NCBI GenBank assembly: GCA_042218075.1
Contig: JBDGRK010000005.1
Span: 36,716-100,715, forward strand
DNA length: 64,000 nucleotides
Direction of reading: 5' to 3'
Source of the DNA: Candidatus Nanohaloarchaea archaeon
Lineage (GTDB): Archaea; Nanohalarchaeota; Nanosalinia; Nanosalinales; Nanosalinaceae
In this document: piece after piece, positions 1-64,000 of the stretch
Layout of the letters: each line of letters opens with the position of its first letter
How positions within the stretch are numbered: the stretch's first letter is position 1
The notes under the pieces: generated by a model
Seen by the model: the letters and a program-made list of their open reading frames with translations, nothing else
Databases searched by the model: none
Told to the model about the DNA's origin: nothing
Position numbers and translations under genes: made by a program

Positions 1-56
1 GAAGGAAAGACAGAATAATAGCCAAATAATTTTATTCTCTTCAACAAATCAGTGAC

Positions 57-1502
57 ATGCGGAAACTTCTGGTTCTGTGGGTACTGGGTCTACTAATCAC
101 AGTGCCGATAGCCGCGCAAGGTCAGAACAGTTACCCTGATTGCAGCGAAGGTGAGGTGATCCTGGAGCCTCTGGATGGATCAACCACGTCCGACTATCCA
201 GCGGAATTCAGGGGCTGTATAAAGTCGGGAGATGATATAGACAGGATATACACCATCGTGAAACAGACCGATAGGCTTGGTTCGACGATTCCGAAAACTT
301 CTGAACACGGAGTCCTTTACCAGGACACACGTTTCTCCAGTGATCTATCAGGATACTGTACTGGAGAGGGATGCAGTATCGGGAACCAGAAACTTTCGCT
401 CGAAAAAGATGGCGATCAGATAGGAGTTAAGCTGAAGCTGAACGGGGGAAAAAGTATTAAAGACGGGGTTGTGATGACGGAGGCCGTTTTGATACCCAAC
501 GAGAAAATCCCTCTTGGCGGAAAACCTCTTGAAGAGAAGATGCGGGCGGCCTGTGGAAAAAAGGGTAGTGAGTGTATTGATGGCGCGGAAAACTCATACG
601 ACAGGGCAACCCTCAGGGTGGGAGGAAGCAGTTTCAAATGGGGAAGCAGATTTACCGTAAGACCGGGAATGACAATCGACCTGAGTCAGGGAAATACGGG
701 ATGTTCTGGAACTCTTGATGTAACTTCCTCAGCAAACTATGTACACCTGAAGTTCAATTCGAAGGTGGTCAGGCTGACAGACAAGGTGCATGCCCCGGAC
801 CAGGATATGCCCAGGCTGGGAGAGAACCGTATATTAAGTGGCGAGGTAACAGGAGGAGTCAAGGTAACACATCACGAATCCGGCGAGGGAACGACTGCAG
901 ATATAACTCTGGAGTGTATTAAAGAGGAGAAGAGTAGTTCGGGAAGGTTTCTTGAGCTGAGCAGAGGAGAGGTCACGCTGGGACAGAAAATTACGATAAG
1001 AGTCAAGAACACCGATGCAGAGCAGCTGAAGAACGGCTGGAAGGTTCTTGTGAAAAATCCTGGAGGCAAGAGAGTTGGACCGACAACAGGCTGGAGTCCA
1101 GAGAAGATTGAGTTTTCACCCCGGAAAACGGGAAGCTACAGTGTGATGCTGAAGGAAAAGCCGGGCACTCTGAGGAGATTCTTCGCGATGATCAATCCCT
1201 GGGCAAGTATAGATACTATTGAAAAGGCCGGGTTTAGCGTGAGCGGGGACTACCGGATCCTTAAGGCCTGTCCTGTGGAGGAGGGCTCTTCAGCTGTTAA
1301 GAGCTGTCTTGAAAATAAGTGCGGCGGGAATATACCCAGGAGCTATGCATCAGTGAAGCAGAAATCACCTGAATGCAGGAAACTTGTCGGCTCTGCATGT
1401 TCGTACGCTGTAACATCGGTAGGGATAGAAAGCAGCAGTGTTGCGGCGTGCGACGCTTTATCGAACTGGAAGGCCAGGAAGGGAGGTGGAGGCTCTGAAT
1501 AA
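57..1502 (+). CDS. Secreted/surface Cys-rich hypothetical protein
   Basis: N-terminal signal peptide (MRKLLVLWVLGLLITVPIAA), many Cys, 481 aa ORF; no recognised family. Confidence 0.75.
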   Translation: MRKLLVLWVLGLLITVPIAAQGQNSYPDCSEGEVILEPLDGSTTSDYPAEFRGCIKSGDDIDRIYTIVKQTDRLGSTIPKTSEHGVLYQDTRFSSDLSGYCTGEGCSIGNQKLSLEKDGDQIGVKLKLNGGKSIKDGVVMTEAVLIPNEKIPLGGKPLEEKMRAACGKKGSECIDGAENSYDRATLRVGGSSFKWGSRFTVRPGMTIDLSQGNTGCSGTLDVTSSANYVHLKFNSKVVRLTDKVHAPDQDMPRLGENRILSGEVTGGVKVTHHESGEGTTADITLECIKEEKSSSGRFLELSRGEVTLGQKITIRVKNTDAEQLKNGWKVLVKNPGGKRVGPTTGWSPEKIEFSPRKTGSYSVMLKEKPGTLRRFFAMINPWASIDTIEKAGFSVSGDYRILKACPVEEGSSAVKSCLENKCGGNIPRSYASVKQKSPECRKLVGSACSYAVTSVGIESSSVAACDALSNWKARKGGGGSE

Positions 1503-1746
1503 GACCATGGGACTGCTGATCGCGGCCACGGCAATACTAATGGCCGGCCTCCTGATTCTCACAGTATTCAACAGCCGGATAGGCCTGTTCGGAGAGCAGG
1601 CAGACACCGCAAAGAAGGACATCGGATGCCAGAAGTATAACAAGAGGTATGTTCAGGGTGGAAACCCGGAGTCGATTACAGGCCAGTGCTCAAGCGGTCC
1701 ACAGCTCCAGAAGAAACGCAATGTCTACCAGGCTCTGGGCGATTAA
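1486..1746 (+). CDS. Small membrane-anchored, possibly pilin-like protein
   Basis: Probable GTG start at 1486; N-terminal hydrophobic helix (MGLLIAATAILMAGLLILTVF) and two Cys; overlaps the end of the upstream ORF. Confidence 0.55.
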   Translation: MEALNKTMGLLIAATAILMAGLLILTVFNSRIGLFGEQADTAKKDIGCQKYNKRYVQGGNPESITGQCSSGPQLQKKRNVYQALGD

Positions 1747-2444
1747 CCTAGAATCTCAGCAGACCTTTCCTTCTCCTCACTCAGTATGGACCCCAGCTCC
1801 TCGGAATCGTTCCGGGCCAGGGCCAGCCTGTAACGCTTTGAACGGGAGTAGAGTCTTTTATCTATGGTCTCAGGATCCAACTTTCTATCGCTCAGGATTA
1901 CTTTCTCTTCCCTTATTTCGCCTATTTCATCCACTTCAGCCCTGAATTCCCTCCGGTAATCTAAACTGGAACAGATCAAGCTGATAGACTTGGGAAACCT
2001 TACCTCTTGGCCTGATCTGCTGTAAATTCTGGGCTCCACGCCGAAAGAATCAGCGAGCAGAACACTAAATCTCTCGGCCAGTGAGCGCTCAGGGGTGTAG
2101 TAAACAGGTACTCCATCACTATTGGTTGAGACTGAAACCTCTAGACGGGTGAGAAATTCCCGGGAGACTTCTATCGGTAAATCAGTGTAGATCAGTTCAC
2201 TCCTACCTCCTGCCTTGAAGCCCTTTATCCTGGCTCCATCTTCCAGGAATTCTCTCACCAGTGATGCAGGAATCGACAGCTCCTTGTTTCTCCAGTTGTA
2301 GAGCCTTGATCTATCAAATCCATAGGATTCTGCAACCGGGCCTATACCCCTATCCTCGACTTTCTCCCAGAACAGTCTCTTTCCTTCCTCCGTGAGCTTC
2401 AGTCTGATGTCATCGGGAATCTCTCCCAGTCCTATCTCTTTCAT
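1743..2444 (-). CDS. Hypothetical protein with HTH-like segment, possibly a degenerate LAGLIDADG-associated protein
   Basis: 233 aa ORF; GFDRSRLYNWR HTH-like motif followed by LPIEVSREF, which resembles the segment preceding LAGLIDADG helices. Confidence 0.5.
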   Translation of the reverse strand: MKEIGLGEIPDDIRLKLTEEGKRLFWEKVEDRGIGPVAESYGFDRSRLYNWRNKELSIPASLVREFLEDGARIKGFKAGGRSELIYTDLPIEVSREFLTRLEVSVSTNSDGVPVYYTPERSLAERFSVLLADSFGVEPRIYSRSGQEVRFPKSISLICSSLDYRREFRAEVDEIGEIREEKVILSDRKLDPETIDKRLYSRSKRYRLALARNDSEELGSILSEEKERSAEILG

Positions 2445-2510
2445 CTATAATCAGCTATGAAAGATGTCTTTTTAAGAGTAAAGTTGAATTTCAAGTTAAG
2501 GTAGATCAAG

Positions 2511-2828
2511 ATGGAACTAGTTTACGCAGCACTGACACTTCACGAGGCAGGAAAGGAAGTCAACGAGGAAAACCTCCAGTCTATAGTAGATGCAGCCGAT
2601 CTTGATGTAGAAGATACAGAGATCAAGGCAATAGTCGCGGCCCTGGAAGATGTTGATATAGAAGACGCGATGGAGACAGCGGTCGCAGGAGGAGCAGCAC
2701 CTGCAGCATCGGGAGGTTCAACTGAGGAAGACTCAGAAGAAGCTGAAGAAGAGGAAGCAGATGAAGAGCCTGAGGACGAAGGAGCAGACGAGGAAGAAGC
2801 CGCTGAAGGACTGGGCGATCTTTTCTGA
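2511..2828 (+). CDS. rpl12: 50S ribosomal stalk protein P1/L12
   Basis: MELVYAALTLHEAGKEVNEENL N-terminus, Ala/Glu linker, C-terminal GLGDLF. Confidence 0.97.
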   Translation: MELVYAALTLHEAGKEVNEENLQSIVDAADLDVEDTEIKAIVAALEDVDIEDAMETAVAGGAAPAASGGSTEEDSEEAEEEEADEEPEDEGADEEEAAEGLGDLF

Positions 2829-2901
2829 CCCACATTTTAGCTTTTCTTTATTATCCAGCGGTTTCGAACAGGATAAAAAAATTCTCTGGGTATAGCTTAA
2901 C

Positions 2902-5691
2902 ATGCCCGCACTTGAAAAACTCAAGAAGGAGATCAAGGAAGAAGCATCGGAGAAACCGGATAAGTTCTTCGCGACGGAGATACTGAGGCAGCAGGGATAC
3001 AAGAGGTCGGAGTGCTCCAGCTGCGGTATCTACTTCTGGAGCAGAGATGAGAGCAGGGAAGTATGCGGTGAACCTGACTGTTCCGGCGGATACACTTTCA
3101 TCGGGGATTCTCCCACGGAAGAGAAATTGACCCATGCAGAGAGCTGGAAGCTTTTCTCCGATTTCATGGAACAGAGAGGATATAGCTCCATCGACCGCTA
3201 CCCTGTGATAGCAAGGTGGAGAGATGACGTTGAGTTCACAGGCGCATCCATCTACTGCTTCCAGCCGTATGTTGTTTCAGGGGAGGCCGAGCCTCCCGCA
3301 GATGAGCTGGTGATACCGCAGCCCAGCCTGAGGTTTAATGACGTTGACAACGTAGGTATTACAGGCAGGCATTACACCAACTTTACCATGATAGGCCAGA
3401 CCTGCTTCCAGCCCCCGGAGAAATACGACCGGGACCGCTACTTCCGCGACATGATGGATTTTACCTCTGAAGCGCTGGGTATACCGGAGGAGAAGATGAT
3501 CTTCCACGAGGAGGCGTGGGGTGGAGGGGGAAACCTGGGGCCATGCATGGAGTGCTTTGTGGATGGGTTGGAGCTGTGGAACCAGGTCTACATGCTCTAC
3601 GAGATCACACCTGAGGGATACCAGGAGCTGGATCTCCAGGTGCTGGACATGGGTATGGGCCACGAAAGGATCACCTGGATTTCAAGAGGAACGGAGACCT
3701 CTTACGAGAGCGTGATGCCGGAGACCCTGGAAAGGATGAAGCAGCGAACGGGAATAGAGGTTGACAGAGAAGTGTGGGAGAAATTTCTCCCGTACTCCTC
3801 CTACCTCAATATAGATGAGGTCGAAGATATCGAGGAAGAATGGAAAAAAGTTGCAAAAGAGATGGATATGGAAGTTGAAGAACTGAAAGATGAGATAAAA
3901 CCTGTGGCGGCACTCTACTCTATCGCTGAACACGCCCGAGCATTACTCTTCGCCCTGGCCGATGGCAAGCTTCCCTCAAACACGGGTGGAGGCCACAACC
4001 TCAGGATGGTCTACAGGAGAGCACAGGATTTCATCGAAAAATATGAATGGGATCTTGAAATGGGAGAGGTTGCGGAGTGGAATGCGGAGGAGCTGGAGCA
4101 AATATTCCCTGAACTCCTGGAGTCTATAGATGAGGTGAGGGAGATACTCCAGATAGAGCAGGAAAAGTACAGGAAAGCAAGGAGAAAAGCTCGGCAGAAA
4201 CTTGATGAAGTCGACTCCCAGCCCTCGCTGGAGAAGATGGTAGAGCTCTACGAATCGCATGGTGTCTCTCCCAAGATGATGGAAGACCGCGGCTTCAGTG
4301 TACCGGAGGATTTCTACGCCAAGGTCGCATCGGAGGATGAGTCGAAAGTGGAGGGGGAGGAAAAATTCGATCTTGAGGGAGTGGAGGATACAGAACTGCT
4401 CTTCTATGGAGATGAAACCCGGAAGGAGATGGAGGCGGAAGTTGTCGCGACCAGGAGAGAATGGGTTGTGCTGGACAGGACGGTCTTCTACCCTGAGGGA
4501 GGAGGACAGGAAGCTGATAGAGGAAAGATTATTCACGAAGGAGAAAGTTACAGGGTTTCAGATGTACAGAAGCAGGGAGGAGTTGTACTCCACAGAGTTC
4601 CCGGTCATGGGCTGGAGAAAGGAGATAGAATCGAGGGAAGCATAGAGTGGGAGAGGAGGAGACAGCTGATGCAGCACCACTCAACGACTCATATGGTGAA
4701 CGGAGCTTCAGTTGAGCTTCTTGGGGATCATGTATACCAGGCCGGAGCGCACAAGACGGTGGAGAAAGCAAGGCTGGACATCACTCACTACGAGAAGCTT
4801 TCAAGGCAGGAGCTGGACAGTATCGAAGAAAAGGTAAGATCGATGATCTGGAACGACCTGGATATTGAGAAAGAGGTGCTGGAGAAGTCAGCTGCGGAGC
4901 AGAGGCACGGTTTCAGGATATACCAGGGAGGCGCTCCGCCAGGAGATGAAGTCAGGATAGTCAAGATTCTGGACGAGGGAGGGATAGTGGACGTGGAGGC
5001 GTGCGGAGGTACACACCTTGACTCGACTTCAGAGGCAGAAGATTTCATTATTGTCGGCAGCAACAAGGTGCAGGATGGAGTTATCAGACTTAATTATAGG
5101 GCCGGAGAGGCCGCGAGGCAGTACCTGAACCGGATCGAGAGCAGGATAGAAGAAATATCTGAAATGCTCGGGTTTGAAGAACCAGACAATCACAGGCAGG
5201 CAGAGAGAGAGCTAGAAGAAGTTTTCTCAGTGGATGCGGATAATCTTGTGTCGACCCTCGAAAACTTCAGGCAGGAAAACGAGGAGCTGGCCCACCGGAT
5301 AAAGAAACTTGCAGATTATCTTGAGAGAGGTGCAGAGATACCGGAAATAGATGGAGAAACCCTGATCGAAAGAGCGGAAAGCCTGTTTGAAACGAGAAAG
5401 CAGAGGGAGAAAAAACTTGAAGAACTTGAGTCAGGTCTGGAGCAGAAGCTGAAAGACGAAATGGTTGACCGTGTGATTGAGGAGGAAATACCCACGGAGA
5501 ATATCGGTCTGCTGATACAGCTGGCGAGGGAACTGGCGAGAGACTACCAGGCCTCTGTGACCCTAGTCGGGGAGGAAGGTGCTGTCTCAGCCTCCTACCA
5601 CGAGGATTTCGATGCCGATCTCAACCTTGAGAAGTACTCCGACAGTGTGGAAGGAGATGAAAACTTAGCAAAGGCTTTCGACATTCAGTAG
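2902..5691 (+). CDS. alaS: Alanine--tRNA ligase (archaeal type)
   Basis: RYPVIARWRDD, QPSLRFNDVDNVGITGRH, editing-domain motifs HSTTH and CGGTH. Confidence 0.97.
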   Translation: MPALEKLKKEIKEEASEKPDKFFATEILRQQGYKRSECSSCGIYFWSRDESREVCGEPDCSGGYTFIGDSPTEEKLTHAESWKLFSDFMEQRGYSSIDRYPVIARWRDDVEFTGASIYCFQPYVVSGEAEPPADELVIPQPSLRFNDVDNVGITGRHYTNFTMIGQTCFQPPEKYDRDRYFRDMMDFTSEALGIPEEKMIFHEEAWGGGGNLGPCMECFVDGLELWNQVYMLYEITPEGYQELDLQVLDMGMGHERITWISRGTETSYESVMPETLERMKQRTGIEVDREVWEKFLPYSSYLNIDEVEDIEEEWKKVAKEMDMEVEELKDEIKPVAALYSIAEHARALLFALADGKLPSNTGGGHNLRMVYRRAQDFIEKYEWDLEMGEVAEWNAEELEQIFPELLESIDEVREILQIEQEKYRKARRKARQKLDEVDSQPSLEKMVELYESHGVSPKMMEDRGFSVPEDFYAKVASEDESKVEGEEKFDLEGVEDTELLFYGDETRKEMEAEVVATRREWVVLDRTVFYPEGGGQEADRGKIIHEGESYRVSDVQKQGGVVLHRVPGHGLEKGDRIEGSIEWERRRQLMQHHSTTHMVNGASVELLGDHVYQAGAHKTVEKARLDITHYEKLSRQELDSIEEKVRSMIWNDLDIEKEVLEKSAAEQRHGFRIYQGGAPPGDEVRIVKILDEGGIVDVEACGGTHLDSTSEAEDFIIVGSNKVQDGVIRLNYRAGEAARQYLNRIESRIEEISEMLGFEEPDNHRQAERELEEVFSVDADNLVSTLENFRQENEELAHRIKKLADYLERGAEIPEIDGETLIERAESLFETRKQREKKLEELESGLEQKLKDEMVDRVIEEEIPTENIGLLIQLARELARDYQASVTLVGEEGAVSASYHEDFDADLNLEKYSDSVEGDENLAKAFDIQ

Positions 5692-6296
5692 CTCCTGTCA
5701 GCAGAAGTTCCCGGACACCCGATGCCGTGGAAAGAAGCCTGGTTCCCGACCGCGTCTACTCTTATAGTTCCGTCACCCTTCATGACTTTGGAAGTCTCTC
5801 CAATCTTCTCACCGTTCCTGAAGACTTCCAGCACCACTCTCGCCTCTTTGACTGTTGTTACTTCGGCGACTGTCTGTCCTCCTTCAGCTGTTACGGAATA
5901 CATTTTCACTCCGACGCACTGTTTCTCCGGCTCTGTAACCTGGGACTGCTGTAGAAGGTAACCTGACCCTGCCACCACCACTAGAATGATCAGTATAGCA
6001 AGGTGTTTCAAACCGAGTCTAGAAAGCAGGTTGCCACCCAAAAAACCAGGAAAGTCAAGGTCAAGCCTTTCCGATTTCCCTCCTGCCGAATCATCCTCCT
6101 CTTCTTCGACCTGGCTGTCATTTCCGGAAAATTCGAATGGGTCTTCCTCAACTTCTTTTCCATTGAATGGCGCCTTTACTTCCTCCAATATAGAGGGATC
6201 ATGTCCGGTGTTCTCAAGAGAGTTCTTTATTCTTTCCTCATCAACACCTTCATCGAGCTTGTCCTCGACCCATTCTCTGATTTTTTCCTCCGACAT
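5685..6296 (-). CDS. Single-pass membrane hypothetical protein
   Basis: Acidic N-terminal domain, central TM helix (LAILIILVVVAGSGYLL), beta-rich C-terminus. Confidence 0.7.
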   Translation of the reverse strand: MSEEKIREWVEDKLDEGVDEERIKNSLENTGHDPSILEEVKAPFNGKEVEEDPFEFSGNDSQVEEEEDDSAGGKSERLDLDFPGFLGGNLLSRLGLKHLAILIILVVVAGSGYLLQQSQVTEPEKQCVGVKMYSVTAEGGQTVAEVTTVKEARVVLEVFRNGEKIGETSKVMKGDGTIRVDAVGNQASFHGIGCPGTSADRSY

Positions 6297-6329
6297 GATT
6301 CTTTATTGTAAGAGGTGACTAAAAAAGCT

Positions 6330-6836
6330 CTACAGGCACTTCGCCGAAACTCCGCCGCCCTGGAGACTCCTGAAGCTGTTGCAGACGGCATCGGAAACTG
6401 TAGAAACTGTTACATTCTCCGGTTGTGCGGTGCCTCTTGCGCCCAAAACTAGAACAGATGGAAACTCAGCTATTCCATACTGTATCATCAGATCGGATCC
6501 CTCAGATGAGTTGACAAGGCTGACGTAGACCCTGTCCCCGAACTTCTGGCTCACCTGCCTCAACTGCTGAAGCTCCTGCCTCTGCTGATCTGTCTCGTAG
6601 TATGCGTTGACGAAAACAACATCGTGGTATCTCACAAGAGCATTCACTTCTCTCACGTCCATGCCCAGGCCTCCGGTCCTGAAGTTTTTCGATGGCAGCG
6701 AAGCGTTGAATTCTTCCTGGCTGCTACCGCCTCCTCCACCTGTTATCCCGGCGTAGCTCGCGATTCCTCCGAAGGCAAAACCACCTCCTATAAGCAGAGC
6801 AACCACAAATATTCCGTACTGGGTCCAGTCAGCCAT
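6330..6836 (-). CDS. Membrane-anchored thioredoxin-like fold protein (no CxxC)
   Basis: N-terminal TM helix; QYGIAEFPSVLV resembles the Trx cis-Pro loop; ATG start chosen at MADW. Confidence 0.55.
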   Translation of the reverse strand: MADWTQYGIFVVALLIGGGFAFGGIASYAGITGGGGGSSQEEFNASLPSKNFRTGGLGMDVREVNALVRYHDVVFVNAYYETDQQRQELQQLRQVSQKFGDRVYVSLVNSSEGSDLMIQYGIAEFPSVLVLGARGTAQPENVTVSTVSDAVCNSFRSLQGGGVSAKCL

Positions 6837-7009
6837 AATATCCCCTGTTTCCACAGAGATAAAAAAGACTGGCAGGAGAAGAGATGTATCAAAAACGAAG
6901 TTACCAGGAGATTAAAACAAATGAACGGAAAAGGCGGAAAAAGACTTAAGGAGAATTACAGCTGATTTTAGGCGATTGTTTAAAGTAAATTGGCATTAAT
7001 TTGTTTACT

Positions 7010-7408
7010 ATGATAGTAGGATTCAACGTTGACTCTCTGAATGCGGAGAGGAAAGAAGGCGGAAGTGGCGGAGACCTTAAAGTGAACTACAATCCAGAGA
7101 TAACTGAAATCGAGGAAGCCGAGGTATCTGCGATGGATGACAAGGTTGCGAAGATAAACTTCGAGTTTACAGTAAGTTATGACGTCGGAGATCACACCGA
7201 GGCAGAAATAGTACTTGAAGGAAATATCCTGTGGAAAGGCCATCTGGAAGAGATTATAGAGGAATGGGATGAGAACGAGGAACTGCCGGATGAAATCGAA
7301 GCACCACTGATGAACGATCTCTACAGGAAATGCATCTCACAGTCGGTCGGTATCGCTGACACACTTAACCTTCTCCCGCCGATACCCACACCGAGAATCG
7401 ACCGATAG
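7010..7408 (+). CDS. Conserved archaeal hypothetical protein
   Basis: Acidic ORF of about 132 aa ending LNLLPPIPTPRI; host-like composition. Confidence 0.7.
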   Translation: MIVGFNVDSLNAERKEGGSGGDLKVNYNPEITEIEEAEVSAMDDKVAKINFEFTVSYDVGDHTEAEIVLEGNILWKGHLEEIIEEWDENEELPDEIEAPLMNDLYRKCISQSVGIADTLNLLPPIPTPRIDR

Positions 7409-7492
7409 TTCCAGGTGTTCTAACCCAAATTTTTTAAAGCCTCAGCTTCAAACTTCGAAGGTCGGGGAGGGAAAAAGTCGTGATGATAAACT

Positions 7493-7972
7493 ATGTCGAG
7501 CTCTGCGAATCAGAATACGCCTCCTGAAGCTGATATCGAGACGGAGAGAAGAGCCGAAAGGTATGAAGATTTCGTGGACTACCTTCTCGATGAGGGAAGA
7601 GTATTCCCCGATAATAGAGAACTCCTGGAGAAACCATACAGTGAGATGGAGCCTGGTGAAAAGCTGGATGCGCTGGCCACGTTCTACAACGAAATTAGGG
7701 ATGCAAGAACTATCAGACAGGAATACACCGGAGCGGAGATCCTGGATTATCTGGAATCGATAATCGAATCACCTGAATCTATAGAGTCTGAAATAGGGGA
7801 AGCAGGCAGGAAAGATTTTGAGGATTTACCTGAGGTCGAGATCAAAAAGCAGATACAGCGAGAGACTGGAGGATACCCTGATGAAGAAAGTACTAGGCAT
7901 ACCACCCAAAGAATGGGTACCGGGGAAGATGGAGAATGGGTCCAGGTGTTCGGTATTCTTGACTGGGAATAA
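7493..7972 (+). CDS. Hypothetical acidic protein
   Basis: 159 aa ORF with acidic composition. Confidence 0.65.
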   Translation: MSSSANQNTPPEADIETERRAERYEDFVDYLLDEGRVFPDNRELLEKPYSEMEPGEKLDALATFYNEIRDARTIRQEYTGAEILDYLESIIESPESIESEIGEAGRKDFEDLPEVEIKKQIQRETGGYPDEESTRHTTQRMGTGEDGEWVQVFGILDWE

Positions 7973-8023
7973 AATAAACCGGGAATAATTGATAAACCGG
8001 TTTGATAAACAATCTACCCTGGA

Positions 8024-8047
8024 TTTGTTCGGGTTGAGCCGAACAAA
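8024..8047. terminator. Perfect 9-bp hairpin (possible terminator or regulatory site)
   Basis: TTTGTTCGG-GTTGAG-CCGAACAAA, about 50 nt downstream of the stop at 7972. Confidence 0.4.
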
Positions 8048-8178
8048 CCTGTTCTGAGAGATCTCTTTACTCTGTTCATAAATGTTCCAGCGATCTTTAT
8101 TTAGCTGAAAATCTGATTTAAGAAATTCCTAAGTCTGAAAAAGAGATTAAAAGAGTTTTTGAATTTGAAGGATTTTAC

Positions 8179-8227
8179 TGCTGTCAAAATTGCTGAAAAC
8201 TGCTGAAAACCACTTGATTTGCTGAAA
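8179..8227. repeat. Short direct repeats TGCTGAAA(AC) upstream of the S-layer promoter
   Basis: TGCTGAAAAC tandem at 8191-8210, TGCTGAAA at 8220, variant TGCTGTCAAAA at 8179. Confidence 0.55.
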
Positions 8228-8317
8228 GGACGATGCTAAACTATTCTAAATCCAGTAAGGCGATCCTAGAACCGTCCAAATCACCGCGTGAACGGTTAAA
8301 CAGCAGAAAAATCGTGG

Positions 8318-8561
8318 GGTTTAAAAAGGGTTGTACACTAATAGGGATACAAGGCCTAGCCCATGTGCTAGTGCTGACTGGGATCCCAGCCCATACTTAA
8401 CTATTCCCGCGCGAGGGAAGATAACTTTTTTCGGGAATCGGGATCCCGCGGAGGACTGAGCCCTCTCCGATACCGGTAACGGGTTCAAGGGAGCCTTCCC
8501 CCGAGGGCTTCACTCCAAAAAACAAAGAAAATCGGGTACACCACACAGGTGAATACACAAC
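8318..8561 (+). promoter_or_regulatory. S-layer promoter and long structured 5' UTR
   Basis: TTTAAAAA TATA-like box at about 8320; nested stems GGGATCCC(8380)/GGGATCCC(8440) and ATTCCCG(8403)/CGGGAAT(8432), further hairpins; SD AGGTGA before ATG 8562. Confidence 0.65.
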
Positions 8562-11500
8562 ATGAAGTCTATCAAAAAACTCAAGAACGCAGGAAAAGCT
8601 GTAGCAGGCTCTGCACTTCTCGTCGGGGCTACCCTGACAGGAGCGGCCGGCTTTGCTGCAGCACAGAGCGGTAACTCTTCCAGCATGACATTGGGAGACT
8701 ATCCGCAGCCGTTTGTAGATGACAACGGCGAAGTAGATTCCACAATTGTAGTGGGATCACAGGGAAAAGTTTCAGACGTAGTAGGAGCAATCAACGTTGC
8801 CGGATCACTCGGTAACTCAGCATTCATGGAAGAATCAGTTTCCGTGAGTGTCTCAGGAACAGGAGGAAGATGGAGTGCTTCAAACGGAGTAACTCTGGAC
8901 ACCACAAACGACGACCTGTTCTACGGTGACTCGATCAGCACAGTGAGGGACACCCTGACAGAGACAGACCTTCCAACACTCAAGGAACACACGTTCACGG
9001 ATGATGGAGGAACCGAGTACGACATCACACAGTACGTGAATGTTGACAACCAGGGAGTCCAATTCGGAAACAGTCCTGATGAACTCAACAACGAGGATCC
9101 AAAAGTTCACATCCCCGTACCGACAGAATCAGACGTAGATAACAACAACTACCTGATCAACCTACAGGCGAATATAGAAACGCTTAACTTCTCCGATTCG
9201 CAGGTACAGGGAGAAGAGATCAAACTCTTCGGCAAAACCTTTACACCTACAGAAAGCGACAACTCTGTAGGAGACAACGAACTGGTAATGTACGGTTCCA
9301 GCCAGACACTATCTCTATCCACAGGCAACTCAACCACAGTAACAGTTGGTGGAGAAGAAGTCACTCTGGGAGTAGAATCCGTAGACGCAGGTAGCGACAA
9401 CGCAGCTATCAGGGTCAACGGAGAAGTAAGCTCCGAATCAACAGAGGACACAATCAACGTCAACGGAGAAGAGATTAGAGTCGACGAGCTGATCAACACC
9501 GGAGCAACAGACAACGGAGAAGGAATCGTCAACTTCGAGATCGGATCAGAGAAGCTCTCCTTCCAGGATAACAGCGCAATCCAGGACGATAATGGAGACG
9601 ACATTGAAGGAACTTACGTCACCATCAACGGAGGAACGAGCTACTCGGTGGGTGACGGAGTCTCATCGATGACAATCTACCTGGGAAGTCAAGATGACAA
9701 TGACGATGCACTGACCTCTGGTGAGACGTTCAGTCACTCGATGTTTGGTGACTTTGAGGTTGACTTCGGCGGACTCAACCCTGACGCAGTCAATGGATCA
9801 GAATCCGTTTCAGAAATCGAGTACGGAACATCAGGAGGCGACACATCCACAGTGGATCTTACCTCCAGTGGAGAGCCAGCAAGTATAGGGTTCGCATACG
9901 ACAGCGACTCTGAAGATGGAAACACTGATTCCTCAGATTCAAGCTCCACAGGTCAGGGTAAAGGTCAGGGTAATTTTGATGCAGAACTTGCTGACTCCGA
10001 CGGAGACAATATAGTCGTGGATGAGTCGGCTGCAGTTGACGAAGAACAGTTTATCTCTTCCGATGCTGGAGACTTCGCTCACATGTGGGAGGTTTCCAAC
10101 ATCGACAGAGATGAAACCAGCAACATGGCCTCAGACGACGAGGCAACGATTGACCTGACGGATACGGTGACAGGTAACTCCGTTGAAGTAGAGCTAGAAG
10201 CTGTAGACGGTGGAGGAGACAACGACTTTAAAGACGGAGACACAGACCACTACGCCGGAACAGAGATCATCGACGGCCAGACCTACTACTTCGAGCTTGA
10301 AGGAGAGAGTGACACCGCAATCGAATCAGGAACACAGGACGGAGAATCAAGCAGCCAAGTAGCCGACTTCAGAATGGCCTGGGGTTCCGGGCTTTCAGAG
10401 AGCGATGCGACAGACTCCGGGAACACGGATCTTCCTTCGGGAAGCGTTAAGTCGCTCTACACACCTGTTGACACCAAATCCGGTTCAGCAGTAGCTGTAA
10501 CCGAACAGGTACAGGTAGCGAGCGACGCCTTCAACGACGCTAGCAACAGCTCGACACAGGGAGAGATCTACGATCAGGAGATCGAACTGCCAAGCACCGA
10601 ATCCACCGACGCGAAGAACGCGAGAGTATTCGTGCGGGAGACCGGAGATGGTGAAGCAAACACAGATTCCACACTCACATTGACAGTTGCAGGAACGAAC
10701 GAGACAGTAACCGCAGACGGTAGCAGTGTGGCTCAGGAATTCACCGTCGGACAGACTGTCTACACGGTTGACCTCGATTCAGTCGGTTCTTCAGGAGACA
10801 ACGATGGTGAGTCATTCAATATTGATGTAGGAGTTTCGAGCGACCAGACCGACGATGGTACTGGGGCAACCAGGTCCGCAGTTAGAACTAACCCAGCAGC
10901 CATCACAGTGCTTCCGGAAGACGACAACGACGAGGAGCACTCCTACGTCTCTGAGTACAGCGACAGAAGTGGTACAGATGGACTAGCCGTAGATGCAGCA
11001 ACTTACTCAGGAAGCAACAGGGACACTCAGTCACTTGAGAGCGACGATCAGACCACTGCAGGAGTCGACTTCTACGGAACCTACACTAAGCACGATTCGG
11101 ATGAAGAAGGAAGCTACATGCTCAGCATTCCGAACGGACAGTCGACAGCCGGAGTAGCGGTCACACAATCAGAAGGTGATCTTTCCGCTTCTGGCGGAGG
11201 AGGATCTGGTTCAGCAATGACCAAGAAGCCTACCGGATGGCCTGACGCCGCTGCACTTGACAGCGAAGTCTCTGGATCCGACAGGAACCAGAACCTTATC
11301 CTCGTAGGAGGACCAGCAGTCAACACACTGGTAGCAGAACTCGCCAACCAGAACATGACATGGAGCGGTGACCAGTACAGTCAGAACCAGTACCTACTGG
11401 ACCTGACAGAAGGATTCGACGGAGACGGCGGATCCAAGGCGCTCGTAGTCGCTGGTTACGGGAAGGCAGACACGAGAGCAGCAGCAAGCTACCTCTCCAA

Positions 11501-11567
11501 CTACCAGGACCACAGCAGCGAGATGGCTGGCAAGTCCACACTCACAAAGACGACAGCAGCCCAGTAA
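8562..11567 (+). CDS. S-layer protein
   Basis: Signal peptide; YPQPFV...IVVG...DVVGA N-terminal and NLILVGGPAVN...LVVAG...TRAAA C-terminal S-layer motifs; very acidic; T-rich tract after the stop. Confidence 0.92.
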   Translation: MKSIKKLKNAGKAVAGSALLVGATLTGAAGFAAAQSGNSSSMTLGDYPQPFVDDNGEVDSTIVVGSQGKVSDVVGAINVAGSLGNSAFMEESVSVSVSGTGGRWSASNGVTLDTTNDDLFYGDSISTVRDTLTETDLPTLKEHTFTDDGGTEYDITQYVNVDNQGVQFGNSPDELNNEDPKVHIPVPTESDVDNNNYLINLQANIETLNFSDSQVQGEEIKLFGKTFTPTESDNSVGDNELVMYGSSQTLSLSTGNSTTVTVGGEEVTLGVESVDAGSDNAAIRVNGEVSSESTEDTINVNGEEIRVDELINTGATDNGEGIVNFEIGSEKLSFQDNSAIQDDNGDDIEGTYVTINGGTSYSVGDGVSSMTIYLGSQDDNDDALTSGETFSHSMFGDFEVDFGGLNPDAVNGSESVSEIEYGTSGGDTSTVDLTSSGEPASIGFAYDSDSEDGNTDSSDSSSTGQGKGQGNFDAELADSDGDNIVVDESAAVDEEQFISSDAGDFAHMWEVSNIDRDETSNMASDDEATIDLTDTVTGNSVEVELEAVDGGGDNDFKDGDTDHYAGTEIIDGQTYYFELEGESDTAIESGTQDGESSSQVADFRMAWGSGLSESDATDSGNTDLPSGSVKSLYTPVDTKSGSAVAVTEQVQVASDAFNDASNSSTQGEIYDQEIELPSTESTDAKNARVFVRETGDGEANTDSTLTLTVAGTNETVTADGSSVAQEFTVGQTVYTVDLDSVGSSGDNDGESFNIDVGVSSDQTDDGTGATRSAVRTNPAAITVLPEDDNDEEHSYVSEYSDRSGTDGLAVDAATYSGSNRDTQSLESDDQTTAGVDFYGTYTKHDSDEEGSYMLSIPNGQSTAGVAVTQSEGDLSASGGGGSGSAMTKKPTGWPDAAALDSEVSGSDRNQNLILVGGPAVNTLVAELANQNMTWSGDQYSQNQYLLDLTEGFDGDGGSKALVVAGYGKADTRAAASYLSNYQDHSSEMAGKSTLTKTTAAQ

Positions 11568-11656
11568 AACGGGCTCACATTTTCTTTCCTTTTCTATTTT
11601 CTATTCTCAAACTGATTCAAGACAGATTTTTATTGCAGCATTTCCTATTGACCGAC

Positions 11657-11989
11657 ATGAAAGATCTTGAATATATAGTAGAATTCAAATACAATCCGGA
11701 ACTCGATATAATCACGATCGATAAAGAAGGCAGAAGTCCGGAAGAATACGAAGAAAGCCTTCCAATGGGAGACTACATAGTCGATATAGATAACGAAGGC
11801 AACTTTCTGGGTCTCGAACTCCTGAACGCATCTCAGAATCTTCCATTCAATAAGGAGGAACTTGAGAAGATTGAAAAAGTAGAACTAAGTCTGAAGGAAA
11901 GAGGTGACGCCAGAACTATCGGAGTGGATATAGAGTATTCAGGTAGTAAAGGCAAATTCAGCCTGGGTTACGCGACAGCCAAGGCATAG
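11657..11989 (+). CDS. DUF2283-like protein
   Basis: YNPELDII...YIVDIDNEGNFLGLELLNAS pattern. Confidence 0.75.
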   Translation: MKDLEYIVEFKYNPELDIITIDKEGRSPEEYEESLPMGDYIVDIDNEGNFLGLELLNASQNLPFNKEELEKIEKVELSLKERGDARTIGVDIEYSGSKGKFSLGYATAKA

Positions 11990-12023
11990 ATTCTACCTTA
12001 AAATGTAGATTAAGAAAGATCTA

Positions 12024-12536
12024 TTAATTCTTCTTCGTCCACTTCCTCTCGACGTCAGAATTGTTAATGACTCGAGTGTCGCCGTTCACCAGCTCAAGCC
12101 TCGACTTTCTCAGGTCAATTTCCTTCACCTCTCCACTGAACGAGTCCACTTCCACCTCATCACCGACCTCGAAGTCAGGATCCCTTGCAAGATAAACTCC
12201 AGCTACGGTGTCAGAGAGTATATCCTTGAGAGCGTAAGCTACACCTAGAGCCACGAATCCTGAAGCGGTACCGAGGCTTGAGGCGATGCCGGAGAAGCCC
12301 AGCATGCTCAGTGTTATAAGTGCGACGAAGAACCACATGAAATACTTGGAAAGGTTGGAAAGCAGTCCAGATACCGCCTCCGAGCCAAACTTCCTGAAAG
12401 CTATCTTCCTCACCAGGCCTGAAGCGAACCGGATAACAACATAGGATGCAGCGATAAACAGAACCGCGAGAACCAGGTTGTATATCAGGGCGGTCGAGGT
12501 TATACTCCGAACAGAGTGCACTATACTGTGGCTCAT
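12024..12536 (-). CDS. mscS: Small-conductance mechanosensitive channel family protein (short)
   Basis: Three TM helices, GVAYALKDILSDTVAG, FEVGDEVEV...GEVKEIDLR. Confidence 0.85.
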   Translation of the reverse strand: MSHSIVHSVRSITSTALIYNLVLAVLFIAASYVVIRFASGLVRKIAFRKFGSEAVSGLLSNLSKYFMWFFVALITLSMLGFSGIASSLGTASGFVALGVAYALKDILSDTVAGVYLARDPDFEVGDEVEVDSFSGEVKEIDLRKSRLELVNGDTRVINNSDVERKWTKKN

Positions 12537-13936
12537 GACTGGTAGTTTGTGAGAGACTGTTCAAACTCTTCTGCACTTCTCCTGTGCTTTTCCAGTGTCT
12601 CATCATCCATCCGATCGAGGTGAGAGGTCATGAATCCCATCCTGGGTATGTCCTCTATCTTCTCTCTGTTTCTCTCCAGAAAGCTCCAGTACAGACCATC
12701 CATGTATTCCTCCCATTCTCCTCCCTCGTAGTTGCTCATCTTCCTGATGTAGTTGCTTGAAGCAATATAGGGCTTCGTCATCATTTCCGACCACGAATAC
12801 TGGCTCATGCCGTAGATGTTAGGCACCATCACCCACTCGTAAGCATCCACGAACATCTCCATGAACCATCTGTAAACCTCATCCGGATCGATCTCCAGTA
12901 TGAGCATCACGTTGCCAAGCACCATCAGGCGCTCGATGTGGTGGCAGTAAGCGTTTTCCTTTGCATTCCGGATTGATACATCCAGAGGATCTACACCTGT
13001 CTCAGCCGAGTAAAACTCCTCCGGAATCGATCTCTGATTGTCCCAGAAGTTTTTCTGTCTCATCCCGGGCTCCATCTCATACACAGCTCTCACATACTCC
13101 CTCCATCCGATAACCTGGCGGATAAAGCCCTCCAGCGAATTCATCGGGTAGTCCCTGCTTTCATGCCAACTCAGGGTTTCCTCAACAACTTCTCCCGGAG
13201 TCAACAATCCGGTATTCAGGGATGGGGAAAGAAGGGAGTGGTAGCCGAACTTCAGCTCCCGATCCAGCGCGTCCTGGTACTTTCCGAACTCCTCCAGTCG
13301 ATTCTCCAGGAAATCCTCAAGGTTCTCTCTCGCCTGTTCATGAGTCACAGGGTAGAAGAAGTTATCCACGCTTCCCGGGTTCTCAGGAAAGTTATCCTCC
13401 ACGTACTCTCTAGCCCCCTCGACATACTCAGAGCTGAACTCGGGTATCTCCGGCGTCTGGTGATCTTCAGGCATCTTCTCACGGTTCTCCGGGTCGAAGC
13501 TCCATTTGCCTCCTTCCGGTTTCCCCTCTTCATCCACCAGAACATCCAGACGCTTCCTCTGGCTGCGGTAGAAATCCCTGTGGTAGTAACTCTCGATAAG
13601 CTCCCGGTTCTGCTCCATCGTGTTCAGGAACTTTGGAGTCTCAATCATCTCGAACTCCACGGTCGCATCACGGAGATCTTCTCTAAGCTCTCTATCCACG
13701 GGATTGAAAATTTTGACTTTTTCATCTATATCTTCCCTCCAGTCCTTCCCCATTTCAAGGTACTCCACGTTATCAAGCCTGTCCTGGAAGGCCTTCATGG
13801 AGGCGCGGTGCAGCACCAGCTTCTTCTTGTTATAATTGAATTCGGAGAAGAATTTCTGATGTTCTACCAGGTAGACCTTCTCATCAGAACCGACAACCTT
13901 CTCGAACAGCTGGTCAGGGAACAGCAGGTAAGCCAT
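12533..13936 (-). CDS. Cryptochrome/photolyase-related protein (PhrB/FeS-BCP-like, no FeS Cys set)
   Basis: PEGGKWSFDPENR, HSLLSPSLNTGLL, EGFIRQVIGWREY, HHIERLM, KPYIASSNYI. Confidence 0.92.
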   Translation of the reverse strand: MAYLLFPDQLFEKVVGSDEKVYLVEHQKFFSEFNYNKKKLVLHRASMKAFQDRLDNVEYLEMGKDWREDIDEKVKIFNPVDRELREDLRDATVEFEMIETPKFLNTMEQNRELIESYYHRDFYRSQRKRLDVLVDEEGKPEGGKWSFDPENREKMPEDHQTPEIPEFSSEYVEGAREYVEDNFPENPGSVDNFFYPVTHEQARENLEDFLENRLEEFGKYQDALDRELKFGYHSLLSPSLNTGLLTPGEVVEETLSWHESRDYPMNSLEGFIRQVIGWREYVRAVYEMEPGMRQKNFWDNQRSIPEEFYSAETGVDPLDVSIRNAKENAYCHHIERLMVLGNVMLILEIDPDEVYRWFMEMFVDAYEWVMVPNIYGMSQYSWSEMMTKPYIASSNYIRKMSNYEGGEWEEYMDGLYWSFLERNREKIEDIPRMGFMTSHLDRMDDETLEKHRRSAEEFEQSLTNYQS

Positions 13937-13961
13937 GAGTAAATAAATTTTTCTGCAGCCT

Positions 13962-14171
13962 TTACTCTCTTTTCACAGCTACCATTCTAACCTTTTCACC
14001 CAGGATCTCTCTGGCGTAAGTCTCCACCCTGTCTTCCTTCTCCAGAGCGTTCAGAAGCCTGTGGACGCTGGCCGGATGGTACTCCAGCTCCCTCGCAAGA
14101 GTTTCAACAGAAGGTTTCTCTCCCTCCTCTATCATCTGTCTGGATCTCTCGAGTATCTCCTCTTTCCTCAT
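13962..14171 (-). CDS. Small winged-HTH protein
   Basis: PSVETLARELEYHPASVHRLLNALEKED. Confidence 0.75.
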   Translation of the reverse strand: MRKEEILERSRQMIEEGEKPSVETLARELEYHPASVHRLLNALEKEDRVETYAREILGEKVRMVAVKRE

Positions 14172-14209
14172 ATCGATATTTTAATAGCTCCGACAGATAA
14201 AGTTTCAGC

Positions 14210-14386
14210 ATGGAAGAGATGGATTTCCTGGATGATCTTGAGGAAGAGGTCGATTCGCTGGAGTCAGAGTTTGAAGAAGAGGAATCGAACACCTCGAGGG
14301 AGAAACACAGGCAGGTGGAAGAACTGCTGCGGGAGATACACGGCCAGATAGACACCCTGAGGGATCTGGCGGAGAAAAAGGATTAA
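14210..14386 (+). CDS. Small acidic coiled-coil protein (58 aa, absent from the ORF track)
   Basis: Manual translation MEEMDFLDDLEEEVDSLESEFEEEESNTSREKHRQVEELLREIHGQIDTLRDLAEKKD; fills the gap before hsp20. Confidence 0.65.
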   Translation: MEEMDFLDDLEEEVDSLESEFEEEESNTSREKHRQVEELLREIHGQIDTLRDLAEKKD

Positions 14387-14413
14387 AAAGTTTTGTTGAC
14401 GTAATTAAAACAG

Positions 14414-14830
14414 GTGGTAGTTGTGAGAAGGCTTGAAAGGCGTGACTTTGACGACGTTTTCGACCAGATGCAAAAAATGTTCAACCAGTTCCAGGACTTC
14501 ACCGATCTCAACGCGGGCATGCCGGTCAACGTCAAGGAGGAGGACGGCGAGATAGTGATGCAGGCGGACATGCCGGGGGTCCAGAAAGAAGATATCAATC
14601 TCAAAGCAGATGAAGACGGTATCGAGATATCAGCAGAGTCCAGCGAAGAGTACCAGGAAGAGAACGAGAAATACTTCAGGAGAGAGACTTCCTCGAGGCA
14701 TTACAGGAGAAGGATTCCCTGGCCGACAGAAGTGGACCAGGAATCGATAACTGCAAAGCACGAGGACGGAGTGCTCACCATCGAGGCCAAGAAAGAGGAA
14801 GGTGACGACTGGAACGTCGAGATAGAGTGA
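14414..14830 (+). CDS. hsp20: Hsp20/alpha-crystallin small heat-shock protein
   Basis: ADMPGVQKEDI...ITAKHEDGVLTI, C-terminal VEIE. Confidence 0.93.
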   Translation: MVVVRRLERRDFDDVFDQMQKMFNQFQDFTDLNAGMPVNVKEEDGEIVMQADMPGVQKEDINLKADEDGIEISAESSEEYQEENEKYFRRETSSRHYRRRIPWPTEVDQESITAKHEDGVLTIEAKKEEGDDWNVEIE

Positions 14831-15841
14831 TCAGGAAACCCTCAGAACTATATCTTTTCCTTCATCTACAGTCACATTTACGCCGAATTCTCCCAATACC
14901 TCCATATTTGTCTGCACGTGCCGGGTTAACTCAGGAACGGAGATTTCTCCACCAACCACTGCCATGAAAACCAGTAACTGGTCAGCCATATAGCTGTCTA
15001 CGGCAGCTTCTCCAGATTGGAAATTCCTGAAGCCTTCGACCGCCTTTTTTGCAACCTCCTCACTCCTCTTGCCTTTCTCTCCTAAAGAATCAAAGCCTGC
15101 GATAGAACTCTCGTACACAGCCTTCAGGAGCAGCGAAGAACCCGTGGAATCCGTCCGCTCGTATTCGACCTGCTTTTCGATCGGGACGGAGATATGAGAG
15201 TTCTTCAGCCTCCTAGCGGCCTCGTCGGCCTGTCTATCCGCTACATCCTGATCCACAAGCTCTTCCGAGGCCTTCGAGTAGATCTCGAATCTCTCCAGAT
15301 CTCCCCTCTGTCTGATCTCAACCGGTTCAAGAGAATGTGGTCGGGTTCTCAGCTCAACTTCACCTCCTCCCTCCGGGTAGTAACCTGTCTTTTCAAGCTC
15401 CAGGTCTCCCCTGAAACCAATTTTTCGCAGAAGAGGCAGCTTCACGTGCTTCAGATAGTTGAAACTGGGAGACCATTTCACATCTGTCCCTCCTTTAACT
15501 TTAAGCCTGAAACCTGAATCGAACTGAGAGCTGATCGGCAAAACTGTATCCAGTAGCAGGGTCACGCTGCCCGCAGTACCGATGTTAGCGGTAAAAGACT
15601 GATTCCTGAGCTGCAGCGGCCTGAAAACAATTTCTTTCGACCCCATCTCCGCTCCCTCGACCTCTGCAGATGTCAGCCTCTTCACCGCCTCAACGCATTC
15701 CAGGTGCTGCCTCTTCAGCCCGGGATTCGATCTGTTGGCCCTGATATTCTCCATCCTGAAATCTTCGCCCCTTACAGCAGAAAGAGTCAGCGCGGTCCTC
15801 AGCATCTGGCCGCCTCCCCTCGATCCATCAATCTCTATCAT
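14831..15841 (-). CDS. rtcA: RNA 3'-terminal phosphate cyclase
   Basis: IDGSRGGGQMLRTAL, IRANRSNPGLKRQH, GYYPEGGG, ADQL, HVQTN. Confidence 0.95.
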   Translation of the reverse strand: MIEIDGSRGGGQMLRTALTLSAVRGEDFRMENIRANRSNPGLKRQHLECVEAVKRLTSAEVEGAEMGSKEIVFRPLQLRNQSFTANIGTAGSVTLLLDTVLPISSQFDSGFRLKVKGGTDVKWSPSFNYLKHVKLPLLRKIGFRGDLELEKTGYYPEGGGEVELRTRPHSLEPVEIRQRGDLERFEIYSKASEELVDQDVADRQADEAARRLKNSHISVPIEKQVEYERTDSTGSSLLLKAVYESSIAGFDSLGEKGKRSEEVAKKAVEGFRNFQSGEAAVDSYMADQLLVFMAVVGGEISVPELTRHVQTNMEVLGEFGVNVTVDEGKDIVLRVS

Positions 15842-15873
15842 GATTTAAAGGTTTACGCGGAGAGTTAAGTATT

Positions 15874-16392
15874 ATGGAGGCCTTCGAACAGTCAAGAGAG
15901 CAACTCGAAGAATTCCTTGGTTTCATGGAGGAAGATATTGAAAACGTGAGAAGAGTGATCGAGTTCTGCGATAGGGAAGATATCGATGCTGATTTCATCA
16001 TCCACGGCAAGGCCGAGACAGTCGAGCAGTCTTCCGAAGTCAAGGATATAGAAGAGTCAAGGATTGTGAAAACCCTGGTATTCAGGTGTGGAGAGGAGTT
16101 CGTCGCGGTTCTGTGTCCTGGAGATGAAAGAGTCGATGAAGAAAAGCTGGAGGAAGTGACAGGTAAGGAAGTCAGGATGGCTAACCCTGAAGAGGTTGAG
16201 GAAGCTACAGGTTACGTAATAGGAGGAGTATCTCCCTTCGACCTGGACATACAGGTTCTGATGGAGGAAAAATTACTGGAAAGAGACAGGGTAAACCCGG
16301 CGGCGGGTTCAAGAGTGGTTGGAGCCGAGGTCGATCCTGAAGAGTTGATAAAGAGATTAAAAGCAGAAAAAGTTGAAGTAGTCGGAAAATGA
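15874..16392 (+). CDS. YbaK/EbsC/ProX aminoacyl-tRNA deacylase family protein
   Basis: IVKTLVF, ATGYVIGGVSPF, AAGS. Confidence 0.9.
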   Translation: MEAFEQSREQLEEFLGFMEEDIENVRRVIEFCDREDIDADFIIHGKAETVEQSSEVKDIEESRIVKTLVFRCGEEFVAVLCPGDERVDEEKLEEVTGKEVRMANPEEVEEATGYVIGGVSPFDLDIQVLMEEKLLERDRVNPAAGSRVVGAEVDPEELIKRLKAEKVEVVGK

Positions 16393-17021
16393 ATCAAGTA
16401 GAGCAGAGAAATGTAGACGACCTTGCGAAAAAACTCAGGAATAAAGCGGCCCTCTACTGCGATCTTTTCAAGATAGCCTACGGTCTTGAAGAAGATCCTG
16501 AGTTGATAAATGCCTATGTTGAGAAAGGCTGGGATTACGAGGTTTTGAAGCCAAGAATCGAGAATCTACTGGAAGAAACTGAAGATATTCTACCGGAGAC
16601 GAGAAATAATTATAGTAACAGAGAAGAGGAGCTTTACAGATTTTTCAGAAGGAAGGGAAAACCTAGATTTTCTAAAGAGTGTAAAAACTGGAGAAAACAT
16701 CATTCCGAAGCAGAGTTAGTGGATAACCAGAGAGATTCGGATACTCTTGATTACGGGCCTTTAATCAGGGCCCGGGCAACAGTAATCACCTTCGCTATGG
16801 AAGCTGCAAAATGGGATGAAGATCACTATGAATGGATACCTGATATAGAAGAGGATGATGACACTGAAATTATTGAGGAAACCGTTGACACGATTGATGG
16901 AGAAGTAGAACCTGCAACAGTTGCATCGCATCGATCAGAATCCCTCCCGCAAGAAAGTTCTGCAGCTTACATATTTCCGGGAATTGACCAGAACATAATT
17001 CTGGAACCGGAAAAGGATTAG
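16389..17021 (+). CDS. Hypothetical protein
   Basis: 210 aa acidic ORF with ATGA overlap to the ybaK-family gene. Confidence 0.65.
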   Translation: MNQVEQRNVDDLAKKLRNKAALYCDLFKIAYGLEEDPELINAYVEKGWDYEVLKPRIENLLEETEDILPETRNNYSNREEELYRFFRRKGKPRFSKECKNWRKHHSEAELVDNQRDSDTLDYGPLIRARATVITFAMEAAKWDEDHYEWIPDIEEDDDTEIIEETVDTIDGEVEPATVASHRSESLPQESSAAYIFPGIDQNIILEPEKD

Positions 17022-17060
17022 AGATTTAAGTTTAAGTTATCCAAGTTTAAATGATCACCA

Positions 17061-17181
17061 ATGAAAGGTGGACGTTTTTACACCGGAGCATTTTGAAAAT
17101 GACTTAAAACCTTCTAGCTTTAGCTCCAGCTTATTAAGTTCCCGCCCCGAATCTCTCTGCATGGTGGTTCTGAATGGATAG
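17061..17181 (+). promoter_or_regulatory. Putative Tyr-sensing frameshift leader of tyrS
   Basis: uORF 17061-17096 ATG AAA GGT GGA CGT TTT TAC ACC GGA GCA TTT TGA; +1 frame open to TAG 17179-17181, overlapping the tyrS ATG by 8 nt. Confidence 0.75.
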
Positions 17182-18196
17182 AGAGAACAGGAAAGAGTTT
17201 GTCCTCAGGAATACTGCAGAGTTTGTGAAGGAGGAGGAACTGGATGAGGTGCTGGATAAAGATGAACCCCGCGCCTACGTTGGATACGAGACTTCTGGGC
17301 CCGCCCACCTGGGACACTGGATCTCGGTGAGAAAGATGCTGGACCTTCAGAAGGCTGGCTTTCAGCCTGTTATACTCTGGGCGGATCTCCACACATACCT
17401 GAACAAGAAAGGGGAGGAGGAATGGATCGAGGATATGATGGAGTACTGGCAGGCCACCTTCGAGGCACTGGGACTTGAGGCAGAATACACTAAAGGAAGG
17501 AGTTTCGAGGAAAAAACAGAGTATTTCCACGACGTACTGGAGATGGCGAAAGAGACCACGATTAACAGGGGGACTCGATCAATGTCGGAAGTTGCAAGAG
17601 ACGATGAAAACCCTTACATCTCCCAGATAATTTACCCTCTGATGCAGTGCCTGGACATAGAATATCTCGACCTTGACCTGGCGGTCGCGGGCATCGACCA
17701 GAGAAAGATTCACATGCTGGCGAGAGAGAAACTCCCAAAGCTCGGCTACAGGAAGCCTACCTGCCTCCACTGGCCGATGCTGGCTTCACTTTCAGGAACG
17801 GGAGACAAGATGTCGTCCAGCAAGAAAGATACAATGTTCCCTCTGCACGCCGACCCCGATCACATTAGAGAAATTATAGAGGAAGGCTACTGTCCGCAGG
17901 GAGAGGTTGAGGACAATCCTATCATCGAGATAGCAAAGTACTTCATCTTCGGAGCTGATCGAGAGCTAAAGATAGAGAGAAAGGAGGAGTACGGTGGAGA
18001 CATTCACTACGAGGATTTCGAGGCTATGGCTGAAGACTTCGAATCCGGAGATCTACACCCTCTAGACCTGAAGGAAGCTGTAGCTGACGAAGTGGTGGAA
18101 AGGTTTGAGCCGGTGAGGCAGCGATTCAGAGAAGAGCCTGAGCTGCTTGATCCACTGGAAGAGATAGGTCACGAGAGACCCGGATATCTCCAGTGA
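17174..18196 (+). CDS. tyrS: Tyrosine--tRNA ligase (archaeal type)
   Basis: YVGYETSGPAHLGH (HIGH), IYPLMQCLD, GIDQRKIHMLARE, KMSSS. Confidence 0.97.
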   Translation: MDRENRKEFVLRNTAEFVKEEELDEVLDKDEPRAYVGYETSGPAHLGHWISVRKMLDLQKAGFQPVILWADLHTYLNKKGEEEWIEDMMEYWQATFEALGLEAEYTKGRSFEEKTEYFHDVLEMAKETTINRGTRSMSEVARDDENPYISQIIYPLMQCLDIEYLDLDLAVAGIDQRKIHMLAREKLPKLGYRKPTCLHWPMLASLSGTGDKMSSSKKDTMFPLHADPDHIREIIEEGYCPQGEVEDNPIIEIAKYFIFGADRELKIERKEEYGGDIHYEDFEAMAEDFESGDLHPLDLKEAVADEVVERFEPVRQRFREEPELLDPLEEIGHERPGYLQ

Positions 18197-18243
18197 TCAC
18201 CCATTATTTTTATTTCTTCCAGAGAAAGCTAGAACGATCCGCA

Positions 18244-18337
18244 ATGAAGGGTGGACGCTTTTCCGGTCGGAAGGTTTTCGAATGAACCAAAACCTGTTCT
18301 AGTTAAAGCTTTCTTCCAAAGTGGTTGGTATGCTTGA
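18244..18337 (+). promoter_or_regulatory. Putative Ser-sensing frameshift leader of serS
   Basis: uORF 18244-18285 ATG AAG GGT GGA CGC TTT TCC ... TGA; +1 frame open to TGA 18335-18337, overlapping the serS ATG by 8 nt. Confidence 0.75.
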
Positions 18338-19595
18338 TATAGATCTTTTCAGGCAGAATCCCGAGGAGATCAGAGAATCACAGAGAAAAAGAGGTGAAGA
18401 TCCTGAAAAAGTAGATGAAGTTGTCGAAGTGGATAGAGAATGGAGAGAGAAGCTCCAGGAGCTGGAATCTCTGCAGCAGGAGAGAAATACTGTTGGAGAT
18501 GAAATTGCTGAAGCAAAACAGAAAGGGAAAGACGCCTCTGAAAAGATCGAAAGGATGCAGCAGCTGAAACAAAAGATAGATGAACTGGAGGATGAGGTAA
18601 AGCAGCTTAAGGAAAGACGTGACAACTTGAGATACCAGATTGGAAACTTGCTGCATGAATCAGTTCCCGAAGGAGAAGGAGAGGAAGACAATCCTGAAGT
18701 CAGGAGCTGGGAGCCTGAAGGAGGAAGAAAGGAGGATTCGAAGCTGGCAGCCCACATTATGGAAGAGCAGAATTTGCTTTCCTCGGAGAAAGCGACTGAG
18801 GTGGGCGGAGAAAGAGCCTATTACCTATCACCAAAACTGATACAGCTTAGTCAGGCACTGATAAACTTCTCTATAGATTTCCTAGAGGAAAGAGGTTTCG
18901 GTGTATACCAGACTCCCTACATGCTGGAGGAAGAATCGATCTCAGCCGCAGTCGATCTTGAAACATTCGAAGAACAGCTTTACCAGGTGAATGAAAACGA
19001 TCGATACCTGATAGGGACCGCGGAGCACGCACTCGCCGCAAAGTACCAGAACGAAGTGATAGAAGAAGAACTTCCCCTCAAACTCGGAGGTTTCTCAACC
19101 AACTTCAGGAGGGAAGCCGGGAAGCACGGCCAGCAGACAAGAGGTCTATGGCGAGTACACCAGTTCGAGAAGGTGGAGCAGTTCGTGTTCTGCAAGCCAG
19201 AAAACCACCTTGATATTCTTGAAGAGACTCTATCCAATGCCGAGGATATAATGAAGCAGCTTGGTCTGCCGTACAGGGTGGTTGATATTTGTGACGGCGA
19301 TATTTCCAACAAGACTTTCAAACAGTACGATATAGAGGTCTGGAGGCCTCCACTTGGAGAGTACGGAGAAGTAGGAAGCTACGGTTCGTGCACAGGCTAC
19401 CAGTCCAGGGAATTTAACACACAGTTCAGAGAGGGAGGCAACAGAAAGACACCCTACACTGTATATGCCACTGGATTAGTACCTCAGAGGATTATTACAG
19501 CTATATTCGAGAACAATCAGGAAGAGGAAGGCATAAAGATTCCAGAACCTCTAAGAGATTACATGGGAGGCAAGGAGTACATCAGGCTGGAATAA
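18330..19595 (+). CDS. serS: Serine--tRNA ligase
   Basis: MLDIDLFR N-terminal coiled coil, LIGTAE, FRREAG...RGLWRVHQFEKVEQF. Confidence 0.97.
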   Translation: MLDIDLFRQNPEEIRESQRKRGEDPEKVDEVVEVDREWREKLQELESLQQERNTVGDEIAEAKQKGKDASEKIERMQQLKQKIDELEDEVKQLKERRDNLRYQIGNLLHESVPEGEGEEDNPEVRSWEPEGGRKEDSKLAAHIMEEQNLLSSEKATEVGGERAYYLSPKLIQLSQALINFSIDFLEERGFGVYQTPYMLEEESISAAVDLETFEEQLYQVNENDRYLIGTAEHALAAKYQNEVIEEELPLKLGGFSTNFRREAGKHGQQTRGLWRVHQFEKVEQFVFCKPENHLDILEETLSNAEDIMKQLGLPYRVVDICDGDISNKTFKQYDIEVWRPPLGEYGEVGSYGSCTGYQSREFNTQFREGGNRKTPYTVYATGLVPQRIITAIFENNQEEEGIKIPEPLRDYMGGKEYIRLE

Positions 19596-19649
19596 TCCAA
19601 AGATCTTTTGAGTGAGGAAGCAGAATTAACTAGCGAGGTGAACTCTTTG

Positions 19650-19859
19650 ATGGGTGTAATGGATGCTCTTTCAGAGCTGGTTGAGAGCGTAGTGGCTTTC
19701 GTAGTGATGATTCTGCTTGGAGTTGTCTCCTTCTTCGTGACAGTATTCGTCGTGGATGCAGGAGCAGCACTGGCAGGTTATTCTCCAAGCGCCGACTTTA
19801 CAGTGCTCTCGGCCTCTCTAATAGTGGTTGCGTCGATCCTCGCAGGATCGATGCGGTAA
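19650..19859 (+). CDS. Small two-TM membrane protein
   Basis: Two hydrophobic helices; start codon uncertain (19608, 19650 or 19659). Confidence 0.65.
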   Translation: MGVMDALSELVESVVAFVVMILLGVVSFFVTVFVVDAGAALAGYSPSADFTVLSASLIVVASILAGSMR

Positions 19860-19874
19860 ATTTCTCCTTTCTTT

Positions 19875-20789
19875 TTATCTTTCTACCCTGTGCCGCCAGT
19901 CAGAATACTTCTCTCCTTTTCCACTTACAACTTCCATGAACTCCGACTGTATTTCTTCCGTTACAGGACCTCTTCCATCAGAAATCTGCTTTCCATCTAT
20001 TTCTCTAATAGGAGTGACCTCTGCCGCAGTACCTGTAAAGAATGTCTCGTCCGACCTGATAAGCTGGTCACGCGTCATCCTCTTCTCCTTCACGGCGTAA
20101 CCCAGGTCTTCGGCTATCTGCCTGACTGAATCCATCGTAATTCCTTCTAGAACAGAGGAAGCGGGCGGTGTTAAAAGCTCTCCATTTCTTACAGCGAAAA
20201 GGTTCTCTCCTGAGCCCTCGGCTACGTATCCTTCGGGAGTAAGCATTATCGCCTCATCCATTCCATTTCTTATGGCCTCCTGCTTCGCCATCACCGAGTT
20301 AACATAGTTTCCGTTAGCTTTTGCCTTCGTCGGCATAACGTTTGGGTGATGCCGGTTCCATGAAGCAGTCTGGACCTCGACCCCGTTCTTCAGTGCTTCC
20401 TCTCCCAGGTAAGCTCCCCAGGGCCAGACCGCTATCGAAACCTTGACAGGATTATCATTCGGGTTCAGACCCATAGGTCCGTACCCCCTGAAGGCGACAG
20501 GCCTGACGTAACATGACTTGAGTTCATTTTCAAGTATTATCTTTTCCGTGGCATTTACCAGCTCCTGTTTGGAGTAGTCAAGATTCATTCCGGTTATCTT
20601 CGCAGAGTCGAGGAACCTCTCCATGTGGGAGTCAAGCCTGAAAACCGCGGGCACGCCATCGTTCTCATACGCCCTTATTCCCTCGAATACTCCTGTACCG
20701 TAGTGCAGGGCGTGAGTCAGAACGTGTACATTCGCGTTTTCCCATTCAACCATCTCGCCGTCCATCCAGATGTAGTCAACAGGCTCCAT
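19875..20789 (-). CDS. ilvE: Branched-chain amino acid aminotransferase
   Basis: HALHYGTGVFEGIRAY, AKANGNY, EGSGENLF, LEGIT, FFTGTAAEVTPI. Confidence 0.96.
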   Translation of the reverse strand: MEPVDYIWMDGEMVEWENANVHVLTHALHYGTGVFEGIRAYENDGVPAVFRLDSHMERFLDSAKITGMNLDYSKQELVNATEKIILENELKSCYVRPVAFRGYGPMGLNPNDNPVKVSIAVWPWGAYLGEEALKNGVEVQTASWNRHHPNVMPTKAKANGNYVNSVMAKQEAIRNGMDEAIMLTPEGYVAEGSGENLFAVRNGELLTPPASSVLEGITMDSVRQIAEDLGYAVKEKRMTRDQLIRSDETFFTGTAAEVTPIREIDGKQISDGRGPVTEEIQSEFMEVVSGKGEKYSDWRHRVER

Positions 20790-20867
20790 GTAAATTCTCC
20801 AGGCACTAAAATTCTTAATTTTAACCAGAGCCCTGAAATAGAAGAAGAGATTAGGATAGTAGAAAAC

Positions 20868-21254
20868 CTATTCCAGTTTACTACCAACAAGGCCTTCCTT
20901 CTCCTCTAAAAATTCGGCTTCGGCTCTCATTGCTCTCTCTGTCACATCTGAAGTTTGCTCATACTCTGATCCTCCATCAGTTTCCAACTGTGGCTTGTAG
21001 AAATCCTCTCCATCTCTGCGAACAGTACGAAGCTCGACATCTTCACCATGGTGTTCCCGTGCCTTTTCTTCACTCCGGTACAATCTAACTCCCGGAACTC
21101 CTCCATCAGGTATCAATCCCTCTTCCATTCTTCCATCTCTCTTGGCAACTTTATGTCTCCTTGGAAATGCGCCTCTACACATATCTCGGGAATCAGTATA
21201 ATTATCTCTAAATTGATTGGCCTGAATCTCCTCAGTAGGCATCGGCATCTCCAT
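20868..21254 (-). CDS. Orphan acidic protein with ETDGG motif
   Basis: 128 aa ORF; SD GAGGT lies inside the upstream mini-ORF. Confidence 0.65.
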   Translation of the reverse strand: MEMPMPTEEIQANQFRDNYTDSRDMCRGAFPRRHKVAKRDGRMEEGLIPDGGVPGVRLYRSEEKAREHHGEDVELRTVRRDGEDFYKPQLETDGGSEYEQTSDVTERAMRAEAEFLEEKEGLVGSKLE

Positions 21255-21256
21255 CT

Positions 21257-21328
21257 CTAACCTCTGTAGAGTTTTCCCCTGGATTTTGAAATTTTGCTGA
21301 ATGCTGTGTTATGGTAGTTTTTTTTCAT
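21257..21328 (-). CDS. Mini-ORF (23 aa) coupled to the downstream orphan gene
   Basis: SD AAGGTG; MKKNYHNTAFSKISKSRGKLYRG*; stop 2 nt before the next ATG. Confidence 0.55.
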   Translation of the reverse strand: MKKNYHNTAFSKISKSRGKLYRG

Positions 21329-21333
21329 GTTGA

Positions 21334-21504
21334 AACACCTTTGACGAATGAAGATGATCTAATGCGGCACGAGCACCGCAATCGAGAAACTCTGCCAGCC
21401 CACGGAAAGGTCATACCTTTCGGTATAGTCGGAAACCTTTTCCGTCAATAATTCAGCTGGCATGAACTCTCACAACCGAAAGTATAGAATCAATGATTTA
21501 TAAA
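21334..21504 (-). promoter_or_regulatory. Structured leader with uORF and anti-SD hairpin upstream of the orphan-ilvE unit
   Basis: TTTATAAA at 21497-21504; long stem TGCCAGC/GCTGGCA plus ACGGAAA/TTTCCGT capped by ATACC-GAAA-GGTAT; uORF 21359-21463 ending SIAVLVPH*; CATCTT pairs with SD AAGGTG. Confidence 0.6.
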
Positions 21505-21554
21505 CATTCTCTACCTCACGACTCTAAAAGTCTTAGGTTTCATCTTAACCTAGT

Positions 21555-24500
21555 ATGGAAACCACGGTGATGATCGGGGAGAAGCCGAAAGTGGCATCGC
21601 GACTGGCTAACGCCCTTGGAGATTATTCTGTAGAAGAGAACAGAGGCGTAAAGAACTACGTGATGGAGACAGAAAACAGAGAGATAATCATAGCGCCGGC
21701 GGTTGGCCATATATTCAACCTGGAGCAGACGGAGGAAGGCTGGGATTACCCTGTATTCGACGTGGAGTGGAAACCAATATTCGAGACACAGGACGGAGCG
21801 AACTATGTAAAGAAATACTTCAATAACCTGAGAGATCAACTGGAGAAAGCAGACTCCTACATCAACGCCTGCGACTTCGATGTAGAAGGCGCGACTATAG
21901 GCGGGGTCATACTCAAGGAAATAGCCGAGGCCGAAAATCAGGAGATAGAAAGAATGAAGTTCTCCACGCTGACTCCCTCAGATCTACAGGATGCGTTCGA
22001 CAACCTTGAAGAGTTCGACCACGGAATGACTGAGGCGGGCATCACCCGCCATGTGCTCGACTTCTACTACGGCATCAATGTTTCTCGCGCCTTGATGAAA
22101 GCCGTGAGAAGCAACGACCGCTACAAGACACTATCCACCGGAAGAGTGCAGGGTCCGACCCTGAAGATACTGGCGGAGCGCGAAAGAGAGATAAAGGAGT
22201 TTGAGCCGGAGCCTTACTGGGAGCTCTATCTGATACACGAAGAGTTTGAAGCCCAGTGGGAGGACGAAGAGGACAGGATATGGAAGGAAGAGGTAGCGGA
22301 CAGGATTTTCTCGAAAATCAAAGGAGAGGAAAGGGCAAGAGTTTCAAACATCAAGGTAAACAACTACAAGCACAACCCTCCAATCCCGTTCAACCTGACA
22401 GGACTCCAGAGCGAAGCATCCTCACAGTTCAACCTTTCACCCAAGGCAACGCAGTCGATATCACAGGATCTCTACGAAGAAGGTCTGATCTCGTATCCTA
22501 GAACAGAGTCGCAGAAACTTCCGCCGAAGATAGGTTATAAGAACATCCTCAACAAGCTGAAGAAAAAGAAAGACGATTATAAGGAGAAAGCGGAGAAAGT
22601 TCTGGAGAAGGATAAAAACGATAATCTATACACCACGCAGGGGAAGAAGGAAGATGATGCCCACCCCGCGATATATCCAACGGGAGAGGGATCGACCTCC
22701 AGCCTTTCAAAGAGGGAGAAGCAGGTCTACGACCTGATAGTCAAGCGTTTCTTCGCAGTGTTTGGAAAAACCGCGAAGAGAAAGTCGCTGACGATGACCC
22801 TGAGTGTAAAGGAGGAGGATTTCAAGGCCAAGTCGAAGGTAACGGTGGAGAGAAACTGGTACGACCTCTACGAACCCTATGTGAAGGTGGATGAGGCAGA
22901 ACTTCCCGACCTTGAAGAGGGAGATGTGCTGGATGTAGAAGAGTTCCGGAAGGAGGAGAAGGAGACCCAGCCCCCGAACCGCTACTCTCAATCCAAGATC
23001 GTCAATAAACTTGAAAAGAGAGAGCTGGGAACCAAGTGTCTAACTGAGGAAGAGAAAATAATCGTCAGGGATGGAGATAGTATCGATAGAGTCCCGGTTT
23101 CGGAACTACTTGGAAATCAAAATCGGAATGAAGGCCAGATACAGATTACAAGTTCGAATAAAGATCTGCAAGTAATAGGTTACAACTCAAACTTTGAGAA
23201 AAGTGGCTTTTCAGCCATAAGTAGAAGAAAATTGGAGGAGGATGAAAAAGTTGTAGAATTAAAATTGAGAGATTCTTCGACAATTAATGTAACTTCAAAT
23301 CATCCTGTACTAGTACTTGAGGATGGAGAAGCAGTCTATCGGGAAGCTGGGAAAGTTGATAAAGGAGATAGATTAATCAGATCTCACAGAGCGGATGTTG
23401 GATCAGTTAATCAGATAGGATTTGAAGAATTTATCCAGAAACTGGACAGAAAATCATCTCTCTACGGCGACTGCAAATTCAGGAAAGAGAGAGAAAGACT
23501 TGGTCTCTCCCAGAAGAATATGGCGGATAGATTGGAAACTCCCAGATCCACTCTGAGCAAGGTGGAAAATAGAAAGCATGGTCTGCTGAGATACTGGAAG
23601 AAAGCAAACCTTGAAGAACCAGATTATATCTCTAGTGAGAACTTTGAGTTAAAAATTCCAAATCCTTTCCCGATTAAAATCTCTCCGGCGTTTATGCGAT
23701 TGGTAGGGATGCTAGAAGGGGACGGCTCACTAGATATTGAGGGAAAGAAAAAAGAGAACAAGCTTGATTTCCGTTATCATAATACTGAGAAGGAGCTGGT
23801 TAACCAGTTCCGCAGAGATGTAGAATCAATCTTTAGATTCAGACCTGAGATAAAATGTGAACCGCCAAGCACAGGCGACCTGGATCGTTATTACGTTCGG
23901 TTACCAGCTGTCATTGGTAGGATTATGTCAATTATTACTGAAAATCTATCTCGAAAATGGATAATGAAGCAGGATAGAGGGAGCCATTACGTGGGTGCGC
24001 TACTAGCGGATGAAGGACATGTATCAAATTCAGAACCTAAAATATTCATCTCCAATACTGATAAAGGTATACTTCAAAACTGCAGTGAAATACTTCTTTC
24101 TAAAGGGATAGACTCGAAAATAAATATGTCGCAGAAAAAAATCTATATCAGAGGCCGTAGAAATCTGGAAAAATTCCTAGAAGAAATACCTATATTTTCT
24201 ACCAGAAAACATCAGGCGCTAATAGACCTCCTGGAGAGACACTACAAATTTGGGGGAGAGGAGTCCAGTTTGATGAAACAGAAAAAGATTCTGAGCAAAG
24301 TACAGGAAAAACCGAGGACACTGAAGGATATATCGGAAGGACTTGAAATGTCGGAATCCGCGGTAAAGCATCAACTCTACAATCTAAGAGACAAGGGATA
24401 CGTCGAGAAGAAGATAGAGGGAATCTCAGAAAGACCCAGGAAAATCATATTGTATGAATCAACGGAACCTATATCCGAAACATTCTTCAGCGAACTTGAT

Positions 24501-25202
24501 GAGAAGGCATTTGGAGAGGCTCATACGGCAGAAGTTGGTTCCGTAAATGAAGTAAAATATAGCGGTTATGTCTACGATATATTAGATACAGAGAATAATA
24601 ACTTTATTCTTGACAACAGAACAGTTGTCCACAACTCTACCAGGGCACAGACCGTGGATAGACTCTACGACCGGAACTATATTGAAAACCAGCCGATAGA
24701 GGTCACTGACCTGGGACTTGTGATAGTCGAGACACTGGAAGAATACTCCCCCGACCTTGTCTCAGAAGAGCTGACCAGAGAGTTCGAGAAGAAGATGGAA
24801 TCCATCCGGCAGGAGAAAGAGTCCCGGGAAGAAGTTCTGGACGAAGCCCAGGACAAGCTTATCGAGACTCTGACAGGTTTCCGGGAACACCAGAAGGAGA
24901 TTGGGAAGAAGCTGGTGGAGACTATAGACCAGGAAAGGCAGAGGAGGAGACAGCTCGGTCCATGCGATCAATGTGAGGACGGCACACTGAGGATGATAAA
25001 GAAGGGCGGTTCAAGGTTCGTCGGCTGTTCAAACTACCCTGACTGCGAGAACACCTATCCCCTGCCGAACAACGGCGACATAGAGTCTACCGATGAGATA
25101 TGTGATGAATGCAACACGCCGAAGATTTTCGTGGATAGAGATAAAGGAAAGAACTACAAAATGTGTATTAAAGTCTCATGTCCTACTAAAGACAACTGGT
25201 AA
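21555..25202 (+). CDS. topA: DNA topoisomerase IA with intein
   Basis: IGEKPKVA (TOPRIM), ACDFDVEG, LSTGRVQGPTL, LISYPRTES, C-terminal Zn ribbons; insertion between LGTK and STRA. Confidence 0.96.
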   Translation: METTVMIGEKPKVASRLANALGDYSVEENRGVKNYVMETENREIIIAPAVGHIFNLEQTEEGWDYPVFDVEWKPIFETQDGANYVKKYFNNLRDQLEKADSYINACDFDVEGATIGGVILKEIAEAENQEIERMKFSTLTPSDLQDAFDNLEEFDHGMTEAGITRHVLDFYYGINVSRALMKAVRSNDRYKTLSTGRVQGPTLKILAEREREIKEFEPEPYWELYLIHEEFEAQWEDEEDRIWKEEVADRIFSKIKGEERARVSNIKVNNYKHNPPIPFNLTGLQSEASSQFNLSPKATQSISQDLYEEGLISYPRTESQKLPPKIGYKNILNKLKKKKDDYKEKAEKVLEKDKNDNLYTTQGKKEDDAHPAIYPTGEGSTSSLSKREKQVYDLIVKRFFAVFGKTAKRKSLTMTLSVKEEDFKAKSKVTVERNWYDLYEPYVKVDEAELPDLEEGDVLDVEEFRKEEKETQPPNRYSQSKIVNKLEKRELGTKCLTEEEKIIVRDGDSIDRVPVSELLGNQNRNEGQIQITSSNKDLQVIGYNSNFEKSGFSAISRRKLEEDEKVVELKLRDSSTINVTSNHPVLVLEDGEAVYREAGKVDKGDRLIRSHRADVGSVNQIGFEEFIQKLDRKSSLYGDCKFRKERERLGLSQKNMADRLETPRSTLSKVENRKHGLLRYWKKANLEEPDYISSENFELKIPNPFPIKISPAFMRLVGMLEGDGSLDIEGKKKENKLDFRYHNTEKELVNQFRRDVESIFRFRPEIKCEPPSTGDLDRYYVRLPAVIGRIMSIITENLSRKWIMKQDRGSHYVGALLADEGHVSNSEPKIFISNTDKGILQNCSEILLSKGIDSKINMSQKKIYIRGRRNLEKFLEEIPIFSTRKHQALIDLLERHYKFGGEESSLMKQKKILSKVQEKPRTLKDISEGLEMSESAVKHQLYNLRDKGYVEKKIEGISERPRKIILYESTEPISETFFSELDEKAFGEAHTAEVGSVNEVKYSGYVYDILDTENNNFILDNRTVVHNSTRAQTVDRLYDRNYIENQPIEVTDLGLVIVETLEEYSPDLVSEELTREFEKKMESIRQEKESREEVLDEAQDKLIETLTGFREHQKEIGKKLVETIDQERQRRRQLGPCDQCEDGTLRMIKKGGSRFVGCSNYPDCENTYPLPNNGDIESTDEICDECNTPKIFVDRDKGKNYKMCIKVSCPTKDNW
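23037..24635 (+). mobile_element. Intein with LAGLIDADG endonuclease and HTH domains in TopA (533 aa)
   Basis: Starts CLTEEE, block B VTSNHP, LVGMLEGDG and VGALLADEG motifs, ends VVHN followed by Ser; visibly AT-richer than the exteins. Confidence 0.93.
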
Positions 25203-25207
25203 ATACT

Positions 25208-26707
25208 TTAGATTTTTAGTTTTCTATTGAGCTTTTCAATCTGTTTCTGGCTGTAACTCTGGAACTTTGGTTCATATCTATAAAATGTCTTAAAGAACCG
25301 GATTACCGTCCAATTTCTCAAATAATATTTATACTTATCTCTAATCACAGTTGTGTCAAATAGTTTCTCCAATTTTGAGGCAGTATCACTATTTTTATTC
25401 TGGATTCTTAGCTCATCTTTGCTAGATATCAAGTTAGATGCTATATTATCTATATTTTGGGATACCTTGACAGGCAATTTTACACCTGAATTAGAATTTC
25501 CTCTCAATCCTACTTTGAACTCCACTTCTTCTTTATTCAATTTCTCCAAAAAAGTTTCTCTAGATTCAAATATTGAATCTAACTTCTCTACAGAAGCAAA
25601 ATCGATTTCATTCTCCCAAGCATAAACCTGATTTTTTGATATACCTAATTCAGATCCTAATTCCTTCTGGTATAGATTATTCCTTTCTCTATAATCTCTA
25701 ATCTCATCACCCAATCCTAGGACCCTTAAATCGCTGATTTTTCCAAGATCAAAGTATGGTAAGTAAAAATTATGATTTCTTCTTCCCCTATAACACAGAG
25801 TCCTGGATCCATTTTTCAGCTTTGAAAAAATATGCTTTTTCTTCCTAGGATGTGCAGATCCAATCTTTTCGCAAAAGTATTCGAAATAATTACCTGAAAT
25901 CCTAATCCTGCCAACACCGTTCCTTTCTCTTCTATTTTTAGTCTCAATTCCCATATACTGAAGATCAGAAACACATTGATCGATAAAATGATCAGTTGCG
26001 GATGTTATTGTTACACGGTTACTTTGAGAAGAAACCGCACCATCTGCATCAAATAAACCCCTCCAATAAGCACCCAGCAATTCTTCATCTTCACTAAAAA
26101 GACTTGGCCGCCTTAATTTTCCTTTTTTATAAGATTCTGGCAACTTGAAAAAATATCTGAGGAACCTACAGAACCATTTATTTGAAACAGTCAGTTGAAT
26201 TTTATTTCCTCTATCTAGAATAGTTATAGATTTTTGAGGTATACCAAATAGTCTTTGAATCTTCATTGACATATCCTCGATAAAATCTCTGGAATGTGAG
26301 ATTTCCGAATCATTCTTTCCTCCGTCCACTAAAGTCCATCTAGATGAGTCAGAGAATCCGCCATCACCAGCAGCCAGACCAGCGAAATAAGCATATTCAT
26401 CTGATCTTAATTCAGAAATAAATCTAGGAGGATCAAATCTTGATTTATCTCCATATCCTGTGATGTAATCTATAGCTTCAGCTAGTTCTTTTGAACTATA
26501 TCTTGTTAAAAAGATTTCCAAAGGCCATAAGTTTCGCTCTTCGCAATTCCTAATTAAATAACCTTCATAATTTTCCAGATCAGTAGAATCAAAATTAAAT
26601 CTAGAGTTAAGCTTAGCGTATGGCTTCTCTCTAAAAGTTTTATCCAAATCTCTAGAGACCGATTCAACTATTTTAAGCTCTCCAGACTCGTAAAATAGCT
26701 CTTCCAT
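25208..26707 (-). CDS. Free-standing LAGLIDADG homing-endonuclease-like protein with XRE-type HTH
   Basis: FAGLAAGDG and WRGLFDADG motifs; LYQKELGSELGISKNQVYAWEN HTH; AT-rich; no intein termini. Confidence 0.85.
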   Translation of the reverse strand: MEELFYESGELKIVESVSRDLDKTFREKPYAKLNSRFNFDSTDLENYEGYLIRNCEERNLWPLEIFLTRYSSKELAEAIDYITGYGDKSRFDPPRFISELRSDEYAYFAGLAAGDGGFSDSSRWTLVDGGKNDSEISHSRDFIEDMSMKIQRLFGIPQKSITILDRGNKIQLTVSNKWFCRFLRYFFKLPESYKKGKLRRPSLFSEDEELLGAYWRGLFDADGAVSSQSNRVTITSATDHFIDQCVSDLQYMGIETKNRRERNGVGRIRISGNYFEYFCEKIGSAHPRKKKHIFSKLKNGSRTLCYRGRRNHNFYLPYFDLGKISDLRVLGLGDEIRDYRERNNLYQKELGSELGISKNQVYAWENEIDFASVEKLDSIFESRETFLEKLNKEEVEFKVGLRGNSNSGVKLPVKVSQNIDNIASNLISSKDELRIQNKNSDTASKLEKLFDTTVIRDKYKYYLRNWTVIRFFKTFYRYEPKFQSYSQKQIEKLNRKLKI

Positions 26708-26821
26708 AATATTTCTAACTTTGAAATATTAAAATACCTGATCCAAAATCTTCCGCTATTCCGGGAGAAAAGAAATAAGGGAAAAATAAAAGAGAGCTAT
26801 CATATTGTACAAGAAGGTTAA

Positions 26822-27196
26822 TCACAGCGAGGATTCAGAGAATTCACCACCTCTCTCAAACATTCTGGCCTGGCTTTCACCCCCATCGACAGAAGAGTTG
26901 TGCCGAACATCCCTCATTTTTTCTTCGTATTCCTGTTCTTGCTCTTCCACTTCTCCTCCATCGGTTGCAACAGGTTTCAGGAAGTCTTTAGTCTGTCTCC
27001 AGTTGGGTAGAGATCTCATTCTCTGCATCATTAATTCATTTCCAACCTCAGCAGACATAACTCCCTCATAGTCGCTATCTGTTTCAGGAGTTACTCTGTA
27101 CTTGCTTCTTCTAGTCTCCTCTACATGGTAACCGTTTCTATCAAACTCTCTCGCCTCTTCTTCAGTGAGATCAAGGTAAACAGAGTTTCCAGCCAT
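26822..27196 (-). CDS. Orphan acidic protein with ATDGG motif
   Basis: Start MAGNSV at 27196 shares TGATG with the upstream mini-ORF. Confidence 0.65.
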   Translation of the reverse strand: MAGNSVYLDLTEEEAREFDRNGYHVEETRRSKYRVTPETDSDYEGVMSAEVGNELMMQRMRSLPNWRQTKDFLKPVATDGGEVEEQEQEYEEKMRDVRHNSSVDGGESQARMFERGGEFSESSL

Positions 27197-27279
27197 CAAG
27201 ATCTCCCCCAAGAGCTGTTTCTATTCTCGTACTGGTTTTTGACGTTTGCGTCGTGGTTGTGGTGTGTTGTGTTTGTCAT
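27196..27279 (-). CDS. Mini-ORF (27 aa) coupled to the downstream orphan gene
   Basis: SD AGGTGA; MTNTTHHNHDANVKNQYENRNSSWGRS*; TGATG overlap. Confidence 0.6.
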   Translation of the reverse strand: MTNTTHHNHDANVKNQYENRNSSWGRS

Positions 27280-27284
27280 GGTTG

Positions 27285-27555
27285 TCACCTACAGCAAGAA
27301 GCTGTTCCCGACCTGCCAGGCCAAGAAACAGCGAGAAAACTCTACACAATAAGCAGCAGCACAATCAGGATAATCGAAACTGCACTGAATTCAGATACTT
27401 TCGAAAACAAACCAGAATCCATATTTGAGAAACTAACCGAGCAGAACATGTCCACCCTGGATAAAGCATCCACCCTGCACAAAATATTCACCCGTGGGGG
27501 CCGTGGACAGTGCTTTATGGAACATAGTCGTTAAGTCTCCTCTATTCTTTATAAA
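27285..27555 (-). promoter_or_regulatory. Putative Val/Ile/Leu-sensing triple-site frameshift leader
   Basis: TTTATAAA 22 nt before ATG 27525; uORF 27433-27525 with GGT GAA TAT TTT GTG / GGT GGA TGC TTT ATC / GGT GGA CAT GTT CTG; +1 frame ends IILIVLLLIV* at 27342; hairpin follows. Confidence 0.75.
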
Positions 27556-27563
27556 ACTCAGGT

Positions 27564-28418
27564 TCAGCGCACCTCTCCGGAAAGAAATTCTATAACCCTG
27601 TCGGTTCTGCTCTGAGCCGACTCCAGGTCGAACTCCTCGCCAAGTTGCTCAAACTTTTTCCTGAAAGCTTCTTCGTCGCCTATTATCTCGGAGAGTTCCT
27701 CTGCCGACTCTATAAATCTCTCCCTGACCTCCTCATTCTCGGGATTCTCCGCCTGTATAGAACCGTAGAGCCCGGCTTTTTGATTCAGTATTCTTGCGGT
27801 GAGATCAGTTATAAGCTGGTAGACCGGCGAGGAATAGTTTGAGATTTCCTCGCCAGAAAGATCAGATTTCCTTATAGTCTCCGCGACAACAAGCTCGGAG
27901 AAATGCATCAATCCCTGGACTATAGACATCGCCTCATCGTGAGTCTCCGGATCGGTGATATGTGTTTCCGCCCCTCTGCTCTCCCAGAACTCCTCCATCT
28001 CCGTCCATTTCTTTCCCTTCTCCGGGCACAGCACCACTTTCTGTCCTTCAATAGAATTGGTGGGAGCGTACATAGGATGCATTCCAAGAACCTCATCCGA
28101 GTACTTCTTCATCGCTTCAACCGGTTTCTTCTTCACCGAAGTGATATCGCAGAAGAGAGCGTCTTCAGGCACTTCTTCCCCTACCTCGTGGATCACTTCA
28201 ACGGTCACAGAGATCGGGACCGCCACAATTACAACATCCGCACCCTCCACAACCTCAGAACTTCTACCGTAATCCCAGTCTTCTCCCTCAGCGGCTTCTC
28301 TCGCTTTCTCCAGCGATCTACCTGAAACGGAAACCTCATTATTCTCTTCTAGATGACCGGCGAGATGCTGACCGAACTTTCCCGTCCCTCCAACTATCGC
28401 GACTTTCTTTCCTATCAT
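27564..28418 (-). CDS. tyrA: Prephenate dehydrogenase
   Basis: VAIVGGTGKFG Rossmann motif, DITSVK, GMHPMYAP, HDEAMSIVQGLMH. Confidence 0.93.
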   Translation of the reverse strand: MIGKKVAIVGGTGKFGQHLAGHLEENNEVSVSGRSLEKAREAAEGEDWDYGRSSEVVEGADVVIVAVPISVTVEVIHEVGEEVPEDALFCDITSVKKKPVEAMKKYSDEVLGMHPMYAPTNSIEGQKVVLCPEKGKKWTEMEEFWESRGAETHITDPETHDEAMSIVQGLMHFSELVVAETIRKSDLSGEEISNYSSPVYQLITDLTARILNQKAGLYGSIQAENPENEEVRERFIESAEELSEIIGDEEAFRKKFEQLGEEFDLESAQSRTDRVIEFLSGEVR

Positions 28419-29512
28419 AGATTATCCTCGATAATGTCAAAGCCGCGCTCTATCTGCTGCTTTGAAGTCGAGCCGAAGCATATCCTGACATTCCTATCGC
28501 TTCCCGGACCCATCGGCTCGCCGGGAACCATCGCGACTCCCTCTTCAACCATCTCAAGACAGAAATCCCAGGAATCTCTCCCTATTTCAGGAAAAGTGTA
28601 GATCGCTCCCTCAGGCTCGACAAAATCCCATCCCAGCTCTTCCATTCTCTCGACCACTGAATCTCTCCTTTTCCTGTATGCCTCTCTCATTTCCTCAACA
28701 TGAGAATCGTTTTCAAGCGCCTCTACAGATGCCAGCTGGGAAATTTTTGGAGGAACTGCAGTCGAGGCTCTGCCTACCTTTGCGTAATTCTCAAGATTCT
28801 GAGACTCATCTACCACCCAGCCAACCCTCCATCCTGTCATCGCGTGATTCTTCGAGACAGAACCGATTATGCAGGAGTTATCGGTGAAAGCCGCAGGAGA
28901 GTAATGTTTCCTGCCGAAAGTCAGCCTATGGTAAACTTCGTCGGAGACCAGAAAAGTGCCTGAGTCTTCCGCGACTCTTGCAATTTGCCTCGCCTGTTTT
29001 TCCGAGAGGGTGTAGCCCGTGGGATTGCCTGGTGTATTAACCACCATCAGGTCTGCCTTCTCGATCTCTTCCCTGGCCTCCTCACGGAGCTCCCGGTCCT
29101 CGTTCCAGTACTCTACCTGTCTCCATCTGTTGCCGTTCACTTCGCTTATCATCTTGTAGGGCCCCCAGCAGGGATCGTTGAACAGTGCTTTATTTTCCCT
29201 CCCAAGTCTCGCGGAGAATACTGCGAATAGAGCGCCCATTCCTCCAACTGTAACCAGTACATTTTTCGGGTCTACCTGGATTCCATGCTTACGACTTTCC
29301 TCTCCGGCAACTGCCTCTCTCAGCTCTTCCAGACCCATCATCGGTGAGTAACCCTGTTTTTCCTCCAGCCTTTCTCTTGCTGACTCTTTAATGTGTTGGG
29401 GGGTGTCGAAGCTGGGCTGGCCGATATCAAACCTGACACATTCCTCCTGCTCCGAGGCCTTTTCCGCAATTCTTCTGATCGAAAGATCTATGTTTTCGAT
29501 CCTCTCCCTCAA
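28415..29512 (-). CDS. Class I/II PLP-dependent (aromatic/aspartate) aminotransferase
   Basis: NTPGNPTG, SDEVY, SVSKNHAMTGWRVG; located in the Phe/Tyr operon. Confidence 0.92.
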   Translation of the reverse strand: MRERIENIDLSIRRIAEKASEQEECVRFDIGQPSFDTPQHIKESARERLEEKQGYSPMMGLEELREAVAGEESRKHGIQVDPKNVLVTVGGMGALFAVFSARLGRENKALFNDPCWGPYKMISEVNGNRWRQVEYWNEDRELREEAREEIEKADLMVVNTPGNPTGYTLSEKQARQIARVAEDSGTFLVSDEVYHRLTFGRKHYSPAAFTDNSCIIGSVSKNHAMTGWRVGWVVDESQNLENYAKVGRASTAVPPKISQLASVEALENDSHVEEMREAYRKRRDSVVERMEELGWDFVEPEGAIYTFPEIGRDSWDFCLEMVEEGVAMVPGEPMGPGSDRNVRICFGSTSKQQIERGFDIIEDNL

Positions 29513-30282
29513 CTTTCACTCACCTCGTAGCTCCCTAAAGTCTTCACATCAGCGTAGGTCTCAAGGCATTTCCTTGCTTTTCTGAAATCTGGCGATTCCC
29601 GGCCTGTCTCCGCCTCCACGTAGAAGTAGTAGTTCCCGAGACCGTCCTTAGTGGGCCTCGACTGGATGTATGCAAGATTTATACCGTGGCCGGAAAAACA
29701 GGAGAGTATCGACTCGAGTAGTCCTGGCCGGTCAACCCCAGGATCAAGTATCAGTGAAGTCTTATCTCGCTCTCTCGACTCACCGTTCAGAACCAGGAAC
29801 CTCGTAGTATTGTTTCCCTCATCCTGGAGGTTCTCCTCGATAATATCAAGATTGTTGACCTCGGCGGCTTTCCTCGAGCAGATCGCAGCCTCACCATCCT
29901 CTATCTCCTTTGCGGCTCTGGCAGTTGAGGAGGATTCCCTGGTCTCAAAACTTCTTTCCCTCAGAAAATTGCTGCACTGGGAAAGTGCCTGAGGGTGGGA
30001 AACCACTGCCTCGACATCCTCCATTCTATCATTTGAGGCAAGCACATGGTTCACCTCCAGCCTGACCTCTCCCGTTACGCTGACATCTTTCTGCCTCAGT
30101 AGATCCACTGACTCCCCTACTCCTCCGCCGAGAGAGTTCTCGAAAGGTATGACTGCGGCTTCAGCATCGGTCTCAACCGCCTCTCTGTTAGATGAGCATG
30201 GAACCTCTTCGTAGTCTTCAAAATATCTATCCGCAGCCATGTGTGTGTAGGTCCCTTCGGGACCGAGAAAAGCTACTCTCAT
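29509..30282 (-). CDS. pheA: Prephenate dehydratase
   Basis: AFLGPEGTYT, PFENS, SHPQALSQC, NTTRFLV, ACT domain IQSRP. Confidence 0.95.
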   Translation of the reverse strand: MRVAFLGPEGTYTHMAADRYFEDYEEVPCSSNREAVETDAEAAVIPFENSLGGGVGESVDLLRQKDVSVTGEVRLEVNHVLASNDRMEDVEAVVSHPQALSQCSNFLRERSFETRESSSTARAAKEIEDGEAAICSRKAAEVNNLDIIEENLQDEGNNTTRFLVLNGESRERDKTSLILDPGVDRPGLLESILSCFSGHGINLAYIQSRPTKDGLGNYYFYVEAETGRESPDFRKARKCLETYADVKTLGSYEVSES

Positions 30283-30539
30283 TGCCTCTCCCTGTCCAGA
30301 GCCATCTGTATCAGCTTTTCAGCAAACTCTCTTCCTCTCTCCGGCGGGAGATTTCTTTCATCGAAAATGGAGGCAAACTGCTGTTTCACAGCTTCCTCCC
30401 TGCCTTCATCCTTCATCTCCATACCGTTTTTTCTCTTGTACTCCCCTATCTTATCCACAACTTCCATCCTTTCCGCGATTGAATCGGCTATCTCCTGGTT
30501 GATGCGGTCGATCTCCTCTCTGTAGTCTTCAAGACTCAC
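30279..30539 (-). CDS. Chorismate mutase (AroQ type)
   Basis: LEDYREEIDRINQEIADSIAERMEVVDKIGEYK...DEGRE; first gene of the overlapping operon. Confidence 0.9.
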   Translation of the reverse strand: MSLEDYREEIDRINQEIADSIAERMEVVDKIGEYKRKNGMEMKDEGREEAVKQQFASIFDERNLPPERGREFAEKLIQMALDRERQ

Positions 30540-30626
30540 AGCAAAACTCTTCCTCTCCAGTTTTTAAACCTCTTGTTCCGGGGTGAATACTTTTAATCCT
30601 GCTCTATCCAAGTATTCCCGTATTCT

Positions 30627-31391
30627 ATGAGAGTGGAAAAGCTGGGATCGGGAGAGCCGGAATACGCAGTGGTGGCGTGTCTTCACGGCGACGAGCCGTG
30701 TGGAAGGAAAGCAATAGAGAGATTTCTCGCATCTAACCGGGAAGTGGAAAAAGCTGTCAAGCTGATAGTCGCGAACGAAAAAGCGCTGGAGCAAGATAAG
30801 AGATACATCGATGTGGACCTGAACAGGTGCTTTCCCGGCGATCCGGAGAGCTCTAGGCACGAGGAGAAGCTGGCTGCTGATCTAACAGATGAAGTAGAAG
30901 GAATGACGGTTCTGGACCTTCACTCCACTAGATCCTACAGCGGTGTCTTGGTGGCGAATTCCAAGGTGAATGAGGAAAGGATTAAGCTTGCGAAAGCTGC
31001 GGGAGTGGAAAAGATCGCACACCTTGCATTAGAAGATGTCGACTGCATGGAGGAAAGAGTTAAAACAGTCTCAGTGGAGTGCGGACTCCAGAAGTCGGAA
31101 AAAGCCGGGGAAAATGCGCTTGAAGTAATAAAGAACTTCCTTGGATATTTTGGTGTAATAAATCACGATTATCATGTTTCAGAACCTGAAGTATTCAGGA
31201 CATTTGAAACTGTAAGAAAAGGTGATTACACCTTCACGGCAGAGAACTTCAGGAAGGTGGAGCAAGGAGAAGTCTACGCAAAAAAAGGAGAGAAAGAACT
31301 GGAAGCTGAAGAGCCATTTTACCCTGTTTTGATGTCAACAGACGGCTACGAGGAGATACTCGGCCACAAGGCCAGAAAGATGGATATGTAA
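30627..31391 (+). CDS. Succinylglutamate desuccinylase/aspartoacylase (M14-like) family protein
   Basis: LHGDEPCG, RYIDVDLNRCFPG, LDLHST, VECG. Confidence 0.88.
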   Translation: MRVEKLGSGEPEYAVVACLHGDEPCGRKAIERFLASNREVEKAVKLIVANEKALEQDKRYIDVDLNRCFPGDPESSRHEEKLAADLTDEVEGMTVLDLHSTRSYSGVLVANSKVNEERIKLAKAAGVEKIAHLALEDVDCMEERVKTVSVECGLQKSEKAGENALEVIKNFLGYFGVINHDYHVSEPEVFRTFETVRKGDYTFTAENFRKVEQGEVYAKKGEKELEAEEPFYPVLMSTDGYEEILGHKARKMDM

Positions 31392-31406
31392 GAAACACTG
31401 CCCGCT

Positions 31407-33341
31407 TTAATCCTGTCTTGACTGCTTGGCCCTCTCAGTCTCCATCCTCTGTTCCTTTTCAGAGGTGAGTCTCTTGGCTATCAGGTAGTAGGCCTCTCTC
31501 AGCTTCTTCAGGTCCTCGATCTCGCAGTACTCGTCTTTCCTGTGCACCATCTCCTGGTTCAGACCTATCTCCACGTAGGGAGTACCCTTCTCAGCAAAGT
31601 ATCTGCCGTCGGAAGTTCCCCCTTCCGTAATGTGTTCAGGTTCTCGACCCAGGACTTTCTGGAGTTCTTCAGTAGCTATCTTCCTGAACCTCTGGTCCGT
31701 GAGCTGGTATGCTCCGCCGTGATCAACTTTCGACTCCACCACGACATCAACTTCCAGATCTTCAAGCTCTTCCTCAATCCTCTGCCTGATCTCAAGGGTC
31801 TTTTGCTCGGGCGTGTACCTGATATCCATACCTATGTGGACTTCAGCTGGCAGGCTATTGTAAGTATCATCGCTGGATATTAGTGTCGGAGCAAGCGTTG
31901 GATCAGGAAGCTTCTTGTTTTCCACCTCCAGTTCCATTTCATTTAGGCGTTCCAGAGCCTTCGGAAGCGCCTTCAGCACATTTTTCTCCGCGTCCTCGAC
32001 TCTGGATGCGTGGACTGTATCTCCCTGGAGGTAGACATCAAGCCAGAATGCTCCTCTTGTTCCTGTCTGGATATCTAGATCGGTTGGCTCACCGTTAATC
32101 ACGTAATCGAAGCCATCCCCATCCCTGTAGTAGCTCTCCACCAGTGCCTTAGTGCCGTTTTCACCTCCTATCTCTTCATCGCCAGATATCATCAACACGG
32201 CTCTACCGTCAAAGTTTGGATCTCTCCTGAGGTCGACGAATGCCTTCATCATGGCCGCCACCTCGGCCTTCATATCCGTTGCTCCACGGCCGTAAAGCTT
32301 TCCATCCAGAACTGTGGGATCAAACGGATCAGTTACCTCCCAACCCACTCCAGGTTCAACAACATCGAGGTGACCGTTGAAGCAGACGGAAGTGCACCCG
32401 TTTCCTATCTCGGCCGTGAGGCTCTTTACACCCTGGATGTCGTGTATATCTGATTTTATCCCGTTTTCCTGCAGGTAACGCTCCATAGTTCTGAAGATTT
32501 CGGGATCCTTCACCGGGGAGACTGTCTCCTGGCCTATCAGCTCTTTCGCAACATCCACAATATCTCTATCATCGGTTTCAAGCTCTTCCTCTCTGACTCT
32601 GCGCCCCTTGTAGCCTATCTTGTGGGAGTAGCCCTTGGTTGACATCACTATTGGATAGAAATCTTCTTCCGCCCTGAGTTCTTCTCCCTCTTTCCTGGCG
32701 AAGACCTCTCCCTCTTCAACTTTCTCGAAGTTCCTTGCTGTGAACTCGTAACCCGATCCCTTTTCCTCTCCGAATATGCTGAAAATATCCGGGTCGCTGA
32801 CCCTGTAGTCCGCGTCTATAACACCTTCAGCAGCGAGGAAGTTCACCATGATATCATATGCGTTCTCCGCGGCTTCCTCTGAACCCGGCTTGCCGCATTC
32901 CACTGAGATACCTCTCATGTAGTTCATCATGGTCTCCGGCATCCAGGAAAGATCCACCGCTGTATCCAGTCCGGAGTTCTTGACCAGATCTAGATCCCTC
33001 GGATCTATGAAGAAACCGAAAGGCGTGGGCTCTGACTCTGTGGAGTGGAAGTCAAGAACTTTAAGACCCTCTACTTCCTCAAGCAGTTCCGCAGCTAGCC
33101 TCTCCTCGTGTACATCGCTTTCAGGGTCTCCCGGGAAGCATCTGTTCAGGTCTTTCTCGATGTACCTTTCCCCCTCTTCCCTTGCCTCTTCATTCGCCAG
33201 AATAAACTTTACCGCTTTCTTCAGCTCGTGTTCCGACCGCTTCAGCTTCCTCATCGCCTTCAATCCGCAGTCCTCCACGCCGTGAACACATGCTATAAGC
33301 GCGTACTCCGGCTTACCCTCACCGAGAATTTCCACCTTCAT
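31407..33341 (-). CDS. Fusion of AstE/AspA-like deacylase and M20 (DapE/ArgE-like) metallopeptidase
   Basis: N-terminal VHGVEDCG/DLNRCFPG/DFHST; C-terminal FNGHLDVV, GRGATDMK, DEEIGG, GEPT, GGTSDGR. Confidence 0.88.
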   Translation of the reverse strand: MKVEILGEGKPEYALIACVHGVEDCGLKAMRKLKRSEHELKKAVKFILANEEAREEGERYIEKDLNRCFPGDPESDVHEERLAAELLEEVEGLKVLDFHSTESEPTPFGFFIDPRDLDLVKNSGLDTAVDLSWMPETMMNYMRGISVECGKPGSEEAAENAYDIMVNFLAAEGVIDADYRVSDPDIFSIFGEEKGSGYEFTARNFEKVEEGEVFARKEGEELRAEEDFYPIVMSTKGYSHKIGYKGRRVREEELETDDRDIVDVAKELIGQETVSPVKDPEIFRTMERYLQENGIKSDIHDIQGVKSLTAEIGNGCTSVCFNGHLDVVEPGVGWEVTDPFDPTVLDGKLYGRGATDMKAEVAAMMKAFVDLRRDPNFDGRAVLMISGDEEIGGENGTKALVESYYRDGDGFDYVINGEPTDLDIQTGTRGAFWLDVYLQGDTVHASRVEDAEKNVLKALPKALERLNEMELEVENKKLPDPTLAPTLISSDDTYNSLPAEVHIGMDIRYTPEQKTLEIRQRIEEELEDLEVDVVVESKVDHGGAYQLTDQRFRKIATEELQKVLGREPEHITEGGTSDGRYFAEKGTPYVEIGLNQEMVHRKDEYCEIEDLKKLREAYYLIAKRLTSEKEQRMETERAKQSRQD

Positions 33342-35176
33342 CAGACTCTCGCACCCTGATTCTCGCCGTATTCAGTTGCCGGCATAAGCCCAAGGACATC
33401 CTCCAGATGCGCCTCAAGATCTCCAGCGTATGATGGAGCCATCGCCCCTGCTGTATCCATAACATCTGAATCGTACACATCCCTGTAAATATCCATCCAT
33501 TTTTCCTCTTCGTCAAGTCCAGGGAGGGTCTCAGGATCTGAAGGATCTAAACCTTCTACCTCTTTCTCGAAAGCCTGCCTGATCTTTTCACCGTGAGGCA
33601 TAACTGCTGCCTTTGCAAGAGCAACCTGGTACTCGTCATCGTAGTTCTGTCTCGAGACTCTGTACTCGAATCCTCCTGTAGCTGGCTTGGGCCTTACATC
33701 GTGGTGGATGCCCGCCATATGGGCGATTGAGACGTTTCGCTTGTGGTATTCGTCTTTTCTCTCTTCGTCCATTCCCTTGAGGTCAACCTTTCCTCTGACT
33801 CTCTCAAGTTCCGGTTCCTGATCTGAACCGGAATTAACCACCTTTGTGAATTCAATATCGCCGTCTTCAATATATTCCGCCGGTGTCTTGGCATCATCTG
33901 GACTGAGAGCGAGGAGTGTTACATCTTCCAGCTCTAACTCCTCATCTCCGTAAAACTCGACATATTCCTCGTCAGGAGGCAGGACCCAGACCATGTGATG
34001 CTCTGTCATGTAGTGATCCATCATGTTCTCGAACTCTCCCATTTCTCTCTCCTCATCCAGTAGCTTTTCAATGAGAGTCCAGGGTGTTCCGACCCTGTCT
34101 TGCTTGTCTTCTCCTTCAATCTCTGAAATCACGTGCTGTGCGTAAGTGTCATGCTCCCAGTATACCTGGTTGACTGCGGTCCTGGAGGTTTCTCCCTCGT
34201 ATTCAACCTTTGTGTTCGAACTTACCGTTTCAAGACCTCTCTCGAACAGCATCCTGTAAACAATCTCGTCTGAGATTCTCTGGTCCAGATCAAGGTTGCC
34301 GTTCTCATCCGCAAAAAGTCCTGAAGTCAACTGTGTCGAGCCGCCGAACATGTTAAGAGCGACCTTCGGCCCGAATATCGTGGCCATGTAGTCGAAGTAG
34401 TACGGAACATCGGTGAAATGATCAAAGTACTGGTTCAGGAATGCAAGAGCCTCATCCCTCTCCCATTCCTCCAATTTACCTCTTTTAATTACATCTCTTC
34501 CATCTGTCTCATCCGGAACTTCTTCAGGATCTGTGAACTGCGGCGTCAGTCCTTCTTCAGCGTATTCCAGGGCAGGGAACTCTCTTTCAAGGTAATTCTT
34601 CGTGCCCTCCTTGAAGCTTTCAAGTATAGCCAGCAGAAGACCGAACTCTCCATCTTCAGTGACTCTCACTGCTCCGGAATCTATCTCCTGCTGGGCCCCA
34701 AGATCGAAGTCAATTTCGGGCGTGGAAACCGCTATATCCTGGTCCGAGTCCTCAGTTAAGTCAAGTTTTAGAGCCGCAGGTTTCTGCCCGCCATGACCTT
34801 TCTCAACTACTTTATCCAGTTCAAACTCAAATTCCTCTCCGTATTCATCGGTTCTCTCTCTTAACTCCGAGTCTATCTCGCTCCAGAGCTCCTCGTTCAG
34901 AATCTGCTGATAAACAGGTGAAAGAGGCATCACTCCCTCCTCATTTAAAATCGGATTCTCGCTCTCAATACCGATTCCGACTCCTTCCGAGGAAGAGGCA
35001 TCGACATTCGAATTTTCCTCATAGTTCTCTTCCCAGTCCTCAACAGCACTTTCTCTAAAATCATCGTAAGAAAGGGTTTCCTCTACCTGATCATCTTCTT
35101 CAAGCATCTCTTCCACTGTTTCATTCTCCGAATCTCGGCTTTGAGATTCCGAAACATTTGCTTGTGAAACTGACAT
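33341..35176 (-). CDS. Divergent glutamate-cysteine ligase (GCS2/YbdK-like) carboxylate-amine ligase
   Basis: GIGIESE, GSTQLT and HHDVRPKPATGGFEYRV match the order of GCS2 motifs; SD AAGGTGA before ATG 35176; TGATG overlap with the peptidase fusion. Confidence 0.6.
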   Translation of the reverse strand: MSVSQANVSESQSRDSENETVEEMLEEDDQVEETLSYDDFRESAVEDWEENYEENSNVDASSSEGVGIGIESENPILNEEGVMPLSPVYQQILNEELWSEIDSELRERTDEYGEEFEFELDKVVEKGHGGQKPAALKLDLTEDSDQDIAVSTPEIDFDLGAQQEIDSGAVRVTEDGEFGLLLAILESFKEGTKNYLEREFPALEYAEEGLTPQFTDPEEVPDETDGRDVIKRGKLEEWERDEALAFLNQYFDHFTDVPYYFDYMATIFGPKVALNMFGGSTQLTSGLFADENGNLDLDQRISDEIVYRMLFERGLETVSSNTKVEYEGETSRTAVNQVYWEHDTYAQHVISEIEGEDKQDRVGTPWTLIEKLLDEEREMGEFENMMDHYMTEHHMVWVLPPDEEYVEFYGDEELELEDVTLLALSPDDAKTPAEYIEDGDIEFTKVVNSGSDQEPELERVRGKVDLKGMDEERKDEYHKRNVSIAHMAGIHHDVRPKPATGGFEYRVSRQNYDDEYQVALAKAAVMPHGEKIRQAFEKEVEGLDPSDPETLPGLDEEEKWMDIYRDVYDSDVMDTAGAMAPSYAGDLEAHLEDVLGLMPATEYGENQGARV

Positions 35177-35181
35177 TGTAT

Positions 35182-35390
35182 CACCTTTCAATTAGGAAGT
35201 GCAGAAAGAGCGAATTCTTTTCATGGAGGCCCGCCCTTTCAACACTCCGGGTCGATGGGCCCCCTTCAAACGACTAAAATAATCAGCAGGATAGCGATAC
35301 CGCTGACCAGATTCACTGATCCCGGTTCAAAGTTTTCGGCCAGCGTTTCTAACATATTTGATGCATCCACAGCAAACATTTAAATAAGGT
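35182..35390 (-). promoter_or_regulatory. Branched-chain-amino-acid leader peptide (no frameshift site) with downstream hairpins
   Basis: TTTAAA about 23 nt before ATG 35355; uORF 35266-35355 MLETLAENFEPGSVNLVSGIAILLIILVV*; GC-rich stem GGGGCCC/GGGCCTC; TCGCTCTTTC can pair with SD GAAAGGTGA. Confidence 0.65.
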
Positions 35391-35424
35391 TTGACAGTAT
35401 TTTATGATCCCGAAATAGTAATAG

Positions 35425-36471
35425 CTATCCGGACCCTGTCTCCTCAAGATACTCCTTTCCCTCAGTGCAGTTTTCTCCAAATTTTTCCAGGTCAGTGTTT
35501 GCGCCACAGAGAGGCACCGCGACCTTTCTTCCCTCCAGATTCATGCCTAAATCTCTGCTGAAAAGCACAGCTGACGCAGCAACTGCTCCCGCAGGTTCAG
35601 TAACGACCTTCTGTCTCTCCGCCAGCATAGCTACAGTCGCCTTCACCTGTTCATCGGAAACATAGACCACTTCGTCGACAAGTTCCCTCATGTGCCCGGC
35701 GGGAAGATCTCCTACCCTTCTCGTAGCTATACCTTTCGCAACTGTGTCGACTGAATCTCTCTCGTACACCTTCTCCCGGTTGATAGTCTGCTTCGCGGAA
35801 CCGCACCCCTCTGTCTGTACACCGACAACTCTTGAATCAGGATTCAGGTGCTTTACTGCCGTAGCGACTCCACTTATTAGACCGCCGCCGCCGATGGCCA
35901 CAAAAACAGTGTTGAGTTCCGGGAACTGTTCCACCATCTCTTTTCCCAGTGTTCCCTGCCCTGCTATAACACCCGGATCATTGTATGGATGGACGAAGGT
36001 TAATCCCTGCTCCTTTTCCAGCTTTCTCGCATATTTCTTCGACTCCTCGAACTCCTCTCCATGGAGAACCACATCAGCACCGTAGCCGGAAGTAGCCTCA
36101 ACCTTCGCATCCGGGGTGTTCTCCGGCATCACTATCGTGGCTTCAACACCAAGCTCTCTGGCGGCGAGAGCAACTCCCTGCGCGTGGTTTCCTGAAGAAG
36201 CTGCGATCACTCCCCTCTCCTTATCTTCCCCGGAGAGCCGGGAAATCTTGTTGTAAGCTCCTCTAAGCTTGAAGGCCCCGGTCCTCTGGAAGTTTTCCAT
36301 CTTGAAACCTACTTTATCAGCTCCGGATTTCTCGGCGAAGGTTCTGGAGAAATCCATCGGAGTTTTCTTCGCGATTCCCTCAAGCCTTTCAGCTGCTCCT
36401 TTTACAGAGCTGTAGCTCACCAGTTCTTCGGATTTTGAAGTTTTCAGCGTTGCGTGGTCGTGTTTTGTCAT
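35425..36471 (-). CDS. ilvA: Threonine ammonia-lyase (short form, no regulatory domain)
   Basis: KMENFQRTGAFKLRGA, ASSGNHAQG, IGGGGL, EPAGA; SD GAGGTG before ATG 36471. Confidence 0.93.
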   Translation of the reverse strand: MTKHDHATLKTSKSEELVSYSSVKGAAERLEGIAKKTPMDFSRTFAEKSGADKVGFKMENFQRTGAFKLRGAYNKISRLSGEDKERGVIAASSGNHAQGVALAARELGVEATIVMPENTPDAKVEATSGYGADVVLHGEEFEESKKYARKLEKEQGLTFVHPYNDPGVIAGQGTLGKEMVEQFPELNTVFVAIGGGGLISGVATAVKHLNPDSRVVGVQTEGCGSAKQTINREKVYERDSVDTVAKGIATRRVGDLPAGHMRELVDEVVYVSDEQVKATVAMLAERQKVVTEPAGAVAASAVLFSRDLGMNLEGRKVAVPLCGANTDLEKFGENCTEGKEYLEETGSG

Positions 36472-36474
36472 TTT

Positions 36475-36647
36475 GCGAAGCACCTCTTGGAGAATAATCT
36501 AAGAGAAAGCTCGATTTCTACCCAATAATACCGATAATCGAAATGATGGAAATAGATCCAGAAACTTCAGAAAAATCAGATAGAGTTGGGACTCCCGAAA
36601 CTTTACTCAGATTCAGTAGACCGAAGGATAAAGCGTCCACCCTTCAT
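36475..36647 (-). promoter_or_regulatory. Putative Ile-sensing frameshift leader of ilvA
   Basis: uORF 36603-36647 ATG AAG GGT GGA CGC TTT ATC ... TAA; +1 frame ends ISIISIIGIIG* at 36518; CTCTT/AAGAG hairpin over the SD. Confidence 0.8.
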
Positions 36648-36701
36648 TGACGAACTCACAGAATTATAAAGAGAAATAAGAATTTAAAAAGGGAAGGGAG
36701 A

Positions 36702-37469
36702 TTACATTCCCATAGTTCCCTGAGAATCGACCTCATCTGTTTCCGGAGTTCGGTCTCGAACATAGCTATCTATAGATGTTCCCGGCATGTAGCCTCTTGA
36801 TTTAATGTACTCCTCTCTGGCTTCAACTATAACTTCATCCGGTATCTCAACATCTCTTCGAGCTTCTGGAGCCCCATCATACCTGTTAGCGGTTACAGCA
36901 TAGCGAGTATCTCCTTCGAGAAGCTGGGTTATCTGCCACTCATGAACCGGATTGATATTGCTCCCAGTGACTTCCTCAAGAAAGTTCTCATCATCTATAT
37001 CCGTCTCCTGCGCCAAGACCCTTATCATCTCCAAATCGTCCACACCAAGATATTCCTCCTCTTCAGGCACTCTATCTCCATAGATCAGAGAATCCGGCAT
37101 CTCATCTTTATAGATGAAATCTCCTTCTCCCGGATCCCACCATCTCTGATCTCTCGGATCCTGTCTGAACTCTACAGTCTCAGCACCACGATTATCAGTG
37201 CCGCTCTGAGTTTGAGTTATCACACCTCCATCGGTTCTTGCTTCATAACCCTCTTCTTCAAACATGAATTCTGAGGCGGTTTCCATATCGCTTTTCTCTT
37301 CCATGATAGAATCGTGGGGATGTTCTGTACTTGTACCGGGATCCCGGCTTTTAGCTTCATTCGGATTTGTGGGCGGAGATTCATCATGAAGAATTTCATG
37401 AACCCTGATGCCTTCTCTGAGTCTTTCATCCAATTCTTCCCTATTCTTGTACTGAGACTTACCCATCAT
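36702..37469 (-). CDS. Orphan acidic protein with RTDGG motif
   Basis: 255 aa ORF, SD GGAGGTGA, ATGATG overlap with the mini-ORF stop. Confidence 0.7.
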   Translation of the reverse strand: MMGKSQYKNREELDERLREGIRVHEILHDESPPTNPNEAKSRDPGTSTEHPHDSIMEEKSDMETASEFMFEEEGYEARTDGGVITQTQSGTDNRGAETVEFRQDPRDQRWWDPGEGDFIYKDEMPDSLIYGDRVPEEEEYLGVDDLEMIRVLAQETDIDDENFLEEVTGSNINPVHEWQITQLLEGDTRYAVTANRYDGAPEARRDVEIPDEVIVEAREEYIKSRGYMPGTSIDSYVRDRTPETDEVDSQGTMGM

Positions 37470-37546
37470 CTCTCACCTCCTTCTACAGCTGTTTCCACGG
37501 ATTTTGAGTCGCGTTGCGTATGTTGGGTTTGGTTGTAGTTTGTCAT
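37466..37546 (-). CDS. Mini-ORF (26 aa) coupled to the downstream orphan gene
   Basis: SD GAGGTGA; MTNYNQTQHTQRDSKSVETAVEGGER*. Confidence 0.6.
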   Translation of the reverse strand: MTNYNQTQHTQRDSKSVETAVEGGER

Positions 37547-37548
37547 AG

Positions 37549-37757
37549 AGTGTTCACCTCGAAATTGAGAAACGAGAAATGAACACTGCGCTTTTTACAG
37601 CAGCAGTGCCAGCAGAATCAAAAGTAGCAGTGAAAGTCCAAGATCAATTGAATCGGAAATCGAGAAAATAGCTGGAGCTCGTTTATCGCAATTCCAGAAC
37701 GCGTCCACCTATAGTTAATGGCTCCATACTATTTCCCGTTTAATCAGTCTTTATAAA
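37549..37757 (-). promoter_or_regulatory. Putative Leu-sensing frameshift leader with anti-SD hairpin
   Basis: TTTATAAA 22 nt before ATG 37727; uORF 37683-37727 with GGT GGA CGC GTT CTG; +1 frame ends LGLSLLLLILLALLL* at 37595; AGTGTTCA..CTCG/CGAGGTGAACACT stem at 37549-37587. Confidence 0.8.
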
Positions 37758-38098
37758 TTCTTGAGGTTGGCAGTCGCACTGTGATGTCTGTCTTTGCCAT
37801 GCGCAGGATGCCTGTCTATTTCAGAATTTAGCAATCTTTCCGCTTTATTCACCTTTTTGGCATCTTCAGGTTCAAGTTCTACATTTACATCTCTGAGTTT
37901 TATTTCAGCCAAATCCATCAAGTTATACATAGAATCAGAGGGTGTATCCTGGATAAGATCATTCAAATATTCAGCAGCTTCCTCCAGAGCGTCACTTTCA
38001 TATCTATCGGCAATAGTTTCGATGTCGGCAGTCGCTTCTCTGATATCGTCATATCTATCAAGAGCTTCCTTTGGGTAGACGACCATATTACTTATCAT
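37751..38098 (-). CDS. Hypothetical helical protein
   Basis: 115 aa acidic ORF; start may be 38086. Confidence 0.6.
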   Translation of the reverse strand: MISNMVVYPKEALDRYDDIREATADIETIADRYESDALEEAAEYLNDLIQDTPSDSMYNLMDLAEIKLRDVNVELEPEDAKKVNKAERLLNSEIDRHPAHGKDRHHSATANLKNL

Positions 38099-38133
38099 TT
38101 CATACAGTTTTTAATACTTTTTGGTAACAACAA

Positions 38134-38823
38134 TCAGAACAATCCCTTCTTTTCTGTTTCTTCAATACCGTTATCTGTTATCTTGAACTGCTTTGACTTT
38201 CCCTCCGGCATCGAGCGGTGCTTCTCCACCTCTATCTCTCGAAGACCGCTATCGACTTTCGAAAGCTTCAGGAGACACTTCGACCAGTAGCGGGGAACAT
38301 CTCTCCCCACCAGCTCGATATCATCCTCGTCAAAGGAAGTGTAGACCTGGTTGGTGACAAGAGCAGGAATATCATTCTTCCTCGCCACCTTCGAAATCTC
38401 GGAGAGCTGCTGGGATAGCTTCTGGTTCATCTCCTGGACCTGGTCTCCCTGGGCCTGTAAGCGGTAGAGCGAAACCATCGAGTCAACTATAACTGCGGAA
38501 GCGTCTTCCTCCTCCGCTATCGATTCAAGAGAGTTGATAGCCTCCTGCTGCTGCCCGAAGTCGAGAGGCTCGTTTACCACCATGTTTTCCAGCGCTTCCT
38601 CAGAGGCGATCTGGCTGAACCGCTCCGCCGAAAAACCCTTCTCGGTATCGAGGTAGATGACCTTCTCGCCTTCCGAGGCCAGATGCGCCGCGACCTGGAC
38701 GCAGAAGTTGGTCTTCCCTGATCCCGACTCTCCGAATACATTGGTGATTATACCCTTCTCGAGCCCTCCTTTTAGGAAAGAGTCGATAGGCTCGCTTCCA
38801 GTAGATACACGTTCTACTTCCAC
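38134..38823 (-). CDS. radB: DNA repair and recombination protein RadB
   Basis: GESGSGKT Walker A, VIVDS, VTNQVY, EKHRS basic patch; no N-terminal HhH domain. Confidence 0.93.
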   Translation of the reverse strand: MEVERVSTGSEPIDSFLKGGLEKGIITNVFGESGSGKTNFCVQVAAHLASEGEKVIYLDTEKGFSAERFSQIASEEALENMVVNEPLDFGQQQEAINSLESIAEEEDASAVIVDSMVSLYRLQAQGDQVQEMNQKLSQQLSEISKVARKNDIPALVTNQVYTSFDEDDIELVGRDVPRYWSKCLLKLSKVDSGLREIEVEKHRSMPEGKSKQFKITDNGIEETEKKGLF

Positions 38824-39056
38824 ACCCGAGCTTTCACTCGAAATCTTTTATCGGTGTGTGATAGAACTTTCATATGGGCTTAATAGAGGAGGAAGTTGAA
38901 GATAAGAATCAACTTGGAAAGGATAAATACTGAAATTGGCGAGTATTCAATAGCTGTAGAAGCACTTATTTTTGATCTCGAAGGTGATCGGATTCTGATG
39001 GAAGAAGGATCCGGATGTTGAGACGAAGTTGATAAATTGGAAGTTATTGCCGCCTG

Positions 39057-39701
39057 TTATTGAACCTGTTTAATGTCTGCTTCAGTATCTCCTGATAGTT
39101 TCTGAACTTCCATATTCCATGCGACCGATTTGAAAATCTCTCCACTATCTAACTCATAATTTGTTAAAGCGTCCCTAAGAGCTTCTTGATATTCTTGTTG
39201 AGATCTCCCATATGCTTCTTTAGCAGTTTTGCCTTTCAATAGAGAGATAGGAACTTGGTTCGAGGGATAAAGACAAAGTTCAGCGACTTTATCCTCCAAA
39301 GGTTTTGTCGTTTTTTTAGTTTGTATAATGAAGTTAAACTTATCCTCATAGCCTATATATGCTTTAGCCCCGTTTTCCACACAAGAGGGCCCCAGTTCTT
39401 TCGCTGAACTACAAGTTCGTGCATATACAATTTTGTCTTTTGTTAAGTCTTCATTATCATTTTTTTGTAGCATTGGCTCTTCATCTTCGCCTTCAACGCA
39501 TGTTGTTGATCCATGACCATTTAGAACCATCAAATCCGCGTTATTAGATTCAATGTAACTTTCAAAGTTATTTCTATTTGGATTTTCAATATCAAGAACT
39601 TTAACACCAAGGTTGTTGGCCATCGAAATTATTTTTTGACTCCAAGCACTCGCATATGCGGTTGTTTTATCGTATTGTGGTAGAGTAACCAGTAATTCCA
39701 T
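39057..39701 (-). CDS. Putative caspase-fold (C25/CHAT-like) cysteine protease domain protein
   Basis: LMVLNGHGS ... IVYARTCSSA ... GAKAYIGY His/Cys dyad pattern; AT-rich. Confidence 0.55.
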   Translation of the reverse strand: MELLVTLPQYDKTTAYASAWSQKIISMANNLGVKVLDIENPNRNNFESYIESNNADLMVLNGHGSTTCVEGEDEEPMLQKNDNEDLTKDKIVYARTCSSAKELGPSCVENGAKAYIGYEDKFNFIIQTKKTTKPLEDKVAELCLYPSNQVPISLLKGKTAKEAYGRSQQEYQEALRDALTNYELDSGEIFKSVAWNMEVQKLSGDTEADIKQVQ

Positions 39702-39704
39702 TAC

Positions 39705-39905
39705 CTACTTCACTTCTTTAAATTTTCTTAGAGCGTTCAACTCCCTTCTAGTGGCCATTTCTCCAACTTCTGATTGTTTTTCTACCTCATTTATTAGCTC
39801 CTCTTTATTAAATGACCCATGACCACCGATAGATAGCTCAAGATGCTCTGGCATAGACTTTAGTCGTTCTTTTGTCAGTTTGATTTCATCAGTAGAAAAA
39901 TTCAC
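39705..39905 (-). CDS. Small hypothetical protein (66 aa)
   Basis: GTG start after a GA-rich SD-like sequence; tight spacing in a 3-gene AT-rich cassette. Confidence 0.65.
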   Translation of the reverse strand: MNFSTDEIKLTKERLKSMPEHLELSIGGHGSFNKEELINEVEKQSEVGEMATRRELNALRKFKEVK

Positions 39906-39916
39906 TTTTCCTTCCC

Positions 39917-40129
39917 CTAGATAATTTCTTGTTCAATTAGTTTTTTACCGGTTTTCTTGCCTAGAGGAGTTTTATTTTCAATATTTCTTCTCGCCATATG
40001 CCAGTTTATAGGTTCATCGTTTATTATGACTACAGTTTTATCTCGTTCTTCCGGCGGCAAATTGGTGTAAACATCCATAAACCGGGAAAGCGGGTATTCG
40101 GGTGTTTCCTCGTTGTTTTCAGCTCTCAT
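39917..40129 (-). CDS. Small hypothetical protein (70 aa)
   Basis: First gene of the 3-gene AT-rich cassette. Confidence 0.65.
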   Translation of the reverse strand: MRAENNEETPEYPLSRFMDVYTNLPPEERDKTVVIINDEPINWHMARRNIENKTPLGKKTGKKLIEQEII

Positions 40130-40454
40130 AATGGTTCTCGCAAGCTTATTCGAAGTTTTCCCTCTCCCCTAAACTAGGTTTTCTAGAGCTTGTATAAAAA
40201 GCTCCATTATTAATATACCTTTCAGTAACTTTTATCATATCTTCACTAATACACATCTGTTCTAATCCTTGTGATTGAAGTATTTCCAGATAAATTCTTA
40301 ATTTTCCTCCATATTCCATACGTAAATTGATTCACTGATTTCAAAAGCTTCCAGAACTACCAGAAATATCTGTCTCAGAAATGCATACTATAGATCGAAT
40401 TTTTTACTCACGTCAATAAAAAAAGGTTTAAATGTTGGAGTTGCAAGTGAAGAT

Positions 40455-40805
40455 ATGTCCAAGGAAAAGGAGGCCTCGCTTCTCACCTACAACACTCACA
40501 GGGAAAAGTTCGAGTCCGTGTATGAAAGAAACAAGTTTTACCGCGGGCTATTCGGCTACACGCAAAAGGTGAAGAAAAACGGGAAGACCTACGAGTATGA
40601 GAAAGATGGACTGATGGACGAGATACCCAACTCAAGGATCGACGACTCTGTATTCATAATCGCAAACCACTACGTCACAAGAATCGAAGACTACTTCCAG
40701 GACTGGGGAGAAAAGGTCTCCCACCATATTTTCAAAGTCATAATCGAGGATAAGAACATCATCGAGCAGATAAGAGGAGATAATTATGAACGACAACAAC
40801 AATGA
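40455..40805 (+). CDS. Conserved hypothetical protein upstream of cdc48
   Basis: 116 aa ORF (FYRGLFGY...GLM...SVFII); TATA-like TTTAAA upstream; overlaps the cdc48 start. Confidence 0.7.
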
Positions 40806-43800
40806 AGACGGAAGCAGGGCGAGGCTCCGAGTAGGAGAGGTACCGCCCAACGCACAGCAGGACATCGGAAAAGGCATAGTCAGGATAGACTCCAACGTGA
40901 TGGAGGAACTGGGAGTCTCGGAGGGTGATGCTGTAACAATAGAAGACGAGAGGGAAACCGTAGGAAGAGTCGCGAGAAGCTATCCCGCAGATAAAGGACT
41001 CGGTATCGCGAGAATGGACGGTTACATGAGAAAGAACGCAGGGACTTCTCTCGGACAGAAGGTAGAGGTTGAGAAAGCCGAGCTGAAAGAGGCTGAGAAA
41101 ATCACCCTCGCACCTGCAGAGGAAGGAGTGATGATCCAGGTCCAGAACCCGAAGATATTCCAGAGAGCTCTGAGAGGAAGGGCGGTGATGCAGGGCGACA
41201 TAGTAGTTCCGGGGGATGGAGACGATCGCAGAAAATCGATATTCGACGACGTATTCGACATGGAAGCCGATCGCTTCAGGTTCTCTTTCGGGCAGGAGAC
41301 GAAGCTGGCTGTGGTCGACACAAATCCAGGAGGAGCAGTAAAGATCACTGAAGCGACCGAGATAGAGGTCAAGCAGCAGGCAGTGGAAGACGTTGAAAAA
41401 CAGCAGGTGAGAGTACCGGAGGTAACCTACGAGGATATCGGAGGCCTCGAATCAGAGATACAGCAGGTCAGGGAGATGATCGAGCTGCCTCTAAAACACC
41501 CTGAAGTGTTCCAGCAGCTGGGGATCGAGGCTCCCTCAGGAGTACTGCTACACGGGCCTCCCGGCACCGGAAAAACTTTACTCGCGAAAGCGGTCGCAAA
41601 CGAGGCGGATGCCACATTCATGTCCATCAACGGTCCGGAGATCATGAGCAAATTCTACGGAGAATCCGAGAAACAGCTCAGAGAAAAGTTTGAGGAGGCG
41701 CAGGACAACTCTCCCGCGATAATCTTCATAGACGAGATCGACGCAATCGCCTCAAAGAGAAGCGATGTAGGAGGCGAGGTGGAGAGAAGGGTTGTGGCGC
41801 AGCTTCTTTCCCTCATGGATGGACTCGAGGAGCGCGAAAACGTTATCGTGATAGCCGCGACAAACAGGCTTGACGCTATTGACGAAGCCTTGAGAAGGGG
41901 AGGAAGATTCGACAGGGAGATCGAGATCGGTGTCCCGAACAGGGAAGGTAGAAAGGAAGTGCTCCAGATTCACACCAGAAACATGCCCCTGACAGACGAC
42001 GTCGACCTTGAAGAAGTCGCGGAGAAAACCCACGGCTATGTCGGGGCTGACATAGAGGCGATGGCGAAAGAAGCCGCGATGAGTGTTCTGAGGAGAGTTC
42101 TCCCCGAGATAGACCTCGACGAGGAGATACCTAGCGACGTGATGGACGAATTAGTAGTTGATCGGGATGCAATGCTCGAAGGAATAAGAAAGGTCCAGCC
42201 CTCAGCGATGAGAGAGGTCATGGTCGAAGTTCCGCAGGTCACCTGGGAAGAAGTCGGAGGACTGGAGAACACGAAGGAACAGCTAAGAGAGATGGTGGAA
42301 TGGCCGCAGAAGTACCCTGAAAGGTTCGAGAAGATGGGTATAGAGGTTCCTAAAGGAATACTTCTCTACGGTCTGCCGGGAACAGGAAAGACTTTACTCG
42401 CAAAGGCTGTCGCGAACGAGGCGAACGCCAACTTTATCTCCATAAAGGGGCCTGAAATTTTCTGCCTGTCCGGAGATACACCTATAGTCACAGATTTCTG
42501 CGGTAGAAGGTCAATCGAGGAGTTCTACGATAGAGCGGTTGAAATTAGTGAAAAAGTCCATAAGGATGATAGAAAGACAGTCTTCGAACCTGAGGAAGAG
42601 ATCAGGACGAAAGGCATCGACGAGAATGGAGAAATAGTTGATTCCAAGGTCGATCGGTTCTACAGCATAGAGGTGCCCAAAAGTTACAGGCTGGAGTTTG
42701 ATGATGGCAGTTCCATCCATGTATCCGGCAACCAGCCTTTCTATACGTCAGAAGGGTGGAAGAAAGCTTCAGAAATAGAAGAGAAAGAAATGGTGGCATC
42801 GCCTTCACGGATAGACTCCTTCGGGAAGGATCGGATTGAATGGGAGCAACTTGACCGGGAGAACTTCCACATTCAGAAAGAAGGAGAACTGGTAGCTCTA
42901 GGCGATACAGAAGTAGAGGAAATGAATCATATCACTTATGCTAGGAAACTAACTTCGGAGGAGAAAACTATACGGATACCGGAGGAACTTAATCCTTCGC
43001 TTTCAGAACTACTGGGATTTATCTCGGCGGAGGGAAGCCTTAAAGAAGACGAGGTAAGGATAGCAGCGAGTGATGAGGACAACAGATCAAGAATAAGAGA
43101 GCTGCTGGAGGAAATATTTGAGGAAGAAAGGATAAATGAGAGAGAAGACGGTTTAGCTGTTTACTCCAGAGCATTTGTAGAACTTCTGCATCAAGGTTTC
43201 GATATTCCAAGAGAGGATAAAACAGCAAATATCAGAGTGCCAGGACTGCTCTTCAAGGCTTCCGAGAAGAACTGGAACGGATTCCTTAAGGGAGCTTTCA
43301 GGGGGGACGGCTACATAGGCGAGAAAAAAGTGGATTACTGCTCGAAGAGCGAGGAACTTGTCGATGGAATATCGACACTGTTAAGGTTCAAGGGATTCAC
43401 TCCGAGAAAGTTTGAAGACGGAGAAGGCTACTTCCACGTCAACCTAAGCGGTAAAGGCGAGATAACAAGGTTCAGGTCGGAAGTGATGGGAGAGGAGATA
43501 GAGATTAAAGAAGACAACAGGAACAAGCAGAGACCGATGCCAGACATGCGAGAGGAGGTAGAAGAGCTTAGGGATAACCTCAGGATGACCTACGGCAGAG
43601 ATATCAAGGAGGGAGTTATAGCACCCATTATCGAGAGAGAGCAGGAATTCGGGCAGGATAGGGCCAGAAAACTCGTGAATGCTTTCAGGGAGAGAACCAA
43701 AGAAGTTGAAGAATTAGAGATTGAGGAAACAATAGGGAGCCTGAGAGAGGCGAAAGATGTGCTGAAAGTTACTTGGCCTGAACTGGAAATGGAACTCGGT

Positions 43801-44673
43801 TACAATCCAAAATACCAGCTGAACGGGAAAAATGAATACGGGGAGAAACACGAAGAGATCAGAGAATACCTGGAAAAAGTGAGGGAATCAATCCTATCGG
43901 ACCGAAACTTCGAGACCCTACAGAAGCTTGACACCGCATCCAGAGATCTCGCATGGAAACAAATTGAATCAATTGAACAAAAGGGAGAAACCACGATGTA
44001 CGACCTTGAAACCTCGACAGGTAGCCTCATAGGCGGACAAACGCCTCTGATGCTTCACAATTCCAAGTATGTTGGAGAGTCAGAGGAAGCGGTGAGAGAG
44101 GTCTTCCAGAAAGCAAGGCAGGTAGCGCCGTGCATACTCTTCATAGACGAGATCGATTCTATAGCAACGAAGAGAGGATCCAGAACAGATTCAGGAGTCG
44201 GAGACAGAGTTGTCAACCAGCTTTTGACAGAGCTCGACGGAATAGAGGATCTGGAAGGAGTTACCGTGATCGCCGCGACGAATCGGCCCGACCTGATCGA
44301 TCCCGCTCTCCTGAGGCCGGGAAGAATAGACAGAGATATTGAGGTTGAAAACCCTGACCTGGAAGCCAGGAGGAAGATCCTGAAAGTTCACACGAGGGAC
44401 ATGCCGCTCTCCGATGAAATAGATCTCGATGCTCTGGCTGAGAAGATAGACGCCTACGTTGGTAGCGACATCGAGTCTCTCTGCAGGGAGGCCGCGATGC
44501 TCGCACTTAGAGAAGATCCGGACTCGGAAGAAGTGAAGATGGAGCATTTCGAGGAAGCTATGGAAGAGATCAACCCGACCGCCACAGAGGAAAACGTCGA
44601 GCACTACAGGCAGATGATGAAAAGGATGAAAGAAATGGAAGAACCTGATGAAAGCCCGGATTACTACGCCTGA
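40786..44673 (+). CDS. cdc48: CDC48/VCP family AAA+ ATPase with intein in D2
   Basis: N-domain, two Walker A ([16 protein letters not shown]) and Walker B (IFIDEID, LFIDEID) sets; insertion between KGPEIF and SKYVGESE. Confidence 0.96.
42463..44061 (+). mobile_element. Intein with LAGLIDADG endonuclease in CDC48 (533 aa)
   Basis: Starts [15 protein letters not shown] and [10 protein letters not shown] motifs, MYDLET block F, ends MLHN followed by Ser. Confidence 0.93.
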
Positions 44674-44722
44674 GGTAGAGGTAACCGCAGCCTTATTAAC
44701 CTGAGGCAGGAAAGCAAGTACA

Positions 44723-45655
44723 ATGACGGGGCAAAACAAATGCGAGAAATGCGGTGAGAGCTTTGACTCCGAGCGCGGATTACATATCCACCAGTCACAG
44801 ATGCATGAGGAGCAAGAGATGAATCAAGCAGATGAAAAACTTGAGTTCGGTGTGAGAACTGCAATGTTCGGAGTCTTTATTCTTGGAATTTTCGTAGGAC
44901 TATCCTCGGGTCTGGTATTCTCCGAGATAAGTGATTCGGAATCGGCAACAAGTGTGAAAGCTCCCGAGAAATTAGATCAGAGAAAGGATAGCGCTTCAAA
45001 AAATGATTCCAATAATAACAGGGTTAAAATAAAGAAAGATATGCTAGAAGGCGAACCTTCTCTAGGAAATGCAGATGCTCCTATCACTATAGTTGAATAT
45101 TCAGATTTTGGATGTCCATGGTGTGCGGAATGGGCAGGGTTCGAAGCAATTCCCGATGATGCTGTGAGAGTCACGGGAACGATAGATGACAAGGAAACAG
45201 TCAGAAAAATAAAGCAGAATTACGTTCAAAAAGGAAAAGCAAGATTTGTTTTTAAGGATTACCCTGTTAAGGGGCTTCATCCGAAAGCTCCATCAGCTCA
45301 TAGAGCTGCGAACTGTGTGTTCAAACAGGATGAAAAAAGCTTCTGGAAGTTCCACGATCTTCTTTTTGAAAACAGGGATGAGTGGAAAAATAGCAGGAAA
45401 CCTTTGAACGAATACCTGAATTACGCGGAAAATACAGCTATCAACGTCTCAGAATTCGAAAACTGTTACATTAATTCAAACAACTCGGAAGCAGAGAAAG
45501 ATAAAAGACAGATAAAATCGCTGGCCGGCAGACTAGGGACGCCAGCAATATTTATCGGGAACACAGAGGACGGATTTGTTTCTATCCAGGGAGCTCAACC
45601 CTATTCATCCCTGAAGAATGTTATAGAGGCAGAACTTGAACGTGCCAGAAAATGA
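44723..45655 (+). CDS. DsbA-family oxidoreductase with N-terminal C2H2 zinc finger and TM anchor
   Basis: CEKC...H...H, TM helix, EYSDFGCPWC, GTP, GAQPY. Confidence 0.88.
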   Translation: MTGQNKCEKCGESFDSERGLHIHQSQMHEEQEMNQADEKLEFGVRTAMFGVFILGIFVGLSSGLVFSEISDSESATSVKAPEKLDQRKDSASKNDSNNNRVKIKKDMLEGEPSLGNADAPITIVEYSDFGCPWCAEWAGFEAIPDDAVRVTGTIDDKETVRKIKQNYVQKGKARFVFKDYPVKGLHPKAPSAHRAANCVFKQDEKSFWKFHDLLFENRDEWKNSRKPLNEYLNYAENTAINVSEFENCYINSNNSEAEKDKRQIKSLAGRLGTPAIFIGNTEDGFVSIQGAQPYSSLKNVIEAELERARK

Positions 45656-46173
45656 CAAGGGAAATTGAAAAAATAGCAGGAATATTAAGCAGACCGTTAT
45701 ATTTCTCTATCGCTGCTATTTCCACAATTACATCCTTCATGTTTTTTTCCCTCTCAACAAATTCTTCAGCTATATTTATTTACTTCAGAAAAGGCAATTT
45801 TACACTTCTATCAAAGCTTATTCCGGATCTTATTAATGGATTTATTCTCAGTTCCTCGCTTATATCTTTGATTCTAACATTGATAACTTCAGTTCTAATA
45901 GGTCTAAACATTGTGCTCGCCGCTTTTCGGCTGGTAAATGCTTCACAGCTCAATAAGTCAGATATTGGCTCTATACCCGGAATTCTTACTTCAATAGTGG
46001 CTCCGGCCTGCCCTGCTTGTGCAACAACTTTCTTGGCTTTCGCAGGTTTTACAAGCCTTTACGCACTGCTCCCCTTCAATGGCATCTTATTCAAAGTGGT
46101 AGGTATCCTGCTTCTGAGTGGTTCGGCACTATACACTTTTACTCAAATAGACCGGGAGAGATGCAAACTCTAA
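45652..46173 (+). CDS. Multi-pass membrane protein with CPAC motif
   Basis: About four TM helices, APACPACA, ATGA overlap with the dsbA-like gene. Confidence 0.75.
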   Translation: MTREIEKIAGILSRPLYFSIAAISTITSFMFFSLSTNSSAIFIYFRKGNFTLLSKLIPDLINGFILSSSLISLILTLITSVLIGLNIVLAAFRLVNASQLNKSDIGSIPGILTSIVAPACPACATTFLAFAGFTSLYALLPFNGILFKVVGILLLSGSALYTFTQIDRERCKL

Positions 46174-47057
46174 TTCCTCGTAGTGACTATATTTTCTCCA
46201 TCATCAACACCAACCAGAACCGTGTGCTCGGCCTGTGCAACAGTTCCACCCGCCTCCTCCCTCAGGACCTCGTAGGATTTCACAACACCGGAATCAACCA
46301 GCTTCTTCATCGCCATCTTCTGTCTCGCGCCAAAATCCAGCCATCTAGTGGTGAAGGGAAGGCCGTTGAACTTCTTGATCTCGCCCAGAAGCTTCCTCTG
46401 TGCCCTTCCTCTAACATTCCTGTCCTTCTTCATCTTGTAGATATTGCCGGGCTTTCCATTCTTGATCTTGCCCGATCCATCTGTTATGAAAGGTTCAATC
46501 GCGATCGCGTCACCTATCTCGAACTCATGGGAGGAGGCGTTCTCCACGTTGGGAATTGAAATACCGGCGTGCTGTGTATATTTCCCAAGGTAATGGCCTG
46601 TCAGGTTTCTCACAGGTTCATAGTCCTCAGATACCTGGCTCTCCACGAACCTTCCGAACTCCTCTATAGTTTTACCCGGCTCTATAAACTCCAGCGCTCT
46701 TTCAAGAACTTTCTCCACTTCATCCACCATTTTCCTGTAGCTTCCCGAAGGATTTACCGTTAGCGCGGTGTCAGCAATATAGCCCTCCGAATGCGCCCCT
46801 ATATCTATCTTCAGAACGTCTTCAGGCTTCAGAACACGATCCTCATCATTTGAAGGCGTGTAGTGAGCTGCCTCTTCATTGATCGAAAGATTCACTGGAA
46901 AAGCAGGTTCCAGCCCTTCTTCACGTATAACTGCTTCAATTTCCTCGGCTATGGTTTCAAGCTTGTTCCCCGGCTCGGAGATATCTCTCGCCCTCTTCCT
47001 CGCCTTCTGGATGACTTCTCCAGCTCTTATATAGTGATCCCTGACTTCCTGATCCAT
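46170..47057 (-). CDS. map: Methionine aminopeptidase type II
   Basis: AFPVNLSINEEAAHYTP, KIDIGAH...ADTA, NLTGH, AIEPF, AQAEHT. Confidence 0.96.
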   Translation of the reverse strand: MDQEVRDHYIRAGEVIQKARKRARDISEPGNKLETIAEEIEAVIREEGLEPAFPVNLSINEEAAHYTPSNDEDRVLKPEDVLKIDIGAHSEGYIADTALTVNPSGSYRKMVDEVEKVLERALEFIEPGKTIEEFGRFVESQVSEDYEPVRNLTGHYLGKYTQHAGISIPNVENASSHEFEIGDAIAIEPFITDGSGKIKNGKPGNIYKMKKDRNVRGRAQRKLLGEIKKFNGLPFTTRWLDFGARQKMAMKKLVDSGVVKSYEVLREEAGGTVAQAEHTVLVGVDDGENIVTTRN

Positions 47058-47072
47058 GTTACCAAAATAAAA

Positions 47073-47394
47073 CTAAACCGTTAAAACCTCTTTCTCACTC
47101 CCCAAGATATCAAGATAATCAAAGAAAACTGATTTAGCTTCCAACAAATTTTCAAGGGATCTACTATTTTCACTCATTTGCCACTGATCTAGAGCTCTGA
47201 CTACCTGAAGATAACTCAAATCGGTTTCATCATCGGCGTAATAAGCCCTCTTGAGTTTCCCGAAAATAGTTTTCCACGTGATGCTTCATGGTTTCCAGCA
47301 GCCAATATTCTTCTGAATCCTCTTCAAAATCCTGCATTTCATTCTCCAGCCATCCAGGAACCCTCCAAAGATCGTTTTTATTTCTAAGCCTCAT
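47073..47394 (-). pseudogene. Split hypothetical gene (frameshifted pseudogene or +1 recoded)
   Basis: ORF1 47230-47394 (54 aa, acidic); overlapping +1 frame open from about 47285 to TAG 47073; the overlap contains TAT TTT CGG. Confidence 0.45.
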
Positions 47395-47422
47395 AATTCA
47401 TAATATTCAGAAAAAGTTAAAA

Positions 47423-48559
47423 TCAGTCAGCAACTTTTTCAACTTCCTCTGCTATCTCCATCGCGAGTTCACGATCAAGTGTTTCCGGCACAATCCTGTC
47501 TCTTTCTGGCTCGATAAAATCCCTTATAGCCTCTGAAGCGGCTTTTTTCATCTCCTGGTTTATCTCGGAGGCTCGTGCATCAAGCGCGCCCCTGAAGACT
47601 CCCGGGAAGGCAAGCGAATTATTGACCTGGTTGTCGAAATCGGATCTACCTGTAGCTGTGATAAATGCTCCAGCCTCTTTGGCTTCCCCGGGTTCGATCT
47701 CGGGTTCGGGATTTGCCAGCGCAAATACTATCGGCTTATCACTCATCGACTCCACCATCTCCTTTGAGACTATCCCGGGAGCAGAAAGTCCTATGAAAAC
47801 GTCCGCACCTTCCATCACATCCTCTAGACTTCCGAACTCCTCGGAGACAAGGGTTTTCTCAGCGAGCTCTGCCTTGTATCGGTTTTCGTCATTTGTTCTC
47901 AGAATGCCGGAAGAGTCGAGCGGAACTATCTTTTCAGCTCCTGCCTCCAGGAGAAACTCTGCAACAGCGATACCTGAAGCACCGGCACCGGAAATCACAA
48001 TCCTGGAATCCTCCAGCCTTTTCCCACCAAGCTCTAGGGCGTTTTCCAGAGCAGCGAGAACAACTATAGCGGTGCCGTGCTGGTCGTCGTGGAAAACCGG
48101 TATGTCCAGCCTCTGCTTGAGCTCTCTCTCAACCTCAAAGCATTCCGGAGCCTCAATATCCTCAAGATTGATCGCACCAAACGTAGGTGCTTCTCTCTCC
48201 ACATGCTCTACAATCTCTTCGACGGAGTCCGCATTTATGCAGATAGGGAATCCGTCCACGCCACCGAACTTCTTCATCAGGTTGGCCTTTCCCTCCATCA
48301 CCGGCATCGCCGCCTCCGGCCCTATATCGCCCAGTCCCAGAACCGCAGAGCCGTTCGAAACTACTGCCACAAGATTATCCTTTGAAGTGTATTCGTAGAC
48401 CTTTTCCTCATCTTCATCTATCTGCCTGCAGGGTTCCGCCACACCAGGAGTGTATACAAGGTCAAGGTCTTCCAAACTCTCGACATCTACAGAACACTCA
48501 ACGGAAAGCTTGCCCGGATTCTCGGAGTGGAGTTCAAGAGCCTCCTGTCTATCTACCAT
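47423..48559 (-). CDS. NAD(P)-dependent malic enzyme
   Basis: VYTPGVA, PVMEGKA, INLEDI, FHDDQHGTA, GAGASG, ANPEPEI, ATGRSDF..QVNN. Confidence 0.95.
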   Translation of the reverse strand: MVDRQEALELHSENPGKLSVECSVDVESLEDLDLVYTPGVAEPCRQIDEDEEKVYEYTSKDNLVAVVSNGSAVLGLGDIGPEAAMPVMEGKANLMKKFGGVDGFPICINADSVEEIVEHVEREAPTFGAINLEDIEAPECFEVERELKQRLDIPVFHDDQHGTAIVVLAALENALELGGKRLEDSRIVISGAGASGIAVAEFLLEAGAEKIVPLDSSGILRTNDENRYKAELAEKTLVSEEFGSLEDVMEGADVFIGLSAPGIVSKEMVESMSDKPIVFALANPEPEIEPGEAKEAGAFITATGRSDFDNQVNNSLAFPGVFRGALDARASEINQEMKKAASEAIRDFIEPERDRIVPETLDRELAMEIAEEVEKVAD

Positions 48560-48601
48560 AACCTCTATAGAAATTTCAGCTTCAAAAGAGCTGGGAAGAG
48601 G

Positions 48602-49015
48602 TCAGAAATTAGGTTCAAATTCTTCGAGATAACCAGGTTTCCCATCTTCCTCAATAAATTCTTCCACATAATCCACCAGATCCTTGCCCCTGATATTTTT
48701 CTCCAAGTCCAGCATCCTTTGAAGATACCTGCTCAAGCTCAACACATCTTTTCTGTCGTACGCCTGGTTACTTTCCCCTCTTTTAACCAAAAGCTCTGAT
48801 CTAACGTATTCGATCAGATCATCCCTTCCCCTTCCCTGATCAAGATTCTCAGAGAATTCAGGATAGAACATGTTGACTGAAACTGAGTTATCAACCTTTC
48901 TCTCATGAAAATCAACCTCAGAACCGCCTTTCAAAGCCTGCATAGCTTCAGGTATTGAGCTATCTGGATTACTTTCTTCCTTTAGTTCACCCAAATTCCC
49001 AAACACGATAAACAC
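48602..49015 (-). CDS. Hypothetical protein
   Basis: 137 aa acidic ORF. Confidence 0.55.
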   Translation of the reverse strand: MFIVFGNLGELKEESNPDSSIPEAMQALKGGSEVDFHERKVDNSVSVNMFYPEFSENLDQGRGRDDLIEYVRSELLVKRGESNQAYDRKDVLSLSRYLQRMLDLEKNIRGKDLVDYVEEFIEEDGKPGYLEEFEPNF

Positions 49016-49053
49016 AATCTAACCAAGAGATTTAAACCAGTACGATCGAAGTC

Positions 49054-49305
49054 TCACTTCCTGAACTCGTACTCCACCTCATCGCAGAAAACCTTCACAC
49101 AGTCATCCTGAAAGCTTACACTCTCAAAGCTCCCGGTACTGAAAGAGTGAAGAGGCATAGAAGCCTCAACTTCACCTTCCCTCGTAACTTTGAAACTCGA
49201 GGAACCTCCATCAAACTCTATCACATCCTCTTCCTGCGAAACTTTTCTCTCACCGAAATGCTCCCTGAACCTTTCAACCAGTTCTTTCCAGTCCTCGGAA
49301 TTCAT
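49054..49305 (-). CDS. Small hypothetical protein
   Basis: Acidic beta-rich ORF with MPLH motif; SD GAGGT before ATG 49305. Confidence 0.65.
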   Translation of the reverse strand: MNSEDWKELVERFREHFGERKVSQEEDVIEFDGGSSSFKVTREGEVEASMPLHSFSTGSFESVSFQDDCVKVFCDEVEYEFRK

Positions 49306-49563
49306 GATAACCTCATACAACTGAATTGTATTTCAAATCCTAATAATTCAGCTGGTTTTGAAAACTAGATCTCCTATTAACAAGATAACTGAAATTTATA
49401 GCTTATTCACAGGTATACTCAGTTTTTGACTACATTAAATTCCCAAACATGATATTGAATGAAACTATAAACCACGAATAAATCCTTTATATAGGGAATA
49501 ACAATCCATGTGTGTAAGGATTATAAGAATTAAATTCCCCAGCTATAATCCAGGGTCAATAAG

Positions 49564-49806
49564 ATGCCAGAAACCAAAGTAACCTTCGAAAAAGATGCCA
49601 TAGAAGGCGTATTAGAAGTATTTGACAAGGAAGTGGATGAAGATGGTTACATTGTTGAATCAGAAAGCGGAGAACGAATCTTGGATAGAGAAGGAGAGAA
49701 TATCAAAAAAGATGAACTGGGGGGCGTAAAAAAAGGATCCGAAATATTCTTGAATGACAACTTTTCCTCCCTAGTAGATTTCGTAAAACGGCATACTAGG
49801 AGGTAA
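49564..49806 (+). CDS. Small hypothetical protein
   Basis: 80 aa acidic ORF; its end carries SD GGAGGT for the next gene. Confidence 0.7.
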   Translation: MPETKVTFEKDAIEGVLEVFDKEVDEDGYIVESESGERILDREGENIKKDELGGVKKGSEIFLNDNFSSLVDFVKRHTRR

Positions 49807-49810
49807 AAGT

Positions 49811-50686
49811 TTGCTAGAGAAGCTGAAAAACCTGGTTCAAGCAGACCTGAATATTGATTTGATTAGTAATGTAGGTAATACTGAGGAAAACCACATACAT
49901 ATTCATTCAGACGATACTAAAGGTTCCGAATCTGTATCAGTAAATAGGGAAGAAGGTAGGCTTGATGTAAATATAGCTGAACTAGATGAGGAACAGAAGA
50001 AAGAACTTTTCCAGAAAATACTGCCAGAGGAATTTGAAGAGGGAAGAGTAAAGGAATTCTATAGGACAGATGTACATCAGGATATAGAAACTATTGAAGA
50101 GAACCAAGATGACGAGGATATCGCAGATATAGTAGACTATTTCGGAGGTCTAATATCGGAAAGACATCTCGATATTCTGGAAGATGCACTTTTCCTAAGA
50201 GAGATTTGGAGGGATGGAAGACCTATAGATGAGAAGAAGAGAGATTTGAGGCAGGAATATGGGAAAGAGGGAGTAACTATCGTCAATTTCTGTACAGCTG
50301 AATATTTCGATCAAGGAGGATATTTAAGAGAATTACATAAAAAGATGAGAAGTTCCGATGAATATACTGAAGGAGATTATAGAGAGGAGTTTGAAGAAAT
50401 AGTCCGTAACGCTCCTTTCTCCGTATTCGTATCCTATGGCGATAATGAAGAAGATATCAAGGATGAAGTCAAGCAGAAACTACAGAGATATCAAAAATAC
50501 GGGGTAGATATAGAATTTGTAGATGTTCGAGGCATAGGAGGAAGAAATATACATACAATAGAGCAGGTTATAGAAGCACTGGAAGAAGAAACAGATAATT
50601 TAGAATATAGAAGAAATACAAGAAGTGACGGAGAACTTAGAATAAGAATTGATACCGACAGTGTGGAAGGTCTGACACCACTTTAA
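49811..50686 (+). CDS. Hypothetical protein
   Basis: 291 aa acidic ORF, TTG start after GGAGGT. Confidence 0.7.
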   Translation: MLEKLKNLVQADLNIDLISNVGNTEENHIHIHSDDTKGSESVSVNREEGRLDVNIAELDEEQKKELFQKILPEEFEEGRVKEFYRTDVHQDIETIEENQDDEDIADIVDYFGGLISERHLDILEDALFLREIWRDGRPIDEKKRDLRQEYGKEGVTIVNFCTAEYFDQGGYLRELHKKMRSSDEYTEGDYREEFEEIVRNAPFSVFVSYGDNEEDIKDEVKQKLQRYQKYGVDIEFVDVRGIGGRNIHTIEQVIEALEEETDNLEYRRNTRSDGELRIRIDTDSVEGLTPL

Positions 50687-50739
50687 GAAAATCAAACTCT
50701 TTATTTTCCTAACTCATAACTCCAGTTCGAACATCTAAC

Positions 50740-52776
50740 CTATTCTATCTCCATCGCTATATCGGTAATGTAGAGCTCTCCATCCCTCAGCATCGCGGGA
50801 TTGAGGTCGATCTCCTGAATCTCTTCGTGGTTGAGCGCCATCTCGCCGAGCCTGATGATCGCATCCTTCACCGGCTCGAGATTGTGATGCTCTCCCCTCA
50901 CACCTTCAAACATTTCATGGGATTCAAGCTCGTCTATCATGATCTCCGCCTCCTCCTCTGAGATTGGAGCGATACCAAACGAGACATCGTTCAAAACTTC
51001 TATGTAGATGCCACCGAGTCCAACCATAACCATGGGGCCGAACTGTGGATCCCTCTTCACGCCTAGAGCCACCTCAATTCCATCAAGCTGCTCCTGGAGC
51101 TGGACGCCTTTTATCTCAGATCCTGGAGCATTCCGATGCACATTTTCCACAATCTCTTGGAACGCCTGCATCACTTCTTCCCTGGTCTCAACTCCTGTCT
51201 CAACCGCTCCCAGATCAGTCTTGTGCTTTATATCCGGGGAATCGATCTTCATGACAAGAGGATACCCGATATTCGGTGCAGCCTCTGTCGCGTCTCTCGG
51301 GGCTTCCGCAACCTCCGTCAGCGCAACGCTGAAGCCGTAATAGGCAAAAAGATCCTCCTTGTCCTCAAAGTTCTCAAACTTCTCCAGAGCCTCTTCAGCT
51401 TTCTCCCTATCAAACTCGAGATCCCTGTAGCTCTCATCTCTGTCAAGAAACTCGCCGTAGCTTTTCATCGCCTCAAGCGTCGAGACCGCATCCATAGGAT
51501 CCTTGAACTCAGGAACGTGATTCTCCTCAAGTATCTCGATGCCCGACTCCACGTCCTCCTCCCCCATGAAACAGGCGAATACAGGTTTGCTTGATTCCTC
51601 TGAGATATTTGAAATCGTCTTCGCCGTCTTGTCGATCTCCGTGTTCGCCTGCGGGGTCAGAAGGACAATGATTGCGTCCACATTCTCATCCTCAACCACT
51701 GCTTCAAGCGCATTCTTGTAGCGCTCGTGTCCCGCGTCCCCGATCACATCCAGAGGATTGTGAGCGGAGGCCTCATCCGGCAGGGATTCCCCCAGCCGAT
51801 CCCTGGTTTCCGGGGAAAACTCAGCCAGCTCCAGTCCATGCTCGGATATCTCGTCGGTTGTTATCACGCCAGGACCTCCAGCGTTCGTGACCACCGCGAT
51901 GCTATCTCCTTCAGGGAGAGGCTGGTAGTTGAAGGCCCTCCCGAAGTCGAGCAGCTCCCGGTTGGACTCCGCCTCGATTATTCCTGACTTCCGGAAAGCT
52001 GCCTTATAAGCCTCGTAGCTCCCTGCGATCGATCCAGTGTGAGAGGATGCTGCGTCACCCCCCTGGTCGGTCCTCCCCGACTTTACCATCACGATCGGCT
52101 TTTGCTCCGAGGTCTTCTTCGCCTCTTCTATGAACTCCCTGCCGTTCTCTATTCCTTCCGTGTATGAAAGTATAGTTTCTGTTTCATCCTCCCTCCACTT
52201 CCTCAGGAAGTCAACCTCGTCCAGCATCGACTTGTTTCCAAGGGAGACGAAATGCCTGAATCCTATGTGCTCCGCCTTCGCGTAATCGAGAATCGCGGTG
52301 CAGAACGCACCGGACTGGCTCATAAAGCTAATTTCGCCCTCCTCAGGCATCTTGGAGGCAAAGGAGGCGTTCATGGAGTTCTCAGTGTTGATCAATCCCA
52401 GGACGTTCGGTCCAAGCAGATCGATGCCGTGGTCCTCCGCCTTCTGCAGAAGCTGCTGCTCAAGCTCCTCGCCGCCGGACTCGGAAAAGCCAGCAGAAAC
52501 AACAATCGCTGCCTCCACTCCCTTCTCTCCACAATCCTCAATCACTGATGGAACGATCTTCGCCGGAACAGCTATAACCGCCATATCCGCGTCTTCCGGG
52601 ACTTCATCTTCGCATTCGACTCCATGTATCTCATTTGCCTTTGGATTCACCGGAACTACATCTCCCTCAAACTCGTGGAGAAGATTGTCAAAGATTTCAT
52701 GGCCGGTCTTCCCCTCCTGCCTCGAAGCTCCGACCACCGCCACAGTTTCCGGCAGAAACAGCTTTTCCAGTTTCAC
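50740..52776 (-). CDS. acdAB: ADP-forming acetyl-CoA synthetase (fused alpha/beta)
   Basis: VAVVGAS, LGPNVLG, SQSGA, SHTGSIAG, TNAGGPG, ATP-grasp KIDSPDIKHKTD, DLNP. Confidence 0.94.
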   Translation of the reverse strand: MKLEKLFLPETVAVVGASRQEGKTGHEIFDNLLHEFEGDVVPVNPKANEIHGVECEDEVPEDADMAVIAVPAKIVPSVIEDCGEKGVEAAIVVSAGFSESGGEELEQQLLQKAEDHGIDLLGPNVLGLINTENSMNASFASKMPEEGEISFMSQSGAFCTAILDYAKAEHIGFRHFVSLGNKSMLDEVDFLRKWREDETETILSYTEGIENGREFIEEAKKTSEQKPIVMVKSGRTDQGGDAASSHTGSIAGSYEAYKAAFRKSGIIEAESNRELLDFGRAFNYQPLPEGDSIAVVTNAGGPGVITTDEISEHGLELAEFSPETRDRLGESLPDEASAHNPLDVIGDAGHERYKNALEAVVEDENVDAIIVLLTPQANTEIDKTAKTISNISEESSKPVFACFMGEEDVESGIEILEENHVPEFKDPMDAVSTLEAMKSYGEFLDRDESYRDLEFDREKAEEALEKFENFEDKEDLFAYYGFSVALTEVAEAPRDATEAAPNIGYPLVMKIDSPDIKHKTDLGAVETGVETREEVMQAFQEIVENVHRNAPGSEIKGVQLQEQLDGIEVALGVKRDPQFGPMVMVGLGGIYIEVLNDVSFGIAPISEEEAEIMIDELESHEMFEGVRGEHHNLEPVKDAIIRLGEMALNHEEIQEIDLNPAMLRDGELYITDIAMEIE

Positions 52777-52873
52777 AACTCAGAATTGTCGATATCCGTT
52801 ATTTAGGTTGTTGAGTTCACCGGAAGGTCGCAAACCACCTTTTTTATTCGAGTCTGGTCGATTCTCAAACATA

Positions 52874-53929
52874 ATGTCCAGGGAACAGGTATTCTCCACG
52901 GAGATAGAAAAGATCGAGGTCATGGACTCGGACGAGGAACTGGAACTCGAGGAAGAAGAGATGAAAGAACTCTACAGGAACATGATGGTGGCGAGAAAGT
53001 TCGACGAGAAAGCTTTCTCACTCCAGAGAAGGGGCGAGATTTCCACCTACGCGCCCCACAAGGGGCAGGAAGCTGCCCAAATAGGAGCGATGTTCGCTCT
53101 CGGAGACGAAGACTGGATGACCCCCTCTTTCAGGGAGACCGCCGCCTTCATAATGAGAGGAGCACCCCTAGAAAAGATATTCAGGAGGTGGATGGGTGAC
53201 GCGAACGGCCAGAAAGGTCTTTCCGAGCTGTATACTCTTCCTGTCGCAATACCGGTCGGAACCCAGAACCTCCACACAGCGGGAATAGGAATGGCGATGG
53301 AGTTTGAAGACGATGATAAGGCGGTACTTGGATTCACAGGTGACGGAAGCACCAGCCAGGGAGACTTCCACGAGGCGCTCAACTTCTCGGGGGTCTATGA
53401 TGCACATTCCATCTTCCTCGTGCAGAACAACCAGTACGCGATATCGATGCCTGTTGAGAGACAGACCAACTCGGAGACGCTGGCACAGAAGGCCATCGCC
53501 TACGGGATCGAGGGAGTCCAGGTGGATGGAAACGATATACTTGCGGTGATCAAGGCGGTTAGGGAAGCTCTTGAGAAAGCGAGAAACGGAAATCCAGTTC
53601 TGATCGAGGCCCTGACCTACAGGCTTGAAGACCACACGACCTCGGACGACTCGACACGCTACCGGGATGAAGAAGAGGTGGAGGAGTGGAAGAAACACGA
53701 TCCAATAGAACGGTTTAGAGAATACCTGAAGCAGAAAGACATCTGGAGCGAAGAACTGGAAAAATTCGAAGAGGAAGCCGAAGAAAAAGTTGACGAAGCC
53801 GCCCAAGAGGCTATTGAATCGGAAGACCCCGGCTTCGACGAGTTATTCGACTACGTCTACGACGAAATGCCGGATCTGCTGGAAAAAGAGAAAGAACATT
53901 TCAGGAAGGAACTGGAGGTTGATTCGTAA
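52874..53929 (+). CDS. pdhA: Pyruvate/2-oxoacid dehydrogenase E1 alpha
   Basis: GQEAAQ, GDGSTSQGDFHEALN...NN TPP motif, HTTSDD; true start MSREQ at 52874. Confidence 0.94.
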   Translation: MSREQVFSTEIEKIEVMDSDEELELEEEEMKELYRNMMVARKFDEKAFSLQRRGEISTYAPHKGQEAAQIGAMFALGDEDWMTPSFRETAAFIMRGAPLEKIFRRWMGDANGQKGLSELYTLPVAIPVGTQNLHTAGIGMAMEFEDDDKAVLGFTGDGSTSQGDFHEALNFSGVYDAHSIFLVQNNQYAISMPVERQTNSETLAQKAIAYGIEGVQVDGNDILAVIKAVREALEKARNGNPVLIEALTYRLEDHTTSDDSTRYRDEEEVEEWKKHDPIERFREYLKQKDIWSEELEKFEEEAEEKVDEAAQEAIESEDPGFDELFDYVYDEMPDLLEKEKEHFRKELEVDS

Positions 53930-54939
53930 TGGCGCCTACCGGAGCCTCAGATGGTGATGGAACTTCCAGAAGTTCCGAAGAGATGAACATAGTTGAAGCG
54001 GTCAACGCGGCGCTCCACGACGAGATGGAGGAAGATGAAAAAGTGATAGCCTATGGAGAGGACGTTGGAGAGGATGGAGGAGTTTTCCGGGCGACGGAAG
54101 GACTTCAGGAGGAGTTCGGTGAGAAAAGGTGTTTCTCGAGTCCTCTGGCGGAGTCGGGAATTGCCGGGACAGCAATAGGAATGAGCATCTACGGTTTTCG
54201 TCCGGTGGTGGAGATGCAGTTCTCAGGCTTTTCCTATCTCGCTTTCTACCAGATCAAGGAACACGCTTCAAGGATGAGAATCAGGAGCAGGGGCGATTAC
54301 GAAGTTCCGATGACTGTTAGAGCTCCGTACGGAGGAGGTATAAACGCCCTCGAGCACCACCAGGAATCTCCTGAGGCTTACTTCGCTCACGCTGAAGGTC
54401 TTCACGTCGTGATTCCCAGCAACCCCCAGGATACCTACTCTCTTCTCAGAAAATCGATCCAGATGGATGATCCCGTGGTATTCCTTGAGCCCAAGAAGAT
54501 TTACAGGGCATTCTCAGAGGAAGTCGACCGTGAGAAAGAAGTCGAGCTGGAAGAAGCGAAAGTAGTTGAAGAGGGAGAAGAAGTTACCCTGATCTCCTGG
54601 GGAGCTATGATCCCGGTTGCGGAAGACGCAGCAGACAAGGTAGATGCTGACGTGGAGATCATCGACCTGAGAACCATATATCCCACAGACTTCGATACAG
54701 TGCATGAATCGGTCAGGAAAACAGGGCGAGCTATGGTGTTGCATGAAGCGCCAAGAAGCGCTGGTTTTGGAGCTGAAGTGGCTTCAAGGATACAGGAGGA
54801 AGACATACTCAAGATGGAGGCGCCGGTGGAGAGAGTCACTGGACCGGATGTTCCCTACCCCCTGTACACTCTGGAAGACTACTACATGCCTAACAAGAAG
54901 AGAGCCGTAAAAGGACTTGAAAGAGTTCTGGAATTCTAG
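53929..54939 (+). CDS. pdhB: Pyruvate/2-oxoacid dehydrogenase E1 beta
   Basis: GEDVGEDGGVFRATEGL, PLAESGI, EHHQES. Confidence 0.95.
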   Translation: MAPTGASDGDGTSRSSEEMNIVEAVNAALHDEMEEDEKVIAYGEDVGEDGGVFRATEGLQEEFGEKRCFSSPLAESGIAGTAIGMSIYGFRPVVEMQFSGFSYLAFYQIKEHASRMRIRSRGDYEVPMTVRAPYGGGINALEHHQESPEAYFAHAEGLHVVIPSNPQDTYSLLRKSIQMDDPVVFLEPKKIYRAFSEEVDREKEVELEEAKVVEEGEEVTLISWGAMIPVAEDAADKVDADVEIIDLRTIYPTDFDTVHESVRKTGRAMVLHEAPRSAGFGAEVASRIQEEDILKMEAPVERVTGPDVPYPLYTLEDYYMPNKKRAVKGLERVLEF

Positions 54940-56355
54940 GTGATCGAGATCAAGTTCAAGTTTCCCGACACAGGTGAAGGAGTTACAGAGGGACAGTTCC
55001 TTGAATGGGAAGTGGATGAAGGAGATGAAGTGGAAGAAGACCAGGTTGTGGGAGAGGCGGAGACCGATAAAGCCGTGGTCGAAATTCCAGCTCCTTCAGA
55101 TGGAACCGTGGATGAACTTCTCGCTGATCCCGGCGACAAGGTGGAAGTCGGAGACGTCATAATGATACTTGATACTGATGGGGGAGAGGAAGGAGATGCC
55201 GGGAAAGAGAAGGAACAGAACGAGGAGCAAAAAAAGCATGAGGAAGGGAAAAGGGAGAGTGAAGGAGGAGATGATGAGGATGTAGATATAGAAAATAGCT
55301 CCGGTGGAGATGTCCTCGCACTACCTAAGGTCAGGAAGCTCGCTCAGGAGAAAGGAGTTCAACTATCGGAGATAAAGACCGGGGAAAGGATAAACGAGGA
55401 AGAAGTGCTGGAAGCCGCGGAGGACGAAGATGCTGGAACTGAAGAGGTTGAAGAAAAAGAAGTTCAGGATTCTGTAAGCGAAGAAGTCAAGGCAACTCCG
55501 GCGGTGAGAAAGCTGGCCAGGGAGAAAGGAGTCGAGATTCAAAGTATAGACGGTTCTGGAAGAGGCGGAAAGATCACCAGGGAAGATGTTCTGGAAGCGT
55601 CGAAGGAGGAAGCTTCGGAAAATTCTGGAGAAGAACATGGAAAAGATAAAGTGGAGATTGAAGGAAAGGAGAAAAGGATAGAACTTTCGAAAGTCAGGAA
55701 AACTGTGGGAGACAGGATGGAGGAATCAAGGTTCACAGCCCCGCATGTGACACATTTTGATACCGCTGACGTCACCGAGCTGGTGGAGCTGAGAGAGGAG
55801 AAGAAGGATGGGGTGGAAGCACACCTTACATACCTGCCTTTCATAATGAAGGCGGTCCAGCTCTCGATGGAGAAGCACCCGAGGATCAACTCTGAGCTGG
55901 ACGAGGAGGATGAAAGCCTGATCATGAAGAACCACTACGACTTCAATATTGCTGTGGATACAGATGAAGGCCTGATGATCCCTCTGATAGAAGAGGTCGA
56001 CGAGAAAAACATAGTGGAGCTGGCGGAGGAGATAGGTGAAAAGGCAGAAAAGGCGAGAGAAAACGAATTATCGCCTGAAGATATGAGAAACGGGACGTTC
56101 TCCATCACCAACCTGGGAGTCATAGGCGGAGAGGAGTTCACACCGATAATCAACTATCCGCAGGCCGCCATACTCGGCGTGGGAAAGATACAGCAGACAG
56201 CGGAAGTGGTAGAGAGAGAGGTACAGCCTCGGAGTACTGTGAAGCTATCTCTCAGTTACGATCACAGGATAATTGACGGCGCAGATGCCACAAGATTCCT
56301 GAACGAAGTCATTCAAAACCTTCAAGACCCGGAAAACATGATACTCGAGCTCTAA
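54940..56355 (+). CDS. pdhC: Dihydrolipoamide acyltransferase E2
   Basis: Lipoyl motif ETDKA, two E3-binding repeats (PKVRKLA, PAVRKLA), DHRIIDG. Confidence 0.95.
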   Translation: MIEIKFKFPDTGEGVTEGQFLEWEVDEGDEVEEDQVVGEAETDKAVVEIPAPSDGTVDELLADPGDKVEVGDVIMILDTDGGEEGDAGKEKEQNEEQKKHEEGKRESEGGDDEDVDIENSSGGDVLALPKVRKLAQEKGVQLSEIKTGERINEEEVLEAAEDEDAGTEEVEEKEVQDSVSEEVKATPAVRKLAREKGVEIQSIDGSGRGGKITREDVLEASKEEASENSGEEHGKDKVEIEGKEKRIELSKVRKTVGDRMEESRFTAPHVTHFDTADVTELVELREEKKDGVEAHLTYLPFIMKAVQLSMEKHPRINSELDEEDESLIMKNHYDFNIAVDTDEGLMIPLIEEVDEKNIVELAEEIGEKAEKARENELSPEDMRNGTFSITNLGVIGGEEFTPIINYPQAAILGVGKIQQTAEVVEREVQPRSTVKLSLSYDHRIIDGADATRFLNEVIQNLQDPENMILEL

Positions 56356-57764
56356 TGGTAGTAGGAGACATAGAGGAGGGAACTGACCTTCTTGTCATCG
56401 GTGCAGGACCTGGAGGTTATACAGCAGCTATAAGAGCTGCACAGAAAGGGCTCGATGTGGTGCTGGTTGACAAGGAGAAAGTCGGAGGTATCTGCCTGAA
56501 CCATGGATGCATCCCCGCAAAGTCACTGATACATGCGGCAAACTTCGAACAGGATATACTGCACTGGAACCAGATAGGGATTCACACAGGGGAGCTTGAA
56601 GTTGACTTCGGAGAGATACAGGAGTGGAAGGACAGTGTTGTCAAGAGGCTTGACAGCGGGATAGAGAGTCTGCTGCAGAAGCACGGTGTGAAGTTCAAGA
56701 AGGGAGAGGCGTTCTTCCAGGACTCGGAGACTGCGAGAATAGAGATGGAGCACAACGCCGAGACTATCAAGTTCGACAATGCGATCATCGCGACAGGTTC
56801 CCAGCCGATAGAGGTTCCCGGACTGGAGTTCGACAAGGAGAGGATTATATCTTCGAGACAGCTGCTGCAGCTTGAGGAGATCCCTGACGAGATAGTGGTG
56901 GTCGGCGGAGGATACATAGGCATGGAGGCGGTCACAAAGTTCTGCAAGTTTGGAGCCACTGTCAAGGTCGTTGAGGCTCTCGACCAGGTTCTGCCCGCAT
57001 TCGACCGGGAACTGGGGGACAATATCCAGGAGGCCAGCGCCTGTTACGACGACGAGATCTACACGAATACGGAGGCGAAGAAAGTGGAGTACGAGGAAGA
57101 TAAGGCGATACTGGTGGCGGATAGAGATGGAGAGGAGGAAAGAATAGAGGGAGATCAGATTCTTGTCGCGGTCGGGAGAACCCCTGAGCCGGGCCTCGAA
57201 TCATTGAATCTTGAGAATACGGGAGTTGAGCTTGAGAATGGTTTCGTCCAGACAGATAAACGGATGAGAACAACTGATGACAGCATATTCGCGATAGGAG
57301 ATGCCGCAGGAGATCCGATGCTCGCTCACAAGGCTTACAGGGAGGGAAAAGTCGCCGCTAATGTAATAGCTGGAGAGAATGATGCGATGGACAACCAGTA
57401 CATTCCTAAGGTCACCTACACCGATCCGGAACTGGCTGTTGTTGGAATGAATCCAGAAGAGGCTGAAGAAAAGTACGATGAGGTTAAGGTCGGGAGGTTT
57501 CCATTCTCTGCGTCTGGCAGAGCGCTCACGACAGAGCAGGAGGACGGTTTTGTAAGGGTGGTTGCCTCGATAGAGGGAGAACTGCTTGGGGTACAGATAG
57601 TGGGTCCAAGAGCCTCCGACATAATAGCCGAGGCCACCCTTGCTCTTGAAATGCAGGCCTACCTCGATGACATCATCAGAACCGTTCACGCCCACCCTAC
57701 TTTCCCTGAGGCACTGGCGGAGGCCTGCGAGGACGCGAAAGGGGAGAGCATACACACCGCGTGA
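56355..57764 (+). CDS. lpdA: Dihydrolipoamide dehydrogenase E3
   Basis: GAGPGGY, GGICLNHGCIP, HAHPTFPE. Confidence 0.96.
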   Translation: MVVGDIEEGTDLLVIGAGPGGYTAAIRAAQKGLDVVLVDKEKVGGICLNHGCIPAKSLIHAANFEQDILHWNQIGIHTGELEVDFGEIQEWKDSVVKRLDSGIESLLQKHGVKFKKGEAFFQDSETARIEMEHNAETIKFDNAIIATGSQPIEVPGLEFDKERIISSRQLLQLEEIPDEIVVVGGGYIGMEAVTKFCKFGATVKVVEALDQVLPAFDRELGDNIQEASACYDDEIYTNTEAKKVEYEEDKAILVADRDGEEERIEGDQILVAVGRTPEPGLESLNLENTGVELENGFVQTDKRMRTTDDSIFAIGDAAGDPMLAHKAYREGKVAANVIAGENDAMDNQYIPKVTYTDPELAVVGMNPEEAEEKYDEVKVGRFPFSASGRALTTEQEDGFVRVVASIEGELLGVQIVGPRASDIIAEATLALEMQAYLDDIIRTVHAHPTFPEALAEACEDAKGESIHTA

Positions 57765-57797
57765 CTATTATTAACAAAGTTCTCGCATTGCAAGACA

Positions 57798-60497
57798 ATG
57801 TCCTGGCACGAAATGGGCGAGGAAGAAGTACTTTCAAGCCTTGATACTTCCAGCGAAGGCCTTTCTGGAGAGGAAGCCAGAGAAAGGCTGGAGGAGCAGG
57901 GGCAGAACGAGATAAGCAAGGAGGAATCCGCGTCTCCCGTAAAGATTTTTCTCAGCCAGTTCCACGATTTTCTGATCTACATCCTTATACTTGCGGCGCT
58001 TCTCTCGCTCGCTGTGGGTTTTCTACCCGGGCACTCGCCCGAGTACACCGAGGCAGGACTGATATTTCTTATACTGGCTGCGAACGGGATTTTCGGTTTC
58101 ATACAGGACTACAAGGCGGAGAAATCGATAGAAGCTCTTAAAGATCTCTCAACTCCAAAAACCACGGTGCTTAGAGATGGAGAGAAGAAAAAGATTGATT
58201 CAAGGAAGGTTGTTCCAGGCGATATTATTTTCCTGGAACAGGGAGACGCGGTGCCCTCGGACGCGAGGCTCATCGAACAGCACAGCCTGGAGACAGACGA
58301 GTCGGCGCTTACAGGAGAGAGCACTTCGGTATCGAAGAAAACCGGAACTCTGGACGAAGCTACCTCGCTGGCTGAGAGACAAAACATGGTCTACATGAAC
58401 ACCAACGTGGTCAGGGGTAGAGGAAAGGCTACAGTGGTCGAGACAGGCATGGATACGCAGGTTGGGGATATAGCCTCCCAGATAGAGGAGGCTGACGAGA
58501 AAAAGACCCCCTTCCAGAAGGAGGTGGATGAGCTGGGCAGGAAGATAGGTTACGGTATTTTCGGTGTTATCGGGCTTGTAGCCGCGATACAGTTCTTCTT
58601 CACTTCCGCTGGCCCGATATCGATACTTTTAGTGGCGATAACTCTGGCTGTTGCGGCTGTGCCTGAAGGTTTACCAGCAGTGGTCACTCTCACACTCGCC
58701 CTCGGCTCCAAGAAGATGCTGGAAAAGGACGCGCTGGTCAGGAGGCTGCCGGTGGTGGAGTCGCTGGGATCGGTTGACGTTATCGTGACTGACAAGACAG
58801 GCACCCTGACTGAGGGCACGATGACCGTGAAGAAGGCCTACTTTTCGGGCGAGGAGTACGAGGTGACTGGAGAGGGTGCCGACACGGATGGAGAGTTTCT
58901 GCTGGATGGAGAAGAAAACATGGATCTGAAGCCGATGCTCGAGTGCGGCTACATCTGCAATAACGCGGAGAGAGCTCCTGAAGACGAGGATAAAGACTTT
59001 TACGGTGATCCGACAGAGGTAGCGCTTCTCGTATCGGCGATGAAGGCGGATGCAACACCCTACTTCGAGAGGCAGAAGAGCATTCCCTTCTCATCCGACA
59101 GGAAAAGGATGACGGTGATAACAGGAGAGAAAGAGGCCTACATGAAGGGAGCTCCGGAGACAGTGCTTGAGAGGTGTGACAGAGTTCTGATTGATGGAGA
59201 GGAAGAAAAACTTACAGATCAGAAGAGACAGGAAATACGGCAAAAAAATACAGAATTTGCGGAGGAAGCGCTGAGAGTTCTCGGGTTTGCTAAAAAGGGG
59301 GTTGAAAATCCTGAAGCCCCGGATGAAGAGATCGAATCCGGTATGGTATTCCTCGGACTCCAGGGCATGATAGACCCGCCGAGAAGTGAGGTAAAGGGAG
59401 CGGTTGACGACTGCCGTAATGCCGGAATCGATGTTGTCATGGCTACAGGCGACAACATCGAGACTGCGAAGGCTGTAGGAGGACAGATAGGATTCGATCC
59501 GGAAGGGGCGATGACAGGTAAAGAAGTTGAAGAGTTAAGCGACAGGCAACTGGAGGAGAAAGTCGGGGAGGTAGAGATATTCGCACGCGTCTCCCCGGAA
59601 CACAAGGTGAGGATACTCCAGGCTCTGCAATCAAACGGATACAACGTGGCGATGACAGGCGACGGTGTGAACGACGCTCCAGCTCTGAAGAACTCTGACG
59701 TAGGAGTCGCTATGGGGCAGAGAGGGACAGACGTTGCGAAGCAGAGCGCCGACATGGTGCTCCAGGATGACAATTTTGTGACTATCAGGGACGCGATAGC
59801 AGAGGGCAGGGGAATCTTCGACAACATCAGGAAGTTCGTGAACTACCTGCTATCGGCCAACGCCGGAGAGGTGATGGTTGTATTCTTCGGGATACTGCTG
59901 GGCACCGCCTTATTCCCGCAGGTATTCAGCTCAAGCTCGGAGGCACTTATACTGACACCTATAATGCTTCTATGGATCAATTTTGTTACCGATGGGCTCC
60001 CCGCACTAGCTCTGGGTACAGATCCCAAGTCAGAGGGTATAATGGAGAGAGAACCGAGAGGCAAAGAAGAACCGGTTATAAACAGGAGGATGATGGCGTC
60101 GATAATCGGTATCGGAGGAATTATGGCTGTGGCCGGCATACCTCTATTCTTCCAGGCTCTCAGAAGATCTCTAGGAAGTATGGGAATTGGAGAATCTCTT
60201 GTCGTGGCCCAGACCGTGCTTTTCACCTTCCTGGTTCTGGTGGAGATGATCAGGATACAGGTGATAAGATCAAGGTACAATCAATCCATACTTTCCAACA
60301 ACTGGTTGATTGCTGCGCTTGTATTATCGATCGTGCTGCAGCTAATGGTGCTTTACACGCCGCTGAGAACCTACTTCGAAACTGCGGCGCTAGGAATACG
60401 TAGCTGGATGCTTATGGGAACCGGGGTTACAGGATTTTTGGCCCTAGCCTATGGCATGAGCAAAGTACTGGACTGGTACTCCAGCGATCATCTTTAA
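57798..60497 (+). CDS. Cation-transporting P-type ATPase (type IIA, Ca2+-like)
   Basis: TGES, PEGL, DKTGT, KGAPE, TGDGVNDAP. Confidence 0.95.
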   Translation: MSWHEMGEEEVLSSLDTSSEGLSGEEARERLEEQGQNEISKEESASPVKIFLSQFHDFLIYILILAALLSLAVGFLPGHSPEYTEAGLIFLILAANGIFGFIQDYKAEKSIEALKDLSTPKTTVLRDGEKKKIDSRKVVPGDIIFLEQGDAVPSDARLIEQHSLETDESALTGESTSVSKKTGTLDEATSLAERQNMVYMNTNVVRGRGKATVVETGMDTQVGDIASQIEEADEKKTPFQKEVDELGRKIGYGIFGVIGLVAAIQFFFTSAGPISILLVAITLAVAAVPEGLPAVVTLTLALGSKKMLEKDALVRRLPVVESLGSVDVIVTDKTGTLTEGTMTVKKAYFSGEEYEVTGEGADTDGEFLLDGEENMDLKPMLECGYICNNAERAPEDEDKDFYGDPTEVALLVSAMKADATPYFERQKSIPFSSDRKRMTVITGEKEAYMKGAPETVLERCDRVLIDGEEEKLTDQKRQEIRQKNTEFAEEALRVLGFAKKGVENPEAPDEEIESGMVFLGLQGMIDPPRSEVKGAVDDCRNAGIDVVMATGDNIETAKAVGGQIGFDPEGAMTGKEVEELSDRQLEEKVGEVEIFARVSPEHKVRILQALQSNGYNVAMTGDGVNDAPALKNSDVGVAMGQRGTDVAKQSADMVLQDDNFVTIRDAIAEGRGIFDNIRKFVNYLLSANAGEVMVVFFGILLGTALFPQVFSSSSEALILTPIMLLWINFVTDGLPALALGTDPKSEGIMEREPRGKEEPVINRRMMASIIGIGGIMAVAGIPLFFQALRRSLGSMGIGESLVVAQTVLFTFLVLVEMIRIQVIRSRYNQSILSNNWLIAALVLSIVLQLMVLYTPLRTYFETAALGIRSWMLMGTGVTGFLALAYGMSKVLDWYSSDHL

Positions 60498-60520
60498 TAA
60501 CGGCCTGACAAACCATACTT

Positions 60521-60682
60521 ATGGGACTCTTAAGCGGCGGTGAGGAATGCTACGTCTGCGGGAAGGAAATAGACTCGGATACCTGTATAGAGAAGGATGG
60601 AAAGAAGTTCTGCTGCGAGAAATGCAGGGAGAGGTTCGAGGAAGAGCAGGGTGAACCTGATGAAGTATGCCAGTTCTGCTAG
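60521..60682 (+). CDS. Small TRASH/YHS-like metal-binding protein (53 aa, absent from the ORF track)
   Basis: Manual translation MGLLSGGEECYVCGKEIDSDTCIEKDGKKFCCEKCRERFEEEQGEPDEVCQFC. Confidence 0.8.
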   Translation: MGLLSGGEECYVCGKEIDSDTCIEKDGKKFCCEKCRERFEEEQGEPDEVCQFC

Positions 60683-60691
60683 GCTGATAGT

Positions 60692-61567
60692 ATGAGAGCG
60701 CTCCACAGGATAATCGGGTCGACTCTAGTCGCGATACTGCTGACAGCCTTATCGATATTCGTGGCGCCGGAGTTCAACTTCACCCGGTACGTAGTCCCGC
60801 TTTTGTTACTTGGACTGCTGGCCACGCTGACTCTGACTTCACTGGCGTTCTACCGGGAGGACAGCCTGACACTCCACGACAAGGACATACTTATGAACGG
60901 ATTCCTGATAGCTGTGCTTGTTCCCTCATTCTACACCGCTGGAGCATTCATGCATGAAAGTGCAACCTCCTGGTCTGGCGGCGAAATCCACTACCATGCG
61001 GATTATGAAGTTATCGTGGAGAGGAACGGGGAACTCCAGACACTGGACCTGATAGATCCGGGCAAGTTCTGCGGTGACAGCTACATGTGCAACCTGAACG
61101 ACAGGACCGGGATCACGAAGTACCATGAGCACAACGACAACAGGATACACCTGGAGGGAATCTTCGAGAAGAGGGAAGACGCCACTCTCGCGGCCTACTT
61201 CGAGACTTTTGGCGGGAAACTCACGAACTCTAAACTGGTATACCCCACGAACAACGGAACGGTAAAAGTCTCAGAGAAAGACGAGAAGCAACTGAAAGTT
61301 ATTGTCAGAAAAGGCACGGGAGGAAACAGGCACTGGTGCATAATAGGCAACAATGTGCCTGAAGGAAACATATGCAGGGATCAGTACACCGGGGAACTGG
61401 CAAACTCCCCCTCAGAGTACGTTGTCTCGCCGCACAAGAAGGGACCGAGCCTAGACGACATATTCGTTATCTATGACAGTTCCTCGAAACTCGAAGCACT
61501 GCAAGACCTCCAGAAAGACGGAAAATACAGGGGCACAGGTCTAAGCAAGAAGGGTGAGGGCTTCTAA
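60692..61567 (+). CDS. Membrane protein with His-rich soluble domain
   Basis: Three N-terminal TM helices; HYHAD and HEHNDNRIH motifs. Confidence 0.75.
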   Translation: MRALHRIIGSTLVAILLTALSIFVAPEFNFTRYVVPLLLLGLLATLTLTSLAFYREDSLTLHDKDILMNGFLIAVLVPSFYTAGAFMHESATSWSGGEIHYHADYEVIVERNGELQTLDLIDPGKFCGDSYMCNLNDRTGITKYHEHNDNRIHLEGIFEKREDATLAAYFETFGGKLTNSKLVYPTNNGTVKVSEKDEKQLKVIVRKGTGGNRHWCIIGNNVPEGNICRDQYTGELANSPSEYVVSPHKKGPSLDDIFVIYDSSSKLEALQDLQKDGKYRGTGLSKKGEGF

Positions 61568-62331
61568 TGGTGACCGCTACTCTACCTACACTGACCGCTG
61601 TGATTATCACCGCTGCAGTCGACTCGGTAAACCCCTGCGCTATAGGTGTGGCTCTGCTGCTGGTCGCGACACTGGTCAAGCAGGACAGGAGGGGCGACAT
61701 ACTGAAGGTCGGATTGATCTACGTTACTTTCGTCTACCTCACATACTTCACGGCAGGACTTGGAATACTGTTCGGGCTGACATCGATACCCACACAGGTC
61801 GCCAACTACATAACCGTATTCGTATCGCTCATAGTCATAGCGGGAGGTTTACTGGAGATCAAGGACTTCTTCTGGTACGGAGAAGGATCCTCTCTCATGA
61901 TACCGGAGAAGTACTCGGAAAAGATTGCGGAGAAGATGGAGAATATAACGACTCCCGCGGCTGTACTGCTCGGAATCTTCGTGGCGGCGGTGGAACTACC
62001 CTGCACAGGAGGCCCATATCTGGCGATACTGACAGTTGTTCACCAGGCTCTCGTGCAGCCGGCGACCGCCTCAACAGCGGTGATGGTGAACATATTCGGC
62101 TTCAATCTGCCCCTGACAGCTCTGCTGATGATGGCGCTATACAACCTGATCTTCGTGATGCCGCTGATAATCATAGTACTGATGTCATACTTCGGGTCGA
62201 AGAAAGTCCAGGAGATGAAAAAGTGGAAGCACATGAACAGGGCCAGGATGAGATTGGCGGCGGGACTGCTGATGATCTACCTCGGCTGGATCCTGCTTCT
62301 CCTGGCGACCGGGATCGTGAGGCTTGGATAG
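61567..62331 (+). CDS. CcdA/DsbD-like transmembrane disulfide transfer protein
   Basis: DSVNPCA and ELPCTGGPY Cys-Pro motifs, about six TM helices. Confidence 0.85.
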   Translation: MVTATLPTLTAVIITAAVDSVNPCAIGVALLLVATLVKQDRRGDILKVGLIYVTFVYLTYFTAGLGILFGLTSIPTQVANYITVFVSLIVIAGGLLEIKDFFWYGEGSSLMIPEKYSEKIAEKMENITTPAAVLLGIFVAAVELPCTGGPYLAILTVVHQALVQPATASTAVMVNIFGFNLPLTALLMMALYNLIFVMPLIIIVLMSYFGSKKVQEMKKWKHMNRARMRLAAGLLMIYLGWILLLLATGIVRLG

Positions 62332-62332
62332 C

Positions 62333-62608
62333 ATGGGAAAGATCGTGAAGAGTCAAGGAGAGAAAGAAGAGTTCGACGAGGGAAAGCTGTGGCACTCGAT
62401 TTACTATCCCGCGAGAGAAGCACACTACACGGAGGAAGAGGCTGTAGAGCTGGCGGATGATGCAAAGCAGGAAGTTATGGGATGGATGGACGAACATGAG
62501 GACGATGTACTGACCTCTAAAGAGCTGAGGCAGAAAATATCTGAAATACTGTCGCGCAAGGACGAGGATGTGGAGTTCCTCTACAGGAAGCACCTGGATC
62601 TCAACTAG
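62333..62608 (+). CDS. Stand-alone ATP-cone domain protein
   Basis: IVKSQGEKEEFDEGKLWHSI...TSKELRQKISEIL...Y pattern. Confidence 0.75.
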   Translation: MGKIVKSQGEKEEFDEGKLWHSIYYPAREAHYTEEEAVELADDAKQEVMGWMDEHEDDVLTSKELRQKISEILSRKDEDVEFLYRKHLDLN

Positions 62609-63132
62609 TCGTATCTCCAGAGGATCACTGCTATAGCCAGGAATGCGGTAAGAGCCATAACAGGCACAGTGATGTATCCGTAGTGGAAAGTGTACTGTGT
62701 CTCGCAGCTCACCTCCATTATCGAGCAGCCCGCTGAGTGGAACTGTTCTATCCTCTGGATTATGGAGTGGTATAGAGCTATAGGTATTCCGATCAGCGCC
62801 AGCGGCATTACGTAGTCCTTCAGGTCATCCTTCCTCAGATATATAGCTGATGCTGAAAGAACCACGATCGGGTACATGAAAATCCTCTGGAACCAGCAGA
62901 GGCGACACGGAGTCCAGCCGAGAACGTTAGAAAGGTAGAGACTTCCTGCTGTCGCTATAGATGCGACAGTCAAGACAATATAGTATTTCCGATCCGAAAT
63001 AAACCCATCAGCAGGCTCCAGGAACTCTAGCTCTTTGCCCATTTTCCTCGCTAAAAATACGATCAATGCAGCTATCAATCCCAGATCCAGTAGAAAAACA
63101 GTGGTAGCTAACGCAGAGGTAACCACTCCCAT
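62605..63132 (-). CDS. dsbB: Disulfide bond formation protein B (BdbC/DsbB)
   Basis: PCRLCWFQRIFMYP, second Cys pair, four to five TM helices. Confidence 0.92.
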   Translation of the reverse strand: MGVVTSALATTVFLLDLGLIAALIVFLARKMGKELEFLEPADGFISDRKYYIVLTVASIATAGSLYLSNVLGWTPCRLCWFQRIFMYPIVVLSASAIYLRKDDLKDYVMPLALIGIPIALYHSIIQRIEQFHSAGCSIMEVSCETQYTFHYGYITVPVMALTAFLAIAVILWRYD

Positions 63133-63184
63133 GGGAGAAAGATGGTAGGTTTAAAATAAAAACCTGTCTACACCAGAATCCCAC

Positions 63185-63997
63185 ATGGTCGACTGCAAAT
63201 ACTGTGAAGAAGAGTTCGATTCTGAAAGAGAGATGCACATCCACTGGGGAGAAGAGCACGAGGACGAGCTCAACTCACACGACGAAGAGAAAGTGAAGAA
63301 GGCGGAGAGAAAGAAGGAGGAGGAAAAGCAGAAGAAGATGTCGAGAAGGAAGAAGCTTGCTGGACAGGGACTCGCTTTAGGGGGAGCGCTGGTGCTAGTC
63401 GCGGTACTGGGATACCAGGCGCTTGGAGCTTTCGGCGGATCAACAGGGTCAGGTAATGCAGAGTTCGAGCTCAAGGGAGAACCCATGCTCGGAAATCCTG
63501 GAGCCAATGTTACAGTGGTCGAGTTCGGAGACTACAAGTGTCCGTTCTGCAGGGACTTCGAGGCAAACCACTTCCAGAGGCTGGAGAAGAATTACATCGA
63601 AAAAGGCAAGGTTAAGTTCTACTTCATGAATTACGCTTTCCTAGGCCAGAGCTCAACCAGGGCGGCGGTAGCGGCCGAGTGCGTCCTGAGGCAGAACGAA
63701 TCCCAGTTCTGGAAATTCCACAAGGCTATATACCAGAACCAGGGGCCGGAATCCCAGGACTGGGCGACTCAGAGCGTGCTCATGAACATTGCCAGACAGA
63801 ACACCCAGGGACTTGACTATCAGAAGCTCAGGAGCTGTATTTCCAATCGGAAAACCATCAACGAGGTTCAGTCCGACAGGAGTCAGGGAGCCGAAAATGG
63901 AGTTTCGGGAACGCCCAAGATATTTGTCAATGGAAGGAAACTTCCGGGATACGAGTACTCGACGATCAAGGCAGCAATAGAGCAGGAGCTGCGATGA
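63185..63997 (+). CDS. DsbA-family oxidoreductase with N-terminal zinc finger and TM anchor
   Basis: CKYC...H...H, TM helix, EFGDYKCPFC, GVSGTP. Confidence 0.9.
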   Translation: MVDCKYCEEEFDSEREMHIHWGEEHEDELNSHDEEKVKKAERKKEEEKQKKMSRRKKLAGQGLALGGALVLVAVLGYQALGAFGGSTGSGNAEFELKGEPMLGNPGANVTVVEFGDYKCPFCRDFEANHFQRLEKNYIEKGKVKFYFMNYAFLGQSSTRAAVAAECVLRQNESQFWKFHKAIYQNQGPESQDWATQSVLMNIARQNTQGLDYQKLRSCISNRKTINEVQSDRSQGAENGVSGTPKIFVNGRKLPGYEYSTIKAAIEQELR

Positions 63998-64000
63998 AAA

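What the first reader, a model, noticed from the sequence alone, without database searches (positions are those of the whole stretch)
17061..37727. Candidate new archaeal amino-acid-sensing system: hungry-codon +1 frameshift leaders
Seen: five short uORFs (17061+, 18244+, 27525-, 36647-, 37727-) contain seven in-frame copies of GGT-GRA-YRY-KTT-[X]. X is TAC before tyrS, TCC before serS and ATC before ilvA; the other two leaders have CTG and GTG/ATC/CTG. The 0-frame stops within a few codons of the last site while the +1 frame stays open. It ends either overlapping the regulated start codon or in a run of the amino acid(s) coded by X. Conservation is at nucleotide level, since the encoded residues vary (G/E, R/C/H/Y, F/V). 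Established: in bacterial prfB an internal SD placed close to a slippery P-site codon, together with a slow A-site codon, drives +1 shifting, and GGTGA is the SD core used elsewhere in this window. Inference: shortage of charged tRNA-X pauses the ribosome, the tightly spaced GGTGR (4 nt from KTT) pushes it +1, and only shifted ribosomes switch on the downstream gene. I know of no description of this in archaea.
Basis: partly seen in the sequence, partly recalled or inferred. Interest (0 to 1): 0.97.

Follow-up and report, generated by a model that had tools for sequence, protein, structure and literature searches.

The report
Amino-acid-sensing frameshift leaders in Nanohaloarchaea
Tiny upstream reading frames in these salt-lake archaea carry one "sensor" codon matching the amino acid of the gene behind them, laid out so that a ribosome slipping one base forward when that amino acid is scarce would switch the gene on, a control principle not described before in archaea.

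Summary
GGTGRAYRYKTT occurs 8 times in the window against 0.15 expected. Seven copies lie in five short uORFs.

In the same genome and in relatives, the codon after the motif named the downstream aminoacyl-tRNA synthetase in 47 of 47 leaders, across ten amino acids. ProRS and LysRS add two more.

In 69 leaders collected by synthetase homology, the +1 frame stayed open from the site to the gene's start region in 68. The +2 frame did so in 20 and the 0 frame in none. The +1 stop often overlaps the start as ATGA.

Other outputs:
- the target ORF itself in the +1 frame;
- two-step staircases before proS;
- +1 ORFs ending in Ile, Leu or Val runs (the window's three other leaders).

The motif core can pair with the genome's 16S 3' tail. 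P-site codon choice follows +1 re-pairing rules. Non-synthetase targets are depleted in the sensed amino acid.

Best reading: a prfB-like, hungry-codon +1 frameshift sensor. Frameshifting itself is inferred, not shown. I found no published description.

The parts
17061..17096 (+). uORF-Tyr, MKGGRFYTGAF*. Motif at 17067-17078; sensor codon TAC at 17079-17081.
17080..17181 (+). +1-frame ORF entered after TTT. 33 codons, then TAG at 17179-17181, which overlaps the tyrS start codon region (ATG at 17174).
17174..18196 (+). tyrS, tyrosine--tRNA ligase (class Ib)
18244..18285 (+). uORF-Ser, MKGGRFSGRKVFE*. Motif at 18250-18261; sensor codon TCC at 18262-18264.
18263..18337 (+). +1-frame ORF of 24 codons, then TGA at 18335-18337, which overlaps serS (ATG at 18330). 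It has no ATG/GTG/TTG downstream of the motif.
18330..19595 (+). serS, serine--tRNA ligase
18289..18316 (+). AAAACC plus A/T-rich element inside the serS leader. Its counterpart in the tyrS leader is at 17106-17140. Possible internal promoter or RNA element.
27433..27525 (-). uORF with three in-frame sensor units: motif 27492-27481 with GTG, motif 27474-27463 with ATC, motif 27456-27445 with CTG.
27342..27479 (-). +1-frame ORF shared by the three sites. It ends in ...AVSIILIVLLLIV*.
27196..27279 (-). Small ORF2 (MTNTTHHNHDANVKNQYENRNSSWGRS*). Its TGA overlaps the ATG of the next ORF.
   Evidence: read from sequence
26822..27196 (-). Target ORF of 124 aa with no known family
36603..36647 (-). 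uORF-Ile, MKGGRFILRSTESE*. Motif at 36641-36630; sensor codon ATC at 36629-36627.
36518..36628 (-). +1-frame ORF ending in ...GSISIISIIGIIG* (7 Ile in the last 12 residues). It has no start codon of its own after the motif.
35425..36471 (-). ilvA-like threonine ammonia-lyase. Ile content 2.6% against 6.2% in the proteome.
37683..37727 (-). uORF-Leu, MEPLTIGGRVLELR*. Motif at 37709-37698; sensor codon CTG at 37697-37695.
37595..37696 (-). +1-frame ORF ending in ...LGLSLLLLILLALLL*
37466..37546 (-). Small ORF2 (MTNYNQTQHTQRDSKSVETAVEGGER*). Its TGA overlaps the ATGATG start of the next ORF.
   Evidence: read from sequence
36702..37469 (-). Target ORF of 255 aa with no known family. Leu content 3.9% against 8.4% in the proteome.

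Best explanation
These are cis-acting translational sensors of charged-tRNA supply, built on programmed +1 ribosomal frameshifting.

Proposed steps:
1. A nearly leaderless transcript starts with a short uORF, typically AUG-AAR-GGU-GRA-YRY-KUU-X.
2. When the ribosome holds KUU (or CCC, CCU, NUU) in the P site and the sensor codon X in the A site, the upstream RGGUGR can pair with the 3' tail of 16S rRNA.
3. If aminoacyl-tRNA for X is plentiful, decoding goes on in frame 0 and ends a few codons later.
4. If it is scarce, the A site stays empty, the P-site tRNA re-pairs one base downstream, and the ribosome continues in the +1 frame.

The +1 frame then delivers the output in one of four ways:
a. 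It ends on or beside the start codon of the synthetase gene, often as ATGA, giving termination-reinitiation or protection of the transcript (tyrS and serS here).
b. It is the target protein itself, as in prfB or antizyme.
c. It feeds a second sensor, forming a staircase.
d. It runs into a string of the same amino acid's codons ahead of a coupled small ORF and the target (the window's Ile, Leu and Val/Ile/Leu leaders).

Shown by sequence: the motif, its codon-gene covariation, the frame architecture, the rRNA complementarity, the P-site/X1 rule, and depletion of the sensed amino acid in targets.

Inferred: that the ribosome actually shifts, that the shift rises on starvation, and how the output step works.
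For: Motif excess: 8 against 0.15 expected in the window. Sixty of the 70 genomes held for the phylum have the AAR-extended motif, while the reversed-pattern control gives 0-2 per genome.

Codon-gene match:
- 47 of 47 aaRS-adjacent leaders have cognate X, with gene identities from NCBIfam.
- proS: 12 of 12 loci.
- lysS with AAG.

Frame test on leaders found by protein homology, not by motif. The first stop falls within -30..+12 nt of the gene start in 68 of 69 for the +1 frame, 20 of 69 for +2, and 0 of 69 for frame 0. An exact ATGA-type overlap occurs in 13 of 47.

Many +1 ORFs have no ATG/GTG/TTG after the motif.

Fusion architecture: 15 sites continue in +1 for more than 100 codons into the target ORF, and most have no upstream ATG in that frame.

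Staircase: in 11 of 12 proS loci, site A's +1 stop is site B's 0-frame stop. Site B's +1 stop overlaps the proS start in 11 of 12.

Variant L223 has GGC for GGT, so no GTG. Its +1 ORF is intact, has no start codon, begins just after a TGA, and ends in ATGA at thrS.

16S tail: the genome's 16S 3' end reads ...GGATCACCTCC. RGGUGR is complementary to UCACCU, and the base before GGTG is a purine in 134 of 137 sites. The variant CGTGGT keeps GUGG and gains a U that can pair with the next rRNA base (the pairing was worked out by hand).

P-site rule:
- GTT-C 25 against TTT-C 2.
- GTT-A and GTT-G 0, against TTT-A 23 and TTT-G 25.
- Before CCN, TTT occurs 0 times in the proS set.
- Homology-found sets add CCC-T, CCC-A and CCT-A.

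Physiology:
- Non-aaRS targets hold a median 0.39x the proteome share of the sensed amino acid, and 45 of 48 are below 1. Other sensed amino acids average 1.00x.
- The +1 ORFs of Ile, Leu and Val leaders end in runs of exactly those residues.

Precedents:
- Sensor-effector frameshifting, hungry codons, and ketolide-induced frameshifting in the ermC leader that opens the downstream start (PMC5009743, passages read).
- Coupling at ATGA/TGATG overlaps in archaea (PMC6728339, search listing and start of abstract only).
Against: - There is no expression, ribosome-profiling or peptide evidence. The shift is inferred from sequence alone.
- GGTG-to-P-codon spacing (5 nt) lies inside the genome's normal SD-to-ATG range of 5-10 nt with a peak at 7. 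A prfB-style 'strained' SD helix is therefore not demonstrated.
- Two serS leaders of one genus use GCG as the P codon, which cannot re-pair in +1. One of them (L099, which also has GGC) has a +1 ORF that stops 33 nt short.
- In all but two leaders a GTG inside the motif lies in the +1 frame, so an independently started +1 ORF is not excluded everywhere.
- The +2 frame is also open to the start in 13 of 21 thrS leaders, so openness alone is weak for short leaders.
- There is no general stimulatory hairpin after X. Mean MFE is -5.1, against -4.7 for shuffled sequence and -5.0 for a control segment.
- An AAAACC plus A/T-rich element before many aaRS starts (32 of 47) persists where the uORF is absent (G002, G004). 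It may be a second promoter, so the leader may only modulate expression.
- Leaders are missing from some close relatives: 4 of 26 serS loci, 8 of 29 thrS loci and 1 of 27 glyS loci.
Confidence: 0.68

Rival explanations
1. Two overlapping ORFs with no frameshift. The +1 ORF is started at the GTG inside the motif (G-GTG-RAY) and couples to the gene. Ribosomes on the 0-frame uORF that stall at X modulate that start, for instance by covering it.
For: The motif's GTG lies in the same frame as the +1 ORF at every GGTG site. In Ile, Leu and Val leaders a GTG-started ORF would look like a classical leader peptide with a C-terminal run of regulatory codons. In three fusion cases the +1 frame also holds upstream ATGs (L085, L070, L090).
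Against: - L223 has GGC (no GTG) and no start codon anywhere in its intact +1 ORF, which still ends in ATGA at thrS.
- In ATGAAR leaders the GTG sits 7 nt from the uORF ATG, on a transcript whose TATA-like peak at -35..-28 implies almost no 5' leader. No SD precedes it.
- A ribosome stalled at X would cover the GTG and lower output on starvation. That is the wrong sign for synthetases and for targets depleted in X.
- It does not explain why the P codon depends on the first base of X.
Confidence: 0.14
2. Stalling-only attenuation. The ribosome pauses at X in frame 0 and, without changing frame, remodels leader RNA or shields it from termination. The open +1 frame is incidental.
For: This is how bacterial leader peptides work (established knowledge, recalled). 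GlyRS leaders carry a hairpin directly after GGA, with stems that change on both sides between genomes (read by eye). Local hairpins around ORF2's SD are predicted in the Leu leader.
Against: - The +1 frame is open to the start in 68 of 69 leaders, against 20 of 69 for +2 and 0 of 69 for frame 0.
- Exact ATGA overlaps occur.
- Fused targets have no other way to be translated.
- proS staircases link frames 2, 0 and 1 at the sensor sites.
- There is no conserved structure across leader classes.
Confidence: 0.1
3. A tRNA-binding riboswitch of the T-box kind, in which X acts as a specifier read by uncharged tRNA off the ribosome.
For: The logic matches: one codon matching the regulated synthetase. 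UGGA within GGUGGA resembles the T-box UGGN that pairs with the tRNA NCCA end (recalled).
Against: - No Rfam family reached its gathering score anywhere in the window.
- X is always in frame with a nearby ATG in a short ORF.
- GGTGAA variants (12 of 137) would break pairing with CCA.
- No conserved scaffold structure was found.
Confidence: 0.02

Closest known systems
Bacterial prfB (release factor 2) autoregulatory +1 frameshift
   Same: A short ORF1 is followed by an SD-like element a few bases before a shift-prone NUU P-site codon. A slowly decoded A-site codon sets the shift rate. The E-site codon is YRY (UAU in prfB, recalled). The product or output lies in the +1 frame. The fused-target cases here have exactly this ORF1/ORF2 layout.
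   Different: The A-site codon is a sense codon that differs from gene to gene (13 amino acids seen), not UGA. The sensed quantity is aminoacyl-tRNA, not a release factor. The SD element pairs with the UCACCU part of the rRNA tail at 4 nt from the P codon, which is not clearly strained. The output is mostly coupling to a separate gene. It is used as a regulon in an archaeal phylum. There is no homology to prfB.
Leader-peptide attenuators of bacterial amino-acid operons and pheST (trpL, ilvL, hisL, pheM)
   Same: A short upstream ORF carries codons for the amino acid that the downstream gene makes or charges. Runs of Ile, Leu or Val codons occur in the window's three relay leaders.
   Different: The aaRS leaders have a single sensor codon. 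The runs lie in the +1 frame without a start codon of their own. No terminator/antiterminator pair was found. The host is archaeal.
T-box riboswitches
   Same: The regulatory logic is the same: one 'specifier' codon per gene, matching the synthetase or amino-acid gene, across many amino acids.
   Different: There was no T-box RNA match. Here the codon is read by the ribosome inside a uORF. The system was found only in Nanohaloarchaeota-type genomes.
Ty1/Ty3 and other hungry-codon +1 frameshifts; drug-induced frameshifting in the ermC leader
   Same: P-site slippage occurs while a rare or starved sense codon waits in the A site. In ermC, ribosomes shifted in a leader ORF travel on and open the downstream start (PMC5009743, passages).
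   Different: Those cases are set-ratio events or drug-triggered. None is a family of interchangeable amino-acid sensors.
Termination-reinitiation coupling at ATGA/TGATG overlaps in haloarchaea
   Same: The +1 ORF stop overlaps or abuts the target start, and an SD-like GGTG/AGTG often lies about 7 nt upstream. The mechanism is documented for Haloferax volcanii (PMC6728339 and PMC10666635; search listing and start of abstracts only).
   Different: Here the upstream ORF can be reached only after a change of frame.

Membership tests
prfB-type programmed +1 frameshift site | Short ORF1 with the functional output in the +1 frame | tested here: met
   The +1 frame leads to the gene start in 68 of 69 leaders. 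Fifteen sites are fused directly to ORFs of more than 100 codons.
prfB-type programmed +1 frameshift site | P-site codon whose tRNA can re-pair one base downstream | tested here: met
   TTT-T/A/G, GTT-C/T, CCC-T/A and CCT-A are used. GTT-A and GTT-G occur 0 times. TTT-C occurs 2 times, against 25 for GTT-C. Exception: GCG-T in 2 serS leaders.
prfB-type programmed +1 frameshift site | A-site stop codon UGA read by RF2; gene encodes RF2 | tested here: not met
   The A-site codon is a sense codon for 13 different amino acids. The genes are synthetases and others.
prfB-type programmed +1 frameshift site | Internal SD complementary to the 16S tail at unusually short spacing | tested here: inconclusive
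   Complementarity of RGGUGR to UCACCU is met. The spacing of 5 nt from GGTG lies at the short edge of the normal 5-10 nt range.
prfB-type programmed +1 frameshift site | Frameshifted product demonstrated | not testable with these tools
   No RNA run was listed and no peptide data were available.
Leader-peptide transcription attenuator | Leader ORF with several tandem regulatory codons | tested here: not met
   aaRS leaders have one sensor codon. Runs exist only in the +1 ORFs of Ile, Leu and Val leaders.
Leader-peptide transcription attenuator | Mutually exclusive terminator/antiterminator hairpins | tested here: inconclusive
   No shared structure was found. Single-sequence folds show local hairpins only.
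T-box riboswitch | Conserved Stem I, T-box sequence and antiterminator fold | tested here: not met
   Rfam gave no match at gathering scores in the window.
T-box riboswitch | Specifier codon matching the regulated gene | tested here: met
   47 of 47. Here, however, the codon lies in frame in a translated-looking uORF.
Termination-reinitiation coupled gene pair | Stop of the upstream ORF overlapping or within a few nt of the downstream start | tested here: met
   The stop lies -16..+19 nt from the start in 46 of 47 as called. The outlier at +41 (L078) and some of the other offsets, read by eye, are start-codon miscalls. Thirteen are exact ATGA. In the proS set, 11 of 12 are NTGA overlaps.

The most novel reading that the evidence does not exclude
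Nanohaloarchaeota run a phylum-wide, modular 'codon-programmable' regulon. A portable roughly 15-nt cassette (RGGUGR-A-YRY-NUU) placed before any sense codon turns shortage of that one charged tRNA into a +1 frameshift.

The cassette is wired for different logic:
- OR logic: three sensors in one frame, as at 27525-.
- AND or ultrasensitive logic: two-step staircases before proS.
- Direct synthesis of fused proteins.

This would be the archaeal functional counterpart of the T-box system, the first regulatory +1 frameshift in Archaea, and the first case in any domain of sense-codon frameshifting used as a general amino-acid sensor.
Probability: 0.6. Interest if true: 0.97.

Novelty: new variant of a known kind. 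Interest (0 to 1): 0.93.

Why it matters
How archaea sense individual amino acids and adjust their synthetases is largely unknown. Bacteria use T-boxes and leader-peptide attenuators, and I know of no archaeal equivalent.

A 2021 review states that only one programmed frameshift, a -1 event in Saccharolobus, has been reported in Archaea (PMC8211752, abstract and passages read).

If the reading is right, this is a compact, transferable sensor whose specificity is set by a single codon. That makes it attractive for synthetic biology.

It would also be a natural experiment on what makes a ribosome slip: SD pairing, E-site and P-site codon rules, and an empty A site.

The regulon also points to unknown proteins that these host-dependent, amino-acid-poor symbionts switch on when Trp, Leu, Ile, Val or His run short. 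Those proteins are themselves depleted in the sensed residue.

Cultured nanohaloarchaeon-host pairs exist (recalled), so the prediction can be tested directly.

Tried and rejected
- Rfam scan of the window at gathering scores: no match.
- General stimulatory hairpin after X: rejected. Over 137 sites, mean MFE is -5.1, against -4.7 for shuffled sequence and -5.0 for a control segment. Only GlyRS leaders show a hairpin with two-sided changes, and that was read by eye.
- RNAalifold on MAFFT alignments of Thr, Ser and Gly leaders gave no convincing shared structure.
- Fuzzy motif scan (up to 2 substitutions) of the own genome added nothing credible. A broadened scan added one His leader at C40:23767 and no new leader in the window.
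- Sensors for Asp, Glu, Asn and Lys: the pattern with X=RAN gave 57 matches in 70 genomes (reversed control 10). Of the 13 inspected, most were ordinary SD sites or lay inside genes. Only L266 (lysS) is clear and own C7:10 is possible. No sensor for Ala, Arg, Gln or Met was looked for specifically.
- ARAGORN in the script box found only 9 tRNAs in this draft genome, too few to use.
- Transcriptional slippage: set aside, because T runs are at most 5 and are absent in GTT-C sites (reasoning only).
- Function of the two unknown window targets: no Pfam or NCBIfam family, and the Atlas gave no usable hit with low-confidence models.
- Expression: no RNA holder was listed for window 16900-19700.
- Literature: searches found no description of this system. 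Supplements were not consulted.

Full report
OBSERVATION.

The motif GGTGRAYRYKTT occurs 8 times in the 64-kb window, against 0.15 expected from dinucleotide-preserving shuffles. None of 100 shuffles reached 8.

Reading the sequence confirms five short ORFs at the stated coordinates:
- 17061+: MKGGRFYTGAF*
- 18244+: MKGGRFSGRKVFE*
- 27525-: MFHKALSTAPTGEYFVQGGCFIQGGHVLLG*
- 36647-: MKGGRFILRSTESE*
- 37727-: MEPLTIGGRVLELR*

They hold seven in-frame motif copies followed by TAC, TCC, GTG/ATC/CTG, ATC and CTG. The eighth match (30582+) is followed by TAA, has no in-frame ATG, and is not part of the system.

The genes behind the first, second and fourth leaders are:
- a class Ib synthetase of the TyrRS cluster;
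- SerRS;
- an ilvA-type threonine ammonia-lyase.

The other two leaders precede small ORFs coupled to proteins of 124 and 255 aa with no recognisable family.

The 0 frame stops 3-15 codons after X. The +1 frame ends on the tyrS and serS start regions, or in Ile, Leu, or Ile/Leu/Val runs.

THE SAME GENOME.

The whole draft genome (1.10 Mb) has 20 strict matches. Besides the window's, they precede:
- glyRS with GGA;
- pheS with TTC;
- thrS with ACC;
- valS with GTT;
- proS with CCA;
- a Trp-controlled operon, with two TGG sites.

A broadened scan adds a His leader. The remaining strict matches lack a uORF and look like chance or ordinary SD sites.

RELATIVES.

The AAR-extended motif is present in 34 of 41 relatives searched, and in 60 of the 70 genomes held for the phylum. 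The reversed-pattern control gives 0-2 per genome. By family the counts are f1 48/49, f3 5/10, f4 6/8, f2 0/1 and f5 0/1.

A scan of one genome per prokaryotic species with an 18-letter version gave 69 stretches:
- 33 in records titled Nanohaloarchaea, Nanohalarchaeota, Nanosalina, Nanohalobium or Asbonarchaeaceae;
- 8 in records titled 'uncultured archaeon';
- 28 scattered in bacteria, mostly one per genome. By my own rough arithmetic that is at or below the chance level for a pattern of this information content.

I fetched the DNA around the hits and found 155 distinct strict sites, 137 of them in short uORFs with an ATG. Where the first downstream ORF within 400 nt is a synthetase, X is cognate in 47 of 47 cases: Ser 14, Gly 8, Tyr 7, Thr 6, Val 6, Phe 2, and Cys, His, Leu and Trp 1 each.

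Sensed amino acids among the 137 are W, L, S, V, G, T, I, Y, H, C, F and P. A lysS leader with AAG was found later.

UNBIASED SETS.

To escape ascertainment by the motif, I collected serS, thrS, glyRS and proS loci by protein homology in the family and looked upstream.

A uORF with an SD-like hexamer, two codons and a cognate codon is present in:
- 22 of 26 usable serS loci;
- 21 of 29 thrS loci;
- 26 of 27 glyRS loci;
- 12 of 12 proS loci.

Caveat: that relaxed search required a cognate codon. The strict-motif hits, which do not, were cognate in every case.

The first stop after the site lies within -30..+12 nt of the gene's start as follows:
- 0 frame: 0 of 69;
- +1 frame: 68 of 69;
- +2 frame: 20 of 69, of which 13 are in the short thrS leaders.

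In the 47-leader set the +1 stop lies -16..+19 nt from the called start for 46 of 47. The outlier at +41 (L078) and some of the other offsets, read by eye, are start-codon miscalls. Thirteen are exact ATGA overlaps. Many +1 ORFs contain no ATG, GTG or TTG after the motif.

FURTHER ARCHITECTURES.

(a) Fusion. At 15 sites the +1 frame runs on for more than 100 codons into the target ORF itself. These include a 228-262 aa protein of no family, an M20 ArgE/DapE-type deacylase, and others. In most of them the +1 frame has no ATG upstream of the motif before the preceding stop. This is the ORF1/ORF2 layout of prfB and antizyme.

(b) Staircase. In 11 of 12 proS loci a first Pro site's +1 ORF is the 0 frame of a second Pro site. 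The second site's +1 ORF ends in NTGA on the proS start in 11 of 12.

(c) Parallel. The window's 27525- uORF carries Val, Ile and Leu sites in one frame, all feeding one +1 ORF.

(d) Relay. The +1 ORFs of Ile, Leu and Val leaders end in runs of exactly those residues. They are followed by an SD and a gene, or by a small ORF2 whose stop overlaps the target start.

WHAT THE MOTIF IS.

The genome's 16S rRNA ends ...GGATCACCTCC, so RGGUGR is complementary to UCACCU.
- The base before GGTG is a purine in 134 of 137 sites, including 22 of the 25 that are not Lys codons.
- The position after GGTG is G or A. That changes the residue (Gly or Glu) but keeps pairing with U.
- In three thrS leaders the hexamer is CGTGGT. 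GUGG stays in place, and the lost 5' pair is replaced by a 3' U opposite the next rRNA base (pairing worked out by hand).

The encoded residues vary widely: G/E/D, then R/C/Y/H/D, then F/V/P/A. The codons do not: GGT in 64 of the 66 homology-found leaders that carry a GGN first codon, although GGT is only 22% of Gly codons in this genome. Conservation is therefore at the nucleotide level.

The P-site codon depends on the first base of X:
- TTT before T, A or G: 52, 23 and 25 cases.
- GTT before C in 25 cases, against TTT-C in 2.
- GTT never before A or G.
- Before CCN in the proS set: GTT, ATT, GTC or CTT, never TTT.
- Homology-found sets add CCC-T, CCC-A and CCT-A.

All of these except GCG-T (two serS leaders of one genus) let the P-site tRNA keep at least two pairs after moving one base forward. 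The one combination that would improve pairing (UUU to UUC) is avoided. These are the rules expected for regulated P-site slippage. That last step is my inference, drawing on the hungry-codon and prfB literature reviewed in PMC5009743 (passages).

PHYSIOLOGY.

Targets other than synthetases contain a median 0.39 times the proteome share of the sensed amino acid, and 45 of 48 are below 1. Trp-controlled proteins mostly have no Trp at all. Other sensed amino acids average 1.00. This fits genes that must be made when that amino acid is short. Synthetases show a weaker trend (median 0.83).

WEAK POINTS.

- Nothing shows directly that ribosomes shift.
- GGTG-to-P-codon spacing (5 nt) is at the short end of, but inside, the genome's SD-to-ATG range of 5-10 nt with a peak at 7. 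The aaRS starts in these leaders mostly use 7. A shift to 6 would relax a slightly short spacing, but 'tight' is too strong a word.
- There is no shared downstream stimulator.
- A GTG in the motif lies in the +1 frame, so an independently initiated +1 ORF is a rival. Against it stands L223: GGC, no start codon in the whole +1 ORF, which begins right after a TGA and still ends in ATGA at thrS. The regulatory sign would also be wrong, and the GTG lies 7 nt into a nearly leaderless transcript. The TATA-like A/T peak sits at -35..-28 from the uORF ATG, with a conserved cA before the ATG.
- L099 (GGC plus GCG) has a broken +1 ORF and may be decaying.
- An AAAACC plus A/T-rich element 40-50 nt before the aaRS start occurs in 32 of 47 leaders. 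It persists in G002 and G004, where the uORF is gone. Its geometry fits a promoter for a leaderless aaRS mRNA. The leader may therefore add inducible expression on top of a basal level.
- In Trp operons the second uORF has its own TATA-like element and a conserved TTACGTGAT box.

HOW THE OUTPUT STEP MAY WORK (inferred).

- Termination-reinitiation at the overlapping stop and start, as documented for haloarchaeal gene pairs (PMC6728339 and PMC10666635; search listing and start of abstracts only).
- Relief of termination on untranslated leader RNA (FttA; PMC13681488, search listing only).
- Opening of the start region, as in the ermC leader (PMC5009743).

KNOWN OR NEW.

The 2016 recoding review lists sensor-effector frameshifting (RF2, antizyme), hungry codons and leader-ORF frameshifting, but the passages I read show nothing like this. 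The 2021 review of archaeal recoding reports a single demonstrated -1 case. Five full-text searches found no description.

The physical parts are known. Their use as an interchangeable amino-acid sensor across a regulon, and in Archaea, is not. I therefore file it as a new variant of regulatory +1 frameshifting, and not as a member of prfB, T-box or classical attenuator families. Each of those fails at least one defining feature (see the membership table).

VERDICT.

- Observation: confirmed.
- An amino-acid-specific leader system: about 0.95.
- The frameshift mechanism: about 0.68.

Noticed in passing
L268-L277, L279; own genome C40:12942-12548 (- strand), outside the window: proS leaders carry two sensor units in a frame staircase. 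Site A's +1 ORF is site B's 0 frame, and site B's +1 ORF ends on the proS start. In the own genome the first unit uses CTT as the P codon. The proS found is of the bacterial type (TIGR00409) and was found in only 12 of 50 family genomes with this query.
   Followed up: partly
window 17106-17140 and 18289-18316; many loci: An AAAACC plus A/T-rich (TTCTAGNTAAA-like) element lies 40-50 nt before aaRS start codons, in 32 of 47 leaders. It is retained in relatives that lack the uORF. It may be an internal promoter for a leaderless aaRS mRNA, or an RNA element. In several serS leaders AAAAC can pair with an upstream GUUUU.
   Followed up: partly
window 27196-27279 (-) and 37466-37546 (-); N-terminus of ilvA at 36471 (-): The small ORF2s and the ilvA N-terminus begin MTN/MTK and are rich in T, N, Q and H, with almost no Ile or Leu. 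The ORF2 stops overlap the next start (TGATG or ATGA type).
   Followed up: no
own genome C10:50939-50400 (-) and L039, L047, L066, L070, L080, L085, L090: Trp operons have a first uORF whose +1 ORF holds a conserved stretch translating ISS[IV]KN[FI]SW. A TATA-like element follows, then a conserved TTACGTGAT box, then a second uORF fused in +1 to a Trp-free protein of no family, often followed by an M20 deacylase.
   Followed up: partly
window 25208-26707 (-): A 499-aa ORF with a LAGLIDADG_3 domain and an HTH_3 domain lies downstream of the Val/Ile/Leu-controlled 124-aa ORF. Whether it belongs to the same unit is unknown.
   Followed up: no
window 30582-30593 (+): This is the eighth motif match. 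It is followed by TAA, has no in-frame ATG, and lies 45 nt before a 254-aa ORF (30627-31391). It is probably chance or an ordinary 5' region.
   Followed up: partly
L266 (G046) and own genome C7:10: L266 is a lysS leader (MIGGCFK..., X=AAG) whose +1 ORF ends in ATGA on a class II LysRS. The own contig C7 starts with a possible Lys site whose +1 ORF ends in GTGA on a 159-aa ORF; the uORF start is cut off by the contig end.
   Followed up: partly
L032 (G020): The LeuRS behind a CTA leader scores best with the bacterial-type model (TIGR00396) rather than the archaeal one.
   Followed up: no
L153 and L173: Two of the 'bacterial' hits of the 18-letter pattern lie in one MAG titled Colwellia polaris. 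Two hits in one genome is unusual for chance.
   Followed up: no
GlyRS leaders, L226-L254: A hairpin starts directly after the GGA sensor codon, and both arms of its stem change between genomes (CUGCC/GGCAG, CCGCG/CGCGG, CCGUC/GACGG, CCGG/CCGG). It is specific to the Gly class. This was read by eye and not scored.
   Followed up: partly

What the first reader, a model, noticed from the sequence alone, without database searches (positions are those of the whole stretch)
17061..17181. tyrS leader: TTT-TAC shift site with +1 frame ending in an 8-nt overlap of the start codon
Seen: MKGGRF-Y-TGAF* in frame 0. UUU-U allows perfect +1 re-pairing. The +1 frame runs 33 sense codons with no Tyr codon and ends in ATGGATAG over the tyrS ATG (17174), while the -1 frame hits a stop early. 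Inference: shifted ribosomes terminate and reinitiate on tyrS, giving feedback control by Tyr-tRNA charging.
Basis: partly seen in the sequence, partly recalled or inferred. Interest (0 to 1): 0.88.

Follow-up and report, generated by a model that had tools for sequence, protein, structure and literature searches.

The report
Frameshift sensor leaders before tRNA synthetases
A 11-codon mini-gene in front of the tyrosine-tRNA-charging enzyme of a salt-lake nano-archaeon looks built to make ribosomes slip one base when charged tyrosine-tRNA runs short and so switch the enzyme on, and the same device, with the matching codon swapped in, sits before many other amino-acid genes across the whole phylum.

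Summary
Alone it would be weak: a shuffled spacer keeps that frame open 28% of the time. It is, however, one member of a large family. The cassette RGGUGGA-YRY-(U/G/C)UU-X lies in short leaderless ORFs. It occurs 150 times in 41 related genomes, against 5 for a reversed control, and in 58 of 70 genomes of the phylum (Nanohaloarchaeota). Where an aminoacyl-tRNA synthetase follows, codon X is its cognate amino acid in 71 of 71 cases, covering 10 amino acids. The +1 frame then ends within 15 nt of the synthetase ATG in 62 of 71, most often as ATGA; frame 0 does so in 0 and frame -1 in 8. Other copies precede trp, ilvA and pro genes. The layout matches a prfB-like +1 frameshift cassette in which a sense codon is the "hungry" A-site codon, coupled to termination-reinitiation. 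There is no RNA or protein evidence, so frameshifting is inferred (about 0.7). I found nothing like it in print. The main rival is independent initiation at the GUG inside the motif.

The parts
17024..17040 (+). TATA-like box (ATTTAAGTTTAAGTTAT) of the leader promoter P1, centred about 27 nt before the leader ATG
   Evidence: Sequence. Across 133 leaders, TATA-like 5-mers peak at -27 from the leader ATG, which implies a leaderless transcript.
17061..17096 (+). Frame-0 leader ORF MKGGRFYTGAF*
17065..17072 (+). Shine-Dalgarno-like element AAGGUGGA inside the leader. It also holds a GUG in the +1 frame (17068-17070).
   Evidence: It is complementary to the 16S 3' end ...GGATCACCTCCA found on contig C28. 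GGTGGA is invariant in 28 of 29 thrS/tyrS leaders found without using the motif.
17073..17078 (+). E-site codon CGT (17073-17075) and shift-prone P-site codon TTT (17076-17078)
   Evidence: In unbiased sets the E codon is always of the form YRY. The P codon is TTT, GTT, CTT, CCT or CCC.
17079..17081 (+). Sensor codon TAC (Tyr), the proposed hungry A-site codon
   Evidence: The sensor equals the cognate amino acid of the downstream synthetase in 71 of 71 cases. TAY is present in all 8 tyrS leaders.
17080..17181 (+). +1-frame connector ORF: 33 sense codons without Tyr, with TAG at 17179-17181 overlapping the tyrS ATG
17106..17138 (+). Conserved box AAAACCTTCTAG (17106-17117) and TTATTAAG (17131-17138): a probable BRE/TATA of a proximal promoter P2 lying inside the +1 ORF
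   Evidence: AAAA.CTTCT is invariant in the 8 aligned tyrS leaders. The same box-plus-TATA layout is the only upstream element in thrS orthologues that lack a leader.
17174..18196 (+). tyrS, archaeal-type tyrosine--tRNA ligase
   Evidence: NCBIfam NF006330, 403 bits, cut-off 220.
18244..18337 (+). serS cassette. The leader MKGGRF-S-GRKVFE* spans 18244-18285, with sensor TCC at 18262-18264. The +1 frame ends in TGA at 18335-18337, over the serS ATG at 18330 (ATGCTTGA).
   Evidence: SerRS family confirmed on an orthologue.
36518..36647 (-). Ile cassette before a threonine ammonia-lyase. The leader MKGGRF-I-LRSTESE* spans 36647-36603, with sensor ATC at 36629-36627. The +1 ORF ends in an Ile run (..SISIISIIGIIG*) at 36520-36518, 49 nt before the ATG used.
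   Evidence: Orthologue is TIGR01127 ilvA.
37595..37727 (-). Leu cassette. The leader MEPLTIGGRV-L-ELR* spans 37727-37683, with sensor CTG at 37697-37695. The +1 ORF ends in a Leu run (..LLLLILLALLL*) at 37597-37595.
27342..27525 (-). Double cassette in one leader, ..VQGGCF-I-QGGHV-L-LG* (27525-27433), with sensors ATC at 27462 and CTG at 27444. The shared +1 ORF ends ..VSIILIVLLLIV* at 27344-27342.

Best explanation
The tyrS leader is one copy of a modular translational sensor used throughout the Nanohaloarchaeota.

Proposed steps:
1. Promoter P1 makes a leaderless mRNA whose 5' AUG opens a short ORF.
2. Within a few codons the ribosome meets a fixed cassette: a Shine-Dalgarno-like RGGUGGA that can pair with the 16S 3' end, one YRY codon, a shift-prone codon ending in UU (UUU here), and then one 'sensor' codon for the amino acid served by the downstream gene (UAC here).
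3. When charged tRNA-Tyr is plentiful, the sensor is read. Frame 0 ends after a few more codons, 77 nt before tyrS, which is too far for coupling.
4. When charged tRNA-Tyr is scarce, the A site stays empty and peptidyl-tRNA-Phe slips one base forward (UUU-U).
5. The ribosome then reads a 33-codon connector ORF that lacks Tyr codons and terminates on UAG inside AUGGAUAG, where it reinitiates on the tyrS AUG.
6. More TyrRS is made. This is a feedback loop on tRNA charging, added to basal expression from a proximal promoter P2.

What is shown: the sequence anatomy, its conservation, the sensor-to-gene match, the frame statistics, and the promoter position.

What is inferred: the slip itself, the reinitiation, and the direction of the effect (activation).
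For: 1. Family. The pattern ARGGTGGAYGYKTT has 150 matches in 41 related genomes, against 5 for the reversed control, and occurs in 58 of 70 genomes of the phylum. Of the 150, 141 lie in an ORF with an in-frame upstream ATG and a frame-0 stop at most 80 nt after the sensor.

2. Sensor matches gene. In the 71 instances followed by a synthetase, the codon is cognate in 71 of 71: Thr 18, Ser 16, Gly 11, Tyr 7, Trp 5, Val 5, Cys 3, His 3, Phe 2, Pro 1 (families confirmed). Non-synthetase targets fit as well: Trp before trpB, trpD and an aminotransferase; Ile before threonine ammonia-lyase; Pro before a ProC-ProB fusion.

3. Only the +1 frame reaches the start. It does so in 62 of 71 cases (within 15 nt of the first ATG), against 0 of 71 for frame 0 and 8 of 71 for frame -1; shuffles predict 17. 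The commonest arrangement is ATGA (21 cases), then a stop starting 5 nt after the A of the ATG (13 cases). In gene-anchored sets that did not use the motif, thrS has the cassette in 22 of 29 usable loci, and the +1 stop lies from 3 nt before to 10 nt after the ATG in all 22. For tyrS the figures are 7 of 27 and -16 to +7. Orthologues without the cassette have much shorter open frames there: the median is 12 codons against 37 for tyrS.

4. Coupling distance. Frame-0 stops lie 42-297 nt (median 63) before the ATG. In Haloferax volcanii, gaps of about 20 nt nearly abolish termination-reinitiation (abstract of PMC10666635).

5. The cassette resembles known +1 sites. UUU_Y is especially prone to +1 shifting, and RF2 genes use CUU_U or UUU_U with a 5' SD stimulator that often encodes Gly (passages of PMC5009743). 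Where the P codon varies here, it becomes CUU, CCU or CCC.

6. The constraint is on the RNA. The two Gly codons are GGT GGA in 28 of 29 unbiased leaders, while the next residue varies among R, C, H and Y with the YRY form kept.

7. P codon depends on the sensor's first base. It is GTT before C-starting sensors (23 GTT against 2 TTT) and TTT before A- or G-starting sensors (49 against 0). This suggests that UUU-C is avoided because it would re-pair perfectly.

8. The +1 ORF looks translated. Cognate codons are depleted in a leader's own +1 ORF for 9 of 10 amino acids. In Trp leaders the +1 peptide ..ISS[IV]KN[FIL]SW is conserved with codon-position entropies of 0.97, 0.63 and 1.50. Ile and Leu leaders end their +1 ORF in Ile or Leu runs.

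9. Leaderless start. TATA-like words peak 27 nt before the leader ATG in 133 leaders.
Against: - There is no direct evidence. No RNA run holds the locus, and I have no proteomic or ribosome-profiling data.
- A GUG inside the motif lies in the +1 frame and could open the connector ORF without any slip (one search lists 17068-17181 as an ORF).
- The SD-like element sits with its first G 9 nt before the P codon. That is inside the natural SD-to-AUG range of this genome (-15 to -9), so the 'strained spacing' argument is weaker than for prfB.
- For sensors starting with A, G or C, the P-site tRNA cannot re-pair perfectly.
- Many synthetase starts have their own SD-like word at -11 to -9 and a proximal promoter. 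Coupling is therefore not the only route to expression, and the sign of the effect is an inference.
- The tyrS leader is missing from 20 of 27 usable orthologues.
- For the single tyrS locus, the open +1 frame has a chance probability of about 0.28.
- The genomes are related, so the counts overstate independent support.
- Sensor codons are not rare codons.
Confidence: 0.7

Rival explanations
1. Two overlapping upstream ORFs without any slip. The connector ORF is initiated independently at the GUG inside the motif (17068). A ribosome paused at the sensor codon of the first ORF covers that GUG and so tunes how many ribosomes reach the synthetase start.
For: - GUG is invariant and in the +1 frame. 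The ORF 17068-17181 is listed.
- The features of the +1 ORF (open frame, stop over the ATG, coding signature) need only translation of that frame, not a slip.
- The three-step proS cascade can also be read as nested GUG starts.
Against: - The TATA position puts the transcript start at the leader AUG. In the 56 of 141 leaders that begin M-x-G-G, this leaves 7 nt and no SD before the GUG.
- The model does not explain the conserved YRY-NUU step or its replacement by other shift-prone codons such as CCY and CUU.
- It does not explain the dependence of the P codon on the first base of the sensor.
- Occlusion by a stalled ribosome would lower connector translation during starvation. Homeostasis would then require the connector to be inhibitory, although its stop is placed for coupling.
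Confidence: 0.12
2. Stalling only. The ribosome arrests at the single sensor codon, helped by the nascent peptide KGGRF. The arrest acts through mRNA structure, stability or transcription, as in classical attenuation or erm-type leaders, and the +1 ORF is irrelevant.
For: - A short leader carrying the cognate codon is the hallmark of attenuation.
- The motif reads as a conserved peptide, K/Q-G-G-R/C-F/V.
- A ribosome stalled at codon 7 of a leaderless mRNA could protect its 5' end.
Against: - Gly codons show no synonymous variation, and the fifth residue varies among R, C, H and Y, so the constraint is on the RNA.
- There is no conserved secondary structure in 14 thrS leaders (-3 kcal/mol, no covariation).
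- The tyrS leader folds less well than its shuffles (z = +1.61).
- The model does not explain why only the +1 frame reaches the start (62 against 0 and 8 of 71), the depletion of cognate codons, or the coding signature in the +1 frame.
Confidence: 0.08
3. The motif is a non-translational element, namely a DNA or RNA site bound by a protein or by tRNA (T-box-like). The short ORFs are incidental.
For: - The motif is conserved at nucleotide level and lies close to promoters.
- A triplet matching the amino acid next to a conserved box recalls the T-box specifier.
Against: - Rfam finds nothing at gathering score over the window or at E<=1 over 16950-18400.
- 141 of 150 motifs are in frame with an upstream ATG and are followed by an early stop.
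- The ATG sits 27 nt after a TATA box.
- The base after UGG in the motif is invariant A, so it does not co-vary as a T-box discriminator contact would.
- There is no conserved structure.
Confidence: 0.03

Closest known systems
Autoregulatory +1 frameshifting of bacterial release factor 2 (prfB)
   Same: Both have a short frame-0 ORF, an internal SD-like stimulator just 5' of the site that often encodes Gly, and a CUU_U or UUU_U shift site. In both, a slowly decoded A-site codon whose decoding rate reports the level of the factor being regulated sets the frameshift level (passages of PMC5009743).
   Different: - The A-site codon here is a sense codon that reports aminoacyl-tRNA, not a stop that reports RF2.
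- The codon is swappable, with 13 amino acids seen.
- For synthetases the +1 frame is only a connector ending on the start of a separate gene, so the product is made by reinitiation and not as a fusion.
- The system is archaeal.
- The SD-like element pairs with a different part of the 16S tail and sits at the short end of the normal initiation spacing.
Hungry-codon and UUU_Y +1 frameshifting in E. coli; Ty1/Ty3-type shifts at slowly decoded sense codons
   Same: A P-site tRNA on a weakly paired codon slips or is bypassed while the A site waits for a scarce aminoacyl-tRNA. [quoted passage not shown] The description of Ty elements is recalled, not read.
   Different: Those cases are errors or set fixed product ratios. 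Here the shift would be a conserved, gene-specific regulatory sensor placed before the gene that charges that tRNA.
Leader-peptide attenuation (trp, his, ilv, pheST, thrS-type leaders of bacteria), including the incidental CCC_UGA shift in E. coli pheL
   Same: Both use a short leader ORF whose translation senses charged cognate tRNA. The Ile, Leu and Trp cassettes here lead into +1 ORFs with Ile or Leu runs or a conserved Trp codon. The pheL frameshift is described as incidental in PMC5009743.
   Different: - There is a single sensor codon in a fixed cassette.
- No terminator/antiterminator structure was found.
- The read-out is proposed to be translational coupling.
- The regulatory runs lie in the +1 frame, not in frame 0.
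T-box riboswitches before bacterial synthetase genes
   Same: They have the same biological logic and the same target genes. One triplet specifies the amino acid and is swapped between genes.
   Different: - The T-box binds uncharged tRNA directly through a structured RNA.
- Here there is no Rfam match and no conserved structure.
- Here the triplet is read by a translating ribosome.
Translational coupling by termination-reinitiation in haloarchaea (Huber et al. 2019, 2023)
   Same: ATGA-type overlaps and very short distances are required for coupling (abstract of PMC10666635; listing of PMC6728339). The +1 stops here sit exactly so.
   Different: In those cases coupling links two constitutively read genes. 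Here access to the upstream frame would be conditional.
Antizyme +1 frameshifting; C. elegans ZIP-2
   Same: [quoted passage not shown] For antizyme I saw a passage in PMC8211752. For ZIP-2 I saw only the search listing and the start of the significance statement of PMC11831180.
   Different: Both are eukaryotic, have different signals (polyamines, elongation defects), and are single genes.

Membership tests
prfB-type programmed +1 frameshift cassette | Internal SD-like sequence complementary to the 16S 3' end, a few bases 5' of the shift codon | tested here: met
   RGGUGG can pair with 3'-UCCACU-5' of the 16S end ...GGATCACCTCCA. Four bases separate GGUGG from the P codon. However, that spacing lies within the normal SD-to-AUG range of this genome.
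prfB-type programmed +1 frameshift cassette | Shift-prone P-site codon (CUU_U, rarely UUU_U) | tested here: met
   UUU in the tyrS leader. Across the family the P codon is UUU, GUU, CUU, CCU or CCC. The RF2 sites are described in PMC5009743.
prfB-type programmed +1 frameshift cassette | The A-site codon is the in-frame stop UGA recognised by the gene's own product | tested here: not met
   The A-site codon is a sense codon (TAC). It is read by the tRNA that the downstream enzyme charges.
prfB-type programmed +1 frameshift cassette | The +1 frame encodes the functional protein as a fusion | tested here: not met
   For tyrS and the other synthetases, the +1 ORF is a 20-106-codon connector that stops at the gene's own ATG. 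A fusion is possible only for the Trp-type cassette on contig C10, where the +1 frame is the 255-aa protein frame.
prfB-type programmed +1 frameshift cassette | Frameshifting demonstrated experimentally | not testable with these tools
   No RNA holder was listed, and there are no proteomic data.
Leader-peptide transcription attenuation | Short translated leader ORF containing codons for the regulated amino acid | tested here: met
   One cognate codon is present in 71 of 71 synthetase leaders. A TATA box 27 nt before the ATG supports translation of a leaderless mRNA.
Leader-peptide transcription attenuation | Alternative terminator/antiterminator hairpins overlapping the leader | tested here: not met
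   RNAalifold on 14 thrS leaders gives -3 kcal/mol with 0 covarying pairs. The tyrS leader has z = +1.61 against shuffles.
T-box riboswitch | Stem I with specifier loop, and a T-box sequence pairing with the tRNA 3' end (Rfam model) | tested here: not met
   There is no Rfam match at gathering score over 64 kb or at E<=1 over 16950-18400.
Termination-reinitiation coupling | Stop of the upstream ORF overlaps, or lies within a few nt of, the downstream start | tested here: met
   ATGGATAG at tyrS. In 62 of 71 cases the stop is within 15 nt, and 21 of these are ATGA. The distance rule comes from the abstract of PMC10666635.
Termination-reinitiation coupling | Downstream translation depends on upstream translation | not testable with these tools
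   This needs reporter assays.

The most novel reading that the evidence does not exclude
Nanohaloarchaeota carry a phylum-wide, modular amino-acid-sensing regulon. A fixed +1 frameshift cassette on leaderless mRNAs is given a swappable sense codon, with at least 13 amino acids seen. It converts shortage of one charged tRNA into translation of the matching synthetase by termination-reinitiation.

At biosynthetic or salvage operons it has two further uses. It gates entry into a second, classical leader peptide written in the +1 frame. In some Trp-controlled genes it may gate entry into the protein-coding frame itself.

If true, this would be the first programmed +1 frameshifting in archaeal cellular genes and a ribosome-based functional counterpart of the bacterial T-box. 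Its use of UUU may be tied to loss of wyosine modification of tRNA-Phe.
Probability: 0.6. Interest if true: 0.95.

Novelty: new variant of a known kind. Interest (0 to 1): 0.9.

Why it matters
How archaea match aminoacyl-tRNA synthetase and amino-acid gene expression to tRNA charging is largely unknown. They have no T-box and no established leader-peptide attenuation. A 2021 review states that only one programmed frameshift (-1, fucA1) has been reported for archaeal cellular genes (PMC8211752).

If this reading is right, it has four consequences:
- It provides a general, experimentally testable mechanism for a whole phylum of host-dependent DPANN archaea.
- It shows that a hungry sense codon can be used as a programmable sensor, which would be useful as a synthetic-biology part.
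- It predicts amino-acid-related roles for several unknown acidic proteins that carry Leu, Ile or Trp sensors.
- It flags short ORFs and apparent frameshifts that gene callers will mis-annotate.

Tried and rejected
T-box or another known RNA family: no Rfam match.

Conserved RNA structure: none in 14 thrS leaders, and the tyrS leader is less stable than its shuffles. A local CAGC...GCUG hairpin seen by eye before the proximal promoter in several thrS leaders was not followed up.

Second conserved box: I first took CAAAACCTTCTAG for an RNA element. thrS orthologues that lack a leader keep it next to a TATA box, so I now read it as the BRE/TATA of a proximal promoter.

Rare-codon idea: sensor codons are not rare (TAC is 73% of Tyr codons, GGA is 43% of Gly codons). 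TTT is the minor Phe codon (32%).

tRNA inventory: aragorn found only 12 tRNAs in the draft genome and no tRNA-Phe, and there are none in the window. This was uninformative.

16S rRNA: the Rfam SSU model found no copy in the draft genome. A 3' fragment at a contig end was found by a word search instead.

Expression: no RNA holder was listed.

LeuRS and IleRS of this genome have no cassette, only a proximal TATA. Leu and Ile sensors sit before other genes.

No cassette was seen with Ala, Asp, Glu, Asn, Gln, Arg or Met sensors. The two Arg-codon hits lie in long ORFs, and the single Lys hit precedes endonuclease V. I treat these three as probable chance matches.

Pfam and NCBIfam gave nothing for five unknown proteins downstream of Leu, Ile or Trp sensors.

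Prior description: searches, and term look-ups in two reviews, found no report of such leaders. The library lacks most subscription journals, and no supplements were consulted.

Full report
**1. The observation**

- A short ORF, ATG AAA GGT GGA CGT TTT TAC ACC GGA GCA TTT TGA (17061-17096), encodes MKGGRFYTGAF*.
- From TTT (17076-17078) a one-base forward slip gives a frame that is open for 33 sense codons, none of them Tyr. It stops at TAG 17179-17181, inside ATGGATAG, whose ATG (17174) starts a 340-aa ORF.
- The -1 frame stops after 26 nt.
- The ORF is an archaeal tyrosine--tRNA ligase (NF006330, 403 bits against a cut-off of 220).

Taken alone the arrangement is not improbable. In 2000 shuffles of the 92-nt spacer, the +1 frame stayed open to the start in 28%.

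**2. It is one of a family**

Within the window, the 18 bases encoding MKGGRF recur twice with two synonymous changes each (3 matches against 0.12 expected; 0 of 100 shuffles reached 3).
- At 18244 the next codon is Ser and the next gene is serS.
- At 36647 (minus strand) the next codon is Ile and the next gene is a threonine ammonia-lyase.

The window's draft genome is 1.10 Mb in 40 contigs. It holds further copies:
- MKGGRF-T before thrS.
- MSLSLKGGRF-F before pheS.
- MSFDWQKGGRF-V before valS.
- Three Pro cassettes before proS.
- Two Trp cassettes before a salvage-like operon.
- A Leu cassette and a double Ile+Leu cassette.

In this genome the +1 frame ends as follows:
- ATGA at thrS, pheS and proS.
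- ATGCTTGA at serS.
- ATGGATAG at tyrS.
- TAAaATG at valS.

Frame 0 stops 3-16 codons after the sensor, and the -1 frame stops 5-86 nt after it.

**3. Relatives**

The pattern ARGGTGGAYGYKTT gave 150 matches in 41 related genomes (32 of 41 genomes), against 5 for the reversed control. It matched 58 of 70 genomes of the phylum.

About 30 of the 80 records listed were Nanohaloarchaeota (Nanohaloarchaea, Nanohalobium, Nanosalina, Asbonarchaeaceae). The rest were single scattered bacterial hits, which is what my own information-content estimate predicts for chance.

I fetched all 150 sites and analysed them in one script.
- 141 lie in an ORF with an in-frame upstream ATG and a frame-0 stop within 80 nt.
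- Sensor residues among these 141: W 31, L 19, S 18, T 18, G 11, I 10, V 9, Y 8, C 7, H 4, F 3, P 2, K 1.
- Downstream proteins were clustered, and representatives were identified with NCBIfam and Pfam.
- For the 71 sites followed by a synthetase, the sensor is the cognate amino acid in 71 of 71.
- Other targets are coherent: Trp before trpB (4), trpD (2), a HisC-like aminotransferase (3) and an ArgE/DapE deacylase (4); Ile before threonine ammonia-lyase (3); Pro before a ProC-ProB fusion.

**4. The +1 frame is the one that matters**

Among the 71 synthetase sites, the first +1 stop lies within 15 nt of the first ATG of the gene in 62. For frame 0 the figure is 0, and for frame -1 it is 8. Shuffled spacers predict 17.

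Of the nine misses, at least one (L014 valS) reflects my rule of taking the first ATG where the real start is probably TTG. Five are the upstream members of tandem cassettes.

Two gene-anchored sets did not use the motif.
- thrS: the cassette is present in 22 of 29 usable loci (30 fetched). The +1 stop lies from 3 nt before to 10 nt after the ATG in all 22, and 13 are ATGA.
- tyrS: the cassette is present in 7 of 27 usable loci (30 fetched). The sensor is TAY in all 7, and the +1 stop lies at -16 to +7.
- An eighth tyrS leader (G024) came from the pattern search.

As a negative control I looked at orthologues without the cassette. I took the longest non-gene frame that ends near the ATG. Its median length is 12 codons for tyrS (n=20) and 24 for thrS (n=7). 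With the cassette the medians are 37 (n=7) and 40 (n=21), and the minimum is 29.

Frame-0 stops lie 42-297 nt (median 63) before the ATG. The abstract of Huber et al. 2023 (PMC10666635) reports that in Haloferax volcanii and E. coli, distances of about 20 nt almost abolish termination-reinitiation, and that overlaps of 4 or 1 nt are the norm. So only the +1 frame delivers ribosomes to a place where reinitiation is expected.

**5. Signs that the +1 ORF is translated under shortage of the cognate amino acid**

The cognate residue is rarer in a leader's own +1 ORF than in the other leaders' +1 ORFs for 9 of 10 amino acids.
- Tyr: 0 in 7 of 7 ORFs, against a frequency of 0.031 in the others.
- Ser: 0.048 against 0.165.
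- Thr: 0.023 against 0.063.
- Phe is the exception, with n=1.

In the first Trp cassette of tandem pairs, the +1 peptide carries a conserved ..ISS[IV]KN[FIL]SW. Codon-position entropies are 0.97, 0.63 and 1.50 over 10 sequences, which is a coding signature.

The +1 ORFs of Ile and Leu cassettes end in Ile or Leu runs, like classical attenuation leaders but written in the shifted frame. The window examples are ..SISIISIIGIIG* and ..LLLLILLALLL*.

**6. Anatomy of the cassette**

- In the unbiased thrS and tyrS leaders, the two Gly codons are GGT GGA in 28 of 29. The next codon varies among CGY, TGY, CAY and TAY (R, C, H, Y) but keeps the form YRY. The constraint is therefore on the RNA, not on a peptide.
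- RGGUGG can pair with six bases of the 16S 3' end found on contig C28.
- Its first G lies 9 nt before the P codon. Real starts in this genome have GGTG at -15 to -9, so the element sits at the short edge of the normal range. This fits a forward pull but is a weaker case than prfB.
- The P codon is TTT or GTT in the pattern set. In the unbiased thrS set it is also CTT, CCT or CCC.
- Passages of Atkins et al. [quoted passage not shown]
- The P codon depends on the first base of the sensor. Counts: GTT-C 23, TTT-C 2, TTT-A 29, TTT-G 20, TTT-T 55, GTT-T 12. I read this as avoidance of UUU-C, which would let tRNA-Phe re-pair perfectly and shift constitutively. This is an inference.

**7. Promoters**

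TATA-like words peak 27 nt before the leader ATG in 133 leaders, with the bulk at -30 to -25. From recalled knowledge of archaeal promoters, that places the transcript start at the ATG, so the leaders are on leaderless mRNAs. In 56 of 141 leaders, the ATG is followed directly by one codon and then GGT GGA.

A second conserved box (CAAAACC followed by a TATA-like word) lies 25-45 nt before the synthetase ATG. It is retained in thrS orthologues that have no leader. I read it as a proximal promoter P2 that gives basal expression. Many synthetase starts also have an SD-like word at -11 to -9.

**8. Mechanism proposed, and its rivals**

Best reading (about 0.7): this is a prfB-like +1 frameshift cassette in which a sense codon is the hungry A-site codon. 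Shifted ribosomes read a connector ORF cleared of that codon and reinitiate on the synthetase.

The main rival (about 0.12) is that the connector is opened at the GUG inside the motif. That rival explains the features of the +1 ORF. It does not explain the following:
- The leaderless start, which leaves 7 nt and no SD before the GUG.
- The YRY-NUU step and its replacement by other shift-prone codons.
- The dependence of the P codon on the sensor's first base.

Stalling-only models and non-translational models fit worse (see the rival explanations).

No conserved RNA structure was found, and no Rfam family matches.

Nothing here demonstrates frameshifting. No RNA run holds the locus.

**9. Comparison with what is known**

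Two reviews were searched by term.
- Atkins et al. 2016 lists archaeal cases only in haloviruses, magnesium chelatase and Sulfolobus. In the passages shown, it treats hungry-codon shifting as error or of unclear use, and it calls the pheL leader shift incidental.
- The 2021 review of archaeal recoding (PMC8211752) states that only one programmed -1 frameshift has been reported in archaea.

Six full-text searches found no description of such leaders.

I therefore class this as a new variant of regulatory +1 frameshifting. It is new in three respects: its sensor (aminoacyl-tRNA at a swappable sense codon), its output (reinitiation on a separate gene), and its domain (archaeal cellular genes, phylum-wide).

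**10. Verdict**

- Interest is high.

Noticed in passing
G000 contig C40, about 13050-12550 minus strand (locus L153/L314), outside the window: There are three Pro cassettes before proS: MSGGCV-P, ..KGGYL-P-P and MTHDNQGGRV-P. Each lies in the +1 frame of the one before it. The last +1 ORF (98 codons) ends in ATGA on the proS start. This would be a three-step, possibly ultrasensitive, cascade.
   Followed up: partly
G000 contig C10, about 50950-47500 minus strand (locus L154), outside the window: Two Trp cassettes lie in tandem. The +1 frame of the second (leader MKAQEDYGTAEAPKGGRF-W-KQP*) is the reading frame of a 255-aa protein of no known family, and that frame has no upstream ATG. Its stop overlaps (ATGA) an ArgE/DapE-family deacylase, which is followed by an enolase-superfamily gene (named from my reading of the sequence, no family search run). 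This may be a true frameshift-dependent gene in a Trp-salvage operon. Relatives show the same layout.
   Followed up: partly
41 related genomes: The wyosine-formation domain PF08608 (Taw1/TYW1) was found in only 4 of 41 genomes: three of genus g23 and one of g25. It was found in none of the 32 genomes that carry the UUU/GUU cassette pattern. In genus g23 the single cassette found (thrS) uses CUU as its P codon in 3 of 3 genomes. Lead: tRNA-Phe without wyosine may make UUU usable as a shift site. This rests on only two independent lineages.
   Followed up: partly
window 36702-37469 (-), 33341-35191 (-), 26822-27211 (-): These are acidic proteins without any Pfam or NCBIfam family. They lie just downstream of Leu, Ile, or Ile+Leu cassettes. 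Relatives place Leu sensors before similar 540-aa proteins (L115, L121). Their control by these sensors suggests a role in acquiring branched-chain amino acids.
   Followed up: partly
window 25208-26707 (-): A 499-aa ORF with a LAGLIDADG-like domain and a helix-turn-helix domain lies downstream of the Ile+Leu leader. Its relation to the leader is unclear.
   Followed up: no
window 17151-17186 (+): In the minimum-free-energy fold, CUCUCU before the tyrS SD-like GGUGG pairs with AGAGAG just after the ATG, which encloses the start codon. The fold as a whole is not better than shuffles, and I did not test whether this pairing is conserved.
   Followed up: no
window 14831-15841 (-), 15874-16392 (+), 18330-19595 (+), 19875-20789 (-): Neighbouring genes, named from my reading of the translations (no family search run on them here; SerRS was confirmed on an orthologue): RNA 3'-phosphate cyclase-like, YbaK/prolyl-tRNA-editing-like, serS, and a branched-chain aminotransferase-like gene.
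   Followed up: no

What the first reader, a model, noticed from the sequence alone, without database searches (positions are those of the whole stretch)
18244..18337. serS leader: same cassette with Ser codon and the identical 8-nt overlap
Seen: ATGAAGGGTGGACGCTTT-TCC, and the 18 nt before the codon are identical to the ilvA leader, which has ATC there. The +1 frame ends in ATGCTTGA over the serS ATG (18330). This is the same geometry as tyrS despite a different spacer length and sequence. Two independent leaders sharing the overlap is unlikely to be chance (inference).
Basis: partly seen in the sequence, partly recalled or inferred. Interest (0 to 1): 0.88.

Follow-up and report, generated by a model that had tools for sequence, protein, structure and literature searches.

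The report
Codon-specific frameshift sensor before serS
A 21-base cassette in a tiny upstream reading frame, carrying one codon for the amino acid that the downstream gene handles, precedes serS and many other tRNA-synthetase and amino-acid genes in these small salt-loving archaea, and probably senses shortage of that amino acid by making the ribosome slip one base forward.

Summary
At 18244-18264 a short ORF (MKGGRF-S...) carries AAGGGTGGACGCTTT followed by TCC. The +1 frame stays open to TGA 18335-18337, on top of the serS ATG at 18330.

It is one member of a large family. I collected 119 instances from this genome and 27 relatives.
- Where the downstream gene could be named, the codon was cognate in 71 of 71 cases, covering 11 amino acids.
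- An in-frame ATG precedes the cassette in 114 of 119 (17 and 12 in the other frames).
- The 0 frame always closes first.
- The +1 stop lies within -14..+16 nt of a long ORF's start in 72 of 119 (11 for the +2 frame), and 14 more fuse directly to a long +1 frame.
- Cognate codons are depleted in the +1 ORFs of synthetase leaders (66 against a shuffle mean of 147).

Invariant GGTG matches the 16S 3' end and this genome's Shine-Dalgarno core. No T-box or conserved RNA fold was found.

Best reading (0.65): a prfB-like +1 frameshift at a hungry cognate codon, coupled to synthetase translation. The frameshifting itself is inferred, not shown.

The parts
18203..18215 (+). A/T-rich TATA-like stretch, the likely promoter of the leader transcript
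   Evidence: Read from the sequence. Across the family, a TATA-like hexamer starts -36..-22 of an in-frame ATG in 70 of 114 leaders, against 8 of 114 in a control window. Here it lies about 30-40 nt before the ATG. Its role as a promoter is inferred.
18244..18285 (+). Frame-0 leader ORF MKGGRFSGRKVFE* (13 codons)
   Evidence: An in-frame ATG before the cassette is found in 114 of 119 family members, against 17 and 12 of 119 in the other two frames.
18249..18254 (+). GGGTGG, a Shine-Dalgarno-like element inside the leader ORF
   Evidence: GGTG is invariant in 119 of 119 instances. It is complementary, with two G.U pairs, to the 16S 3' end GGAUCACCUCCA of 4 relatives. GGTG is enriched at -16..-6 before long ORFs of this genome: 49 against 8 in a control window, over 436 ORFs.
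18259..18261 (+). TTT, the proposed P-site slippery codon, 4 nt after the SD-like element
   Evidence: TT at the last two positions is invariant in 119 of 119. The codon is TTT in 100 and GTT in 19, and never TTC, although TTC is 69% of Phe codons in this genome.
18262..18264 (+). TCC, the Ser sensor codon (proposed hungry A-site codon)
   Evidence: The codon at this position is cognate to the downstream gene in 71 of 71 assignable family members; for Ser it is 16 of 16 before SerRS.
18251..18337 (+). +1-frame ORF, open from inside the cassette to TGA 18335-18337, overlapping the serS start by 8 nt
   Evidence: In the family the +1 frame outlasts frame 0 in 119 of 119. Its stop lies -14..+16 of a long ORF's start in 72 of 119, against 11 for the +2 frame and 0 for frame 0.
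18287..18308 (+). CCAAAACC...TAGTTAAAG, the likely proximal serS promoter, lying inside the +1 ORF
   Evidence: Conserved in Ser and Thr leaders (alignments A1 and A2). It is also present before serS of same-genus genomes that lack the cassette. Its role as a promoter is inferred.
18330..19595 (+). serS (serine--tRNA ligase)
   Evidence: TIGR00414, E 2.3e-123, 412 bits against a cut-off of 301.65.
17061..17181 (+). tyrS leader. Frame-0 ORF 17061-17096 (MKGGRFYTGAF*), sensor TAC 17079-17081, +1 ORF 17068-17181 overlapping the tyrS ATG at 17174 by 8 nt
   Evidence: tyrS 17174-18196 matches NF006330, E 7.4e-121.
36518..36647 (-). Leader of the threonine ammonia-lyase-like gene. Frame-0 ORF 36603-36647 (MKGGRFILRSTESE*), sensor ATC 36627-36629, +1 ORF 36518-36640 ending ...SISIISIIGIIG*
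   Evidence: The gene runs 35425-36471 on the minus strand; its best match is TIGR01127, E 3.8e-108, below the curated cut-off.
27342..27525 (-). Dual-sensor leader. Frame-0 ORF 27433-27525 (...VQGGCF-I-QGGHV-L-LG*) with sensors ATC 27460-27462 and CTG 27442-27444. +1 ORF 27342-27473 ending ...SIILIVLLLIV*
   Evidence: The downstream genes (129 aa and 499 aa) have no assigned family.

Best explanation
The serS leader is one copy of a modular translational sensor used by this archaeal lineage. Records that hold the exact pattern are titled Nanohaloarchaea, Nanohalobium or Nanosalina.

Proposed mechanism:
1. A transcript that starts at or very near the ATG at 18244 is translated in frame 0 through AAG GGU GGA CGC UUU.
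2. GGGUGG pairs with the 3' end of 16S rRNA while UUU sits in the P site, 4 nt downstream. The next codon, TCC for serS, is always a codon for the amino acid that the downstream gene handles.
3. If charged cognate tRNA is plentiful, the codon is read and the ribosome stops 21 nt later, at the TGA of 18283-18285.
4. If it is scarce, the A site stays empty, the ribosome slips +1, and it reads the open +1 frame down to TGA 18335-18337.
5. There it terminates on top of the serS ATG and reinitiates (termination-reinitiation). More SerRS is therefore made when Ser-tRNA is short.

In some genes, such as the first gene of the Trp operon, the +1 frame is the gene itself. That is the arrangement of bacterial prfB.

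Shown here: the cassette, its conservation, the cognate-codon rule, the frame statistics, the SD complementarity, and the depletion of cognate codons in the +1 ORFs.

Inferred: the frameshift itself, its dependence on tRNA charging, the reinitiation, and the direction of regulation.
For: (1) Cognate rule. Of 119 instances, 71 have a first downstream long ORF assignable to a reference with a known amino acid, and 71 of 71 are cognate. The breakdown is SerRS 16, ThrRS 11, ValRS 11, GlyRS 9, TyrRS 5, TrpRS 4, TrpB 4, TrpD-like 1, IlvA-like 3, CysRS 2, PheRS 2, ProRS 1, ProC-ProB 1, HisRS 1. The references were verified.

(2) Frame 0 is read. An ATG lies upstream before any stop in 114 of 119, against 17 and 12 in the other frames. 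A TATA-like box lies about 25-35 nt before that ATG in 70 of 114, against 8 of 114 in a control window.

(3) The +1 frame is used.
- It outlasts frame 0 in 119 of 119 (medians 127 against 42 nt; +2 frame 65).
- Its stop lies -14..+16 of a long ORF's start in 72 of 119, against 11 for +2 and 0 for frame 0. By class this is SerRS 16/16, ThrRS 11/11, ValRS 10/11, GlyRS 9/9, TyrRS 5/5.
- 14 more are 300 nt or longer; most run straight into a protein-coding frame.
- In the Trp-operon first gene, protein conservation begins right after the cassette and there is no ATG for 75-106 codons.

(4) The +1 frame is read when the cognate amino acid is short. In 55 coupled aaRS leaders, cognate residues number 66 of 1948 +1 codons. 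The label-shuffle mean is 147 and the minimum 100, so 0 of 10000 shuffles are as low. The depletion is seen for S, T, V, G and Y, and is absent from the +2 frame of the same leaders.

(5) The constraint is on RNA, not on the peptide.
- GGTG and TT are invariant.
- TTT is used 100 times of 100 although it is only 31% of Phe codons.
- Lys is replaced by Gln, Glu or Arg; Arg by Cys, His, Gly, Asp or Tyr.
- GGA changes to GAA, which destroys Gly but gives the canonical GGUGA.

(6) GGUG is this genome's SD core and matches the 16S 3' end of relatives.

(7) Sensors that start with C go with GTT rather than TTT in 14 of 16 cases. Elsewhere TTT is used in 98 of 103. This fits avoidance of UUU_C, which would let tRNA-Phe re-pair better in the +1 frame.

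(8) Precedent. In the review PMC5009743 (passages read), RF2 uses a short frame-0 ORF, an SD stimulator and CUU_U (UUU_U in a minority). Hungry codons are said to promote +1 shifts.
Against: - No direct evidence of frameshifting. No RNA run holds the region, and no Ribo-seq or proteomics data were available.
- The SD-like pairing has only 6 bp, two of them G.U. Its spacing of 4-5 nt to UUU is at the short edge of, not outside, the normal SD-to-start range of this genome. The prfB-like 'tension' is therefore less clear. The 3-nt spacing in prfB is recalled, not seen in the passages read.
- For GUU variants, and for UUU followed by A or G, the P-site tRNA can re-pair at only 2 of 3 positions.
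- The GTT-with-C rule rests mostly on Leu leaders (10 of 10). Pro is 2 of 2 and His 2 of 4, so common descent may explain part of it.
- GTG inside the cassette is also invariant and could be an independent start of the +1 ORF.
- A likely proximal promoter lies between the cassette and serS. serS can probably be expressed without the leader.
- Same-genus genomes lack the cassette before serS, so it is dispensable.
- Counts come from related genomes and are not independent. 48 of 119 instances could not be assigned.
Confidence: 0.65

Rival explanations
1. There are two independent overlapping upstream ORFs and no frameshift. The +1 ORF starts at the GTG inside the cassette. The frame-0 ribosome, stalled at the cognate codon 11 nt downstream, only modulates access to that GTG.
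For: GTG (within GGTGG) is invariant in 119 of 119. ORF-listing runs the +1 ORFs from it. The fusion-type genes could simply be GTG-started genes.
Against: - A ribosome stalled at the sensor would cover the GTG. Starvation would then lower expression of the synthetase or biosynthesis gene, which is the wrong direction for homeostasis (inference).
- There is no SD at a usable distance before the GTG.
- The TATA-like box is placed relative to the frame-0 ATG, not relative to the GTG.
- This model does not explain the invariant TT, the exclusive use of TTT, or the link between GTT and C-starting sensors.
- It does not explain the depletion of cognate codons in the +1 ORFs.
Confidence: 0.13
2. This is a stalling-only attenuator. 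The ribosome pauses at the single cognate codon, helped by the nascent KGGRF peptide or by the SD-like element. The pause changes RNA structure, transcription termination or mRNA stability. The +1 frame geometry is a side effect.
For: Leader-peptide logic clearly exists in this lineage. A classical leader without a cassette lies at 35266-35355 on the minus strand (MLETLAENFEPGSVNLVSGIAILLIILVV*). Runs of cognate codons end the +1 ORFs of the biosynthesis-type leaders.
Against: - The +1 frame statistics (72 of 119 against 11 of 119; 119 of 119 longer than frame 0) are not explained.
- The cognate-codon depletion in +1 ORFs is not explained.
- The peptide is not conserved, and in 40 of 119 it is only six residues long at the sensor. 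That is short for a tunnel-mediated arrest.
- No conserved alternative hairpins were found.
Confidence: 0.1
3. This is a T-box-like RNA that binds uncharged tRNA. GGGUGG resembles the T-box core (a resemblance recalled from memory), and the variable triplet would act as a specifier.
For: Specifier-like cognate triplets occur before aaRS and amino-acid genes. AGGGUGG resembles the conserved T-box sequence, but this is recalled and was not tested.
Against: - Rfam gives no match at gathering score in 64 kb. At E up to 10 the only hit in 16950-18400 is a chance-level SAM-SAH match, E 4.5.
- RNAalifold finds no conserved structure in 13 Ser and 9 Thr leaders.
- Folding energies are not better than shuffles, z -1.1 and +0.4.
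- The triplet is in frame with an upstream ATG in 114 of 119.
- UGGA would need a U73 discriminator in all the tRNAs (inference).
Confidence: 0.03
4. This is a DNA-level element, either a transcription-factor site or part of the promoter, or a chance repeat.
For: It is a sharply conserved 15-mer close to promoters.
Against: - Its distance from the TATA-like box varies with the length of the frame-0 N-terminal extension, while its reading frame relative to the ATG is kept.
- The variable triplet tracks the downstream gene's amino acid.
- Chance expectation is 0.02 in the window. The reversed-pattern control gives 7 hits against 111 in 41 genomes.
Confidence: 0.03

Closest known systems
Bacterial prfB (release factor 2) autoregulatory +1 programmed frameshift
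   Same: - A short frame-0 ORF.
- An internal Shine-Dalgarno-like stimulator a few nt 5' of the shift codon.
- A U-rich P-site codon: CUU_U, with UUU_U in a minority of species (PMC5009743, passage).
- A slow A-site codon whose decoding rate reports the very activity that the gene supplies.
- The productive frame is +1. The fusion-type members, such as the Trp operon first gene, copy this architecture fully.
   Different: - The sensor is a sense codon, not UGA. It comes in at least 23 different codons for 12 amino acids.
- In most members the +1 frame is only a conveyor that ends on the start codon of a separate gene.
- The system is archaeal and the leader is probably leaderless.
- The spacer is 4 nt.
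- Frameshifting has not been demonstrated.
T-box riboswitches of Gram-positive bacteria
   Same: - The regulatory logic and regulon are the same: one cis element per gene.
- The element is specific through a single cognate triplet.
- It sits before aaRS genes and genes of amino-acid biosynthesis or salvage.
- Tandem copies occur, for example the Trp leaders.
   Different: - There is no tRNA-binding fold and no Rfam match.
- The triplet is read by a translating ribosome.
- The lineage is archaeal.
Leader-peptide attenuators (trpL, ilvL, thrL; pheM of the E. coli pheST operon; these names are recalled)
   Same: - A short translated leader whose cognate codons sense charged tRNA.
- The +1 ORFs of the Ile, Leu and Val leaders end in runs such as IILLIILIL*, LLLLLL* and VLVL*.
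   Different: - Frame 0 holds one sensor codon rather than a run.
- The run, where present, lies in the +1 frame and so can be reached only after a change of frame.
- No terminator/antiterminator hairpins were found.
Hungry-codon +1 frameshifting (Ty1 CUU_AGG_C; E. coli starvation frameshifts)
   Same: A +1 shift is promoted by a slowly decoded A-site codon (PMC5009743, passage).
   Different: For starvation-specific use of hungry-codon shifts, that review states 'no examples are known'. Here the shift would be a dedicated regulatory device repeated across a regulon.
Termination-reinitiation coupling at overlapping stop/start codons in archaea (PMC6728339, PMC10666635; search listing and start of abstracts only)
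   Same: ATGA and TGATG-type overlaps, or very short gaps, lie between the +1 ORF and the main gene. ATGA occurs in 26 of the 72 coupled cases.
   Different: The upstream partner is a non-conserved ORF that can be entered only out of frame.

Membership tests
prfB-type SD-stimulated +1 programmed frameshift site | A short frame-0 ORF that terminates soon after the shift site | tested here: met
   The frame-0 stop lies 27-99 nt after the cassette start in 119 of 119 instances. In serS it is 21 nt after the sensor.
prfB-type SD-stimulated +1 programmed frameshift site | An internal SD-like element, complementary to the 16S 3' end, a few nt 5' of the shift codon | tested here: met
   GGTG is invariant. 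The 16S 3' end of 4 relatives is GGAUCACCUCCA. GGTG is the SD core of this genome. The spacer is 4 nt; the 3-nt spacer of prfB is recalled. No 16S gene was found in the window's own assembly.
prfB-type SD-stimulated +1 programmed frameshift site | A P-site codon whose tRNA can re-pair in the +1 frame | tested here: inconclusive
   UUU_U allows full re-pairing in 49 of 119. UUU_A or UUU_G (49 of 119) and the GUU variants (19 of 119) allow only 2 of 3 positions.
prfB-type SD-stimulated +1 programmed frameshift site | An A-site codon whose decoding rate reports the product's own activity | tested here: met
   The codon is cognate in 71 of 71 assignable cases. That it is decoded slowly under starvation could not be tested.
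prfB-type SD-stimulated +1 programmed frameshift site | The productive product is encoded in the +1 frame | tested here: met
   14 of 119 have a +1 frame of 300 nt or more, most of them running into a protein-coding frame. In 72 of 119 the +1 ORF ends at the start codon of the gene.
prfB-type SD-stimulated +1 programmed frameshift site | Frameshifting observed (trans-frame protein, reporter or ribosome footprints) | not testable with these tools
   No RNA run was listed. No proteomics or Ribo-seq data were available.
prfB-type SD-stimulated +1 programmed frameshift site | The gene is release factor 2 | tested here: not met
   The genes are aaRS and amino-acid metabolism genes. The element works like prfB but is not a member of that family.
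T-box riboswitch (Rfam RF00230; accession recalled) | A match to the covariance model, or Stem I plus antiterminator architecture | tested here: not met
   There are 0 matches at gathering score in 64 kb. No T-box match appears at E up to 10 in 16950-18400. No conserved structure was found.
T-box riboswitch (Rfam RF00230; accession recalled) | A specifier triplet cognate to the regulated gene | tested here: met
   71 of 71.
Leader-peptide transcription attenuator | A short translated leader with a run of regulatory codons | tested here: inconclusive
   The serS leader has a single Ser sensor in frame 0 and no run. Runs occur only in the +1 ORFs of the non-aaRS leaders: 135 cognate residues in the last 12 codons (600 codons in all), against 35.8 expected.
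Leader-peptide transcription attenuator | Mutually exclusive terminator and antiterminator hairpins | tested here: not met
   RNAalifold and single-sequence folds show none. Oligo-T runs follow the +1 ORFs of the biosynthesis-type leaders, but their role is unknown.
Ribosome arrest peptide | A conserved nascent peptide long enough to act in the exit tunnel | tested here: not met
   The residues vary (K/Q/E/R; G to E; R/C/H/G/D/Y; F/V) while the nucleotides GGTG and TT do not. In 40 of 119 the peptide at the sensor is only MKGGRF.
Termination-reinitiation gene pair | Stop and start codons that overlap or lie within a few nt | tested here: met
   72 of 119 lie within -14..+16. ATGA occurs in 26. 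For serS the usual offset is -5. Functional coupling could not be tested.

The most novel reading that the evidence does not exclude
Nanohaloarchaeota possess a ribosome-based counterpart of the bacterial T-box regulon. It is a roughly 21-nt module made of an SD-like element, a spacer, UUU and one codon. The module turns shortage of one charged tRNA into a +1 frameshift, and it has been re-targeted to at least 12 amino acids simply by exchanging the codon. This would be the first natural regulatory use of hungry-codon frameshifting and the first tRNA-charging sensor described in archaea. In the biosynthesis-type leaders it is stacked on a classical run of regulatory codons that can be reached only after the shift, giving a two-stage sensor.
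Probability: 0.55. Interest if true: 0.95.

Novelty: new variant of a known kind. Interest (0 to 1): 0.9.

Why it matters
- How archaea sense tRNA charging and adjust aminoacyl-tRNA synthetases is largely unknown. I know of no archaeal T-box or leader-peptide attenuator. My searches listed none, but they cover open-access papers and preprints only.
- The 2016 recoding review states that no example is known of hungry-codon frameshifting being put to starvation-specific use (PMC5009743, passage).
- If the reading is right, it gives a compact, codon-programmable amino-acid sensor of interest to synthetic biology.
- It would explain how genome-reduced symbionts that depend on a host tune translation to amino-acid supply.
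- It would change gene annotation in this phylum. Starts called at the GTG inside the cassette (VDAF...) would really be trans-frame fusions.
- It points to unknown proteins under Trp, Ile, Leu or Phe sensors as candidate amino-acid salvage or transport functions.
- Cultivated co-cultures and complete genomes of the group exist (record titles), so the idea can be tested.

Tried and rejected
- T-box or another known RNA family: rejected.
- Conserved leader RNA structure: none was found in 13 Ser and 9 Thr leaders or in single-sequence folds. A GGGUGGA/UUUACCC hairpin appears only where the sensor is ACC-C or AUC-C.
- ATGCTTGA as a meaningful 8-mer: rejected, with 2 matches against 2.57 expected. 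It follows from the SerRS N-terminus M-L-D.
- Correlation between the cassette and an out-of-frame stop over the serS start: not discriminating. I first thought it held, from 3 cassette-less genomes. Among 11 cassette-less serS loci with full upstream sequence, 9 also have such a stop within 12 nt.
- Transcriptional slippage: not pursued, because the T runs are only 3-6 long.
- -1/+2 frame use: no signal. Median +2 open length is 65 nt, and 11 of 119 are 'coupled'.
- Expression data: no RNA holder was listed. Laying DNA contigs showed only that an independent run carries 17772-18600 with 0 differences.
- tRNA inventory with ARAGORN: 0 in the window and only 9 in the assembly with default settings. 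This was uninformative.
- 16S in the window's own assembly: not found. The 3' ends of relatives were used instead.
- Cassettes before IleRS, LeuRS, MetRS, AspRS, GluRS, CysRS and HisRS of this genome: none found. ArgRS, LysRS and AlaRS were not examined.
- The 28 of 69 genome contigs stretches titled as bacteria were not inspected. Their number is within my own estimate of about 70 chance matches for that pattern in 596 Gb.
- Literature searches listed nothing on this element. Supplements are closed and subscription journals are not covered.
Full report
**What is at the site.** Positions 18244-18285 form a 13-codon ORF, MKGGRFSGRKVFE*. It starts 48 nt after the tyrS stop and 86 nt before the serS ATG at 18330. 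Codons 2-6 are AAG GGT GGA CGC TTT and codon 7 is TCC (Ser). The +1 frame, listed as ORF 18251-18337, has no stop until TGA 18335-18337, inside ATGCTTGA.

The same 18 nt recur exactly at 36630-36647 on the minus strand, followed by ATC. With 2 mismatches they recur at 17061, followed by TAC. With 3 mismatches they recur at 27463-27480 on the minus strand, followed by ATC. That makes 4 matches against 0.02 expected.

The downstream genes are serS, tyrS and a threonine ammonia-lyase-like gene. The fourth site turned out to be a double cassette...QGGCF-I-QGGHV-L.... The 8-mer ATGCTTGA is not remarkable in itself.

**The family.** The window lies in a 1.10-Mb assembly of 40 contigs. Scanning it found the cassette before these genes:
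- thrS (ACC);
- valS (GTT);
- pheS-pheT (TTC);
- proS (CCA, with GTT in place of TTT);
- an operon that ends in trpS (TGG, two cassettes in tandem).

These came, and the gene identities. A diverged copy, AAAGGTGAATATTTT-GGA, precedes glyS.

A relaxed scan used GGTG[AG]-N4-[TG]TT with four conditions: an in-frame ATG, an early frame-0 stop, a longer +1 frame, and a +1 stop at a long ORF's start. It returns 8 loci in the whole genome. All 8 are aaRS genes or operons and all carry the cognate codon. The same scan on the +2 frame returns 3. No cassette precedes IleRS, LeuRS, MetRS, AspRS, GluRS, CysRS or HisRS here. ArgRS, LysRS and AlaRS were not examined.

**Distribution.** The strict pattern AAGGGTGGACGYTTT, with up to 1 mismatch, occurs in 28 of 41 related genomes. 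That is 111 matches against 7 for the reversed control. It occurs in 51 of the 70 genomes of the phylum held, all in one order.

An exact scan of 185,579 species' genomes with ATGAARGGTGGACGYTTT gave 69 stretches:
- 32 are titled Nanohaloarchaea, Nanohalobium, Nanosalina or Nanohalarchaeota;
- 8 are titled 'uncultured archaeon';
- 1 is titled Asbonarchaeaceae archaeon;
- 28 are single scattered hits titled as bacteria. These are within my estimate of chance and were not inspected.

The element is gained and lost quickly. Same-genus genomes lack it before serS, and 18 of 29 serS loci across the phylum have it.

**Data set.** From the window's genome and 27 relatives I collected 119 distinct instances with up to 2 mismatches to the 15-mer. 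Duplicates were removed by sequence. Both cassettes of a double leader are counted. These genomes are kin, so the counts below are not independent events.

**The triplet is a cognate codon read in frame 0.** The first downstream long ORF could be assigned to a reference of known specificity in 71 of 119 instances. In 71 of 71 the triplet codes for that amino acid, covering 11 amino acids. The references were checked. They include biosynthesis genes as well: trpB-trpA, a trpD-like gene and a proC-proB fusion. The other 48 have unknown or no long ORFs in the fetched stretch.

An ATG lies upstream in frame, before any stop, in 114 of 119. The other two frames give 17 and 12. A TATA-like hexamer starts 22-36 nt before such an ATG in 70 of 114, against 8 of 114 in a control window. 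The same holds whatever the distance between ATG and cassette. The leaders are therefore probably leaderless mRNAs translated from that ATG.

Only 12 amino acids were seen as sensors: T, S, C, L, V, H, I, W, F, Y, G and P. None were seen for D, E, K, R, N, Q, A or M.

**The +1 frame is used.** Frame 0 closes 27-99 nt after the cassette start. The +1 frame outlasts it in 119 of 119. The medians are 42 nt for frame 0, 127 nt for +1 and 65 nt for +2.

The +1 stop lies within -14..+16 nt of a start codon that opens a long ORF in 72 of 119. The +2 frame does so in 11 and frame 0 in none. The commonest offsets are -1 (ATGA, 26 cases) and -5 (15 cases, mostly serS). By class the counts are SerRS 16/16, ThrRS 11/11, ValRS 10/11, GlyRS 9/9 and TyrRS 5/5.

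In 14 more instances the +1 frame stays open for 300 nt or more. In the first gene of the Trp operon, protein conservation begins directly after the cassette, and there is no ATG for the first 75-106 codons.

An independent signal comes from codon content. In the 55 coupled aaRS leaders the +1 ORFs avoid the cognate amino acid. There are 66 cognate residues in 1948 codons. Label shuffles give a mean of 147 and a minimum of 100, so 0 of 10000 are as low. The effect is seen for S, T, V, G and Y, and not in the +2 frame of the same leaders. This is what one expects if the +1 frame has to be translated precisely when that amino acid is short.

**The constraint is on RNA, not on the peptide.**
- GGTG and the last two T's never vary.
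- Phe is always TTT (100 of 100), although TTT is only 31% of Phe codons in this genome.
- The encoded residues vary: K/Q/E/R, R/C/H/G/D/Y and F/V.
- GGA changes to GAA, which replaces Gly by Glu but gives GGUGA.
- The 16S rRNA of four relatives ends in GGAUCACCUCCA.
- GGTG is enriched 6-16 nt before starts of long ORFs in this genome, 49 against 8.
- The same argument, that the SD is kept where Gly is lost, is used for prfB in PMC5009743 (passage).
- Sensors beginning with C go with GTT in 14 of 16 cases, while all the others use TTT in 98 of 103. This fits avoidance of UUU_C. The rule rests mainly on Leu leaders.

**No riboswitch-like fold.** There are no Rfam matches. RNAalifold finds no conserved structure. 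Folding energies are no better than shuffles.

**Mechanism proposed.** The ribosome starts at the frame-0 ATG. With UUU in the P site, the SD-like GGUGG is held by the 16S 3' end at the shortest spacing that this genome uses. If the cognate aminoacyl-tRNA is scarce, the empty A site lets the ribosome move +1. It then translates the +1 ORF and terminates on the synthetase start codon, where it reinitiates. Termination-reinitiation at such overlaps is documented in archaea (PMC6728339 and PMC10666635; listing and abstract starts only). If the tRNA is plentiful, the ribosome stops a few codons later in frame 0.

The direction of regulation, with more enzyme when charged tRNA is low, is the one that makes physiological sense. 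It is the opposite of what a GTG-start model with occlusion predicts. All of this is inference from sequence.

A likely proximal promoter lies between the cassette and serS. It is conserved in species without the cassette. This suggests that the cassette adds an inducible route to a basal one.

**A second class of leaders.** Leaders before non-aaRS genes, with Ile, Leu, Val or Trp sensors, have +1 ORFs that end in runs of the same amino acids. Examples are ...SISIISIIGIIG* in the window, IILLIILIL*, LLLLLL* and VLVL*. Cognate residues number 135 in the last 12 codons (600 codons in all), against 35.8 expected.

Double cassettes, Ile then Leu or Val then Leu, share one frame-0 ORF and one +1 ORF. 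I read this as a two-stage sensor, but I cannot say what the second stall does.

**Comparison and novelty.** The element works like prfB and has the logic of a T-box regulon, but it is a member of neither family (see Membership tests). PMC5009743 states that no example of hungry-codon frameshifting used for starvation-specific products is known (passage). My five literature searches listed nothing on this element.

**Limits.**
- No experiment or expression data were available.
- Related genomes inflate the counts.
- 48 of 119 targets are unassigned.
- The prfB 3-nt spacing, the T-box core resemblance and the names of the bacterial leader peptides are recalled, not tested.
- Paper supplements were not available.

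Noticed in passing
window 35266-35355 (-): A classical leader peptide without a cassette, MLETLAENFEPGSVNLVSGIAILLIILVV*. It has a TATA-like box about 25 nt upstream. It precedes the 616-aa ORF of unknown family (33341-35191, minus strand), whose relatives in other genomes sit behind Leu (CTA) cassettes.
   Followed up: partly
window 27212-27341 (-); also L022, L023, L045, L063, L071, L082, L100, L103: After the +1 ORFs of the biosynthesis-type leaders come three features: an oligo-T run, an SD, and a very A/C-rich start of the form ATGACAACACACAAC... (MT[TLK][HQ]...). In the window this is a separate small ORF that ends in TGATG on the start of the 129-aa ORF. A motif CAAAACC follows about 45-60 nt later. 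The same motif sits before the proximal TATA-like box in Ser and Thr leaders.
   Followed up: partly
L055, L089, L092, L096 and G000 C10 (Trp-operon second cassettes): A conserved ACGTGAT(TTGA) motif lies between the TATA-like box and the frame-0 ATG. It may be an operator for a transcription factor acting on top of the cassette.
   Followed up: no
G000 C10 46678-50669 (L031): The Trp-sensor operon holds four genes: a 244-aa protein of no known family that is entered through the cassette, an M20 ArgE/DapE-type deacylase, an o-succinylbenzoate-synthase/N-acylamino-acid-racemase-like enolase, and trpS. This looks like an amino-acid salvage module co-regulated with the synthetase.
   Followed up: partly
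L023, L100, L101 (376-aa family); L087, L090 and window 33341-35191 (576- to 616-aa family): Two protein families without any Pfam or NCBIfam match sit behind Ile+Leu, Phe or Leu sensors. They are candidates for amino-acid-related functions.
   Followed up: no
G000 and 4 complete relatives (whole genomes): The Wyosine_form domain (Taw1/TYW1) was not found in 0 of 5 genomes, although the search rings in 3 archaeal control genomes. If tRNA-Phe lacks wyosine, UUU may be more slippery. This is speculative.
   Followed up: partly
G000 C40 11319-12548 (L034): The ProRS is a short (410 aa) bacterial-type enzyme (TIGR00409), whereas TyrRS, TrpRS, ValRS and PheRS beta are archaeal-type.
   Followed up: no
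window 17000-18600: Contigs of other organisms in the same metagenomes match only the roughly 21-nt cassette and then diverge (the joints at 17079). This shows many further cassette copies in uncultured relatives.
   Followed up: no
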